Positions 1 to 64,000 of a stretch of DNA of 64,000 nucleotides are shown in pieces. The DNA is from Mactra antiquata (Eukaryota), in assembly GCA_047288015.1 (NCBI GenBank), contig CM103819.1:32753354-32817353 (forward strand), written 5' to 3'. The position numbers and the translations under genes were made by a program. The notes under the pieces are model-generated. The model searched no databases and had not been told where the DNA came from. It saw nothing but the letters and a program-made list of their open reading frames with translations. The stretch's first letter is position 1, and each line of letters begins with the position of its first letter.

Positions 1-1013
1 CGCCAAATAACTTAACGTAAATAACAAAATAGTCCATGCAGTTTTCAATACAATCTACATTAAATTAGTGATTAATTGATTAACTTATTGACTTTTATGT
101 AATCAATTATTGATCTTTGATTATTGATTGATCGATTAGACATTCAATGCACCCTGTGCTTGGGTGACTTGGGTCGGTGCAAATATTGCGAAAATTGTTA
201 TGACTGCTATTAACACTATCCTTCTTTTACATGTATGTTGCTTTTCATTGTATTGATAACAATCACAATCTTCAATGTATTTCTGTTAAGCAGGGAATAT
301 GGAATGAGGTTTAATACCAAACAAGTGTATAAATATATTTTTGTTGTTTGCCAATAATGTTTATCATCAAAATTGTATAATGTATATATCAATGACTGGG
401 TGTCAAATTGTTATAAACTCAAGGATTAAAAGGGAGAGATGCGTCATTTTGTTTTCCGCAGACTATCTCTAAGTGTAGACAATAAAAATGATTGACATAG
501 GCGGTTCCATCGGGGGTCTGCGGGATCCGGACCCCTAAATTGTAAACTTTTATTTTTTACCCCAACATTGAGTGAAGATGCAATAAATTCCTCCGTATTT
601 AGCTTGACGTGCCCCTTCCTAAGAAAAGTTCTCCAAAATTTTGGTCTTAGGTCGTGCCCCATAGAAGTTTGTTTTTTCAAAGTTGTACCCATAGCACAAA
701 TTTGGACCCCTTGGGAAATAATTCTAATGCATTCCTTGATTGAGGTGCATTTGACAAGGTGCAAAGTAAAGTAAAGAGGTGTAAAAACCCATTATGTAAA
801 TATTTTATCAGAGTTGCAAAAAAACCCGATTGTGCGACGTGATTAAATAGCCGCATAAAATATCTGTGAACACGTTTGATAGACCTACTCGAAGAATCGT
901 TTATCATAAAACAAGAAATATAGCTTCTTATGTTATATCAGGTTGCAAATCATATCAATTTGACATAACCATGTAAAAACGAGCCTGTTGAGTATTCTTT
1001 GACGATTTACTAA

Positions 1014-1236
1014 TGGCTCGTTTCATTAATCCATCGCTTACCGATTATTTGGCGATGTATGGCCGATTTAAACTTTCATGACCGATTATGGTTCATTAAA
1101 TTGTAAAATGCTACATCGAAAATTTATCTACATCGTAAATGTCTCGAACGTCTCCGTGCACCTGCTAGTGGCTATTGCTGTCGAAAATCGGCGATGGTAA
1201 TGATGAAAATGAAACCTTGCGAGCGATAATAAAACA
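1014..1236 (-). mobile_element. MITE family with terminal inverted repeats (partial copy, minus orientation)
   Basis: GGCTCGTTTCATTAATCCATCGCTTACCGATTATTTGGCG is the reverse complement of the 3' end of the 45004 and 58354 copies (CGCCGAATAATCGGCGAGCGATGGGTTAACGAGCC). An internal GCTAGTGG..CATCG..AATCGGCGATGG segment is homologous. Confidence 0.55.
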
Positions 1237-1805
1237 GATCCAAAGTATTACATTGTACCACTTGTGCCAAGTGCCCAGGGGCGGATTAATACATTACACG
1301 TCTTAGTCAAAGTGGCTGCCTGTTTTCATGAATGTAAATTATATTGAAAATAAATTCTTTGTCTCAGGTCTAGCTGTATACAAATACAACGCATAATAGT
1401 TGAACTATCTATTCAAGAGCTCAGACTTGGCACAAGGGAGTTAACTCGGTAACGGAAAATAGTATATTGTAGTACAGCGCCGAATGGTCTCCCTTTCAAT
1501 AAGACAAAATGAATGAAATAAGTACACATTTTGTACAGTGAACACCTAATCCATAATAAAACAATGTCTTCATATAACTATGTTATCACTTTTTCAGTTA
1601 TTTATAAGCAGAAATAATGTTTGATATTTCACCCGAAGATGTTTCAATCATACCTTTATTACTAACTTATTTACAAATGAGCGAAATAATCAATTTTGCA
1701 AACGTGTTAGTTCGAATCGTTTCTCTAAATCTCCTTTAGAGATATTCTTCTCAAACATCCATATACTCTTCAACTGAACAAAAACAAATCTACAAAAAGT
1801 TCAGT

Positions 1806-2083
1806 TCATTCTCCTTTCATGAATTTTGCCATCTTTGCCATTTCTGTCCCATAGGTTTTCGCGCTGTCACCAAAAACAAAACTTTGGCTTGCACTAGTTG
1901 AATATTTCGAAGCTGGTGGATTTTTATCAAAGACTTCTGCCACTTCTCTGGTAAGACTTGGAGAGTTACCACAACATAGACCAACATATTGTATACCCAA
2001 TTGTTTTGCATCCTCTGCAAACTTTCTGATATCTATACGAGTACAACGAACACAGTCAAGATTGTCAGGGTACACCAACTTTC
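1806..2083 (-). CDS. BHMT: BHMT-like paralog A, terminal exon including TGA stop (acceptor attccag|GAAAG)
   Basis: Translates to (G)KLVYPDNLDCVRCTRIDIRKFAEDAKQLGIQYVGLCCGNSPSLTREVAEVFDKNPPASKYSTSASQSFVFGDSAKTYGTEMAKMAKFMKGE*. The GLCCG motif corresponds to the BHMT GGCCGFEP zinc-ligand Cys pair. The stop codon is at 1806-1808. Confidence 0.78.
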
Positions 2084-2586
2084 CTGGAATATAAACCATG
2101 TGATACACGAGGGCTGTCCCAGTAAATCGTGCACTTCGTTCATTACTTTCTTTCCATACCTAACAGTCTTGTCTTTCGGCACCAAACGAATTAAATCAAT
2201 TTAGAACATTCTAATTCAGAGACAGAGAAACACTCTATATCTATATAATATCTATATTAATTGATTAGACATTCCTTTAGGCTGACACAAACAAGATCTT
2301 GCAATTGGCTCTTATATCGAGCTGATGCATGATAAATGTATATAAAATTGTTTAAATTCATTACATCCTCCATAAAGAATAATTTAATCTAGGCGTAAAC
2401 AAGCGATGCAATAAAGACTAATTCATGCATAAAACGAAGTTGTCAAGAGGGAACACTATCTCGCGAGGCATAGGCCACGCTTAGGAGATTCGCAACACTT
2501 GCTCGAGGGAGCCGTAAAAATGGCGTTCTTGACAATCAAATTGAAAGTCACGTGATGTCCAATCAAGTTATATAGGTCAATGTTAC

Positions 2587-2668
2587 CTGTTTTTGGATCC
2601 TTTAGTGAGAAGAATGTTCTTTCTTTATCATTGGTTCTGTAGGGCACAGGAAGAGCAGCAATAGGTCC
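2587..2668 (-). CDS. BHMT: BHMT-like paralog A, exon 6 (acceptor ttttacag|GGACCT, donor ACAG|gtaaca)
   Basis: Translates to GPIAALPVPYRTNDKERTFFSLKDPKT. Length 82 nt in all three copies. Confidence 0.75.
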
Positions 2669-3439
2669 CTGTAAAATTAATGAACTTGAATTTCATCATT
2701 CATGAAATTATTGGAAAAGAACACTTAAGTATTATTGTTTTCGTTCCTATTTAAGTAAGTTAATTTACATAACAGTATTTCAAATTATACTATGTTCACT
2801 GTTGTCAAATTTTGAATTACAAGTATGTCGCGTGGTCGACGGTGTTAACGTTAATTGAAGTTGCTCTTCTTCTTTGTTGGTCTCTATATATGTCAGATCA
2901 GTTTATTATTTTGTTTTTTAACAATTTGATTTTAAACAATCTAGGTATGGCAACTGACTTGTTTACTAAAATTCACAGCGACAGTGATGTAGGATATATA
3001 ATGATATACTCCTCTTAGAACGACTGGATTTTGTTAAACAAAACAAATCAAAATGGCGACTGACAATACCTTTCGACTGACTCACAGGAGCTGACTGGTC
3101 AACCAAGACTGACAACCGCCTTCATATACATAGAAACATAACAAAGCTTTCACAACAAGAGTTTTGGACAATTGAGTAGATATGTTCTTTTGTTGACTTT
3201 CATTGTCGGATATCCCAGCACACCAACTACGACTGACTTTATAAAAGTATATGAAGAGAAACGTAACAAAGCAGCATGGTTACCATTAATGGTTTATTTG
3301 TTTTCACTCGTTTTCATGTTTAATGCCACTTTTAACACATTTCAGTTATATAATGGCTGTTGGCTGACCTAACCAGTTACACACTTAAGACGAGAAAGGC
3401 TATATGAAGTTTTAGTAAGTGTTTTGCGATTTGCATTAC

Positions 3440-3618
3440 TTTGCACACTTTCTTGATTTCTTTGAGAAGAGGCATCATGACGTCAGGACCACGTGAACAG
3501 TTTATACCAACCACAGCCGCCCCCTCATCTTCCAGACGCTTGCAAGCTTCAGGTATAGGTACATCGTCTGTTGTACAATCAGGAAAATGAGCAGCAATCG
3601 TAATAACTGCAGGCACAC
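3440..3618 (-). CDS. BHMT: BHMT-like paralog A, exon 5 (acceptor tttag|GTGTGCC, donor AAA|gtaatg)
   Basis: Translates to (G)VPAVITIAAHFPDCTTDDVPIPEACKRLEDEGAAVVGINCSRGPDVMMPLLKEIKKVCK. It contains the GINC motif corresponding to the BHMT GVNCHFDP zinc-ligand cysteine. Length 179 nt in all three copies. Confidence 0.78.
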
Positions 3619-4101
3619 CTAAAGGATGTAAATTTCAATAATTGTATTCATGCGTGAAGGTTTAAGAATGTGTCGAAATATGACATTTGTTAGAGGTGTC
3701 GCATTCATAAAGAATATATTGCAAATGTCTCGCAACGGCGGTCCCATTAGCCAGGCATCATGAAAACATGATAAAAACCAAGGTCCAGACTTCTGCATTT
3801 GGAAGTTTTAGTAAATAAAATAAATAAACTTACATGTCGTAATTGAATAATTTTGATAAGTACAATGTATGTACTTGTATTTCACCGTGTATTTCCGTTA
3901 ACAATATAGTTATCAAAAGTATCAAATAGAATGGCTACCAAAATTTGATATCTCTTCATGGCACACCATTAAAACGCACCTGAATAAGAATACTCCGATT
4001 TATGTAGAATGACAACGATTTATGTAGAATGACAAAAATACTCATTCTACGCTTTTAATGTTATTGCAATTATTATTTGATAACACGTATGTTATTTATA
4101 C

Positions 4102-4213
4102 CTTTTCCGAAATCCTTAATAGTTTGTAAAGCAATTCTGGCCTCGCCATATGAGCCAAATGTTTCACCTATAATATAGTCAGCTCCGGCATCAACCGCCC
4201 ATTCCACTTGTTC
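4102..4213 (-). CDS. BHMT: BHMT-like paralog A, exon 4 (acceptor ttttag|GAACAAG, donor AAAAG|gtataa)
   Basis: Translates to EQVEWAVDAGADYIIGETFGSYGEARIALQTIKDFGK, matching the BHMT motif [29 protein letters not shown]. Length 112 nt; too short for the ORF track but in phase with flanking exons. Confidence 0.72.
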
Positions 4214-4835
4214 CTAAAACAAAAATATAAGTACAGTCTGATTTGTCTCTTTATGTAGAAATTCTCATCCAAAGATAATAATTTCAGTATTGTCCCAATG
4301 TTTAGGGTGATACGAAAATTCTGTACTTGAATCAAGTGTGCTGAACAAGTGCAGAATTGGCAATAAGTAGAAAACGTATGCAACTAAAGTTGGTAGGCTT
4401 TTCATAATTACCAAGCAATTGATATAAGATTATCGTTCACACTTGTCACTGCAATAAGTCATTATAGTCATAGCTTAACTTCATTAGTCAATAATATTTA
4501 AAGTATTGCAAGGTTATTGATAAAATAGAAAAAAAAAATGTAAACGTTTAAACGGATTATTATTTTGTGTTTAATGTCGTAATTGAACCACAGCCATCCG
4601 ACATGCAAGGAACTTTTACATATAAGAAATCACCACCTCTTCACAGTCAAACAAGCCTGTAAAATGCTATATTCATACAAGAACCCTATATAAACCTATA
4701 GGGTACATGATTCATATAATTATAATGTATGTTTGTCATCTGTATTATTATGCATACAATGTCCTCATGCATTTCGACAAATTGAAAGGATATAAACAAT
4801 TTATCTAACAGACATAGAAACAGTAATATTCTCAC

Positions 4836-5030
4836 CTTAAACATGTCATAGATTTTCTGTTGTGCTTCAGGATCATTTTCCTTATACAATGGTGTATTAC
4901 TAAGTCCACCAGCCATCAATTTATCATATTTATCAGCAACACGACGAGCTATAGCTAATGCATCACGGTTAAGTTTCTCTACTTCGTCTTCTCGACCTCG
5001 TAGTTTCATCATTTCACGATAGGCATAATA
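4836..5030 (-). CDS. BHMT: BHMT-like paralog A, exon 3 (acceptor tttcag|TATTATGCC, donor AAG|gtgaga)
   Basis: Translates to YYAYREMMKLRGREDEVEKLNRDALAIARRVADKYDKLMAGGLSNTPLYKENDPEAQQKIYDMFK. Length 195 nt, phase 0 to 0, identical in length to B and C exon 3. Confidence 0.78.
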
Positions 5031-5049
5031 CTGAAATATTGCATTCCAA

Positions 5050-5345
5050 AAACTAGTTCACATTGACAAGGATTACAATTTCAATATCATTTATAGCGTG
5101 CTCACATTGACCTGAGACAAGGAATACAATTTCAATATCTTCTATAGCTTGTTCCTACTTACAATGGACATAGTTTAGTTTCACAAACATTTTAAGCTTG
5201 TTCACATTAACCTGAGGAAAGGAATACGAATTCAATATCATTTATAGCTTGTTCCCATTGACCTGAGACAAGGAATACAATTTCAATTATCATTTATAGT
5301 TTGTTCACATTGACCTGAGACAAGGGAAACAATTTCAATATTATT
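5050..5345. repeat. Tandem array (about 5 units of about 60 bp) of a GTTCACATTGACCTGAGACAAGGAATACAATTTCAATATCATTTATAGCTT element, in intron 2 of BHMT copy A
   Basis: The unit repeats directly five times with point differences. Dispersed single copies of the GTTCA(C/T)ATTGACC(T/C)GAGACA core lie at 17290-17320 (copy B intron) and 32940-32965. Inverted or partial copies lie at 5395-5420 and 33100-33180. Confidence 0.7.
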
Positions 5346-5475
5346 TCCAAGCGTTTTAATCAGTATTCTACAGTGTTACTGAAGCTTGTACTATTCTAAT
5401 GTCTCAGGCAAATGTGAATAAGCTTTAACTAATATTCTGTATAATATCCTTTAACTTTTATTCTGTTATTATTTT

Positions 5476-5607
5476 GTACTTTAAATGCCAGGGTAAGGCG
5501 TATGACATATCTGTCTTATACAAAACGTAAATAATACTGTCGTCCTTAAATGCCATAGTAAGGCGTATGACATCTGTCTTATACAAAACGTAAATAATAC
5601 TGTCGTC
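5476..5607. repeat. Tandem duplication of a 57-bp unit
   Basis: AAATGCCAGGGTAAGGCGTATGACATATCTGTCTTATACAAAACGTAAATAATACTGTCGTCC is repeated twice. This produces the repetitive ORF 5458-5652. Confidence 0.7.
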
Positions 5608-5895
5608 CACGACTATTGTCAACCTTACCTTTGTCGGAATCATGACCAACATCAGTATCTAGTACACATCTTAATGAATTAACCTCGTTTGAGTTTTGAC
5701 AACGAGACTGTGATTACCTGTATTATATTTATTGGTCAGACAGATCTAATGTAGTACTTAATTTGACATTTTCAATTCTTGACCATTCTCTAAATGTCAA
5801 AATCTTTATCAATGATAATAACACGCGAGTGCACTGATTAGCTTATAACTTAAATTTTAACCATTTAATATACATGTAGTTTCCAAGCAACTTAC

Positions 5896-6086
5896 CGTAT
5901 ATGCCTCAATGACGTCACTTCCTGCTAGAGCAAATTCTTCATGAAGCATTTCGACAGCTTCAGGTTTCTCTAGAACAACTTCCGGTAGGAAATTACCAAA
6001 CTGAAGTAGACCTCGTCTTTCTAGTTCCCATAAGTAACCCTCAGCTACAACCACCGTTTCTCCATCCTGTAACCTTTCTCTGAGAC
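5896..6086 (-). CDS. BHMT: BHMT-like paralog A, coding exon 2 (first recognisable exon; phase-1 acceptor caag|GT, donor ACG|gtaagt)
   Basis: Translates to GLRERLQDGETVVVAEGYLWELERRGLLQFGNFLPEVVLEKPEAVEMLHEEFALAGSDVIEAYT, which aligns to the BHMT N-terminal region (ILERLNAGE..GDGGFVFALEKRGY..EAVRQLHREF..AGSNVMQTFTF). Length 191 nt, the same as the homologous exon in copies B and C. Confidence 0.75.
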
Positions 6087-6289
6087 CTTGATTAAAAAGA
6101 AAATATTAGTTTCTTAAAAGGAATACTGCATGCGTTTAAAGACGAAATATATTTGTGACGTCATGTAGATGTTAATCATTGTAGATTGCCCTAAGATGAT
6201 AAATTGTCCCAGTTAAAACACTAAGAAACATATAAAATTCTGTTTATAATTATGAGCCTCCAGTTTACCATAACTTGTACATTTTTGCT

Positions 6290-6775
6290 GGTTTAAGAGT
6301 TTATGCCCATATGATGTGGGCAATTCACCTTACCACCGCTCCTGGAATTCACCAGTACTAGACTAACATCCTTTACAACTTTCTCACAAAAAAATGTGGT
6401 CCGAGCTGGACTTGAACCAAACACACCAGTACTAGACTACACTCCTCCACAAACAACTGTCTACTTTCTCACATAAAGATTGTGTTCCGAGCTGGACTTA
6501 AACCAGACACACCAATACTAGACTACACTCCTCCACAAACAACTGTCTACTTTCTCACATAAAAGATTGTTGTCCGAGCTAGACTTAAACCAGACACACC
6601 AGTACTAGACTACACTCCTCCACAAACAAATGCTTGCTTTCACTCATAAAGATTGTGGTCAGAGATTGACTCGAACCCACCCCAGTCTATCTGCTACAGA
6701 TTACAGTAATTTGAAGACGATGACTTTAGAAATTCGACCACGGAAGTGGATCAATTTTAAATTATCTGCAATGTA
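6290..6775 (-). mobile_element. SINE family C (minus orientation) carrying an internal tandem array of about 85-bp units
   Basis: The right end ..GTGGTCAGAGATTGACTCGAACCCACC..AATTCGACCACGGAAGTGGATC is the reverse complement of a tRNA-like head with a GGTTCGAGTC B box. Positions 6372-6700 hold about 3.9 copies of an 85-bp unit TTTCTCACATAAAGATTGTGTTCCGAGCTGGACTTAAACCAGACACACCAATACTAGACTACACTCCTCCACAAACAACTGTCTAC. Homologous copies lie at 40125-40395 and 41425-41580. Confidence 0.6.
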
Positions 6776-8087
6776 AACACAATAAAATTTAAAATGTTTA
6801 TCGTACGGAAGCGCTGTGTTAAAATGTATCAACCCTGTTTTAGGAAAGCCATGTTCTTGTTTCTGATTTCGACACCCTGTCTTATTGCCACAGTCCAGAA
6901 ACAGCTGTAGAGGAACAAAACACGTACTTTTTCATACTTTTAGTATGAAATGAACGACTCCATTGGTGGTCAGATTGTCCGTTCCTGTTCAAATTTTTGG
7001 ACAAAGGGCTTGAAATGATAAATAAAATTTGCATTACATTGCAGTTTTAACCGACATTTGTAAGTCTTTGTGTGGACTTTCTAGTATTTGTAACCGATAT
7101 GTTTGGTGTTCGAGTCCATCTTGATCAAAATGCTGAACTGCTAGTCACACATTGAAGAAAATTGTGATTAGTTCCCTCATACAAATTACACACGCTTGGT
7201 TTTGTTAGAGACACCTACACGGTTTATAAAAGAAGACCCGTACGGTAGTACATTAAGTAGATCTGTTTTTTAAACAGGATTTGCCTCTATACCACAATCG
7301 GAACGTCTGCGCATTTTTTGTAGCAAGCCAAATGGAACGATGCGTTTAGATTGTCAAAAGTCGGTCTCAAATCAAAGAAGAATAACTCTTGCTAACTTGT
7401 ATATGTATTAGAGTGACTCGATAACGTCCCCTGATCAAACCGTCCTACTATATATATCCTCATTATTGAACCTATCGCGGATTATCATGATGCAACTTGG
7501 TAATGTATTCAGAGCGACAGGAATTTGCATGATGAATTAAGTTATTGGAAACCAAGTCCAATTCATATGTGAATCTAGTTCTTTTCTGGGAAGACCGTCG
7601 ACTAAATTACAGTAGGAATCCTATTGTTTGCACGTATTTTGCGAATCCCAGGGGTCCGGACCCTCGACCCCCGCTGGATCGACTGTTTCAACTTGCATAA
7701 CTCTCCGATGTTGTATCATGTATATATTTGTTGCCATGGTTTTATCGGAAAATGTAGAAATCATTTCATGTGCGTGTGCTTGGTGACAGCTTAGATATGA
7801 AAAGCTTGAAGAAGTTTCTTTCTTTCTGTGCATGAGTAATATATTCATTTTTTGGTCATATTTTCGGCCTTGTCTCTGCTACGACTATTTATAAGAGCAT
7901 TTCTAGAGACATGGTCAATTTTTATAAGATCTGATTACTTACAGCCTACTTCTCATAAACTATGCTGGTGAGTTTACTCGGATATTTATTTACCCGAGAA
8001 CGCAGTTGTGTGAAACTAACACTTGTATGACAGATCGTTATAAATACATCGTGTGCCAATATCGAAACTCGAATAAGTAACTCATCA

Positions 8088-8366
8088 CCGGGTCCATGGC
8101 GCAGTAGGCTGTGCACAGGATTTCGAATCTAATGTCCTGAAGGGGTCGCTGGAGCATCACCCGGGCTGGTTACATGTATACCCTTCCATGAAAATTCGAC
8201 TATAATGTCGATTTTCCTCCATTAATAAGGTATATTGAAACGTTGTCAGTCTTGTGGAAGGGTAGGCGAGTACTGGTTATGAACAAGGGTCCGAAAAAAA
8301 CTAGGTCAGGTGCCTAGCTGGCCGCCGAAATAATGACCGTAATTTGTATTGACACGGCGTTAACCC
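8088..8366 (+). mobile_element. tRNA-derived SINE, family A (ACCCTTCCATG core), full-length copy
   Basis: tRNA-like head (TGGCGCAGTAGG A-box-like). Body ..CATACCCTTCCATGAAAATTCGA..TTTTCCTCC..GTACTGGTTA..GGGTCC..GCTGGCCGCCG... Tail GACACGGCGTTAACCC. A near-identical inverted copy lies at 52682-52972. Confidence 0.7.
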
Positions 8367-10077
8367 AATCCCTTAAAAAGTAACTCATCGATTGCAAAGC
8401 ATGTACTTGTTGTCCCAGATATACGGGCTATCACTGGTTTGTAATAAAATTGTCGCAACCAGTTTAAGCCGGATAATTTTGAGTCAATTTTATATAGATA
8501 TACGAAGTAAAACTTGGTCAAATGAGATAAGAGCGAACTATAGGTCGAAATCTGGCTCACGTATCACGTTTCATTCATGCACCCTTACTGTTTATATTTG
8601 ACTTGTAATGATAACGAGAGGTTGTTTATAAACATTTAAAGCATAGATCAATAATATCATTGACACTGGCGGACTTCAGAGAGGTTAGGGGACACGAGTT
8701 CAGTTCTCGCCAGAAGTTTCAGCATTTTTGAATAAGTCGCTGTAATGGTTTTTAAAAATCCTGGACCTCCGAGAGATAAATAGAAAGCCTCTCAAACTAA
8801 ATGGTTTCAAGGGCAAATATACGAAAATATCCGACTGAAAAGTCTCCGGAAATACCCGACTGAACACATCCTTGAAATTTCCAATGTCTATATTTAGTCA
8901 TTCTTGAATATCAGAGGCTTACCTTTGTAGTATGAGAGTAAATTTAGCGGACACTTTATTTTCGAACATTTCCGACCAAAATACCCAGATGTATACGTAA
9001 ATGCTGTAATAAGTATTTCAGAACGTTATCCGTAATGTGGGAAAATTTGAAAGCGTAAATGAAGACAATGTGCTTTGGGGTGTGAAAGTGTCCATTGTCT
9101 GTAGCGGTTCTATGTTAAATAGGTGACAAAAAACATTACGGACAATCTGGAACAATGTATACTTCTGGAAATACTATACATGACTGTTCGAGTAATCTCG
9201 TTCGATGCGATGAATTGGCTTTAGTTGGATGTCTAGTGTTTGAAGCAAGTTGCCATGGTGAGGATATCCGCTATAAAATTTCATAAATGTCATCCGCTTT
9301 TAAAAATCATATCCCATAATATTGCCGTTTTTGAAAAGGCTTTCATTATATAAACACAATATAAAGAAAATGGGAGAAGATCACTTAGACTACTGGCACT
9401 TAATTTCATGATTTTGATTCACCGATTTTTTATTACATTATACATTAAATTTCACACAAATTCGTGCACTTCTAATTTGTCCGCAACGGAAGAACGAATA
9501 AAATCCCGTACATTTCCGGGCCAATTTCTATCCAGAGTCGTCGTTCCTACGATCATAATTATATACATGCATTACATTGTAATTACAAGATCTCACATAG
9601 TCGGAACCGAGTGTTTATAAGCCAGTAAGCATATTTACAATGCAATTGATCGCAGCCAGAAAAATAAAGTATCTCACCTCGCATGTTTGTTTCCAGTAAA
9701 TCTCAATTGTGGTACACTGTGACTGTGATCAATACTTAAAAACTTTCTAATTTTATGTAAACCTCTTTTACTGAATGAAACGAGCACTAACAAATGCTCA
9801 CTGCAAATGTTTTATATAATACGTAAATATGCAACTAATGTGCAAAAATATGCTATACTGACGAGTTTATCAAGTGAATGCTATTATCTTGAGAGTGGCC
9901 GGTCATCTATTCCTTTGTACATGTATATTTCTATGCTCTATATTCTGACCATTCCTTGTTTAATAAGGACCATATCATGCCAATTTTAACACACCCAGCA
10001 AATAGATAAAGTATCCAAAGGAATAAGGCCATGACTACTAGGAGTAATTTTAAAATTTCAACAGCTATTAAGTTTCA

Positions 10078-10140
10078 CGGTTAACAGCTAAATCCAGTCG
10101 TGGTGTGACCTATACAATGTGTTGCTACGGCGTTAAACCC
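10078..10140 (+). mobile_element. 5'-truncated SINE family B tail fragment
   Basis: AACAGCTAAATCCAG..GACCTATACAATGTGTTGCTACGGCGTTAAACCC matches the 3' end of the 23322-23640 copy. Confidence 0.6.
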
Positions 10141-10495
10141 AACCGAAAAAATCACGCCATTAAAGATGTCCAGAATGAGAGAGAGAAATCGTTGGCAATT
10201 CAGAGGATTCCAGATATTCTCCGGTTTCGGATTTCTTAGGTTACAATGTATAGCTCATGTACAAGAGTTGCCTGCTATTTTTGGAAGGTATGTAAACTTT
10301 TACTAGGCTGGAGTCCTTGAAATCTGGCAAATAAATTGAGTATCGAACTTTTGAATAAGTAATAAATTTCAACCAATAAATGTTGCATGGGTTTAGTTAT
10401 ACAAAAATGGCAATGTCTGTAAAGTCAGGCAAAACTTCATTTGGTTCTTTAAGAATACTGAAATAATGCTGAAAGCATCATAACGAAACATTAAC

Positions 10496-10815
10496 TCTGG
10501 CCTTGGCGCAGTGGTAGAGCGAATGATTACGAAGCCGGAGGTACTAAGTTCGATCCCTGGTCGCAGCAGGTCTTACCCTTCCAGTAAATTCGAAGTTTAA
10601 TATCGGTTTTCCTCTGTAGATGTAGAAGATGTCGACTTCTAGTGAAAGGGTACATGTAAGCAGTACTGGTTAACGAAAAGGGTCCAGGAAATGCTATAGT
10701 TTAATGTGCTGGCCGCCGTAGATTAAAATGGTTCGGGAAATGCTATAGCTAGGTGAGCTGGCCGCCGTACAAAACCTTATTACGTGTTGATAAACGGCGT
10801 AGGTTGAAAAAGCAA
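10496..10815 (+). mobile_element. tRNA-derived SINE, family A, with internal duplication of the GGAAATGCTATAG..GGCCGCCG segment
   Basis: Head GGCCTTGGCGCAGTGGTAGAGCG..GGTACTAAGTTCGATCCCTGG carries clear A and B boxes. The body is homologous to 8088-8366. The tail ..AAACGGCGTAGGTTGAAAAAGCAAAAAC is A-rich. Confidence 0.7.
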
Positions 10816-11989
10816 AAACAAAACAGTAAATCTAAACTTCAACAATGTACCGTCACAAAGTATGGCTTTATTATTTCATTCGGCTATCTCTGTGTAGACT
10901 CATTCGGTGAAATATGTCCTATTTTGATACTGAAGCTCAGATGCGACTTAATTAATCAACGACAGAGTTTGGACAGTGGACAAAGTTGAAGTGGGTCAAG
11001 TTTAGTGTTGTAAACAGATCATATTACAATTAATTACCTAGTTGTCAGGGTTATTATATAGGTGTACAGATATTCAACATTGATTATGACCAAGGACAAA
11101 TCCTCGGAGTCAACATTTATTGTAGTCAACAACTTGTAAAAAAGCCACCAATTTTTGATAGCATTTATTGCAGATCAAGCGGTAGACGAGAGTCAGGGGA
11201 TCTCCTACCCCCTGAATTAATGTTAAAACATCTTTCATTGAGCTTGTTGTAATGTTTAGATTGAAACCGTTGACATCGTCGGATACCCCAGATACGTTGA
11301 TACGCTATACCGACGACGACCCTTAGGCAGCGTCTTAACATGGAACTCTTACTCGCATGTAGAGTGGTTGATAATGCTATATTGTGTCTATACAGATATA
11401 GAACCACAGTTGTGGCTATTGCAAATATCTAAAATAACATCTCTTGAAGACGTCTTTGAAATTGTACTATGAATAGTGCTGGTGCTGTTCTTTAATTCGT
11501 GTCCATGTTTTCAAATATTCTATCGGTAAAGTGCGCACTTGAATGCACGTGTTCTTGTATATGTAACTGAGATATGACCATATCTGCTTCTGTTGCCTTA
11601 TTTGAATGTAACCTTCGTTATTTAAGTCAAGTGTCACAAACGTACGGCGGAATGTACTATTCATGACGCACTTTTTATTCTATTATCTTGTAGCATTGAC
11701 CTACTGGCACATTTCTGGATGCATTTCCAAAAATAAACCAAACTTTTGGTCGTACTGCATGATGTTTATCTTCGTGTCCTTGTACTAGGCATTGTTTGTT
11801 TAACATTTAATCATTGCCAAACATAAAATATGGCAATCCATTTTGCCTTTTTTGGTATCCAATACAGTATAACCTCCTTTCACAGCCATCTCTTAGTTAC
11901 CACTACATCACAACAACGACTACCTAAAATCACTAATTGTCCTGATGTTCCGATAGCAATAGCCCTCCCTACAACAATCACCTCTTTAA

Positions 11990-12170
11990 GACAGCCAGTC
12001 ACCTCTATAACAGCCAGTCACCTCAATAACAGCCAGTCACTTCTCTATAATACCCAATAACCTCTTTTTAGACCGTCAGGCATATCTCTTTAACAGACGG
12101 TCATTAATATATAACAGCCAGTCATTTCCCTATCAGTCACCTCTTTATAACAGCCACTGAAGTATAGTTC
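11990..12170. repeat. Tandem 19-20-bp repeats of ACAGCCAGTCACCTCT(A)TAA
   Basis: CAGCCAGTCACCTCTATAACAGCCAGTCACCTCAATAACAGCCAGTCACTTCTCTATAA..., with more units to 12170. Related dispersed elements ending in a short hairpin lie at 33590-33660, 44330-44475, 51340-51440 and 51700-51800. Confidence 0.6.
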
Positions 12171-12365
12171 TGCTACTGCCTGCTGTAGTTAGATTTCACT
12201 GCACACTCATGTAAGCGTTTATCTTACGCCAGATAAATGAAGGCAGGTTGAATCGTATTCTTTGTGTGGATATTTGTATGCTGGATGCCTGGCTAGATAG
12301 CTGGTTGGATTGATGGTCGGGTGGTTGGAGTACAAACTGATGGCCACTTATTACGTTAATTCAAA

Positions 12366-12636
12366 ATCCTGCTCAGTCGGTAGCACGTCTTACTGTAATT
12401 CCAGATGTCGTGGGTTCGATTTCTGGGCGGAATTTACACTTTTTGTTCACGAAATACTTTCTACGTCCATTTTCCGTCACACTGTGGTATCAAAAACGAC
12501 AGTTGTCAACCACTGCTTTTGTACTGTTTAAAAGCTTGTGTCTAGAGATCTAAGTCACTCCACGGACAGCGAGTAGTTCGACTGGCCGCCCCGAAATGAC
12601 TGAAAAAGTGTCTGAAGGGCGGCACAAAACACTATA
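12366..12636 (+). mobile_element. tRNA-derived SINE, family B-related
   Basis: Head GCTCAGTCGGTAGCACG..GTCGTGGGTTCGATTTCTGGGCGG. Body ..CAGTTGTCAAC..AGAGATCTAAG..AGTAGTTCGACTGGCCGCCCCGAAATGACTGAAAAAGTGTC. Confidence 0.6.
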
Positions 12637-13769
12637 AAACCAATATAAACCAATTGTTGCTGTACCTAAACAATTTTACTGATCACGGAGCGTGTAACAA
12701 CTCATATGTAAGAAATGTTACAACATTTACATGGCTAAATGCATTTATTCATTTAACACAAATCATCGGTCAGCTGTACACAATACGGCGTACGTACCGA
12801 CAGTTCATCATTAGACATTTAATGAAAATGAGCACAAAATTACATGTAGAACAAAGAAATGAGAAAAAACAATCCCTAAATAGTTTGATCGGGATACCCC
12901 AACCCTGTATATACATAATGAAGTAAATGTAATTATGGTACCAAGCATGCCTTAACATAGATGATTTCAATCACAAGTAATAATGGTTCATGGAACCTAA
13001 CACCATACATCCATTGATCTATTGTACTGCATTGGACATCACGTGACGTCCTATATCTGTTCAGGATGCCATTGGCAAAGTTGGTCTCGAGCTGATATTC
13101 CGAATCACTTAGGTCTCGAGAGATGGTTGTTTTTCAGGTGATCGTATACTTCATTAGGATGTGTTTCTAAGCTTAAGCTAGTAAAATTAATCCATTATGG
13201 AAGTATAAAATATTGCTATCATTTCAACCATTCTTATACTCATGCATATTTTTCACACATCATCTCGAAAAGAGGTTATTTCTAACCCGAATTTGGGAAA
13301 TAATCGATAGACAATATGATCGCTGTAAGTGCACAGCCTCGTTTGTGTACAATCCAGTAATATTGATCAATGTATATATATCGAACATACATTTTACATG
13401 CCATAGAATTTATCGTAAGCAGCCAATGAATTAGGCAAAATGAAATTTGTTACATTCATGAAGCAAATATACTCGTACGAGTATATTAATAAACATATGA
13501 CAGTCTTGATTTCATTATTTGATCGTTGTCATCTATCAGAACCTTGGACTTGTAACTACAATGCACTGTCAATTTATCGTTCGTTGTTTTATCACATCAA
13601 ATTGTAGTAGAATCAGACTGTAATGTCAAAAATGATGAAAATAATGATAGACAAGTTATGAAAATATGATGTGAAAATATTGAATATGCTATGACAAAAG
13701 GTTGAAAATGAGGAAAAATATATTTAAATGAGCGATATTCACATCCTTATATACGACTTTTGTCACGTT

Positions 13770-14092
13770 TTAAATCTGTCCATTTATTCGCATTTCTTTT
13801 ATTTCTTCTTCTGTGATTTCACCACGAACAAATTTTCTGATTTTTATGATTTCTTTGTTGATGTTCTCTCCTGTTTCACCGACAAGAATATTATTTGAAA
13901 CATCAGGAGCGTATTCGGATGCTGGCGGCTTTCTTCCGTAGATTTCCGCCAATTCTCGGAACAGATTCGGAGCATTTCCACAGCACAGGCCGGTATATTG
14001 CACACCTATCGCTTTTGCTTCTTTAGCAAATTTGATAACATCAGCTCTATTACATAGATGACATGTCAGGTTTATTGGATACAAACTTTCCT
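13770..14092 (-). CDS. BHMT: BHMT-like paralog B, terminal exon including TAA stop (acceptor catttcag|AGGAAAG)
   Basis: Translates to (E)ESLYPINLTCHLCNRADVIKFAKEAKAIGVQYTGLCCGNAPNLFRELAEIYGRKPPASEYAPDVSNNILVGETGENINKEIIKIRKFVRGEITEEEIKEMRINGQI*. Length 323 nt. The C-terminal tail diverges from A and C. Confidence 0.75.
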
Positions 14093-15300
14093 CTGAAATG
14101 TAGAAAGGGATACTACATATATTTACAAGAAAACATTGATGCAAAGCATTAAAGGGTACCGGAAATTGGTTACATCATTTGACTCACATCGTGAAAAGAA
14201 TTCATTGAGATATGCGGTAGATAATGACCATGTATGCATTTTTTTCAACATTCACAGTCATGAGAGGCAGCGTACATATTTTATACAGCAAAGTTCCGCT
14301 ATTAAGACACCCTTGGCTATTACAAAATCATGCGATTTAGGACACTTATTAAGACCCAAATGCTTAATTTATGAAGAAAGGGTCCCTATAGTAAGACCGT
14401 TTCGCTATTAAGACCATCGATTTTGCTGGTCATAATAATGGAACTTTACTGTATCACTTACTGGAGAGTGCACGTGTTAAATGCAAAATCCAGTTACCGC
14501 GTGCTAAGTTGATAATTGGCATCGAGAGATAAATGAGTGATAGTGATTTCCTCACCAAATATCTATGAGACCCCTTGCAATAATGCCAGATATACAAACA
14601 AATCAAGAACATACACGTATATATTAACTAAACAAAGATCAATCAAAGGGCTGAAAGCACTGACGCGAAACGAATTGCTCGTTAAAGTTAACCAAGCGGC
14701 TGATACTGGCAGTTTGGATATTCTCATAAATGATTATCTTCTTGAATATTTTTTAACAGTTATGTTCTGTGTTTGAGACCGAACAGATTTTTCGTGCATA
14801 GAGTTTATTTTGTTTGTAGAAAAAAGAAAACAGTCTGATTAAGTGAGTCTGGTTGTTAAGAATAAGCCTAGCAGATAAATCGGAGTCGCTTAAGAACGAC
14901 GTGCGTGTATAGTGCTGGAGAAATGGACGACGGGAGTTGATTTAAAACTTATATACGCCATCTTGTTTACATCACGTGGAAATGATTGTAATTGTGGCTA
15001 CCTATGAGCAACGAAGAAGTGATACAATTAAGTGATATGTTGAGATTCCATCTCACGGTTGTGTGTTTCACATAAGTGATGAGGGACATAAGTGTCGGAC
15101 AATAAACAATAGACAGGGACGCAACGTTTATGCTCGCCTACATATAGCGCGAAGATTATGGCTATTATTACCACAGACATAGTCGTGTTTTTACTTATTC
15201 AGTTTAGCTTCATTATCTCCACACAGTGTTGTCCTTCAAAAACAAGAAGTGTCGACTTTTCATGCAACCAAACCAACAAAGTACATTATGAAAAACTAAC

Positions 15301-15382
15301 CTGTGTCTGGATCTTTGTACGTCATAAATGTTTTGTATTTGTTATTTGTTCGGAATGGTACTGGTAATGCTGCTATTGGTCC
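15301..15382 (-). CDS. BHMT: BHMT-like paralog B, exon 6 (acceptor tctttcag|GGACCAATAG, donor ACAG|gttagt)
   Basis: Translates to GPIAALPVPFRTNNKYKTFMTYKDPDT. Length 82 nt. Confidence 0.75.
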
Positions 15383-16288
15383 CTGAAAGAAACACATGAA
15401 ATATGATCGACTGCAATAAATGTCCCAATGCTTAGGAATACAAGGCGAGTCATCGAATAAACATTTGCTGGCATACGTCGTACAAGCCATATATATATTG
15501 CGTAAATTACTAAAAGTTTGAAACATAACGTACATTCATTCAAAACATTATAAGTACGCTTCCCTCAGTTTTCTTCTAAGCTATTGTTGTTATGCGGCCT
15601 GTGTTGCGATATTAGATATGTTTTTACATGTAGGTAATACGCCGCGATAATTTGTATGTATGGTAGAACATCTTAAAAAACTTGTTGAAGTTTACTTGTA
15701 CGCTCAGTTACTATTTGCATATACTTCAGTTCCCTGTCCGGAAAATTTATAAATGCTTAATTTCAAAACACGTTGACACTCGCAACCTTTATTAATTGTT
15801 TTTTTTTTTATTTCTGTACACAGTGGTGACAGAGATGACATAACCTTGTGCTAAAATAGATTTTAAAGACAACAAAGTAGTTTTGTCCTCATGGGTCTAT
15901 GACCTCCTTGATTTAGGTTAGATAAACTTATTTAACTTGTAGTTTTTAAATAACTAAGCTAGGGCATTAATTAATCACAGCACATGGCATAAACATGTTT
16001 AATTTAGTACATTTGGCGTTCTCATACCTGTCCTTAATTTTTTGAAAACATGCTTTATCATTGCTGTAACTCGTTTAAAGTTCATTGTGTTTGTATGCTT
16101 TTTTTGTAACAACTTAGAAATTTGTTCAATTTATTATGTTTTTAACGTCTGATCCTTCCGCTCAAAGTTTGTAATAAGGTCTTTAATGGTACACATTAAA
16201 GATTAAAATGTCACAATGTCACATGTTCTTAAGAAGTTGTCAAACTGAGGGGTCAATGACCTCAGTTTTATTTTACAACGGAAGTTAC

Positions 16289-16467
16289 CTTGCACGCCTT
16301 TCGGATGTCTTTGATAAGTGGCATTAAGGTTACTGGTCCTCGTGAACAGTTCAAACCAACAACGTCTGCTCCGGCGTCTTCTAGCATTTTACATGCTTTA
16401 TCGAATGGTACAAAGTCTAGAGTGACATCGGGTACGTACGGTGTCAAGGTAACCACAGATGGCACAC
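16289..16467 (-). CDS. BHMT: BHMT-like paralog B, exon 5 (acceptor ctattcag|GTGTGCC, donor AAG|gtaact)
   Basis: Translates to (G)VPSVVTLTPYVPDVTLDFVPFDKACKMLEDAGADVVGLNCSRGPVTLMPLIKDIRKACK. Length 179 nt. Confidence 0.78.
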
Positions 16468-17126
16468 CTGAATAGAACAAAATATGTCTAGAAATTATAT
16501 CTAGTATCTTAATGATTTCATTTTGTAGAGAGGCATGAAAGAATGTGTAAATGCCTTTCTGATGGTTCTAATGCATTGAACAACAAGGTTTTCTTCAAAA
16601 TCACCAGGCCACCAAATATATGTATGGACCGAGGTATCGTGTGATGGACATTTTTGTGTATTTTATTACCAAGAGATTATTGTTTGATTCCCGATCACGA
16701 CTGTATAGACATTCCCATTCGTAAAATGACCAACTTAAATGCCGATTGTTTTTCATATTAAAAGAAAAACTTAGTCCACCCTTGTGTATTTCTCTAGTAC
16801 TGTTTTGAATGCAGTCTAGAAAAAATGGTTAGATGAATAGATCACTTTGATATACAAATGTAATGAAATATTGGTGAAGACAGCGCAATACAAGGCCAAA
16901 CATATAAATGATACACGTCATGAAACATGAAAAACTAGTTGAAAACCAATAAACAGTGTAGTTTGAAAATCCGTACTCTTTTGGGACCAAATACAAATTT
17001 CGTATTTCACAGAGTTCCGACTTTTCAGTCTTACACACTGTAGAGAGCCTCTTCGATGCATTGTTACCTCTTTGTGTTGATATACCGTTAAACCCAGCCA
17101 AACAAACAAGCAGTAGAATATCTCAC

Positions 17127-17232
17127 CTGCATCTTTGATGACTTCAAGAGCTATTAATGCTTCACCAAGGTAACAGAATGTCTCAGCAATGATAAAATCA
17201 CAACCACCTTCTACAGCCCATTGTACTTGTTC
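17127..17232 (-). CDS. BHMT: BHMT-like paralog B, exon 4 (acceptor tttctag|GAACAAG, donor GCAG|gtgaga)
   Basis: Translates to [36 protein letters not shown]. Length 106 nt, which is 6 nt (2 codons) shorter than A and C exon 4. Confidence 0.72.
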
Positions 17233-17627
17233 CTAGAAACAGAAATCATTAAACCATTGCTAACAATAAGCTGGAGCTAAGTATAGCTTACAGCTTGTTC
17301 ATATTGACCCGAGACGATTTATACATTGCACGCTGTAATACGTAAATTGTAAGCGATTATCGTATTTAAAAAAGTAAATTATATTGACACTCTCTCAGAT
17401 CAATGTCATTGTACCTATTCAATACCAAAAATGTGGTCTATAACGCCGACTTATCCCGGAACTAGGCCTCTGCGCTTTGAGCCGTAGACGTGTATTTAAA
17501 GTAGGAGCAGTGGTTCTGTTGTAGGACGCGCGTCCCGATTCAAAACCTGCCAAGGCACTGCTTTTTTCCCTGAGCAACTGTAAAGCAGTTAAGCGTGTGA
17601 ATGCGTGAAACGTAGACTATAACTAAC

Positions 17628-17822
17628 CTTAAACATATTTTTAGCATATTTATGGGATTCAGCATCATTTGTACTGTAAACTCCCGTTCCATTAATATTT
17701 CCCGCCATTAATGTGCCAGTCTCGTCTGCAACTTCACGCGCTATCTTTAATGCTGTTCTGTTGAGTTTTTCCAGGTCGTCTTCTCTTCCTATAGACCGTA
17801 GCTTCTCTCTGTGTGCGTAATA
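17628..17822 (-). CDS. BHMT: BHMT-like paralog B, exon 3 (acceptor cattacag|TATTACGC, donor AAG|gttagt)
   Basis: Translates to YYAHREKLRSIGREDDLEKLNRTALKIAREVADETGTLMAGNINGTGVYSTNDAESHKYAKNMFK. Length 195 nt. It is not reported by the ORF track in this frame and was found by homology to A and C exon 3. Confidence 0.75.
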
Positions 17823-18759
17823 CTGTAATGAAAGTGAAAGAAGAAGTACGAAAACTGACTAAATTATTTGTAGAGCATTTTTGTACTAAGAATAACAACA
17901 GCAAATTCATATAATTTTGGGTCCATAGTGGTGTCACACTCACATGTTAAATATCAAATAGCAAAAGCACGATGAAATGACGCGAAAACACGAGGTGATA
18001 GATATCGCGTTTTCGCATTCTTTATATTGCGTTATGGTTATACATGTCACTTGAGCACAACGGGAGACAACAATGTCTCAATGTAGCCTTGCATTGGGCA
18101 ATGTATTAGCACTTACATTTTGCATATCTTATTTCCAATTCAAACTGTAATATATAACATTTAAAATTTGTAGTAAATTTGTACTGATAAAAAGTGCGTC
18201 ATTTAGAGGCCCATTCTTATGAAAACTTGACAATTGGCATAACGGAATGTCGATTTTTTAACTTCATTTGATAATATTATCGTATTCACCATCGACGAGC
18301 GTAAGGTATATCTTTTCTTATTCCGAAGCAGAAAAACTATCACTTCACTGGAAGGTTGGCTTATATATATTTAAATATATGAAGGAACCCGACATAAATG
18401 GAAATATTTAGAGGAGCCGTACTCTTCTAAGAGACAAGATAATGTCAATTATTTGGGTTGTATGAATGTAAAACCCATTATGTGTGTTTGAGTTGTTTCT
18501 AAGCTTTAGGAATCCGTCATTTTCAAAGCTATATGTGCAAATTTACGCCAGATATGTTAAAAACTAAGTCAAACCCCGTTTAACAAAATAGACATATTTC
18601 AAGAATGTGTTTCTTTATATTAAGGTAATTGCAAACATATAAGAGTATGACACATACATTATATGTAAAACAAATTCGTTATGCTCATACAAAACAATAA
18701 CTGAGTGTCATTCTTTTAGATATATAAAGAAAGTTCCAATGTTTTAAAACAAACTTGTC

Positions 18760-21700
18760 CCGTAAATTATGAAAGCTTGTCCCGTAAACTATGAAAGCTT
18801 GTCCCGTAAATTATATTTTCATCTTATAATGTTTAAAATAAAATTGATGACAAAAATCTGTGTCTATGGTAAATAATGTTTTGTATGTAAGCTAAATTCG
18901 GTCAGTAAAACTTGTTATGTCAATTATGTAAGTTTCAGCTTGCACACCGATAAAAAAAATTAATTGTTTTGCACTTTTAGGGCAAAATGTATCATTATTT
19001 GTAAGTCAGCAAAAAATATTTATAAGTTAAATTCATACATAGGTAATTTTAAACTTCTATAACAATTTACATCATTTAAGTCTCTCGACAACCCTTCCAA
19101 TCTGTCCTATAAATAAGACAAAATGTCCCGTAAATTAGAATTTTAATTTTATGCATTTGTCATGTCATCAAAATATTATTTTAGTTTATTTGGTACGGTT
19201 TTAAAGACATATTATAGATTCAAATAACTATGTCAATCGTGGCAAAAATATTCACTAACAGAACTTGTAAACATAAATTACACTGTAGTCGTGTGACCAC
19301 AGGCAGGAGCATGAATAGATAAAAATATACCAAGCCAATAAACATATGAAATTTTGTATGCCATTTTTATGAAACATATTAAAATTATTTTGTATTGACG
19401 AACAAGTGCTGTGCTGTTTTTATGACACTTTATTGCTTGAAAATAACTTAAGCGAAGAATATACTCTTAACAAAGTTATAACTGGAACCCTGTAGGTACG
19501 GTTGATGCAATTTGTGTACACAAGCGCGACAATGTGTCATTTTATTTAAATCAGTCATAAAATAGGAATTAGCCAATAAAGTGTGGCATGTTCACTGAAA
19601 ACATAAATTGCCTTTTGTAAATAGACAAACCCCTGTATGACCATGCCAAAACAGAAAATGTCAACGTGCATTTATACTTTAAGTATTTCAGTTTCAGTTA
19701 TTTTTTTGGATTTTTTTTTTCAATTTGGTTTTACGCCATTTATCATCACATTTTATTTTATTATTTAATTGGTTCATAACACCAGTGCAATATAACATCC
19801 AGTGAAAGCTCAACATGTTAGATATTATACTAGATGCTGGGCAAGGAGTAAAGTCATACTGCCATATCAGCATCAGTACATCTTTATTGGCGTATGATCC
19901 AACATTTGTGATGTTCAGAATTTTCAGAATTAGGATGACCATATACATTTCTAAATTCAGTATTTAATTCATTTCTATCCAGTTATGCCCAGTGTGACTG
20001 CATAATTTTATTCGTTTTAAACTGAAAATAGATAAGTCAGCTCCTTTGGCATGTGTAGTATCATGTAGTTAGGCTAACTGTTTAAAGTAACAATAAAACA
20101 TATATTTTTAGATGGAAAATGAATTGGGAAATGAATGAACAGTTTTGTATAGTTGTTTATACACACATTTTCTGTTCAGAAAAATATACTCCCAATTACA
20201 GCGCAAATACTAGGCATTATTTGTGTTTGTTAAATTGCCTGTTTATTTAGATTTTACGCCGTTGATCAAATTATTTTCAGTTACTCACAGCGGCTGACTA
20301 TAACAGGGATTTACCACTAATCGCTTGTAATTTCTTCCACAAGGGGTTGGCAGTGTCTCTCTATATGAAAGAAAATCGACATTATTGTCTAATTTTCATG
20401 TAAATTATGAGCCCCGTGACCAAAATTTAAAATCCGGCTTCCTGGATTCAAGATCCAACGTACTTACACTGCACCACTTGACATCCTGAAAGCTTTTGAT
20501 AAAATAATGCTTTTACATCTATGTTTAAATTAAAATGCAGTCAGTGCTTTAAGTATGTGATGATTGTTCATACTGCGGTCAGTACAAATGTAAAAATCTG
20601 CAATAATATACAATTAAAGTGGTTGCTGCTATACTAAATGTGATTTAAACATACATAACTCAACTTGGAATAAAATCAATACCCATATTTTTATTTCTAA
20701 TTTACGAGACGGCACCAATCTAATTTACAGGACACTCGATTAAAGCGAAACACTGCTGAAAATGTGCGTCGTCGGAAATATTCTGCAACATTTGATCAAT
20801 ATGCATGGTTCTGACAATACGAATAAATACACCTATCAAACTATATGTTCTTCGATTGGTCGATGCATGCCTTTGTTGTTTCAGCATTACAATATTGGTC
20901 GATGGTTGATTAAAACGTTGTGAATCAATGACGTTGTTTATGCTAACAACACGCAATCGTTTGAAATAGAAGTGATCTTCTTGCATTTTGATATATTTTA
21001 GACATACCTGGTCACAAATACAATCTGTTTCAAAGATACGATGACGATTCAAATAGTATTTAGGCCTAGCATCATTCAGTCCTAATTTACGGGACACTTT
21101 TTCTAACCTACGGGACAGAGGTTTGGTCGGGAAATGAACACAGACACACATGATTATGACCCCAATAAATACTTTGTATGTACTTTTGTATAAATTGCGG
21201 ACATACATAGTACAAAAAGGAGCTGAAATTCATATCTGTCAATACGAGCCATGGGGGGAAACTTGTTGTTAATATTTTGTTATATGTTTGCTAGCACATT
21301 ATTTTATCATCAAAATGGCGATTTAGTAACAGTCTGTTGTGTTTATATTGGCAAAATTAGCCCAATTCTACACAATAGAGTACATGAATAGCAGAGAATA
21401 TGTAATATAAAGCACTTTGGACTCGTAAATTAGGGCTCGTAAATTAGAAAAATTACATTTTGATAAACTTCAAACGCAAGTAAAATATTTGTTTCTGCAT
21501 AGGAATTCTATTATTTCTCAATGACTGAGTTAAATTTGTCAGCGTTAGAATCCACGTTAAATAGATGCAGAATGCCAACTTGCAAACGATATACTCACGG
21601 AAAAGAAAAATGCTCGTAAATTAGAAATCATTTTTCAGTTTTGAAAATTAATATTTTCGGTCAGAGTAATTTCTTTCTGGTTCTGGTTACTGGAAAAGAA

Positions 21701-21850
21701 AATATTATGCATGTACCCTTGATCATTTATGACTTCAAAAACACGAAATGATTCAATCTAACGTGTATTACATTGTCGTTTGTTTGCTTTTCAGTTATGG
21801 ACTCGTAAATTAACCGTATTTTGGAGACACGCCCTTTTCGTTGAAAAAAA
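18760..21850. mobile_element. Candidate non-autonomous DNA transposon or remnant, defined by clustered GTCCCGTAAATTA-type motifs in both orientations
   Basis: At least 10 copies of GTCCCGTAAATTA / CTCGTAAATTAG lie within 3 kb. Three tandem 22-bp units sit at 18773-18832, a plus copy at 19122, inverted copies at 20722 and 21065-21110, and plus copies at 21421-21447, 21604 and 21794. The motif was not seen elsewhere in the window. The block encloses the 162-aa ORF at 20720-21208 (-). It lies inside the 6-kb intron 1 of BHMT copy B. Confidence 0.4.
20720..21208 (-). CDS. 162-aa ORF inside the GTCCCGTAAATTA motif cluster, possibly a transposon-derived protein fragment
   Basis: This is the longest ORF in the window outside the BHMT exons, and it is unusually long for AT-rich DNA. 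I could not recognise any conserved domain by eye. Its ends overlap motif copies at 20722 and 21065. Confidence 0.25.
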   Translation of the reverse strand: MYVRNLYKSTYKVFIGVIIMCVCVHFPTKPLSRRLEKVSRKLGLNDARPKYYLNRHRIFETDCICDQVCLKYIKMQEDHFYFKRLRVVSINNVIDSQRFNQPSTNIVMLKQQRHASTNRRTYSLIGVFIRIVRTMHIDQMLQNISDDAHFQQCFALIECPVN

Positions 21851-22299
21851 ACACTATCGTACTTTTTTGTTTGAAGTTTTTACTCTTCATACCAAACTTT
21901 TCCATAAAATCATTAAATATGTGCAACTTACGCATCGTTAATACAATGATATGATATATTTTTTACCTTTTTAAAATAAGAAAAAGTTTTGGCGACATAG
22001 GGTTTTTGACTAATCACCGGTATTCTGATGGCTATATCGTCGAAGTGGAACACTATATTTTCGGAGGTGATGCATCAAAAAAATTGTAATAGCCTATTCT
22101 ACTAATAAAATTAAGATTTACCGACTCTGGGCTATGAATATGACACTGGTGAATTCATAAACACTGGAGACATCAATTGTCAAGTTTTCATGAGAATTGG
22201 TCTAGAGTTGATGTTATTCCGTACTTTTGCTTGACTCACAGCGAAAAGAACAACCAGATTTTCTATCTACTTTGCGTTTGATAAGTTTGGTTTGTTTTT

Positions 22300-22420
22300 G
22301 TTAACGCACCATTCGAGGTCTACAATTCACCTAACTTAGATTCCTGGAATGCACCAGTACCATACTCCCATCCTCCGTAAACATTTACCAATTGTCTCAT
22401 ACGAAGAGCCATCGTCAAAT
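22300..22420. mobile_element. SINE family C fragment
   Basis: ..AGATTCCTGGAATGCACCAGTACCATACTCCCATCCTCCGTAAACATTTACC.. is similar to 6340-6400 (CTCCTGGAATTCACCAGTACTAGACTAACATCCTTTACAACTTTC). Confidence 0.4.
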
Positions 22421-23321
22421 GTTTACGTCATTTTATCTTACATGAGTGCGAGCAAGGACAGCCCTGACAGTACACCATAAACCGGAGTCATCCAATATAT
22501 CAGAATTAAGATGTCATATGTCATTGACTCTCCGTGGGAGTTTAATGCAAAACAAGCAATGACATATTGAATATCATTTAGTTGTGATAACACGATGGCT
22601 CTAATGATATTCCGTAGTTTTACCTGACCCATATAGCGAACCTGAGATAAAGAATTTGTAAACAAACTTAAGTAGATGGGCATTATTATAATTGTACTCC
22701 ATCACCCTAGATACAAAGGTTAATGTGTACTTAATGACGTAACGGGGGGTTACAATGTAGGACAAATACATGCTTTCATATATGTGGCAGGGCAAGTTTA
22801 TATTTTACCCAGAACATTAAAAAGAACAGAACATACATGTATTTACCAACTTTTGAAAGTTCATTTGTTTATATACACGTGTGTACATGAGCAGGAAAAA
22901 TAGAACACATACATTTGTCCATATTCTCGTATCCAGACGTTCAATCTAGATAATTGGTCGATCAAGTATCTTCTTACCTATGGCTTGCGAGAATGATTTT
23001 TCCCATGACTGACAAAATACCGGCTGTTACTAATAAGCACGTTGATTATATGTAGCGGTTCATTAATCAAGGAGTCAATCCAATAAGACAGTCAGTTGAA
23101 AAGAGTGTAAACAAATTCGCGTGATAATGGTCAATTTATTATACATATACAGTCACTGGGTTCTAATACAAATCAAATATGCAATATAATATGCTCTATA
23201 AATGTACTTCGTGTACGCTAGTTTGTAATTTATCAATCGTTCACCCCCCCAAAAAAAAGAATAAAAAGTTCTGGCAAAATACTAATACAAGGTATTATCC
23301 ACGTATTACAATTGTCGAATC

Positions 23322-23640
23322 CCGCCCGGCTAGCTCAGTCGGTAGCGCACAAGTCTACTGATCGAGGGGTCGTGGGTTCGATCCCCGGGCGGGGCATACT
23401 TTCGTGAAGCTTGGTCATGAAATTTTTTCTACGGCCATTCTCCCTCCTACCACTGATTCTAAATCATGTAGGGCAGTTGTCAGTCACTGACGGAAGTATG
23501 CGCCTAGTAACTGGTTAACAGCTAAATCCAGAGATTTAGCCTTTCCAGGAACAGTGAGTAGGTTGACTGACCGCCGTGATATGACCTATACAATGTGTTG
23601 CTACGGCGTTAAACCCCCCCCCCAAAAAAAAAAAAAAAAA
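23322..23640 (+). mobile_element. tRNA-derived SINE, family B, full-length with poly-C/poly-A tail
   Basis: Head GCCCGGCTAGCTCAGTCGGTAGCGCAC..GGGGTCGTGGGTTCGATCCCCGGGCGGGG. Body CATACTTTCGTG..CCATTCTCCCTCC..GGGCAGTTGTCAGTCACTG..CTGGTTAACAGCTAAATCCAG..GTAGGTTGACTGACCGCCGTGATATGACCTATACAATGTGTTGCTACGGCGTTAAACCC, then C9 A19. It sits inside the large intron 1 of BHMT copy B. Confidence 0.8.
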
Positions 23641-23793
23641 ACAATTGTCGAAAATCCTCGTCCGGCCTGTTGCAATTCATTGGAGTGAATAAAATGAAAC
23701 ATGGCGACTAGATCTGGTACATGATGGATAATGACGTATAGTGATCGAATATTTTGCTAAACCCAAAAGAGCTATTTAATTCTTTCGACTTAC

Positions 23794-23984
23794 TGTAAAA
23801 GCTTCAACTACGTCACTTCCGGCGTGAACAAATTCTTGATGCATGGCGCGTACTAACTCAGGATGTTCCAACACAACTTCCGGTACGAAACCTCCGCTCT
23901 TCAAATAACCACGTCGTTCGAACTCCCACATGTATCCTTCACCGATGAGAACGGTACCTCCGTCCTTCAGCATTTCTTTCAAAC
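23794..23984 (-). CDS. BHMT: BHMT-like paralog B, coding exon 2 (acceptor ttttaaag|GT, donor ACA|gtaagt)
   Basis: Translates to (G)[63 protein letters not shown]. Length 191 nt. The ORF-track M at 23982 is a TTG (Leu), not a real start. It lies about 6 kb upstream of B exon 3, so assigning it to copy B assumes a large TE-filled intron. Confidence 0.65.
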
Positions 23985-26934
23985 CTTTAAAAGAAAAAGA
24001 TAATAGTCAGGAATCCAAAGGCGGAAAAAGTGACGAGCCATGGCATCGGAGAGTAGGAAGTGGCATCCATGCTCAAGAGTATCGTTGATGTCCATGTAAT
24101 ACCAAACGGCCGGATGCCAACTTTGATTTTGCTTCGTTGTCTCAGAATTAGGTCAAAGGTCAACTGAGTGCATTTATTTTATATGGTCCTATGTATTTCT
24201 CAATAGCTTGGAAAGTATAAGAGATATGTCAATTAATTTGGTACGAAAATGAAGGTAATGCTTTGTACTTTTATAATATGGGAAACACTTCTTTCTAAAT
24301 CATTTGCATAATTATGAATATTAATGAGATTGACAAAAATGAAGCAAAATCCATCAACTGAAAGGTACAAAATGTACATTTAAGTGTATTTTTTTTAATT
24401 TCTAAACATACTATTTATGGCCACAACAGTACAAATTTAACGACAATATATATCACTACTAAAAACTGGCCGGAACACTTTGAAACCACATCATATACTT
24501 ACCACTATGAGTATGGATGTGGGTGGGGTAAATTGACGTGTGAACTAAAAAAATCTTCTATAAAACCTGGGTTAATTATTTTTGTTATCCGACTACAATT
24601 GCTAGTATTCATGTCAAAACATGTTTGTATTATGTGTATATTGCTAGATGACAGAAATCATATTTCAAATTGAATAAGTCTCATAGTGCATAACTTTTAT
24701 TATTGCGTTATGGTTGTTTAAATAATGCAAGATTGTTGATAAAATTGAACATAACACCTTAGTTTCGTTCCATAAATAGTATTCTGTAATTAAGGCATTG
24801 AATGCAATGACTTCAATATAATTACCCAATAACTGGTTTGGACTAAGCCAAAACGTAATCCGTTTCCAGCTTTGAGAGAACTGAATGTTTTTATGTGATC
24901 ACTATCAGCGTGCCATACACGCAACTTGACTGAAGTGTTGCCGAGCATTTGTCTTTCAGAAATAGCTGTAGAACTCAAATACTGATTTCCATTGCGACGC
25001 TTGGGAGGACCGAAATAGGTAGAAAATGCCATTTTTGCACTTTCTAATCTCAAATTGCATTGCAGACAGTATTATTTTCCCAAAATGATGTCCAAGGTGC
25101 TATTATTTGTACTAGTGAACAAAGAGGGGGGGGGGGCACATCCCCAACGGACTTGATAGATGTGAAAACTCGTTGATGTCTGTCAATGTATTTAATATGT
25201 ATACCGGTATTTGTTATTTGTGTGATATTGTCAACAATGTTACATTTTGCAAGATTATGAAAAGAACTCTCTGAAAATGACGTATAAAATTTGCATCAAT
25301 CATTGTCAGCATCATGTATTTACGAGTATTTACTTTATTTTTACCGGATAACAATCTTTTTCCAAGAATTACAATTAATATGTCCTCATACTAAACTAAA
25401 CATTTACATGTATTCATGGGAAAACTATATTTTCTCTTTACTGCATTTACATGGAGCATTTGTAGTTTATGTATCCGTAAACATTTCTTTGCATAAACGA
25501 TGAGTATTACTATCCATAGCATCAATAGGCCTGTAAGAAAAATGAGACATGTTATGAGTTCCTTCATTTAAATGACTTGCAATTAGTAGTAAATGTTTGA
25601 AATATCAAATTTATAGTTGTTCATACGATGGGACTGATTGCATAGTATGGCCAACACATTGCATTTAGTATTTAGTTATAACATTTATCACATTTTCTGA
25701 GTGGCAGTTTGTATTATGTCGGATTATCCAACGATTGTCCTGTATCAGAACTTGCAAATTTAGAGCTAGAGTTTATACGAACACAACGAGCGTTATGTTT
25801 TCTATTACTGCTGTTGATTAAAAAGTATCAATTGTATTGTCATTCTTAAAGTTTGAAGTGACTAAAACGCCATACAAATGTTTAGAATTGTTTAACTCTC
25901 TCATTTTTATTATAATAATAATTATGTCCAAGTACCTATTTAGGGAAATGCCAATATTAGGCAATGATGAGTTAAACTCCACAACAAAGGGGATAATACT
26001 CTTTTCCTCGTTGGTACAGGCACTGTCCCACGAACTTGGTAATAAGTTTTGTCCAAAGTTGCCTGGTTTCAATAGTAGGAAAGCAAGATTAGGACATGAA
26101 CCGTTTCTACACTGTATAACAAAACTTTATCTATTACAATGCAGAGCCATGTATTCCCAGAGAAACTATTCAAACCAAGAACTGATTCACTATGGCAGAT
26201 TGTAACTTAAAGTGCAAGTTAGTCTTGAACCCACGAATGGGTATAAAATAAAAGGCAACTCTGAAGGTTCAGTTATAATGTTAATTGACTCCACGAACTT
26301 GTATAAAATGTTCTATATTACATTGTATTCGCTCAAATTGCAGGCTAAATAACTCAACCATGTGTATTTTGTTGCCTACAAATCGCATGTCATATCGAAT
26401 AAACAGTAGATCTTGTCCGTTTCATATTATTAACTATACAATTGCACTTTTTTGCTATCCATGTAATATGGATAACATATATAAAGTTCTACAAAAAACT
26501 AAGCTATGTATGGTTTGAAAAAAATCCAAACATTAATACAATTTGACATTTTGCGTCTTGTGCTCCTTTCAAGCATTAGTAATGTAAACAGTCGTAATCC
26601 AATCGGCATAAATTTCGTATTTGATACCATAAAAAACTTTATCATTTCAAATTATCTTATAGAATAGAATTACATAAAAACACAGACTGCAGTATTAATT
26701 CAGTAAAAAATGGTTAAGACAATATAATTGTATTTTGCAAATAATAATATCCATTTTCCATGGTTGCGTTTTTACACAAGTATTAAGTAAGTTTGTCATG
26801 AAACATTATTGACTTTGTTTTCAAATGTTTGAAACAAAAAACCAGGAATGATGTGTACTGAAAGATAAAATACAAGTGTGTGAACTACTTCAGTTTTTGA
26901 AGTTACATCAAACTACACTTATATCTTACAAGTG

Positions 26935-27205
26935 CAAACCGACATGACCGATTGTTCAATCATATCGCGGCGGTCAGTCGACCTACACACAGTCCTTGGA
27001 GAAACTTAGATCTCTAGACCAAAGCTGTAATCAGTATTAAACACATGCCGTCGTCAGTGATTGCAACTGGCCTACTTGATACAGCGGTAGCAGGGAGAAT
27101 GGTCGTAGTAATTATTTATGGCAAAACTCCATGTAGGCCTGGCACGGGAATCGAACATACGATCCCTAAATTGAGTCACCACGGACTAAGCTAAGCGGGT
27201 GGGCA
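26935..27205 (-). mobile_element. tRNA-derived SINE, family B-related, minus orientation
   Basis: The reverse complement gives a tRNA-like head (..TAGCTTAGTCCGTGG..GGATCGTATGTTCGATTCCCGTGCCAGG). Body ..CCATTCTCCCTGCTACCGCTGTATCAAGTAGGCCAGTTGCAATCACTGACG..AGAGATCTAAG..GTAGGTCGACTGACCGCCGCGATATGA. Confidence 0.6.
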
Positions 27206-30200
27206 TAACTGTAGTTAAAATCGTCTTCAGTTGTAGTTATGGATAGTTGTATATAATCCGTGTGTCTCTATTGAGTAGGCATGTCAATCGTGAATAGGTC
27301 GTAATATGTGTTCATTGAGTCTGTCCATTAAATTAGAATTGGTACATTGAGTTGAACTTGAGAAGACTACTAAATGGAAATTTCTCTAATAACTCATCTT
27401 TATATAGTTTCTTTGAAACCACAGTATTGTTACAAGTTTTAAAATCACGTATAACATTTAATGTCATTTAAGTTTGATGTTCAAGTGGTACCATGTGTGT
27501 TTGCCGGTTGTTCCGTAGATAGAAACATTTCTCAACCGAATATCTACTGCGCAGCAACATACAGATACATTTTAACATCGTATGGGGTCAATCTTTTAGA
27601 TAGTGGTTATTTTTATACTGTAGTGTCTCTTAAAACAGGGGCACCATTAGGGTCAAAACTTTGAATGTTAAATGGGGGTGTCCGGCTTAAAAAAACTGTC
27701 GTTTTTCATACAATGTTATGAACGTCTGTACACTTGATCCTTGTAGGATCTCTCCATGTATATATACATGTATATTTACTAATATTTGATTAGTACATTA
27801 CAAATAGGGGTTATATTCTAATTTGGCTCATTAAGGAATGCTACATGTATACTTTAAAACAATAATACTAGACCTACCAGTTTTACAATTGATATGTTCA
27901 TTTTCATTTGGTTGCCATGGCAACCAATGTCAACCAGCGTACTTAGTTATGAAAAATAATCTGAGAGTGAAACACCTTTGTAACATTTTTATGTTAAAAT
28001 TGTTGCGATAGTTTACATGTATTAAGAAACCGATTAAGTTACTCAATTTTCATGCAAAAAGGGAGTTAATAGCCACCAACCTTTATAACTAACGAGCGTG
28101 TCCTGATATATCAAAATATTTTTAAACTTTAAATTTCTACCTTCCAAAGTAATTATATACCTCTATCTCCAACCAAACGCAAGCCAGAAAACGATTATGC
28201 ATTAAGTACGTATTATCAAATCTGTTAGTATGAAAGTAGCATTCAAGGGCCGGGATTCAAACCCACAATGCTATGTGCATGCATTGTTATTTCCTTATTT
28301 TCATAAAAAACAGTGTTTTGAAAGGTATAGTACTCGAAATTATTTAATTAGTGACTATAAGTATTTAGATCAACATTAGCATATTTTACATGACATTTTT
28401 AAGTTTAAAGTGTCAGCGGGATATTTTACCCCACCAACTTAACAAGTATTGTATATGAAAACTGGTGTAAACTTTCTGTACGAATTTTATATCAACATAA
28501 AGATAACTACCAGGGTATGTTTTATGTGAAGTGTAAATGATCAGAAATAAGAAGCAAAAAGAAATTGGATGGTTTACTTCGATAGTTCGCCCCTTCCTAT
28601 ACTAAACATCTGGGCTACTTTTGTCTTCTTATTACCAATTATTAGCCTGAGAGCTTGTTACTGCTCATAAAATGACATTAAATGAAAGAACTATCTCCCA
28701 GCTTTATTTTGATACCATATTGAATGTTTTAGACAAATAATTAATAAAGATATGGTGAGTTATAGCAAACATGTATCCGAACTGCACTCATTTGACCTTT
28801 GACCTAATTTGTGACCTACATTGGGACTTTCACGCTTGGCATCCAGCCAAACTATATGCAGACCCTATTGACAAATACAGATATCATACTCTAACATTCC
28901 TACTCTTTCATGCCATGGACCATGAAAAACAAGCCACTTTTTCGTAATTGGATTCCCGACTATAATGTCCAACAATCATACATATATTGCATAAAAGCCA
29001 TTACGTTGACCACCAGATCTCCACCTAACGGCCGCCTTTGTGTATACATGGGACTGTTTCATGTTTGTAGACAATATTGTATTAATGAAGCATATACTTA
29101 TGTAGATTTTAAGAATTTAAGGGCTCTGGTGCCAGTACTCCCGATAGTTGATTAGGCCGAAGGCATTGATATCATCTGTTGAACCAAATGCTAATGTCGA
29201 ACGTCGAACTGGTTCGATGTTCGATATTGAATATCAAATATCGAACGTCGAATGTTGTGCCAAGTTATTGGACCTGACCTCTCAGCTCAGATACATTGAG
29301 GACACTCGGTATTAATATAAAAAAATGTAGCATATTATATTATATTTGCATATATATCGTGTGTAATAAAGATGATGCAAGACATTCAATCATGCATGAA
29401 GGCAAACATTCTACATTATTTTCGATGTTTTCATGCCCATTAGATGTTGTTTTTTTTGCATTCCTAGGAGTACAACTGAATACGTGCGTACTAAGAATGT
29501 GTTAACCTTTATCATCTACAGTAATACACTCAGGGTTTGTTTACTGAGTGTATGCGAAACTGGTAATTCTTTGAATGTCATTCAATAATTGTTTAAACAC
29601 GAATACAAAAATAAACAATGCATGTTGGCTTTTGATTTCATAAAAATAATCCTTATCACAATACAGCCCCATGATATAGTGGAGTCGCTTGGTATCTTAG
29701 AATGCCACGAAGTATTCGAAGTGCGTGGCGGATTAAGGAAGCAAAGTGTTCAGGCAGGCTCAGCGCCTTATATCTTAGATTTTTCAAAATGTTTGAAGTT
29801 TTATACTTAATAACATAGCATTCAACAACTGATTGCTATTTCCATTAATTCTGTATTATTTGTGCTGTCCATCCAACTAAGGCGTAATTAAAACTAATTA
29901 ATTTATTCTCCAAAGAAATTGCATTTTCTCGAGGAGGGGGCGATTTTGAACTTGCCATGCACCTTAAGACTTATTTAATGCGAGTGTCTGTAACAGAGAA
30001 ATATTTTCAATCTAGAGGCCAAAAGCTTAAAAAGCTAAGTGCAAAAAGTTCTACTGCAAATTATTTGCAAAATCAGCAATGTTCTGTATAATCGTTCGGA
30101 TAAAAGCTTAACCGTTGCAAATGATGATGCAATTGTGCCACGCATCTGTAGCGTGCTATTACAATATACATGTACTATGAACGATAAATTGGTTAAGATA

Positions 30201-32443
30201 ACGCACCGCTAATATACATTCAACTTCTTAATCGCAATGTACGTATGAACAAGTGTATTTTACCATTATAATAGAAAACTGCAAACAATACTAACTCTGC
30301 ATAATTTATTATAAATTATTTATATCATTTCCATAATAAAAAAACAAGTCCTAAACGCTAATCATTCTTATTTTCCGTTATTTGAAATGAACCTATAAAT
30401 GCAAGAACCAAAGTTGGCCGGCACGGTCCCTTACGGCATACATGTCACTTTCATAGGTTTCAAAATTTTTATTCTTTAAAACATAATTCAAAACCTTAAA
30501 ATAGTCAAATACAAACTTTGCATTTTGAGAAGTCTTAAAGATGCTCATTCACAAATTTCAACTTAAATATCAACTTTCTAAAAATCTCAAATTTGTTTAA
30601 AACCATTTTGAAAGCTGTATTATAGTGTTTTGCTAATGACAATTTTAGTCCAAATTAACATACAACTGTGAACGATGGTGATTTAATGTAAAAAACCTTC
30701 CCCGTTAGTAACGGTATAGATGATTTAGTGTGTTTTTTTTATTTTTTATTTTCTAATTTTATATTTCTCACAACCTATAGGTCAGTTTGCCATAAAATAT
30801 TAAGAATTCATTTTCTAAACACAATAACAGACACTAACAGGTAATTTTAAAATATCAAAAGAAAATAACCAAATCTGTGAACGAGTAACTTTAAATAATT
30901 CAGATATTTAAAAATCCAATTCGTGTATATAAAATACATGTAAATACTAAATTACTAAATTTCTGCAAATAAATGAAAACAAACATCAACAAACCTTTTG
31001 CAGGCATTCTGTCTGTTCTTTTATATCCGTCAAATAAAGAAAAAATAATAAACGTCTTGCGCCGAAATTGAGCAGTGAAATAACTTCAATGTGAGCTTCA
31101 ACCCGAAAATTGCTCTTTTATATGACTGCAGAAAAGTCAAACCGACATACATGTATATACGAAATTTGTAAGTCGTAGAAAGTAGGTAAGTCTGTAGATT
31201 AGATAAGTTAATGGTCGTTTGCAAAAACCTATCTGGTTTAAGCCAGTTTCACAATCCTTGCGAGAGAGTAACTAGAAATAATACTGCGGGGGAGTGTTAA
31301 AAATGAGGACACATAATCCGTATACAAAGTTCGCGATATACACCAAATCATAAGTGATGTATGGCGGTGGACATTACTTAAAGGTTGCTTAGATTGTTAA
31401 CTTAGCTAAGTACGTTTCACCCGAGTAAATTGATTTTTTCAAGTTCGTAGCGTTAGTTAAAGGGGAGAGTCAATGCAAAAACAACTTGGTCTTAAATGTT
31501 TCGGAGACAAACTCAAATGTGAAAGAATTTTTAAAATCGACTGCCTATTAAAGATATTCATAATTAAAGATGCAAAATATTTGTGCATGAATATTAATTA
31601 GTTTGACGTGTCCATTTTTTATTTGAGTTCTATTATGTCTAATTTTCTTGGACTATAGTGGCATTAAAATCAAAAAGTTACTGTGTATTGAACTTTAAAA
31701 AATACATATTCAATTTGCAATTTATATTTTTTATAACAGAGAAATTAGCAATGCGCATATTAATTAACTTCTTATGATGTCATTCTGATGTCATGCGAAG
31801 TATGAAAAATATACATCTAAATGCTCATAATTTCGTTAATAATCATGCAAATTAAAAAAGTCTGTCACTTCTGTGTTTCTTTTTTGATACACTATTATTT
31901 AAGCTACAGTTGTTTTTGTGACTGAATCTGCCTTTTAACATTTGTTACCTTTGTGATGATGCAAAAGTGAAAAATAACTGAGCATTTCAACGTTCAAGAC
32001 ATTCGGAAATAAAAAAAGTCAAAATATATTTCTATGTCAGTGTGACCATACTGTTTTTAACATATCATCGATGGGTAGATTATATGTACAAAGTACTTGC
32101 ATCAGAAACGTACTTATAATTGTAATTTTTGATAGATTTTGGTTTAAATTTAAAATGAGTGCTTAATATTTGAACATTTTGTTTCTATTGTGGGATTTTA
32201 ACACAATGCATGAAAAATATCTTCATTGAATAAACACATCCTACCTTCAAAGTACATATAATAAGCGCCGTAATCTTTATGACTTTATTACATCATATTA
32301 CATGCATACATTTACTTCTGTATTGCTATGGTGTCCAATGCCATCTTCAAAACTTTTTTCTGTCATATCTTATCAAACTTTTCGTACTAATGTTGTTGTT
32401 CTATACTCTAACCAGTTCTTACATACTGTTTCACCTACTCTGT

Positions 32444-32700
32444 TAGCTTGGTCGGTAGCACGTTTAACTGTCCATACAGGGGATGGGTTTCAATTCCCGG
32501 GCGGGAGCTAACACATACCTTTTTGAGTTTGGTCAAGATATACTTTCAACAGCCATTCCCCCTCTTACCGCTGTATCAAGTAGGGCAGTTGTCAGTCACT
32601 GAAGAATGCGTATGCTAAGCTCCAGTTAGAAAAAACAAACTGGTTAAAACTTAGGTCTAGAAATTTAAGCCTCTCCAGACATAGTGCGTAGCCGCGGTGT
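32444..32700 (+). mobile_element. tRNA-derived SINE, family B-related
   Basis: Head ..GCTTGGTCGGTAGCACG..GGGATGGGTTTCAATTCCCGGGCGGGAGC. Body ..CAGCCATTCCCCCTCTTACCGCTGTATCAAGTAGGGCAGTTGTCAGTCACTGAAG.... Confidence 0.6.
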
Positions 32701-34254
32701 GACTTTAAAATCGTTCAAACATACTTTTTCTCGAGCACGTGGCCACTTTAAATTTTCACTCTAGAAGAAGAAGAAACTGGCATTTTGTCAAAGATACAAC
32801 TTTCTGCAGTCGATATAGAACCCGGTTCCACGATGTAGAATTCTTCACTTGTCCTCAGCTGTGGATTCTGCATGCAGTAATCTTAGCGTACTGGATATTT
32901 GTATTGATTTGTAAATGACCGTTACATACTTGTATAGATTGTTCATATTGACCTGAGACAGATTAATGTATTTATTTACAAGTTTTAATATCTTCACTCT
33001 AGCTTACTGATTTAATGAATGGAAATGATATTTACAATGGACGAATCCATCGTCACATGTCATTGTGAAGAGGCTATGAATATTATTTTAATATTATTCC
33101 TGGTCTCAGGGTAAAGTGTACAAGCTATATAAATGATTTTTTAATTCCATTCCTGGTCTAAGGATAAAGTGAATAAGATATAAATGGTAATTGGGTTGTA
33201 TATTCCTTTTTACAGGCCTATATGAATAAGATTATACATAAAAGAGGTTTGTGGTGAAAGTTTTAGACATCTGTATGACTATATAATTATGATACTTATA
33301 TAGTAGGAAGTGTCTGTGTTTATCATGACTTTGTGTACAGATTATCTAAATCGTCCCATAGTTTATTGACCTTTAAGATTTTAACTTTGCTACTAATCAC
33401 CTTGATGATTGTTATAATGTTTCGATACTCACTAATGTCATTGACCGCCAAAATTGTCGATTATTACGCAAATATCGGTAACTCTTATCGGTTCTGTACA
33501 TGTATAGAGTGAACATCCTCTTACAGTCAAGACCTGATAACTTCCACCTCTAAACAATAATAACCTCAAAGACGGCATATTTCAAAGTAAAGGGCCCTCC
33601 CTACAACAGTTCACTCTCTATAGCAGTCAGTTTAGCAAGGTCTTTCTACTGACTGTTGGATTATTTCTTTGTATTTATACATTGAGATTATAGTTATTAA
33701 GGGAGGTAATTTACAAATAAGGGACGCTACTCCGTACTACGAATGATAAAACGTACTAGAAACATAGATGATCTGCTCTGACTTATTTCTCACAACCCAA
33801 CAGTGTAAGAAAACAAAATAAAGAAATGCCGTTCGTACATAACAGTCTTAAAATTAAGTATTTGAACAGTGATTGTCAGAAACAACATTTTTAGCTGGCT
33901 GTTCCGAATTGACGAAACCTTAAGTGAATATTGAAATTCACTTTTAAATACCATTGGCTGAAAGCTTTTAGATTCATAATCGTTGTTGATTATGTCTGAT
34001 ATTGCTTTGAATCATTTCCATTGCCAAAAAGAAATCTTGAACTGTACGAATAGCAAAATGGTTCGTCTGGACAACCGCTAATTTTGCAAGCAAATGCTCT
34101 GTGTGTTAGTCCCGGACAACTGCATTTATGCAAGATTATGCATCGTGTGGTTGCCCCTGAATAACTGCTCGTTATGTAAACTGGTGCTTGTGTGGTTATG
34201 GTCAACTTGAAGAACCTATTTGTTTATTTGGTATACATTTGTGGTATATCTGAA

Positions 34255-34510
34255 ACACTGGAACCTCAGAGGTTCGATCTCTTGGCGGGGCATACTTTCG
34301 TGGAGCTTGGTCATGAAATAAATTCTACGGCCATTCTCCCTCCTACAACTGATTCTAAATCATGTAGGGCAGTTGTCAGTCACTGACGAAAGTATGCGCC
34401 TAGTAACTGGTTAACAGCTAGATCCAGAGATTTAGCAATTCCAGGAACGGTGAGTAGGTTGACTGACCGCCGTGATATGACCTATACAATGTGTTGCTAC
34501 GGCGTTAAAC
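34255..34510 (+). mobile_element. SINE family B, 5'-truncated head, intact body and tail
   Basis: ..GGTTCGATCTCTTGGCGGGGCATACTTTCGTGGAGCTTGGTCATG...GACTGACCGCCGTGATATGACCTATACAATGTGTTGCTACGGCGTTAAACCC. More than 90% identical to the 23322 copy over the body. Confidence 0.75.
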
Positions 34511-35324
34511 CCAACCAAAGCAAAGGAACCTCGGTATACTACCATCCCCGATTAAAGACCACTTCGCTAAGACATGCAATTATTTGTTTTATATTCAATT
34601 ATCTTTTACCTCGATAATGAGTAAAAGGATGCCGTAAAACTTTAGTGTTACCAATTGCAGTGTATAGACCTACAGCATGCAGATATGACATTCAGTTGAT
34701 ATCCTCAAATACCAGCAATCTTCATTCAGGTGTCCAATACTTATATCTCTGCCATTTAATGGACACGATTGTAACATACCTTTAGACTGAAGGCGGTTTG
34801 AATTATGTGCAGCTGACTGGGCGTGCGGATGGGCGTCCCTTAGTTAAAAAAGTTTCTTCCGATCTTCACCCAATCTTGTTAGAATGTTTGTCACAAGAAA
34901 TACTCGACTATCAGGCCAACTAGCCTGGGATTATAGAGTAATGGACCCTGAATAAGTGTGTGACGGACGTCTTTTGTGACATTTTGTTTTAAAATGAAGT
35001 ACAAGTGTTGTACTATTATATATACATATAGACTTTAACCCCTGAAACAATTTGCTATATAAGCTACCTCTATCTCTTCTCTCTCGGTGTTAACAATAAA
35101 TAAATAACAATTACGTAATGCTAACAAAGGTTATCATTGAGGTTGTTGATTTACAATTACTCTAAATGACTTGTTTTGTAAAGTATGACATAACGTTGAA
35201 CAGTCAATTTAATATATGAATTTATTTTGACCTTGTGAACGTAGTCATTCACATAACCAATTCGCCTAGGTCAGATGACGAATATACATTGCTGATACAT
35301 GGTTAGTTTTGTAGAAACTTATAG

Positions 35325-35535
35325 GAGGCAATTGCGGTCGTACTTGAGTGGTCAGCATGTGAAAGTTCGAATCCGGATCCCAACAGTGGCAAGACATACC
35401 CTTCCATGTTCAGTCGAAAATTATTCTTTTTTCCAACGTATAGGGAGGAGCTGTCGGCTCCTTGTGAAATGGTAAGCGAGTACTGGTAAAGAAGAGTCCA
35501 ACAAAGCTGACCGCCGCGTAAATAACTGGAACAGT
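35325..35535 (+). mobile_element. tRNA-derived SINE, family A
   Basis: ..GAAAGTTCGAATCCGGATCCCAACAGTGGCAAGACATACCCTTCCATGTTCAGTCGAAAATT..TTTTCCAACGTATAGGGAGGAGCTGTCGGC..GTACTGGTAAAGAAGAGTCC..GCTGACCGCCGCGTAAATAACTGG. Confidence 0.65.
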
Positions 35536-36002
35536 TGATAAATGGTGAGAAATCTAAACAAACAGTATGTATGACAAAGAAGATTGTTTATGAATCATTT
35601 ATGTACAACAGTAATTAACTGACAATACTCAAAGAAAATTTCTACTGAATTTCTGTAGCATTTTTTTCAAATGCATAGGGCAATGAATCATATTGATAGT
35701 CATAAAAGCATTTTATTTACAAAATATAATGGCCTTTGCAATCCTTTTATTCTTCCAATATTCATGAACTTACTTAAAATATAGACATTTATTTGCTTAC
35801 ATACACATTACATGCACATCCAACACACCCATGATTATACCTATCCATCATCATCAACAACCACACTGATAGACATATAGTCATTATTCGACATACACTC
35901 ACACACTAATAAACGCACATACATTATCCGACTCACTTTCGCGCATAAATGTTGTCCATGTCCATGAGCGAGCATTAATGATCTCTTCAAGCAGCATTGC
36001 TA

Positions 36003-36334
36003 TCACTTACTTTCTTTATCGGCACCCTCGTACAAAGCATTTAGTTCTTCTTTGCTAAATAATCCTAAAGAATATTTCTTAACTAATGCTCCTTCCTTGC
36101 TGATGTTTTCAGCGGCTTCTCCAATCATTATATTCTGAGTCATATCTGGTGCATACCTCATTGCTTTTGGATTTTTGCCGTATACATCTGCTAGTTCACG
36201 TGTGAGATTTGCAGCATTGCCACAACATAGCCCAATGTATTGAACGCCGATAGCTTTGGCTTCTTCAGCAAATGCTCTGACATCCTTTCTGTTACATATA
36301 AACGTATTTATATTCTCTGGGTACATGAGCTGAC
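36003..36334 (-). CDS. BHMT: BHMT-like paralog C, terminal exon including TGA stop (acceptor tttcaaacag|GTCAGC)
   Basis: Translates to (G)QLMYPENINTFICNRKDVRAFAEEAKAIGVQYIGLCCGNAANLTRELADVYGKNPKAMRYAPDMTQNIMIGEAAENISKEGALVKKYSLGLFSKEELNALYEGADKESK*. Length 332 nt. Confidence 0.78.
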
Positions 36335-36675
36335 CTGTTTGAAATGGAAAAAATCTGGACATTAGTGCATTCTACATTCAAAAATATGACCGAAGACAGT
36401 GTCCTCCATTCTGAGGAAAATTATGATTATCTTTAAGAAGTAGGTAATAGTTGTTGTAAAACTAAATAATAAATGGCAATAGAAACAGTTTACTAACGCT
36501 ATAACAGCGCATCATCACAAAAAGGTCATGTCGCGCCGATAAATGGATTTGAGTGAACTGCATCTGACGAATGAATAGTTAACGCATAAAAGTAATTTTT
36601 GTTAAGACGGCATATAATCCAATCAATCAAGCATGAACGTATTGTAATTAACTGTAATCAATAATTAAATGTTAC

Positions 36676-36757
36676 CAGTTTGGGGATCTTTTAGTGAGTA
36701 CATTGTCCTGCATTCATCAGTGGTTGTCATGGGTACAGGTAATGCTGCAATTGGTCC
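36676..36757 (-). CDS. BHMT: BHMT-like paralog C, exon 6 (acceptor aattttag|GGACCAATTG, donor ACTG|gtaaca)
   Basis: Translates to GPIAALPVPMTTTDECRTMYSLKDPQT. Length 82 nt. Confidence 0.75.
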
Positions 36758-37285
36758 CTAAAATTAGACACAACGAAGTTATAAAAATATTAAATCTTGA
36801 TCGTGATCGACAACTAGTGCTCAGACAGAGCAGCTCTGTTTCAGCATTTAAATAATAATAACCCTGTAGAACGAGCTACTTCAATATCATGTCGAACTAG
36901 CAAATATGTTACCATTCTCACTAGTCAGAGGCTAGAAGGTAAACGATTCTAGATCGATTATGTTTTGATAATCTCTAGGTTCCGAGAATGATAGATTACA
37001 AGCTGTTTATGACAAAAAAAACGTCCAAGTTCAAATACTAGATTTAACAATTTCTACAACGCATGCATTTCCCTATTATAACATACTGAATGTATACACG
37101 TTCAAAAGAAACACAAATAAATTCTATAAATTTCACTGCGCATTTAATTTCCATAGAATTATGTATTTACAATGAAGTGTTTATATCTATCAAATTCATA
37201 GAAACTTGTTATTTGATCCTCAACCTAAGTTTTCGCTTTAAGAATGGAACGGTCAATGTGACACAAAAACGCAATGCAAACATAC

Positions 37286-37464
37286 CTTACAAACTTTCCT
37301 GATTTCTTTAAGTAATGGTAACATTGTGCTTGGACCTCTGGTGCAATTTAAACCAACAACAGCGGCACCAGCAAGTTCTAACTTCCGGCAGGCTTCAGGA
37401 AATCTTACTTTATCTAATGTTACGTCAGGATGAAATGCTGTTAATGTAACCACGGCTGGAATAC
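37286..37464 (-). CDS. BHMT: BHMT-like paralog C, exon 5 (acceptor tttaacag|GTATTCC, donor AAG|gtatgt)
   Basis: Translates to (G)IPAVVTLTAFHPDVTLDKVRFPEACRKLELAGAAVVGLNCTRGPSTMLPLLKEIRKVCK. Length 179 nt. Confidence 0.78.
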
Positions 37465-38030
37465 CTGTTAAAGGAATTGAAACATTGGCATTGCAATACA
37501 GGAACAACTTTCCTCTGAAATGGTTTATATTGCAATAACACATATGAATATAAAAAGTAAAATTAACCATGGACCATACCTTAACATGTACTGTACTTGT
37601 ACATAATTATACTATGTCTTAGCAGCGTATTTAAAAGCGAAAAATCATTCAAACATAAACAAGCTCAAGCATTGGGCACATTTTATAGCTATTTTAAATA
37701 AGGTTCATTGGCCAAAACATATGTCTTCAATTGTGAGGCATTATTACGTCATAAAGCAAACAAACAGTACATCGATGATCATTATCAAAATGGGGAATAA
37801 AACAATTCAGGATCTGCGATCTGAGAATGATTTAGTTAGTTGACCAGGAAACAAGCAGACTACCATATGTTTGTATATTGCCTAAATATCATAGTGATCA
37901 ATCTGTAAGAATTGTCGCATGGCTCTGTCGAACGTACGGTAATATAACCAAAGTAAAGATTGAATCTTCAAAAGTTTGTGGCAAGTACAGTGAATGCACA
38001 AAAATCATTTAATTCAACATATACTCTTAC

Positions 38031-38142
38031 CTTTTCCATATTCCTTAATAACTTCTAAGGCAAGTAAGGCTTCTCCGAGATATCCGAATGTTTCAGCTAT
38101 AATATAATCACAACCACCTTCTACTGCCCATTGCACTTGTTC
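38031..38142 (-). CDS. BHMT: BHMT-like paralog C, exon 4 (acceptor aataatag|GAACAAG, donor AAAAG|gtaagag)
   Basis: Translates to [37 protein letters not shown]. Length 112 nt. Confidence 0.72.
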
Positions 38143-38299
38143 CTATTATTAGTGACAGAAATGTCAAGAGCATATTTCATTTATCATAAAAACAAATTGG
38201 TACTAAATTAATTATTTTTGTTTATGACTTAGCAGAAGTATTGCTGCGTGAAGTTATTTTCAAGCAACTTGGTGATGACTTCAGGTCTGAACTCAACCA

Positions 38300-38580
38300 A
38301 AGGATGTCCGCCCGGTTGCTCCGTCGACAGCACACCTGCCTATCGATCCAGGGAACTCGGATTCGATAGTTTGATCGTAATATAGCTTCTAAGACTATTC
38401 TCTCTTCTACCTTTATGTCCAGTAGTGCAGTAGTCAGCCACTATTAAAGGTGTAAGTGTTGTACTGGTTAAAAACTTGGGTCTAGACATCTTCAGGGACA
38501 ATAAGTACGCCGACTGACCGCCGCGATGTCTGTAAAAATTTCGAAAAGCGGTGTAAAACACCATAAATTACCAACTTACC
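38300..38580 (+). mobile_element. SINE, family B-related with divergent head, in BHMT copy C intron between exons 3 and 4
   Basis: Body ..GTCCAGTAGTGCAGTAGTCAGCCACTATTAAAGG..GTACTGGTTAAAAACTTGGGTCTAGACATCTTCAGGGACAATAAGTACGCCGACTGACCGCCGCGATGTCTGTAAAAATTTCGAAAAGCGGTGTAAAACACCATAAATTACC. The tail matches the 54030 copy. Confidence 0.6.
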
Positions 38581-38853
38581 AACCCAACGATACTCACCAA
38601 AAAAATCTTTAATGTCAAATGTAAGGAATGTTAAGTCGGTTTGCTGCTTGCACAGTATAACAGATAATTTGAGAGTTCCTACTTTCCAACCAAAAGCAAA
38701 GAAATGGTTTGGTGTATCATGCCATTATGTTTAGATCAACGACATGAGTCTTTAGGAACTAGTATGTTGAATACATATTGCAATGAAGCAACGTAACGTT
38801 CATGTGTTTTGAAATTGAAATTTTGAAAACAAGCAAACTAATTATAGTCTTAC

Positions 38854-39048
38854 AATAAACATTTTTCTGGTTGTGTCATGTGTTTCTTTATGATCTGCGC
38901 TATATACACCAGTCACACAAATATCCCCTGCCATTAATGTACCAGTTTTGTCTGCTACTTCTCTTGCTATTTTAATGGCTGTTTTATTGAGAGTCTCTAG
39001 ATCACCTTCACGACCTATTGAACGCAGCTTTTCTCTGTGGGCATAATA
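38854..39048 (-). CDS. BHMT: BHMT-like paralog C, exon 3 (acceptor ttttttacag|TATTATGCC, donor ATT|gtaaga)
   Basis: Translates to YYAHREKLRSIGREGDLETLNKTAIKIAREVADKTGTLMAGDICVTGVYSADHKETHDTTRKMFI. Length 195 nt. Confidence 0.75.
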
Positions 39049-39810
39049 CTGTAAAAAAGAAATAGATTGAATCCAATCTACAAAAGCCAGTAGAAGTACT
39101 AATGCTTTGCTGAACTGTTATAAAGTGGTGTCAAAAGTATTCATATTCATTTTAAAACATGTCAAATGATGACTTTGATTGGACTCTAGTTATGTTTGGG
39201 AGGTGACTGTTATTGAACGGTGCCTGTTATTATGAGGGTTTTTTGGGAGGTAGCCTTTATGGGAAGTTTCTGTGTATTATGAGTAATATGGTTTATGACA
39301 TATTGGTACAAGTTGGAAAGCTAAGCAAGCAATGTAATCGTTACATTTCAATTACCAATGTCATCGTTCACATTTGCTAGTATACTTAATTTTGAAAGTG
39401 CGGATTGCTGGAGAAAATAAGGAGGAGAAAGTTATGGGTGTTGACATAATTTAATGATGTACAACCGGAGTACAAAAGGTCTAGAGTTCAGATATCGGGC
39501 CCAGCTTTTATGGTGTTTCCGGAATGTTTCTATGGTTTCTCCATTCGATCCACAGATGCCACTTTTGTTATTAGTTAACATGAAAGATAGAGAAAACATC
39601 AATGGAGCTCAGGGACAGTTAATATGTATAAAACAACTGTTAAAGGATAAATAATGGCTCATATCTTATCATCTTCTCTTTGTTGCCCATAAAACTGATC
39701 TGCCTCTTTATAACCCACCTTGTTGGCATAATGAGCATCTGTATACGTATTTAGTACATGTATAATTATGTATTATGGTTTTGCCAACCTGGTTCTTTTT
39801 CAATACTTAC

Positions 39811-40001
39811 TGTGAAAGCCTCCACCACGTCACTTCCGGCATGAACAAATTCTTCATGCATCACACGTATTAGATCTGGATGTTCAATGACCACTTCCGG
39901 TACAAAACCACCACCTTTCAGGTAACCACGTCTTTCAAATTCTAACAAATAACCTTCTGCAACCACCAGAGTTCCTCCGTCCTTTAGACGTTCTACAAGG
40001 C
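39811..40001 (-). CDS. BHMT: BHMT-like paralog C, coding exon 2 (acceptor cattccag|GC, donor ACA|gtaagt)
   Basis: Translates to (G)[63 protein letters not shown]. Length 191 nt. The acceptor position is conserved with copies A and B. Confidence 0.75.
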
Positions 40002-40124
40002 CTGGAATGTAGTAATGTCGCACATATTTAGAATGCAGTGTTTTCTAAACTGCTGTCGCAGATGTGATCAAGATGTGGGTACCCTGAGTTTTTGGTCCGG
40101 GTCTTAAACATTCGATGCTCAGAG

Positions 40125-40395
40125 ATAGCAGATGATACATTTGCTTTTCTTTTTTTTTTGGTTCGTTTTACATCCATTTCCGACAGTCGGACTCATATGA
40201 GGCGGAGAGTTGATTCAACTATCTTTCTGGGGATGCACAGGTACTGGACTCCCGTTCTCTGTAAGCAACTGCCTACTTTCTCACATAAAAAGTCGTGGTC
40301 AGAGCTATGCTCGTAACCGCGACCGCTTTTTGTAAGAGTTCATAGTGATTCGGAGTCAGCGACCTTAACCATTCGACCATTGAAGTGGCTTAATA
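40125..40395 (-). mobile_element. SINE family C copy, immediately upstream of BHMT copy C exon 2
   Basis: ..TTTCTCACATAAAAAGTCGTGGTCAGAGCTATGCTCGTAACCGCGACCGC..GGAGTCAGCGACCTTAACCATTCGACCATTGAAGTGGC is homologous to the 6290-6775 element. Confidence 0.6.
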
Positions 40396-41424
40396 CCTTA
40401 TTTTGAAAATTTAAAATGTCCATTTTGTTCCGCATATGTAGAAAAAAGTTGGACAGGGTAAGTTTGTAATGGTTAGATCATGAAAATCGGTTAGGTGAAG
40501 TGCTGAACAAAAGTTTAATTGTGTTACAGGGGGATGCACACCAAAAGTATAATAAGATTGCTGTCTCTGGAGTTACAGCCACTATACTAAGGTATATTCA
40601 TTTACAAAAGATAAGAAAACAATCTTACAACCTTAAAGCCAAATACATATAACAAGCTTTAGACGCAAAATAACCTTGTCAAACTGGTTTGCTTTCACAA
40701 TTTAAGTTAAACAAAGTGACTATTTCTTAAAATGGGGTTCCTTTTATAAGAGCTCAGTACACACATTTCAGGGTTTGCGATAAATACAATTGAAATACAA
40801 AAAGTTGTGTTTAGCTAAACAATACAACTTAAAGGCTGTTTAATCTTTCACAAGACTCTATCCCAACTAGTTCGTGATCAAAACTCAGTTTTAGTAAATA
40901 ACTGACAAATTTTACTTTAGGTTTCGATCTATTTTCACTTTGGAATGTAAATGAATTACGTTGAAAGATATTAAGTTGAAATGACCTTTGACAATATTTT
41001 CTTCGATTAATTGATACAACATACATCTGCATCAGTTAATTTTTTCCATTTATTTTGCAATCCACGCACAGGTTATATATTCTTGATATCAGGGCTTTAA
41101 GCCTTGAATGTCATACCTATTTTGTCTACTTGTTTTGTAGTGTCATAGGCCATTTCCTATCACATTTTATGAACTTTCTACGCATGAATATTATGATGGA
41201 ATGTATAACAAAACATTTACATGGCATTTATACTGTATTTATTATTATAAATTTGAGTTAAATATATTGCACCACTGTCAAAACTTTGATGGGAAATCCG
41301 CCATGAAAAAATAAAAGCAACTATTTGTGGAAAATGCACCCAAAGCAAATACACCGCTGACCTTTAGGGTGATTTAATACGCTAGAGAACTTGGTTTGCT
41401 TTAACATTTAGTTAGAACAAGAGT

Positions 41425-41580
41425 ATTTAAATGATAAAATAAAAATATTATTGATTTTGCTGTTAGGTATCGAACCTGCTTTCTCCCATAAAGAACCATG
41501 GTAGACAGCTGGGCTGAAACCCATGATTCTCTACCAGCAGCGACCTTAACCAATCGACCATAGAGGCGGGTCTGACTTTG
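41425..41580 (-). mobile_element. SINE family C head-region fragment
   Basis: GGTATCGAACCTGCTTTCTCCCATAAAGAACCATGG..CAGCAGCGACCTTAACCAATCGACCATAGAGGCGGG matches the ends of the copies at 40125 and 6290. Confidence 0.55.
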
Positions 41581-41765
41581 TGGCAATATGTTAAAGCAAG
41601 GCTGTGGAAGATATTGCTTTGCAAATGAAACATTATAAAAATCTGTATAGACAGACTGACTTCAATGGTTTTAGCTGGAAGATGTGTTACTAAGGTAGTA
41701 CGCGACGCCCCTTTTGGTAATCGGGTATTTCCGCTTTCTTCGTAAAATTGCCCTATAGTTTAATT

Positions 41766-41900
41766 ACGAACCCGCCTGGTTAACTTAGTCTGTAGCGCGT
41801 CTGACTGTTATCCAGGGGTCGTGGGTTCGATTCCAGGGTGGGACATACATAAATTAGTCATTTTGGTCTTTATAATTGTCATAAATCGCATGATTTTAAA
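41766..41900 (+). mobile_element. 3'-truncated tRNA-derived SINE (head plus start of body)
   Basis: GCCTGGTTAACTTAGTCTGTAGCGCGTCTGACTG..GGGGTCGTGGGTTCGATTCCAGGGTGGGACATACATAAATTAGTCATTTTGGTC. The acceptor-stem ends are not complementary, so this is not a functional tRNA. Confidence 0.55.
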
Positions 41901-43339
41901 ATAACCAAGGTGGTCTTCATAGCGGAACTTTACTGTATAATCTATATTGATCAACAACAATGGATGCAGATTATACACTATTTGCTAGGCTTATGTTAAG
42001 CCATTTCCACAATCTTAATCTTTTGTGGATATAAACGAGATTTAAAATTGTGATATTTACATTATCAGTGAAAGAGTTGCGTCATAATGTGGTCATTATT
42101 GTAAATAGGACATGGCTGTTGTTGTACATGTATTGTATACGTAATTTTGGCCTAATATTTTGATAGCTGATCACGAATACATTGACTGATTTTACAGTTG
42201 AAGTTTCCCCACAAATTTAGGATGTGTCGGATGGCCTGAATATAATACAATTTTCAGAACACACTGGTGACCCACTGAATTTAGTACTCAGTTGATCAAC
42301 ATATAATTAAGATTGCGCTTGACCCACTGGTTTGGTCTGTAATAAGTACTAAATAAGTATGCACGTAAATGTCCTTGATACTCAATATTTTACAACACCA
42401 AATATAAATATAATACAGAATTCAGAACAAACGTGTGATACTGTGGGATCTGCACTAAAACTAAAATCATTTTGACCCAATTGCAATACATATTTAGGAA
42501 CAAACGTTTGACTCCGTGGTTCTACACTTTGAATCATTGTGTCCCATTTATAATGCATTTTTCAGAACACCTACATAGTCGACTGGGTTTGAATAGAGTA
42601 TACCCTCGTTCTAATTAGCAGCTGCACATGTGCATCTAATCACTAATCATGCAAAATTTACATGTAATGAATTCGACAAGTGCAATGGCATTACTAGAAC
42701 AGCGTATACAAACGTAATGTTATCTCATGAGAATCTTAATTAATTAGAACAACGACAAAAAAATAATATGAAAAGTGTGTGTATATATATGTATGTATAT
42801 GGTTGATACGTGCGGATGGGGCCACGGCCCTTGGCACATCAAGTACTACGCTATGCTTCGTAGTATTAAGAAACCACAATGATTTCCGAGTATACATGCC
42901 TTTATAATAAGGAGTGGAATTTTTTGTTCTTGTATTTAGTACAATTTACAGATTCGACAATTCTCAAATCGGATTGTATTTATTATCATTATCAGCATGC
43001 ATAAACAAAGTCCTTGTATGCTTTATTGTGAGCTGGAAAATCAATACGTACGACCTTTTGCGAGCACAAGCTTCCATTATTTTCGGACACTTTAAGATTT
43101 ATTGTAAGGCAACAGTTTTAATTTGTATGACTTATTGCGAGCACCGAATGTAAACCAGTTTGTTTTACTGTGATTATACGTAACAGCTGGCTTAAATGAA
43201 ATCTCCATTGACATAACGCTTTTACTACGTATGAATTCTGTATTAATGAAAATAACGTACAGGTTTGTGTATTAGATAAATTCCTATGCGTATATAGTTA
43301 AAACAATGTATATTATAATACTATAATACATATGTAAAA

Positions 43340-43576
43340 GCCCGCCCGGCTAGCTCAGTCAATAGCGTACAAGTCTACTGATCGAGGGGCATGGGTTCGA
43401 TACCTGGGCGGGGGCATACTTTCGTGGAGCTTGGTCATGAAAATATTTCTACCGCCATTCTCCCTCCTACCACTGATTCTAAATCATGTAGCGCAGTTGT
43501 CAGTCACTGGCGAAAGTATGCGCCTAGTGACTGGTGAACAGCTAAATCCAGAGATATAGCCTTTCCAGGAACGGAA
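43340..43576 (+). mobile_element. SINE family B, 3'-truncated copy
   Basis: Head GCCCGGCTAGCTCAGTCAATAGCGTACAAGTCTACTGATCGAGGGGCATGGGTTCGATACCTGGGCGGGGGCATACTTTCGTGGAGC.. with body through ..CCTTTCCAGGAACGG. It is truncated before the conserved tail. Confidence 0.75.
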
Positions 43577-44699
43577 TGTATCTCAACATTATCAAATAAT
43601 TTTCAAACAATTATTTCAACAATACTAGATTACAAATATCGATTAAATAAAATAAAAGCCAACCTTTGCTTGACATCGTGTTAGTATCCACTGTTTAGCT
43701 TTTATTCAAATATTTTATTGGATATTTCTATACACAGCTCTGTCCTGTTGCTTACGAATACATATAATATTTCCTTGCATAAGTTTGCCATATCACATAA
43801 CGTAAACAATTCAGGGGACATAATGCAGATTAGCCAAGGGGTCAAGCATGTGTCAACATTGCGAAGTTGAAGTACTTTCAAATCTTGTCCTTCAGACAAT
43901 CGGGGATTTTATGAAAAAGTGAATTTGTAATTTAGCAAAATGTAGAGCATACAACTGCTGATTTTGTTTAATACTCTTTGTTCAGCTGACGTAACTTTGG
44001 AACATGGCCTATGTTCTTAATTGGTAAATTTGTTTTTCAGATATACGTACACTTTTTACTAAAACAACATTCTATAGTCATTTAAACATTCTTTAAATAA
44101 TGATACTTGTTTGAACATTGCATTTCTAAACTTTTCAGCACGTCAGATCTTTAAATTAGGATGATGCAGACATTTAGGGACACTTTTAAAATTGCTTTAT
44201 TTTCATATAAAAGGGAGATAATAAACTATTCCGTTGACATTTTTTTTGTTATTGTCGCATTGTTATCTATGATGTTTTGAAGTTAAAATTTAGTAAACAA
44301 CATACAGTAACCCCCAGTAAAAGTTACCTTCCATTTACAGTCACCTCTCAACATCAGTCACCTCGAATTCTCTAATCTCATGCATTGTACAATGAATATC
44401 ATCCTCTCTACGATAGTCATCTCTCAATAACAGTCAATTTAGCATAGTCCTTAGACTGGCTGTTACAGAGAGGTTTCACTGTGCGCTTACCCCAAAAAGT
44501 GACCTTCGAATGCATGTTCGAGATAGATAGCATATTATATCTGTTTGGCCTTCGTTCTGTGGTGTGGTCAAAATATAGGGCGGATTTTCTTGTTTTATCG
44601 CTCTAAATTTGGTCTACTTCTTTTAAATTACACAACACTTGAAATTATTTGAAAACTTCTCTTCTTTCCTCAATCCACTAGTTATATAAATCACATTTG

Positions 44700-44980
44700 G
44701 GCTTGTAAGTCGTTCAATGGCAGAGTTTCAGGCCCCGGTTTCACGAAAAATTCCAGTTCGATTTTCGGTCTCGCCAGGTTATGTCATACCCTTCCATGAA
44801 ATTTCGATGTTTAATACCGATTTTCCTCCGTAGAGGGAGAAGATGTCGGCGGAAAATTGCCATCGAAAGTATTTCTTGACCAAACTCCACAAGGTATATT
44901 AGGGCCATCTAGGAATCAAGACTACGACCATTGGATTGACAGTCAGTCGCACTACCAACTAAGCTAACCGGTCGGGTTGA
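44700..44980. mobile_element. Composite of SINE fragments: family A body (+) followed by a tRNA-like SINE head in minus orientation
   Basis: 44700-44880 reads ..GGTTATGTCATACCCTTCCATGAAATTTCGATGTTTAATACCGATTTTCCTCCGTAGAGGGAGAAGATGTCGGC... Reverse complement of 44890-44975 reads GGTTAGCTTAGTTGGTAGTGCGACTGACTG..GGTCGTAGTCTTGATTCC. Confidence 0.5.
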
Positions 44981-45003
44981 CAATGAAGTTTTAAGTACAT
45001 TAA

Positions 45004-45242
45004 GGGGCCCGTTTCATCAACTTTAATACATCGCTCGCAAATTTTTGTCATCATCACCATCGCTGACTTTTAAACTATACTATTCACTAGCAGGTGCACA
45101 GATGATGTTGCACACATTTGCAACGTTGATAAAAAAAGTTGATGTCGCTGTTTACAATTAAATGAACCGCAACCAGTCATGGAATCTAAAATCGGCGATA
45201 CAGCGCCGCCGAATAATCGGCGAGCGATGGGTTAACGAGCCC
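45004..45242 (+). mobile_element. MITE family copy with about 30-bp imperfect terminal inverted repeats
   Basis: The 5' end GGGGCCCGTTTCATCAACTTTAATACATCGCTCGC and the 3' end GCGAGCGATGGGTTAACGAGCCC are reverse-complementary (GGGCYCGTT..CATCGCTCGC). The element is about 240 bp with no ORF. Confidence 0.6.
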
Positions 45243-47126
45243 AAGGTTGATCATTACGTTGTTGCACGATAGCATACGGCATATGGAATATATGTAAATT
45301 ATTATGATAATTGTGGCAATATTCATGTCCAGTTTATTGGCCTGTACGTCATTATTACATGTAATGTCTTGTAGTAAAAGGAGTAGTAGTGTAAAGTTGT
45401 AAGAAAAGGGAAATAACTATGTTTATAGTATTTTTATTTTGAAAGCTGCAGTTACTTCCCTGCGTTGAGTCATTTACAGGTATCCAACTTATCATGTACT
45501 TTTATGACTAGCTGTGTTTGAGTCGTTTACATTGTTGTAGTCAGGTTAAATTAACATTTCTATGTAAATACATTATAAAGTGATATAGGGTGAAATTGAA
45601 AGACAACCCCCATCATCTATTCTTTGATCATTTTTGGTGATTCAATGCGCCGTGGATTCTGTAAGATTTTTCACATAGGGACTGCAGATAATACATCATT
45701 TATAATACATGTAATTCATAATTCATAATTTTATATAATTCATACCTTAAGCATTCATAAGCTTAATACCCACTTTTTCAAATGTTTAGAATACGAATAC
45801 ATACATGACCCCACAAGCAAACACAATAGAATAAATGTTTAAGAATATACCGAAAGCGCCAATTATTATGTCTTAATACACATGCTACTAATTATAGAAA
45901 TATGATTTGAACATTTTCTGAGGGGTAATCACTGCTAAGTTACTAATGATCACTTCCTGCTCTGTGGAGACATTCATTTATTTTAAGCTTGTTACATTGT
46001 TATCGCTGTCGTGTTAACTAACATATATACATGATCAGGTACTTCAACAAAACAATCCTACGACAAAAATGATCGTAAATATTGAATTATTTTCCTATCA
46101 ATTCCATATAAGTTAGAAATACATAGCATATTGTATATTCTATTTACTATCTTAATAAAATATTTAATCTACGGAATGTCTGCTACAAAATTATGAAATG
46201 GACTTACGATGACTTTGGTCGTAAGATTTTTTTTAAAGTATCTAGTTCCATGAAAGTACGCCATAAAAGTGCTTTATCTTTGATCTCCTAGCTAAAGATC
46301 TGGGAATTCTTTGAATTGAATAAATAATCTTTTGTTCTCTTTTGAAAGTTATTTCTTCATAATAATACAGTCTACAAAACAAATAAAACGCGCAAAGTGC
46401 AAAGTAGAAAACAACTATACAAACTTGATATGTTATGTGGATTTGAAGTTATTTCGCGAAAAAAAGATAAATAAAAACAGCTCTAGAAATATGATACATG
46501 TGTTTGTGTTCCGGTGTTTGGTCCATGAATTTTAATATTTTTTACATATTTTAGTGTGATAATTTTGGTGATTAAACCTCGACCTCACGTGCCAAAGAAA
46601 GGAAACTATCACACTGTTTCAATACTAATTGTTTAACTACCCTGTTTATTTTCCAGTTTTTTTAAATGTTACGACATATTAGGAGAATTGAAGATATCAC
46701 GAATCAGTGTTTATATTCTGATCTATTGATCCCTAAATATTTACCATAAGTTTATCTAAAATTCATTCAGTAGAAACAAGACTGAGTTTAACGATAGTGT
46801 AAATGCTACGCGTATTTACTGCGATTCATAGCGTCAGCGTATATTTTTTCGCATATCCCAATGGTTCTATCACCCAGGAAATAAGTCAGGTTTACGAATG
46901 TCGCTGGTCACACATGAAATATATTTAGCTCTGTATGCAATTCTTAAAGGGCAGATGTATTTTGCCCTTAAACTGTCACAAATCTGAAGATGAACTTTAG
47001 ACCCATACGTGTATTATGGTTGCTATATCAAGTAGTGACACACACAAATAAGTCCACAGTATTTTGCAATATGTTTTTCAATTTCTAAATGGGTTCAACA
47101 AAATTTTGTAACATTCGTTTTGGATC

Positions 47127-47410
47127 CTCTTGGTTTACTCAGTCGGTAGCGTGTCTGATCCAAAGAAAGTTCAAAGGTCGTTGGTTCTATTCCCGGGTCG
47201 GACCTACATACCTTTGCGGAGTTGGTCATTAAAAACTTTCTCCCACCTACCTCTGTATCAAGTAGGACAGTTGTCAGACACTGACCATGGTATAGTCTTA
47301 GTTTTGGCCAAGAGTTTTGGAGATCTACATCTTTTAGAGATCTAAGCCTCTCCAGGAACAATGAGTAGGTCGACCTACCGCTACGATATGACTGGAAAAT
47401 TGTCGGACAG
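47127..47410 (+). mobile_element. tRNA-derived SINE, family B-related
   Basis: Head ..TTACTCAGTCGGTAGCGTGTCTGATCC..GGTCGTTGGTTCTATTCCCGGGTCGGACC. Body TACATACCTTTGCGGAGTTGGTCATT..GTATCAAGTAGGACAGTTGTCAGACACTGACC..AGAGATCTAAGCCTCTCCAGGAACAATGAGTAGGTCGACCTACCGCTACGATATGACTGGAAAATTGTC. Confidence 0.7.
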
Positions 47411-48849
47411 CAGAAGTATACTTAAACGAACTTGTCACTTTGTTGCAACTCCTGAGTTGTTCATTTTACAGTACAGTGACAGTCAAAGTAATTAGAAAAA
47501 CTGATAAACATGTTAGGTCTCGGGTTACCAATGAAAATTTACGACTTGACTTTCTGTAACTAAATCGTAATTAAACTGGACGTAATCAATTTATAATCAA
47601 TTTACATTGACTCTCTGTCCCACGCTAATAAAAGCTGGGATAAAGTCCCAAATGAAAGTTATTTTGAAAAATTTAGTCCAATTTAATGACACGCGTACCT
47701 TTCATTCTCAAAGCTAATTCTTTGTACATATTGTGCTCTGAATTGGTCCATGGTTTATAAGTTTTAATTGATTGAAGGCAAGATTCGATACTTTTTTCAA
47801 AGGGGTATTTTTTTCTGAGATCTTCGCGTTTTCATACTCGGAGGTATAAGTAAACACAGGCTTACGTGAGGATTTTTTTGTCAAAATACTTTAAGATTTT
47901 GTTCTTATTTTCGGCGTAGTCTTATCTCTTTAATGTTTGCTCGAGCTATTTTTCGGATCATCTAATTCAATTGCAACATTAAAGCAAATCCGTATGCGTG
48001 ACAATCTAAGGCAAATGTAAGAAAAAGACTTCAAATCAACTTACGCTCGATTTGATGTCAATACAAGTCATGTTTTAAGAATGCGTATTTAAGGAAAAAA
48101 ACAATTTAAACACATAAAGAAATGACTATTGAAAGTCATGCGGTTATATTTAAAAAAGAGATAGATACATTTTATTGGTTATAAATACGTGTGTATGTCC
48201 TTGTACTGTCATAAAATATGTTAAATAACTGAACTTTGAAATTAATGGAGAAACGCACTAACCTATAAGGGTATATATCGTATGACGCAAAACAGGAATG
48301 GAAGTTATTGAAGAATCATAGAAAGTAAAGTGTTCGAATGACAGCCAAAGACGTTGGTTGCATACGTAAAAATACGAACATTTTCTTATCATAAGGCGAT
48401 AATTTTTAAAAGTTTTTGATCTATTGTGAACCATGACTCAAGTGTATTACGTCGATTGATAAATTGCTGTGTATCAACTATAACAAAAGAAAAAGGGTTG
48501 ACAGAAATTTGTGGTTAAAGCTATCATGCCGTTGTGAAGATTATTAGACAGGGAAAGGATTTGAAGATAAATTTGTGATCATTTTTTTTTTTGTTGAATA
48601 GTATTTATTTATTGATATGAAGATTATTTAATAATTTATTGTTTTTAATAGTTTATTAGTGCAATAAATTGCATGCTAAACTATTCATATGACAAAGTGA
48701 TATTAAGAAAGCCGAAGAAAGACTCACTTTCATTTATTCACTGATTTCGCCAAGTTTAGTTTATCTGACTTAATCTATTCGGATACATTCTGGTAGGACC
48801 AGTTTGTTTTTAATAAAAGCGAAGTCTGAAAATAAATTGTTGCCAAATT

Positions 48850-48946
48850 ATGGCATCGAAGAAGATGGACGCTGAGTATAATGCGATGCGAAGGAGAATG
48901 AGTCGTCTGCGAGTAAAATGTAACAATAAAGGAGCTTCTCTTGAAG
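48850..48946 (+). CDS. Candidate first coding exon of an uncharacterised plus-strand gene (ATG at 48850, donor GAAG|gtttgt)
   Basis: Short ORF MASKKMDAEYNAMRRRMSRLRVKCNNKGASLE ending at a GT donor in phase 1. That phase matches the next candidate exon at 61377. It is below the ORF-track size cutoff and has no homology support. Confidence 0.3.
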
Positions 48947-51900
48947 GTTTGTGTTTTGTGATTATTTATACGTATTAAACTGGAACCATTAAAGTTGCTC
49001 GTTCACAGATTTGGTTATTTTCTTTTGATATCTTAAAATTACCTGTTAGTGTCTGTTATTGTGTTAAGAAAATGAATTCTTAATATTTTAAGGCAAACTA
49101 AACTATAAATTGTGAGAAAAATAAAGTTAGAGTCACAAAAACGCTAAAATCATCTATACCGTTACTAACGGGGTAGGTTTTTATACATAAAATCACCATC
49201 GTTTACAGTTGTATGTTAATTTGGACTAAAATTGTCATTAGCAGAACACTACAATACAACTTCCAAAATGGTTTTAAACAAATTTGAGATTTTTAGAAAG
49301 TTGATATTTAAGATGAAATCTGTGAATGAGCATCTTTAAGCTGCGGATCCAACATTGTTCTCTTCAAGTTACAATAAAATTTTTATTACGTTATTATCAA
49401 TGCTGATACTTTTCTGTAACAATTACATCTTTTTTGTATTAATAATTGTACTTATGACGCCAGGTGTTACAGTATTACATGTATCGATGAACAATGGTTT
49501 TGTATTGTGTTTTGTCAAACATTCTATATTTCAACTATGAAAAATGGGGTACCTTTAATAGGGGGAATAAAGATAGAGTTCTCTCAGTCTAGAACTTGTC
49601 AGACTTTCCTCCTATCAAGGTAGCAATTACGTTCTTATTTATTTTTTTTTTAATATAATATGATCATAATTATGATAGGGTTTTGATAAAAGTGTCATTT
49701 TTTCAGCACTTTATTATTGGAACTTCATCGCCTTTGTTATTAAATAAGTAAATAAGTCGCGTTCCATATTAATACTATATGTAAATATTGGTGTTTTAAA
49801 ATTGGTCGGGTTATTTGGTAATTGGTTGTAATTTTTGAACCGACGAAGTGAACAATTGAGTTCATTTGCTGACCAAATACATGAAGTAAATATTGTTATT
49901 TTACCATTTCTATTTTACAAATCGCTGACTTTGTAACTAATTGGTTGACCCCTGACCAGTTAATTGTCGCATCGGTGCGGACTGATAACAAAATATGCAT
50001 GTATCTCACTCGTGTATTAAATAGCCTTCCTTTCTAGCACTCGACAGGCGACATTGTCTTGCCATACAGAACCTGCTGGTCTTCGAATGCAATGAAACTA
50101 AAACTAAAACCAAACCGAACTTCATTTTAATAGAATATAAACGTATTGTTTCATGACGCATGTTCTTAATTACATACATATTTGCGAAGTAGTTAAGTCT
50201 AATTTGGGGTAATGAAGTCGTTGATTAAGACCCGTAAAACATCGGGTATTTCCGTATTTTCCGTACGTAACATACACTATTGTGAAGCATAAATGCCGAG
50301 GTGATTAAATTGCTTAAATCCATGCACAAATATCGCAGTGTGGCGCTAATATACTTGAAAACGTCATTTCATAACAATATGTGCATTCATACTAACGTTA
50401 ATTTTGTCTGTAAAAATTGTTTGGTGCAATTATATTATTATTTATAATAAATCTTGTAATTTACTTATGTTAAAATGGATACTTTAGATACAATGAAATG
50501 ATCAGAAATATTTTTGTATCTATTACATAATTCAATACGTCTCGGGCTTTGTGACTGTTCTTTATCATTGCTTTAAAGTTTGACAAATGTGGCAGTTGGT
50601 ATACTTTGTATATCGATTAAATTATTTTTTCATAGTTCAATTAGTTCAACGGATATCATCATTTATGACATTATGAGTCATGCATTCATGTCTTTATTAG
50701 CAATTATTAATGCTATTTTGCTACTAACAAATTGACATTTTCATTGAAATCAAAGTTTAAGAAACAGGTATGTTATTCTGTGGATAAGTGACAAATTATT
50801 TAGAGTTGTGCCCCCCACTCACCCACTTGAGTTTTTGTTTACAATTCTACCTGCACTATAAGTATAAGTGCATTATATGCATTCATTTTACACATCAGTT
50901 ATAATTAAACCCCAACATATTTAAGTACATTTTCAGTACATTATAGCCCTGAATGAGATTTTTGTACTTCTATGATCAATAAGTACTGTAATGTGACAAC
51001 GATCAATATTCTCATTGATAAAGTACTGACTTAATAACTTAGTAATTTTGCTATCCCATAATTCTTACTCAATGCGAAAATACATGTTCTTATATGACAA
51101 ACTAATATAATAAGGACCAAAGTGTTATAATCTTAAAGTTTTACCCTAGATATGTCTACATGGCATGGATACCTAACTCTTTAAAGATACGTAAAAGTTG
51201 TGTGTATGAGAAAGGTCAAGTGCAATCAGAGTGTCATAAAATAAATGTAATTCTGACATAAAATGATTTTAATGGCATTGCTTGTATATACTGTAACAGT
51301 AAAATCTCTCATAACGTCCGTGTCCCAATAATAATCCCACCTTTAACATAAGCATACAATCTTACTCCAAATAACAGCACTTCCAAATATCGGCCATTTC
51401 TCAACAATAGCTACCTCCAAATTACCCCTCACCTTATTAAGACAAGTTTTTTCAGTAGAAAGACGCACACTTAGTGATCGAGGGGCTCCGGGTTAAATCC
51501 TTCCATGGACACTGCTAATTTCCGTACGCAAGACATTTACCTACGATTGTTTCACTCTACCAAGGTGTAAATAGGTGCTGTGAGTGTCATCTGCTTGAAG
51601 ATTAGCTGGATGAATAAGGCTCATCGTACAAGATTGTAAAGTAGACTTAACATATATACAGAAGCAAACTTTACCCCGAACTTTAACTCTTATGTATTTT
51701 CCAATGCAAAATTGCCCTCAATATAACAATCACCTCTTTATAACAGCAAACGTAAGTAAAGTCCTGTTCCTGGCTGCTGTACAGAGGGTTGACTGTAGTA
51801 CTACTGACATAAATTATTCTATTATATTTGTTTGTTTTCACTTTTTGTCACAATGATAAGTTCATTTTATAGACTTAACGTATCTGTAGAAAAACTTGAT

Positions 51901-52681
51901 ATTCATGAAAGTTTTGTCATGTTCAAAATGAAATTCTTATCAAAGAATTTATTAGTAAAACAACTACATGCATACACTTTTAAGGCATTTATAACAGCGA
52001 TTAATATTCAGATAAGTTGTTCCTATTCAACCACTGCCTTGTTAATGTCAGGGTTTTTTATATTACATGGATTGGCAAATAACTGCTTTTTTTGGTCGTG
52101 GGTGCCTATAACTGGCTAAAACAGACTGTACAAATTATTCCAGAGTTTAAATACTTACACTATGTTTTCGTACATGTCTCCAATGCAATTTAAATACATT
52201 ACTGGCGTTAATGACCAAATACAAATGTACTCGATATTAGAATGAGCCGTAATAACAGTCAAGACAGTGAAATTTAATGTCAATTACGTTGTTAAAAAAT
52301 CTTTGTTGTATAAAATCCCTGTTAATACTAATAAACTCTACATCCATTTGCGCAAATGCGATTAACCCCAGGGTGAAATAATGATCAATAGTCAAACTCC
52401 TCTGCACAGTTGATAGTTTTATTGTACATGTAATTCAATAGACACATAAATAATAGATAAGAAAGTTGTTGATGCCCAGAGCTATCGTAACTTACAATTG
52501 TTAGCCACAACTCATAATTCTTGGGTGCATTTGTCCTGCTAGTTGTCGTAACTGATATTGAAATGTCATTGTTAGCTACCATAGAGATGCGTTTGAATAT
52601 TCACAGCTATTTGTATCTACTCATGATCCTAGATACCCTTTATCATGTTAGAGCCTTAGTGCTGTATTTCTTGTTGATATT

Positions 52682-52972
52682 TTTTTTTTGGGGGGGGGGG
52701 GTTAACGCCGTGTCAACACAAATTAAGGTCATTTTACGGCGACCAGCTCACCTAACCTAGCTTTCCTGGACCCATGTCTATAACCAGTACTCACCTACCC
52801 TTCCACAAGGCCAACAACTTCTCCATATACCTTATTAATGGAGGAAAAAACGACATTATTGTCGAATTTTCATGGAAGGGTATAACCAGCCCGGGTGAGG
52901 CTCGAACCAGCGACCCCTTCGGGATACTAGATTCGAAATACTGCGCGTTGCCTACTGCGCCACGGACCCGGG
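52682..52972 (-). mobile_element. tRNA-derived SINE, family A, minus orientation, with poly-C/poly-A tail
   Basis: Reverse complement of 8088-8366 at about 90% identity. T9 G11 GTTAACGCCGTGTC at the left end corresponds to ..GACACGGCGTTAACC C11 A9 on the element strand. Confidence 0.75.
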
Positions 52973-54029
52973 TTTGTTGATATCTAAATGTTATTTTGAC
53001 AATCTGATATATTTATATTTATTACAAATGTTAATTACAACGCTGTCTGTGTTTCTGTGTCAATACGTAACTGGCTCTCTTGGAATAAGAAGGACCTATA
53101 CATAAGGAGCGGGGCGGTGCCTAGCGGTCACAACGCTGGACTGGTTATCTAATTTAATATAATTTTATTGCATATGAATGTATGTATATAATAATGATTA
53201 CTCAAATTTTACAATGAGTCAATATAAGATTACTACATTATACAATATGTGTTAGACAAGTTTAAACAACATTATCAAGGGTCCTTCCCAATAACGTCAG
53301 TATAATAATAAATATATAATATAACGACTGTTCATCTTTGGATTGCCAGCTCCGCGTTAGTTCCGAAACTTACATAACACCCATGCATCTAGTCGAGTAA
53401 AAACTTTATTTTTATTGCATTGTGTATTTTGCTCGCCGTTTTGATCCGTTTGTTGTTAACACAAAGCTATACCACAGCAACCCAGTACCATAATCATAAT
53501 GTCTCGAAATAGAAAAGACTTCGCGATTTCATCGCCTTGTATTGAATCAATGCCCATCGACACTTGAAAATGTCTAAGAGGTTGTCCCAGATTCCATACA
53601 AGCAAAGGTCAAATAAGGTTTCATGTTTTCACTCTCTAGACAACGATGACCGTTCAGTCTACTAAGTATGCACACTTCATTGCAACCAAACAATGCGTTT
53701 ATTGAACATAATAATTCAATACCCTTTTTATTGTATTATTTGATCAGATAAGAGTATACTTTTTTATTTAAAATAAAATTTAAGAACATTCAAATATTCA
53801 AAAAATGGTAGTAAAAATATTGACTTTGTGGTAGACACATTTTACAATGTAGTTGTGTTATGTAAAGATATAAGCCATTTTATGTCTGGTATATATCGTC
53901 AAAAAGAATTAATCGCTTTGTTTACGTGCATTCTAGGTTCTGAACTCTTGCCAAAAGCTTCCTAAAATTTTATCAAGGTGCGCCCGCACTTACATTTATA
54001 ATATGCCTTACTCTACTTTCATTCGGAGA

Positions 54030-54325
54030 CCTCAGTCGGTAGCGCGTCTGACTTCTGATTCAGGGTCGTCGGTTCGATTATCGGGCGAGACCAACATACC
54101 TTCGTTGAGTTTGGTCATGAAATAATTTATACGGCCATTCGTCCTCCTATCACAGTATCAGTTAAGGCGGTTGTCAGCCACTGGCGAAGGAATACGCTTA
54201 GTTTTGCTTAAAAGTTTGGGTGTAGAGATCTAAGCCTCCCCAGAGTCAGTGAGGAGGTCGACTGACCGCCGCGATATCACTGAAAAATTGTCTACAAGCG
54301 GGGTAAAGCACCATAAATTGCCTAC
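54030..54325 (+). mobile_element. tRNA-derived SINE, family B-related
   Basis: Head ..CCTCAGTCGGTAGCGCGTCTGACTTCTGATTCAGGGTCGTCGGTTCGATTATCGGGCGAGACC. Body AACATACCTTCGTTGAGTTTGGTCATGAAATAATTTATACGGCCATTCGTCCTCC..GCGGTTGTCAGCCACTGGCG..AGAGATCTAAGCCTCCCCAGAGTCAGTGAGGAGGTCGACTGACCGCCGCGATATCACTGAAAAATTGTC. Confidence 0.7.
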
Positions 54326-55300
54326 GTAGGTCTGCAATTCACAACGTCTGCTCAATAGCAAAATAGTAATGATTTTCAATATTGAGACAAAATTCGACAT
54401 TGTATGACATGGTGTTTAATATCCTAATTAAACTCTTAATGCATTAGACGGAAACCTTAATATTCACACCCATTTATTTTATAAATTAGATCTATGTTTA
54501 ATGCTTATGAGGATTGGTTCCATGTCCTTACTACAAACCTGTTGAGTCAGGAAATGTTTTTGTACGGTCGAATTAATAGCTGTTTATCCTGCCCGGGCCG
54601 AATAAACTTCTGAATAGTCAACCAATAATTGATAGCCGCTACACGGACCTCGCTAGCAAGCGCTTTCTCTGTGCGACGCGGACCAAATCATACATTCGGA
54701 ACACCTCGACCATTCATTGGATTAATAATCTTGGATGGATTCGTGGGGGTTCACCAAGCTTCTTGGGATTTTTGCTACATACGCGAGGCGAATCACAGGC
54801 GAAGGACGCAAACAATTTGTTCTAAATAGTACTTGTCGTAAACACACAAGGCTTAGCATAATAATAGTTTTATGTTATATGTGTCTCAACAATGGTCAGC
54901 GATCTCAATGAGTCGGATAATTTAAAACTATAGACTTAAATCAAGACATTTATCATCGCCTAAATGATCATGGATTTGTTTACTTTGACACCGGATAAAA
55001 ATGAAAAACACGGTTCTTCCATGTTAAAAATGACAAGTTTTGAGTTGTGTCTGTCTCACGCAAATGAAAGTTTGCATTAACGACATTCTAAAGGACCTGG
55101 AGAAGCCCCAATGACTGTAATCAACAAAGAAGGCGTGGTATGGGTTTTCCAATTGTCCCATTCATGTTTTGTCACGTGACGGGAAAGTAGTTACAACATG
55201 GCGTCTAAATATGTGCGAGGTTATTCATAGTGAATGACCGAAGAGTTCCGAATGACAAATCATTATGAATATATAATATTTTATCTGGCGGCGGTTTCTT

Positions 55301-56070
55301 CCTTTTGGCGGTTTGCCGTCCAGATAGGTCTTCGGATCTTTTTCATGTTTACTTTTTCATTATAATTTTATTCCTTTTAAAATTTGCTAAATTTTATTTT
55401 ATGGCATTTTTAAATAAATGCCCTTTATCAATCAATCAAAAATGGTGTTTTGTTATTCCTCATCCCTACATAGTTCAACCCGGAATGTGTCTTTTCTCAT
55501 ATTGTATGTGGAGCAATACATAAATAATATTTTATGTACTCATAAAAAATTTTATGTATGGACCAACACGTTATTCATGTTTTGACCATAACGAACCCGA
55601 ACGGGCCGGTATTACTTTATACCCAACTTTGCTTAGGATCAATCAACCAATTTAACGTGAGAATTTAATCACGTGTCGGTCTTAAGCCAATCGCAGAACG
55701 AGAAGTCGTAGAAATCAGCTCTCGTTCTTTTTGTCCACCTCCTCCACTCCTCCTCCGCTCATAAGGTGTTGGTCCAAGCATATTTCATTTTTCATTTTTT
55801 CAATTTTTGATATGTATTTGTTTTAATTCTGTTGTTATCTAGGCGGTTTGCCGTCCGGATAGGTCTTCGGATCTTTTTCATTGTTTACTTTTGTCATTAT
55901 AATTTTATTCCTTTTAAAATTTGCTAAATTTTATTTTATGGCATTTTTAAATAAATGCCCCTTATCAATCAATCAAAAATGGTGTTTTGTTATTCCTCAT
56001 CCCTACATAGTTCAACCCGGAATGTGTCTTTTCTCATATTGTATGTGGAGCAATACATAAAAATTGTTAG
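55301..56070. repeat. Pair of about 230-bp direct repeats (55301-55530 and 55841-56070) flanking about 310 bp, a TRIM- or solo-LTR-like structure or a local tandem duplication
   Basis: GGCGGTTTGCCGTCC(A/G)GATAGGTCTTCGGATCTTTTTCAT..TTCAACCCGGAATGTGTCTTTTCTCATATTGTATGTGGAGCAATACATAAA appears twice at more than 97% identity. Confidence 0.65.
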
Positions 56071-58353
56071 TCGCATTGTGATGTGTGGGTCACTACTCAC
56101 GTTCTTAGATTATCTTTCTCTTAATTAGTAGCGTTTGATATAACTTTTCTATGTCTGTAAAGCTGGTGACAAGTAGATATGCATTATATAGTAGTCTCTT
56201 TTGAGTGCCACAAAACAAAAAAGTAAACGATGTTATTTCATGTCAAAAAATATTTATTACCCTAAAACAGCACTTCAAACTTCGACAAGTGATTTAGAAA
56301 ACTTAGTTCCTAAGTGGAAAAACATCATATAAAAACCGATAAATGACATTATGCACCGATTAAATGTCTTAATCAAATCTCGTTTAGATATAGCTAAATC
56401 TCGTTAAATCTCGTTCAAGCGTTTAAAGGAGCAAGATGATGTGAAATCAAAGTACTGACAGCACTGTAATCATTGATTGACGTGAGGAACGCCTTTGAAA
56501 AGCGATTTCTCGTACTTGAGGTGCACAGATAGCATAAATTTCTAAAACGAATCTTTTAAGATGACTATGCTAGATTTTTTTGTCGTAAGATGGTGTGATA
56601 AATTATCCAACCCTACTTGAAATGTAGATATGCCAATACTCTGACCTACATATGTCAATATTTATGACCTCATTCACCTTGTCAGTGAGATAGTCTAAAA
56701 GTGAACACTCCGGGGTATTCATAAAACACTGTCGTGAAGGGTAATATGCGTCCCACTAGCCTCACGTGAACTCGCTGCAACAAAAAGATAATTATAACGC
56801 GAAACTGACGATATTCAGGTTAGGGTGTTCAATATATTATATCTCCTTTAAAAGTTAAGCAACTATTTGTATGTACACGTTTTATATTTCATTCTGATCT
56901 CTCCAAAAAGTGCGCAATGGGATTTGATTAGTATTTATTTAGTGAAATACTAATACATGTATAATGCATCATTTCGAAGATATACTATAAAAATCCAGCG
57001 TTACCCGTGTTCATAAAAAGAGTTTGCACACGTTGTGTGACAAATTTATTGAACCCCCCTCATGTTTAAAATGAAAAATAAGGATAGAAACGAAACGGCG
57101 AGGTACCCGAGCTTTAAACGTATAACTATTTGATATTACATCGACCGACAGGGGTAGAGGGCAGTGTTACTTCAGAACAACCCTTACTTCAGTTCCACCA
57201 GTGAACTTCGGTGCTTGTGAAACCAGGCAACGAAGCGCTTACTAGCGACTTCGCTGTGAAACTGGCACAATGTGTCCTACGTACAAAGCGATGTTTTATA
57301 TACATGTATGTACAGCATGTCCAAATATCGTGAATAGCTTTCCCACAAGCCTTCGGCTCATCAGTGTTTTGAAGGTTCATTAGGAGGTCAAAGATGGACA
57401 TCAAAGGACATTGTTGTACGCTCATTGACTTCAAAGTAAAAGTACTTTAACAGGTTTTAAGTTCCAAGTTTATTGAACATACACGTTGATTGATTTATTA
57501 GGTACTTAAGTATTATATTACAACTATAACAATGTAATTAAATCAACAGATAAAAACTGATCGGCTTGATTACATTTGTACTTGGAGATATACACGTACA
57601 TGGTCACTTTCTGATATAGAAAGGTCAAGGTCGTTTCAGAAGTTTGACCTTTGCCTCACTCTCCCTTATGAAATCAGATCAAAAAATAAAAAAAGTAAGC
57701 AAGATTTCTGGATTTGCAAACGTATTCTGGACTGTGTTACAGATAATTATTTCTGCAGCTCATAAATTAATGTATCATAATAGTAATTATTCTAAATAAT
57801 GAAAATATTGATTCTTCAAACTTGAACATGGAACTTCAACATGTGCAGTTGAGTGCGCTGTGAAGGAACTTTTGGATGGCAGTATATTGTCAATGCATGT
57901 CCTGAATTGCAAATATACCATGCAATTTCTGTGTAGATTTTGAAATTTGAAAAAATATGAAACATAAGGCAGCGAGAGGTCAGCCTCCTGATCCATGGTC
58001 AATGTTACTCAATGTCAGGACATAGATTTTAGATCTAAGTTGTTTTTGTAATCTCATATTCAAATAACAAAGCTACTGATTTCCAAGATACAAATAAAGA
58101 ACATTTTAAAAAAAAACTGCAAGTACAGCTTTGTGAAAGTTTTTTTCAGTACAATGTAAATTGAGAATGAGTGAAGGAATTGTGGAGGTCAGTGTACCAA
58201 AGTCTTGTGCCTGAAAGTCATTTTGGTAGGCATAGTAAGCATCTACAAACAAGAGACATATTCTAACATGCTGTAGTCACGTTGTTTTGTGTACTATGTT
58301 TAATGGTGTACCATATTTTACCAGATAATTATGCGATATATCATTTGTTTGTT

Positions 58354-58578
58354 TAGGGTCTGTTTCGTTAATTTTAAAAGTCGCTTGCAAGTTTTCATCA
58401 TCAACATCGCCGATTTTTTTAAAACATTGCTGCTAGCAGATGCACGGACGATCCTTGAGACAATTGCGTTGTAGATAAAAAAAATTCGATATAGTAACCG
58501 GCCATGAAATTTAATATCCGTGATGCATAGCCCAAAAATCGGCGAGCGATGGGTAATGAAACGAGCTCTAATTAAGAA
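58354..58578 (+). mobile_element. MITE family copy (same family as 45004-45242)
   Basis: GGGTCTGTTTCGTTAATTTTAAAAGTCGCTTGCAAG..GCAGATGCACGGACGATCC..AATCGGCGAGCGATGGGTAATGAAACGAGCTC. Internal segments (GCAGGTGCACAGATGATG / GCAGATGCACGGACGATC) are shared with the 45004 copy. Confidence 0.55.
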
Positions 58579-59342
58579 TAGTTTGCGGATACCTGTGTTA
58601 AGGTTGTTCATGTACAAACTTTATTTTACTTTAAAACGCATTTTAAGACACGATAGTCTTAATGAATCTGTAAGCAGCTGTTTTATTTTGTCTTTCAAGC
58701 GCAGGTCTTATGGCCTTCATGAATGCAAACATTTAATTTGTTATTAAGCTAGCTAGGATCGTGCCAAAATCTACCATCCAGCAGTCCGTCACGTTTTAGT
58801 ATTTAACTCGTCAAGGTTTTCATATTTTGTCAATTATTGGTTGTGTACATGTATTAACACAAGCATTATGTAATATTATGGTATTTTTTTTAATCTGAAT
58901 AATACAATGTTTCATAATGGCAAAGATTTGTTACAAGTGATAAATTAGTCCTTAGTTCACGTAAATTACATTTCTCTTCCATTAAAATTATCTTCTTATC
59001 TGAAAGTCAGGATTGTTAGTAAGACTCAAATTTCTATTCACTTATCACTGGCGTGATTATATTGAATATTGATTTAAATTGTTTTAGGCCATACCAAATA
59101 AATTCATACTTCACGTCAGTCCAGAAAATCGGGAAATTGAAAAGATCTTCCGAAAATGCATGGTTTACATGTTTGAACGAAGAAGCGTTGTAATTTAGAT
59201 TGAGTTTGACCAAAATTCGTGAGGTAGGGAAGAAAAAAAGCCGAAAGTATTTGTAATATAAATGTCAAGTTAAAGTGTGTCAATTCACCGTTATATTATC
59301 TGTTCTTCCGTTTACCTGAATAAGGAAATACTTTTTTAATTG

Positions 59343-59566
59343 GGTTTAACGTCGTATTCAACACATGTTTAAGATTATATATACGACGGCCAGCTCTTCC
59401 TACTGTAGGTTTCCTGGACACTTTTCTATCACAAGTACTAGTAACGTATCCTACCACGAGGCCGACAACTCATGTATAGGGTATGACCTACCGGGACCGG
59501 GCTCGAACCCGCGATCTCTGGATTCGAAGTCAGACATGCTAATATACCACTCCACGGCCGCGGCTA
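59343..59566 (-). mobile_element. tRNA-derived SINE, family A-related, minus orientation
   Basis: The left end GGGTTTAACGTCGT is the reverse complement of the conserved tail ACGACGTTAAACCC. The reverse complement of the right end gives the head GCCGCGGCCGTGGAGTGGTATATTAGCATGTCTGACTTCGAATCCAGAGATCGCGGGTTCGAGCCCGG followed by GTCATACCCTATACATG. Confidence 0.65.
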
Positions 59567-61089
59567 ATAAAGAAATACATTCTTTATAACTTAATTAATT
59601 ACCTTTTTTGATAAAATAATTATAGCAAACGGACTCATAATAAGAATGAACGGACACACAATCAGGGATAACGGACCTAGGGCGAACAGACCCAGTACGT
59701 TATTGTTTTCCGTCCGTGTGCTTCATTATTCCACTTCGTTGACGCTGAACAAAGTCGCGATTTGGTTTGGCCTCAATCGTTTGTCGAAGTATATTGTATT
59801 TAGTTACACTTCATAATAAAGGAATGAAAATTGGACAATTAAATACTCGAAAATGAAATAAAATTTCACTCTTGAAATTTATTTTAATGTTGATTTGAAT
59901 ACTTAAATGTCTTCAAATTGTAACAATCCTTTTGTGTCAAGAACAGATAAAATCCGAATTAACACTCATTATATTGAGAATAATTTGCGACAATTTATCA
60001 TTTATAAAAATATCAATATTATATTGTATGGAGTATTAAAATTTTAACAATTGAGGTTATGAATATACCTGATAAGCTCTGGTCTTCATATTTCGTACGC
60101 TAAGTTGTAACTTAGTCTGAGTAGGAATGTGGAAAAACGATAATAGTGTCTCAATTACATCTTCGAAGTTTTAAACATTTTATCTTGAATATAATATTGC
60201 CAAGATATTAATATTTGAATATATTCACAATCACGGATTTTTTTATCATTTTGTGTATGTTACAGTATAAATTAAGCCCATTTTCAATTCAACAATTGTT
60301 TCTGATGTTCTATATACCTATTAATATACAAGCTGCGACAAATTCCACCACATGAGTACAATAAAATATAATACTCTACTTTGGAATGACGGGTCTTGTG
60401 TGCGTCGTCATTGAAATGTGTAGTAAAAATCCAGAACATTTGTTTTGGATAAGCATTTTGAGGACGTGGGATACATAACTCTAAGTATATCACCTTAATG
60501 CTCAAGCAAGACGCATGCAAATTCTTACCATTGGAGAGTTGGTACATTTTCGATTCAGGAAGACCGTTATACTTTCATATTTAAATATAAAAATATTTAT
60601 ATTGTTATAAAACTGACATTGGCGTATAGAAGTCTGTGGTACTTCAATGATTTTGATCCGACAGCCAAAAGAGGTCGATGATTTAGTATACAAAAGAAAT
60701 CAGAAATATCAGTGCATAAAAATCAGACTACCAAACGCTACATTACATAACTACTACAGTAGATCTGAGGGTTTTCGTTTACGGGTCATGTTCAGTTGAT
60801 CTGCCATTCTCAAGTTGTGTCGTCAGTCACACAATAATATCCTTATATGGATTGACATCCGAAATGGCAGACTTTGGCAACACGATACAAACAGTTTTCC
60901 GATCGATTCGGAGATTCCCACTATTTATCGGGTGATTCTGATGTCACTTACAACCAGGTGAAATCAACTCGCTACTTGGACGGGTAAACTTAACGCTGAC
61001 AAAAACACAAAGCGGGACCATCGGATCGCAGAGCGGAAGGGCACATAAGATCTGATATTAAATGCCGTTTATTAGTACATATTAGGGTT

Positions 61090-61300
61090 ATGTACTGCGG
61101 CCTACTCACCTAACCAGCTTTCATGGACACATTTCTTTCACCAGTAATCGCTTACCCTACCACAAGGAGCTGACAACTCACACTCTGCGGAGGAAAAACG
61201 ATACTAAATATCGAATTTTCATGGAAGGGTATGGCCTGCCGCCACCGATGATCGAACCAGAGACCTCCGTATTCGTAATTCTGCTCACTGTTCACTATCA
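61090..61300 (-). mobile_element. tRNA-derived SINE, family A, minus orientation
   Basis: Reverse complement reads ..CATACCCTTCCATGAAAATTCGATATTTAGTATCGTTTTTCCTCCGCAGAGTGTGAGTTGTCAGCTCCTTGTGGTAGGGTAAGCGATTACTGGTGAAAG..GCTGGTTAGGTGAGTAGGCCGCAGTACATAACC. Confidence 0.65.
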
Positions 61301-61376
61301 TTGCACCAAGTCCGCGGCTTTGGTGATCGTAATGAGATGGAGTTTTTAAATCATAAAATACCTTTATATTTTTCAG

Positions 61377-61487
61377 CTGAAGATGCCACGGATGATAGTG
61401 GTGATTTTAAAGATTTGATAAAATTTTGGAAGAAACATGGTATACCCATACCTAAAGAACTTGTCTCTGATATGGCAGACGAAAACG
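61377..61487 (+). CDS. Candidate internal exon of an uncharacterised plus-strand gene (acceptor tatatttttcag|CT, donor AACG|gtaagagt)
   Basis: Translates to (A)EDATDDSGDFKDLIKFWKKHGIPIPKELVSDMADEN inside ORF 61301-61633. It has a strong polypyrimidine acceptor and a consensus gtaaga donor. Entry and exit phases fit the exons at 48850 and 62574. Confidence 0.5.
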
Positions 61488-62573
61488 GTAAGAGTAAACT
61501 TATTTTCAACTACTTTATTTTTTTCACGAATGGAGAAAATTATTTGACAAATGTAATGCAGTGTAATCTTTCTAAACAGCCACATTTCAAAATCAACGAT
61601 CTCACTACAACAACCGCTTTAACTCTCATTTAGCAACGGCTTGAAGGCCGGAACTGTATTGGAATCACAGGACTTTACTACCCATGGTAGGAGTGGTTAT
61701 TAGTTAATTCTACTTGCGTACTCTTTTTTTATTTACAAATGTCGAGAGTGTTATATTGTATCAATCTTGGTTGTGTTGTATTCCAATAGGATTATGTGAT
61801 TTTTGGGGCGTTTTAGCAAACATTTTCTCCTGGTTTTATTTTTAAAGACATTGTTAGATATCTTCTCCCCTTAATTGCGGTTCAGACTAAAACATGTACA
61901 TAACCATCTATAGCGGTTGAAATATCTCCATATCACAGTAAATAATTATGTACCCTCTGATACACCCTGCTTAGCGGGTTAATTGTTGTGCGTTTATTCT
62001 TGGAAAAATCTGCACGTACAAAATTATTAGGCCTTTCAGCAAAGTCATGTCTGTCTTCAGACAAGACACTTAAAGTCTTATTATATGTCCTTTTGATTCA
62101 TATTCAAGCATATTTTAAGGTTCGTGATATAATGTTCATGAAGAAGAATTAGCTTTAAATGACAAAATTATAATACCTGTAACCTTGTGCAGCCTAATTT
62201 TGCACCTACATAATCAGTTAACATTTATTTTAAAACGGACAACTAAGGTCGAAAACATCAGGGTTACTTGTTTGCAGTCCCGTGGACCTTGTCGCCTGTT
62301 AAATTGCCATAATCCCATCTTTAGCTGTACTTTGTCATTATAAAAACTACCTGACTAGCATTCTGGCAACCCAGAGATTAACATGAATTTAGAACGAGAT
62401 TCTAGATAGCCTCTGGGTACGAGTACGTCGGTCTAGTCACTAAAGGAAACGACATGTTGAAATGAATTGAATGATTGGGTTAAAATCCGTGTTAACACAA
62501 AACAGAAACACAAACTTGTTCAATGAACCGAAATAATTCCATTTTCTTTATATATTATTATACTAATTCGCAG

Positions 62574-62899
62574 TAAAAAGGGCAAAGGCTAAAGGTCAAG
62601 GTCGAAGGAGATCACGTGAATTAGAAGATTTACATATGTGTGCATCAACTGGGAAATTTAACCTTGAACATATGTCACTAGAGGAGTTGGAAGAAAATGA
62701 AGAGGATGGGGAACATCCCAGTGAACTTAAAACTAAACATGTGCAAAAGAAACCAATTAGTCGAAGAAATACAGACTCTTTGTTGAACTCCAAAACAAGA
62801 GGTGGTTCATTGAAAAAGACAGGATCAAGAAGCATTATGAACGGAACATCTAGTCCTTCAACACCAAGAAAATTAGGACGTACTGTGTCCAATAAATGA
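62574..62899 (+). CDS. Candidate terminal exon of the same plus-strand gene (acceptor taattcgcag|TA, TGA stop at 62897-62899)
   Basis: Translates to (V)KRAKAKGQGRRRSRELEDLHMCASTGKFNLEHMSLEELEENEEDGEHPSELKTKHVQKKPISRRNTDSLLNSKTRGGSLKKTGSRSIMNGTSSPSTPRKLGRTVSNK*. The reading frame stays open upstream of the ORF-track Met back to an AG acceptor. It is phase-compatible with the donor at 61487. Confidence 0.5.
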
Positions 62900-64000
62900 T
62901 GCGTTATTTTACTATTTAGACGATAGCTTTGTTTTTCGATATACATTGTGCTATTTCGACAATTATATTAAATATTTCCTTCAAAGCACGAGTTTCAATT
63001 AGATTGGACATCCAAATGTGTAATAATGACCAAGACGACTTCTATCGATAAATCAATTACTTGATGCATCCAGACAAGAATTGAACTCTGGAAGCTGTTA
63101 ATGTTGTAAGGATGTTAAAGCAATAAAATATATGTCAGAAATTACACATGTTATCCTATGTAGCCTAACTTCTACAACGAAATGTAAGATAAATGTAGTC
63201 GCAACCTAATGAACCTACACGTTCAAAATTTTACATTTGGTTAGTTGCACAATAGCGGATCCAGAAGTTTTCATAGGAGTCCATGATAAGCATTTTTATC
63301 AGTATTCAGAACACAAAAAATAATCCCAACCCAACACGTTTAACTTTTTCATATATTTTGTAAATGCCTGGTGACTCCCCTCAATTGTGTCTGAGTGTTC
63401 TATAACTTTACATAACAGCATTACTTTTGTCCATACACCACCGCCATTAGCTTCCTCTAGATGATTTTCTATTTTTAATTGTAATAATTGTCTATTTTCA
63501 TCAGTATTACTATAATTACGATTATATACTTATATATTTACGTATTATTATTATGTTATTTGTGATTTTGTTTACATGTTTTTCTCAAATTCATTAACAG
63601 GAATATTTCAATTGTTTATTAAATTTTGTGTAATACGATACATTATATGAATATTCATTTATTTTGTGTAATTGTATTTTATCAAATAAATATAACAAAC
63701 AACGCAGTGTAACCTGACAATGCTGAACCCTGAGAAATCCAGAATCTCTGAATTGAGAATCGTATTCTGGGTCAAATTGGAGCATCCGGATGCAACAAAA
63801 ACTCTGAAAATTCCGGAAACCTGCTTTGTCTTGGCGAAAAAATCGGCTAGTCTTGTTCAGGTGCTTTACGCTGCTTCATTCATCCAATTCGCTGTAGTAA
63901 AAAGGTAACCTCATTTGATCCGTTTTCACTGTTGTTTATGGTGCTAGGAGTATGTTACCTTCCTCAAAGAACTGAATACTTCACCATATGTGGAGAAAGA

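Follow-up and report, generated by a model that had tools for sequence, protein, structure and literature searches.

An ancient tandem trio of BHMT-like genes of a separate subfamily in the clam Mactra antiquata

The window examined (a 64,000-nucleotide stretch of Mactra antiquata contig CM103819.1, to which all positions refer) carries three tandem genes, here called A, B and C, the products of which resemble betaine/homocysteine methyltransferase (BHMT). In our judgment, with a probability of about 0.8, these are three functional genes of ancient origin, belonging to a subfamily referred to below as AEGY-type and encoding zinc-dependent thiol methyltransferases, the onium donor of which would most probably be of the betaine type.

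Structure of the array

Searching the whole 64 kb by tblastn with a BHMT sequence and copy A as queries revealed three collinear sets of six minus-strand exons and nothing further, in agreement with the first-pass annotation, which had described three tandem minus-strand paralogs with homologous exons. Its exon lengths (191, 195, 112, 179 and 82 nt, followed by 278 nt in A, 323 nt in B and 332 nt in C) and its identical intron positions and phases were likewise recovered; the third of these exons is 106 nt in B, where two codons present in A and C are deleted. The extent originally given, 1806-40001, accommodates the six exons of each gene but leaves out one very small initial coding exon per gene, and once these are counted the array spans 1806-43676, the genes being transcribed head to tail in the order C, B, A.

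Gene A (ACF0H5_008165; 347 aa) occupies 1806..9684 on the minus strand and consists of seven coding exons (9684-9678, 6086-5896, 5030-4836, 4213-4102, 3618-3440, 2668-2587, and 2083-1806, which includes the stop), the first of which reads ATGCGAG, followed by GT at the splice junction. Gene B (ACF0H5_008166; 362 aa; minus strand) lies at 13770..31007 with coding exons at 31007-30995, 23984-23794, 17822-17628, 17232-17127, 16467-16289, 15382-15301, and 14092-13770. Gene C (ACF0H5_008167; 367 aa; minus strand) lies at 36003..43676, and its coding exons are 43676-43664, 40001-39811, 39048-38854, 38142-38031, 37464-37286, 36757-36676, and 36334-36003. The ATG codons are located at 9684 (A), 31007 (B), and 43676 (C); all introns are of the GT-AG type, with phases 1,0,0,1,0,1 in each gene. 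With the first exons included, the translations match, residue for residue, the Mactra antiquata GenBank proteins P0121 (A), P0008 (B), and P0001 (C). None of the reading frames contains a stop or a frameshift, which is congruent with the earlier opinion that the copies have not been pseudogenised. Introns 1 and 2 of gene B are long (7010 and 5971 nt) and harbour repeats. The proteins are 56-65% identical to one another; this, together with Pfam E-values of about 1e-38, excludes a chance origin of the trio.

Domain, fold, and relationship to canonical BHMT

The proposed Hcy S-methyltransferase domain was verified using PF02574, which is matched at 133.5 bits by A (E=1.8e-38), 128.0 bits by B (E=8.4e-37), and 132.6 bits by C (E=3.4e-38), where the gathering cut-off is 22 bits. 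In each case the match begins at profile position 25, so that the region of the N-terminal DGG motif is left unaligned. The top sequence matches in the PDB are rat and human BHMT (E 8e-45 to 2e-42), which rank above MetH. An AlphaFold2 model of C (pLDDT 95.6), in which strands and helices alternate, predicts a (beta/alpha)8 barrel, for which Foldseek ranks human BHMT (1lt8/4m3p; TM 0.76-0.80) first, followed by the MetH homocysteine domain and then MmuM. Vertebrate BHMT (PDB 1LT8, 1UMY, 4M3P, 8D45), which has the PF02574 barrel in common with A, B, and C, is their best match in both sequence and fold.

Alignment also supports the zinc-binding cysteines recognised at first reading. The equivalents of BHMT C217, C299, and C300 are kept in all three proteins, and neither subfamily shows any variation in these columns; the equivalents of E159, Y77, and G28 are likewise invariant in the alignment with canonical BHMT. 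The first cysteine lies in GINC of A (3497..3508) and GLNC of B (16346-16357) and C (37343-37354), while predicted zinc ligands two and three lie in GLCCG (A, 1968..1982; B, 13977-13991; C, 36219-36233), all on the minus strand.

Identity to canonical BHMT is only 31-35%, as compared with approximately 60% within the canonical clade from ctenophore to fish, and the three proteins fall on the opposite side of a split (bootstrap 100/100) from vertebrate, cnidarian, and ctenophore BHMT. Ten substrate-site residues of BHMT were checked (D26, G27, G28, W44, F76, Y77, E159, Y160, F261, and F267; list from PMC9713302), six of which are altered in A, B, and C (D26→A/G, G27→E, W44→F, F76→Y, Y160→T, F267→Y), those retained being G28, Y77, E159, and F261 (M in C). 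The subfamily signature motif AEGY of A (6034..6045, minus strand) stands where canonical BHMT has GDGG(F), that is, D26→A and G27→E; it reads GEGY in B (23932-23943, minus strand) and AEGY in C (39949-39960, minus strand). Mutation of D26 cripples rat BHMT, and Y160 is a zinc ligand of the resting state of BHMT. Relative to the canonical enzyme, loop L2 is shorter by 5 residues, the dimerisation arm of about 36 residues (HTKPWVRARA...GRP) is replaced by a 36-column gap opposite human residues ~331-366, the C-terminal tetramerisation helix shows no sequence conservation, and the overall length is 347-367 rather than 403-407 aa. In BHMT, the arm and the C-terminal helix (residues ~319-406) build the tetramer (PMC4516251, PMC3871600). 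The human BHMT gene has 8 exons (PMC4516251), and vertebrate BHMT genes share with A, B, and C a very short first coding exon, followed by an intron just ahead of the G-(I/L)-x-E-R-L barrel start. The designation betaine/homocysteine methyltransferase in the first-pass annotation goes too far: BHMT is the nearest solved structure, but the pocket is changed, the arm is missing, and the genes belong to a different subfamily.

In mammalian BHMT2, the S-methylmethionine-homocysteine methyltransferase, the GDG, W44, and EY160 motifs are present as in canonical BHMT, whereas A, B, and C lack them. Like these three, BHMT2 is short (363 aa) and lacks the C-terminal oligomerisation segment, and it is a duplicate which arose inside mammals (PMC4516251). 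The mollusc genes branch outside every canonical BHMT and do not descend from that duplication; A, B, and C are orthologs of neither vertebrate BHMT nor BHMT2. Some mollusc relatives carry the automatic NCBI name "BHMT2-like," given by similarity only, and since the BHMT2 duplication is confined to mammals (PMC4516251) this name implies no orthology.

All three proteins score far below the cut-off of every NCBIfam equivalog examined: 63-81 bits versus 338 for the bacterial betaine-homocysteine methyltransferase (NF005718/PRK07534), 57-69 versus 215 for HMT/MmuM (NF007020), and 141-145 versus 453 for the YitJ-type HMT-MTHFR fusion (NF006396). With these they share the Pfam domain and, presumably, the zinc-thiol chemistry.

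A, B, and C belong instead to a separate subfamily, sister to canonical BHMT, for which AEGY-type is a working name coined in this analysis. It is typified by the motifs AEGY..E.ERRG, FTYYA, ETF, NCxRGP, and GLCCG, a length of approximately 350 aa, the lack of a dimerisation arm, and clustering with the mollusc, hemichordate, and bacterial members. These features are found in all three proteins, with GEGY in place of AEGY in B. Members were identified in molluscs, where many paralogs are present, in a hemichordate, and in at least 592 bacterial species; 80 homologs from molluscs and hemichordates retain the AEGY motif, as do the bacterial members. Relatives such as Latescibacterota P0163 and hemichordate P0114 are equal in length to A, B, and C, exhibit 41-56% full-length identity to them, likewise have no dimerisation arm, and have in common the motifs AEGY(L/F)xE(L/F)ERRGY, FTYYAHREK, ETF, NCxRGP, ALPVPYRT, and GLCCG. 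The animal members, multi-copy in molluscs, form their own clade (80% bootstrap).

Age and conservation of the trio

The adjacency of A, B, and C on the same strand, their single exon plan, and the accumulation of betaine in bivalves (PMC11849188; general knowledge) are what one would expect had a true BHMT been triplicated recently in Mactra, the driving force being the build-up of betaine in an osmoconforming animal, and a "lineage-specific expansion" was indeed the original proposal. We consider this highly improbable. The paralogs are only 56-65% identical, and pS among them is 0.66-0.76, indicating saturation of synonymous sites, as compared with a pN of 0.22-0.30. Each gene is matched one to one by an ortholog in Ruditapes, Mercenaria, Mya, and Dreissena and groups with these at bootstrap values of 96-100, whereas Mactra A+B+C is monophyletic in 0/100 replicates. 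The suggested synteny comparison with related genomes points the same way: on Ruditapes contig JAKTTH010005100.1 the orthologs of C, B, and A lie on one strand in the Mactra order, and the Mercenaria ortholog of C has a further PF02574 gene after it. The orthology clades, the Ruditapes array, and the split from canonical BHMT (100% support) together refute a recent triplication of BHMT specific to Mactra. The trio predates the divergence of the mactrid, venerid, and myid/dreissenid clams and has been held under purifying selection, with order and orientation kept.

Three assembled contigs are intronless: one encodes a full-length B-ortholog (L083), one of 1288 nt a C-like protein (P0002), and one of 1876 nt an A-like protein (P0063). 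These are transcript-like and may serve as a proxy for expression of the orthologs and relatives of A, B, and C. The unusual length and repeat content of introns 1 and 2 of gene B might hint that one or more copies are non-functional or non-catalytic relics, or that the triplet is an assembly artefact of collapsed or duplicated haplotigs. We give this hardly any credence, since intact frames, canonical splice sites, and the predicted catalytic residues are retained in all copies, pN lies far below pS, each copy has a conserved ortholog, transcript-like contigs exist for the orthologs, and the copies are too divergent in protein sequence for haplotigs.

Probable function and methyl donor

As three functional genes of the AEGY-type, A, B, and C would encode cytosolic proteins of approximately 350-365 aa, each a (beta/alpha)8 barrel acting as a zinc-dependent thiol methyltransferase. 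The Zn2+ would be held by the three cysteines of GxNC and GLCCG and would bind and thereby activate the thiol of homocysteine, which would then be methylated by an onium donor, yielding methionine. Glycine betaine, or else a related betaine, is the most probable donor. No AEGY-type enzyme with assayed activity was found in the literature, and catalytic activity, the role of homocysteine as acceptor, a donor of the betaine type, and any partition of roles between the copies are inferred; the osmoconformer rationale offered for the array is a plausible conjecture.

Indirect support for betaine as the donor comes from the gene neighbourhoods of a minority of bacterial relatives. Bacterial AEGY-type genes are single and intronless and often adjoin FAD oxidoreductases or ABC importers. 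Quaternary-amine importers of the ProV/ProW/OpuAC type adjoin about 8-10 of 80 such loci, and sarcosine-oxidase-like (DAO-type) FAD oxidoreductases 17 of the 80, both being minority patterns; the neighbourhoods are heterogeneous, including histidine-ammonia-lyase-like and dimethylformamidase-like proteins, TPP enzymes, and CN-hydrolases.

That heterogeneity is one reason to ask whether these proteins methylate homocysteine or another thiol using donors other than glycine betaine, the paralogs being specialised by donor; candidates include S-methylmethionine, DMSP, proline betaine, homarine, and trigonelline. The donor side of the pocket differs from that of BHMT (W44→F, Y160→T, D26/G27→A/E), the subfamily is distinct from all curated equivalogs, and the long retention of three paralogs, with many more in molluscs, would fit sub- or neofunctionalisation; the "BHMT2-like" name on some mollusc members could be read likewise, but it is a matter of similarity and uninformative on orthology, BHMT2 being restricted to mammals (PMC4516251). 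Against this, the pocket residues compared are nearly identical among A, B, and C, and the three copies may therefore not differ in donor; moreover, where a bacterial gene does have a transporter beside it, this belongs to the glycine betaine/choline class and includes an OpuAC binding protein. Such alternative donors are possible, though on balance rather unlikely, and a betaine-type donor remains our preferred reading.

No mollusc was found among the best 120 relatives of a canonical BHMT, which include a brachiopod and a nemertean, and this suggests that the AEGY-type subfamily may be the BHMT-like enzyme of molluscs. The oyster gene studied as "BHMT" is of the AEGY-type, its qPCR primer (PMC11849188) encoding VLAFTY. 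Extending this, molluscs may have lost canonical BHMT and repeatedly duplicated an AEGY-type replacement, the C-B-A trio having acquired distinct onium donor preferences, a proposal which is doubtful as it stands. The pocket would then have been remodelled (no W44, no Y160, D26 displaced) in an enzyme without a dimerisation arm, and the donors envisaged are glycine betaine as opposed to other marine betaines or sulfonium compounds.

For a bivalve genome, such a tandem family is nothing unusual; GenBank already lists A, B, and C as hypothetical proteins, and in many molluscs the orthologs bear the automatic annotation "BHMT1-like." What calls for caution is the annotation itself: in the shellfish literature, studies of salinity and betaine content based on expression or SNPs included, the name "BHMT" appears to have been given to another subfamily, with a pocket unlike that of the vertebrate enzyme. 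Should this subfamily have another donor specificity, or should the paralogs diverge in theirs, current views of molluscan betaine catabolism, osmolyte turnover, and methyl supply would have to be revised, as would those for the many bacteria carrying AEGY-type genes. Were canonical BHMT indeed lost and replaced in molluscs, the osmolyte pools of marine invertebrates would be tied to methionine regeneration in a manner unpredicted from the vertebrate enzyme.

Gene models and repeats of the array

The window is AT-rich (30-39% GC) and lacks long ORFs but has short exon-like open frames bounded by GT/AG, features indicative of animal DNA. Searches with tblastn, using a BHMT sequence and then copy A as queries, reveal exactly three collinear minus-strand exon sets (A, B, and C), and no fourth copy or pseudogene fragment within the 64 kb at E≤10. 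Exon boundaries were set by eye on three-frame translations and then checked by assembly. The homologous exons measure 191, 195, 112 (106 in B), 179, 82, and 278/323/332 nt; all introns are GT...AG, the joined frames are open, and the intron phases (1,0,0,1,0,1) are identical in the three genes. A protein search matches copy C, at 100% identity, with "hypothetical protein ACF0H5_008167 [Mactra antiquata]" from a 47.8-Mb chromosome; the GenBank counterparts of A and B are ACF0H5_008165 and ACF0H5_008166, respectively.

The models of the first-pass annotation, which had the array end at 40001, started at a phase-1 acceptor, and a 5′ exon was therefore required. The GenBank N-termini MRG- (A), MPAKG- (B), and MSSKG- (C) were sought upstream, and each has a single exact match before a GT on the minus strand: ATGCGAG/GTGAGA at 9684-9678 for A, ATGCCTGCAAAAG/GT at 31007-30995 for B, and ATGTCAAGCAAAG/GT at 43676-43664 for C. 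With these first exons added, the translations equal the GenBank proteins at every residue. The description of three tandem paralogs with these exon lengths and intact frames is thus confirmed, as are the gene models; the six-exon sets stand, and the tiny first exons extend the array to 43676. As proxies for expression, public sequencing runs supplied assembled contigs that lack introns and represent orthologs or relatives rather than Mactra itself. A complete B-ortholog is found on a contig of 1355 nt (L083), the translation of which is exactly the Ruditapes protein P0010, while proteins 81% identical to C (P0002) and 80% identical to A (P0063) are found on contigs of 1288 and 1876 nt. These contigs indicate that the orthologs are transcribed and spliced collinearly with the Mactra models.

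The A-orthologs P0063, P0122, and P0043 of other clams carry N-terminal extensions of 20-40 residues (e.g., ...RRFSTSPTTRQ-G) resembling mitochondrial presequences. No credible match to a longer, presequence-like first exon, as in P0063 and P0122, is found upstream of 6086 (positions 6087-13769), and the GenBank MRG start at 9684 was retained. The extension is thus absent from Mactra A, unless an alternative first exon escaped notice.

Repeat comparison reveals a dispersed element of ~240-300 nt, present on the plus strand at 23375-23616 (intron 2 of B), 34271-34512 (the B-C interval), and 43395-43636 (~30 nt downstream of C exon 1), in each case antisense to the genes. Its 5′ end is tRNA-like (GCTCAGTCGGTAGCGCAC...GGGTTCGATCCC) and a poly-A run closes one copy, which identifies it as a tRNA-derived SINE. 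Two pairs of adjacent inverted repeats, at 30534-30894 (170 nt, 93% complementarity; ~100 nt downstream of B exon 1) and 48989-49340 (164 nt, 88%), lie 18 kb apart and are probably two transposable-element copies in opposite orientation. Introns 1 and 2 measure 7.0 and 6.0 kb in B versus 3.6 and 0.8-0.9 kb in A and C; since the B introns 1-2 region harbors a SINE and a 162-aa ORF with no Pfam match (20720-21208), inflation by repeats is probable. Gene A possesses three intronic minisatellites: a 51-nt unit repeated 5.5 times directly upstream of the 195-nt exon (5065-5346), a 63-nt unit repeated twice (5481-5608), and an 86-nt unit repeated 3.4 times in intron 1 (6378-6671). No tRNA gene or Rfam match is found in the window, and a Pfam search of ten further open frames, the longer ones outside the array exons, yielded no family, the sole match being a sub-threshold one to Serinc. 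Plus-strand frames of 141 codons (61208-61630) and 110 codons (62567-62896; rich in acidic and Ser/Lys residues), both with no Pfam match, could be exons of a neighboring gene.

A subfamily sister to canonical BHMT

All three proteins match the homocysteine S-methyltransferase family PF02574 at 128-134 bits against a Pfam cut-off of 22. Among solved structures, rat and human BHMT come nearest in sequence (E 8e-45 to 2e-42), whereas the homocysteine domains of MetH match far less well (E 3e-17 and weaker). An AlphaFold2 model of C, built from an 80-sequence alignment (pLDDT 95.6; pTM 0.92), was ranked by Foldseek closest to human BHMT (1lt8 and 4m3p; TM 0.76-0.80, 28% identity), followed by MetH and E. 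coli MmuM. C217, C299, and C300, which bind zinc in BHMT (PMC9713302), have their counterparts in the cysteines of G(I/L)NC and GLCCG, as the first-pass annotation had proposed along with the domain assignment; the equivalents of E159, Y77, and G28 are invariant too. The zinc triad, E159, Y77, the barrel fold, and the nearest structural relatives together point to methylation of a zinc-activated thiol, predicted to be that of homocysteine.

The genes had also been described as betaine/homocysteine methyltransferases, and here only the fold and family assignment holds. A representative-library search returned two kinds of relatives, which explicit alignment resolves into two sharply distinct groups. 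Canonical BHMT, represented by the ctenophore Mnemiopsis, amphioxus, Lingula, the hemichordate Glandiceps, and human, consists of ~395-407 residues with a mutual identity of 56-71%, and is characterized by a 30-residue motif, AEY(F/Y)EHVEEA, VNCHFDP, QGFIDLPEFPF, GGCCGFEPYHIRA, and an HTKPWVRARA...GRP arm. Its conservation is striking, at ~60% identity from ctenophore to fish, placozoan, tick, and brachiopod. The second group, which we term AEGY-type, possesses (A/G)EGY..E.ERRGY, FTYYAHREK, ETF..GEA, NCxRGP, ALPVPYRT, and GLCCG, and lacks 36 residues matching the canonical dimerization arm. These motifs are carried by A, B, and C, a fourth Mactra paralog (P0127), the hemichordate protein P0114, and bacterial proteins such as P0163, to which A, B, and C are 45-47% identical versus 32-35% to human BHMT.

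Of the ten substrate-site residues of BHMT (D26, G27, G28, W44, F76, Y77, E159, Y160, F261, and F267; PMC9713302), six are altered in A, B, and C: D26 to A/G, G27 to E, W44 to F, F76 to Y, Y160 to T, and F267 to Y. The neighbor-joining tree separates the canonical and AEGY-type groups in 100/100 bootstrap replicates and renders the animal AEGY-type sequences monophyletic in 80/100. No NCBIfam equivalog scores above its cut-off for A, B, or C, including those for bacterial betaine-homocysteine methyltransferase, MmuM-type HMT, and the YitJ fusion. The residue changes, the split, and the sub-threshold equivalogs place the three, by sequence, outside the BHMT orthologs; "BHMT-like" is correct for fold and chemistry. 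Assignment to BHMT2 was ruled out, as that gene is a duplicate restricted to mammals (PMC4516251).

Age of the array

A tree comprising 70 homologs from molluscs and hemichordates, with human BHMT as the root, was used to examine orthology, and it places the three copies in separate groups. C clusters with Mercenaria P0003 and Mya P0006 (99/100), B with Ruditapes P0010 (98/100) and with Dreissena and Mya proteins (96/100), and A with Ruditapes P0122 and Mercenaria P0136 (100/100); monophyly of Mactra A, B, and C is recovered in 0/100 replicates. Ruditapes contig JAKTTH010005100.1 contains three PF02574 genes on one strand, and exon-by-exon tblastn reveals that these are, in sequence, the orthologs of C, B, and A, an arrangement that matches Mactra in both order and orientation. 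Mercenaria has a second PF02574 gene (373 aa) 6 kb downstream of its C-ortholog, and the A-, B-, and C-like proteins of Mya are encoded on one common 83.6-Mb chromosome. Within Mactra, pS is saturated at 0.66-0.76 and pN is 0.22-0.30. The genes share a single repeat at the nucleotide level, the 191-nt exon (65-76% identity), and recent conversion among the copies was rejected on this ground.

From the orthology groups, the Ruditapes synteny, the saturated pS, and the lack of recent conversion, it follows that the array predates the divergence of the mactrid, venerid, and myid-dreissenid clams, a split of Palaeozoic scale. The triplication is therefore not the lineage-specific expansion that had been suggested, and the array has been kept by purifying selection. 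Every sampled mollusc possesses many AEGY-type paralogs, often several per chromosome: Pecten maximus, for instance, has five such proteins on a single 51.4-Mb chromosome, and Mercenaria has at least eight in all; Mactra has at least one fourth copy (P0127), on another chromosome.

Methyl donor, bacterial relatives, and significance

The donor is not given by sequence alone. We surmise that glycine betaine is the main one (probability roughly 0.55); other or diversified onium donors are a possible but distinctly less probable choice. The pocket residues of A, B, and C are nearly identical, the three differing mainly in loops and C-terminal tails. In molluscs, two hints favor a role equivalent to that of BHMT. 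The oyster "BHMT" of expression and SNP studies is AEGY-type, because its qPCR primer encodes VLAFTY (PMC11849188). Furthermore, the 120 best relatives listed for canonical BHMT include brachiopod, nemertean, cnidarian, arthropod, echinoderm, and hemichordate entries and none from molluscs, despite the many annotated mollusc genomes; this is no more than suggestive, and may mean that molluscs have lost the canonical gene.

A bacterial survey (one genome per species) places the AEGY-type in at least 592 species, including Latescibacterota, Gaiellales, Solirubrobacterales, Alpha- and Betaproteobacteria, Myxococcota, and Chloroflexota. ORFs within 5 kb were clustered at the 80 best loci, of which 17 have a neighboring sarcosine-oxidase-like FAD oxidoreductase (PF01266). 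ABC ATPases (the "ProV" cluster) occur at 22/80 loci, only ~8-10 of which also have ProW-like permeases and six an OpuAC binding protein of the glycine-betaine type (E 1.6e-70); the cluster is a mixture of ATPases, and was downgraded as evidence. Other recurrent neighbors are IclR regulators, a second PF02574-SAM-methyltransferase fusion, histidine-ammonia-lyase-like enzymes, MmgE/PrpD, TPP enzymes, and a dimethylformamidase-like protein. The pattern is heterogeneous, and compatible with quaternary-amine catabolism in a subset of bacteria. Latescibacterota genomes (L001-L007) share a conserved block comprising a PF02574-SAM-methyltransferase fusion (~597 aa), two SDRs, a dimethylformamidase-beta-like protein (PF20254), the AEGY gene, a TPP enzyme, a DAO oxidoreductase, and a RidA-like protein, with formate dehydrogenase genes upstream; it looks like an uncharacterized pathway for methylated compounds.

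Literature searches revealed nothing specific on BHMT expansion in bivalves or molluscs or on AEGY-type enzymology, and the 2025 paper on the chromosome-level assembly of Coelomactra/Mactra antiquata mentions neither BHMT nor betaine (PMC11897284). With a known family and genes already in GenBank, the finding is largely ordinary; its residual interest lies in a widespread subfamily which seems never to have been characterized biochemically, though it is routinely named BHMT in molluscs.
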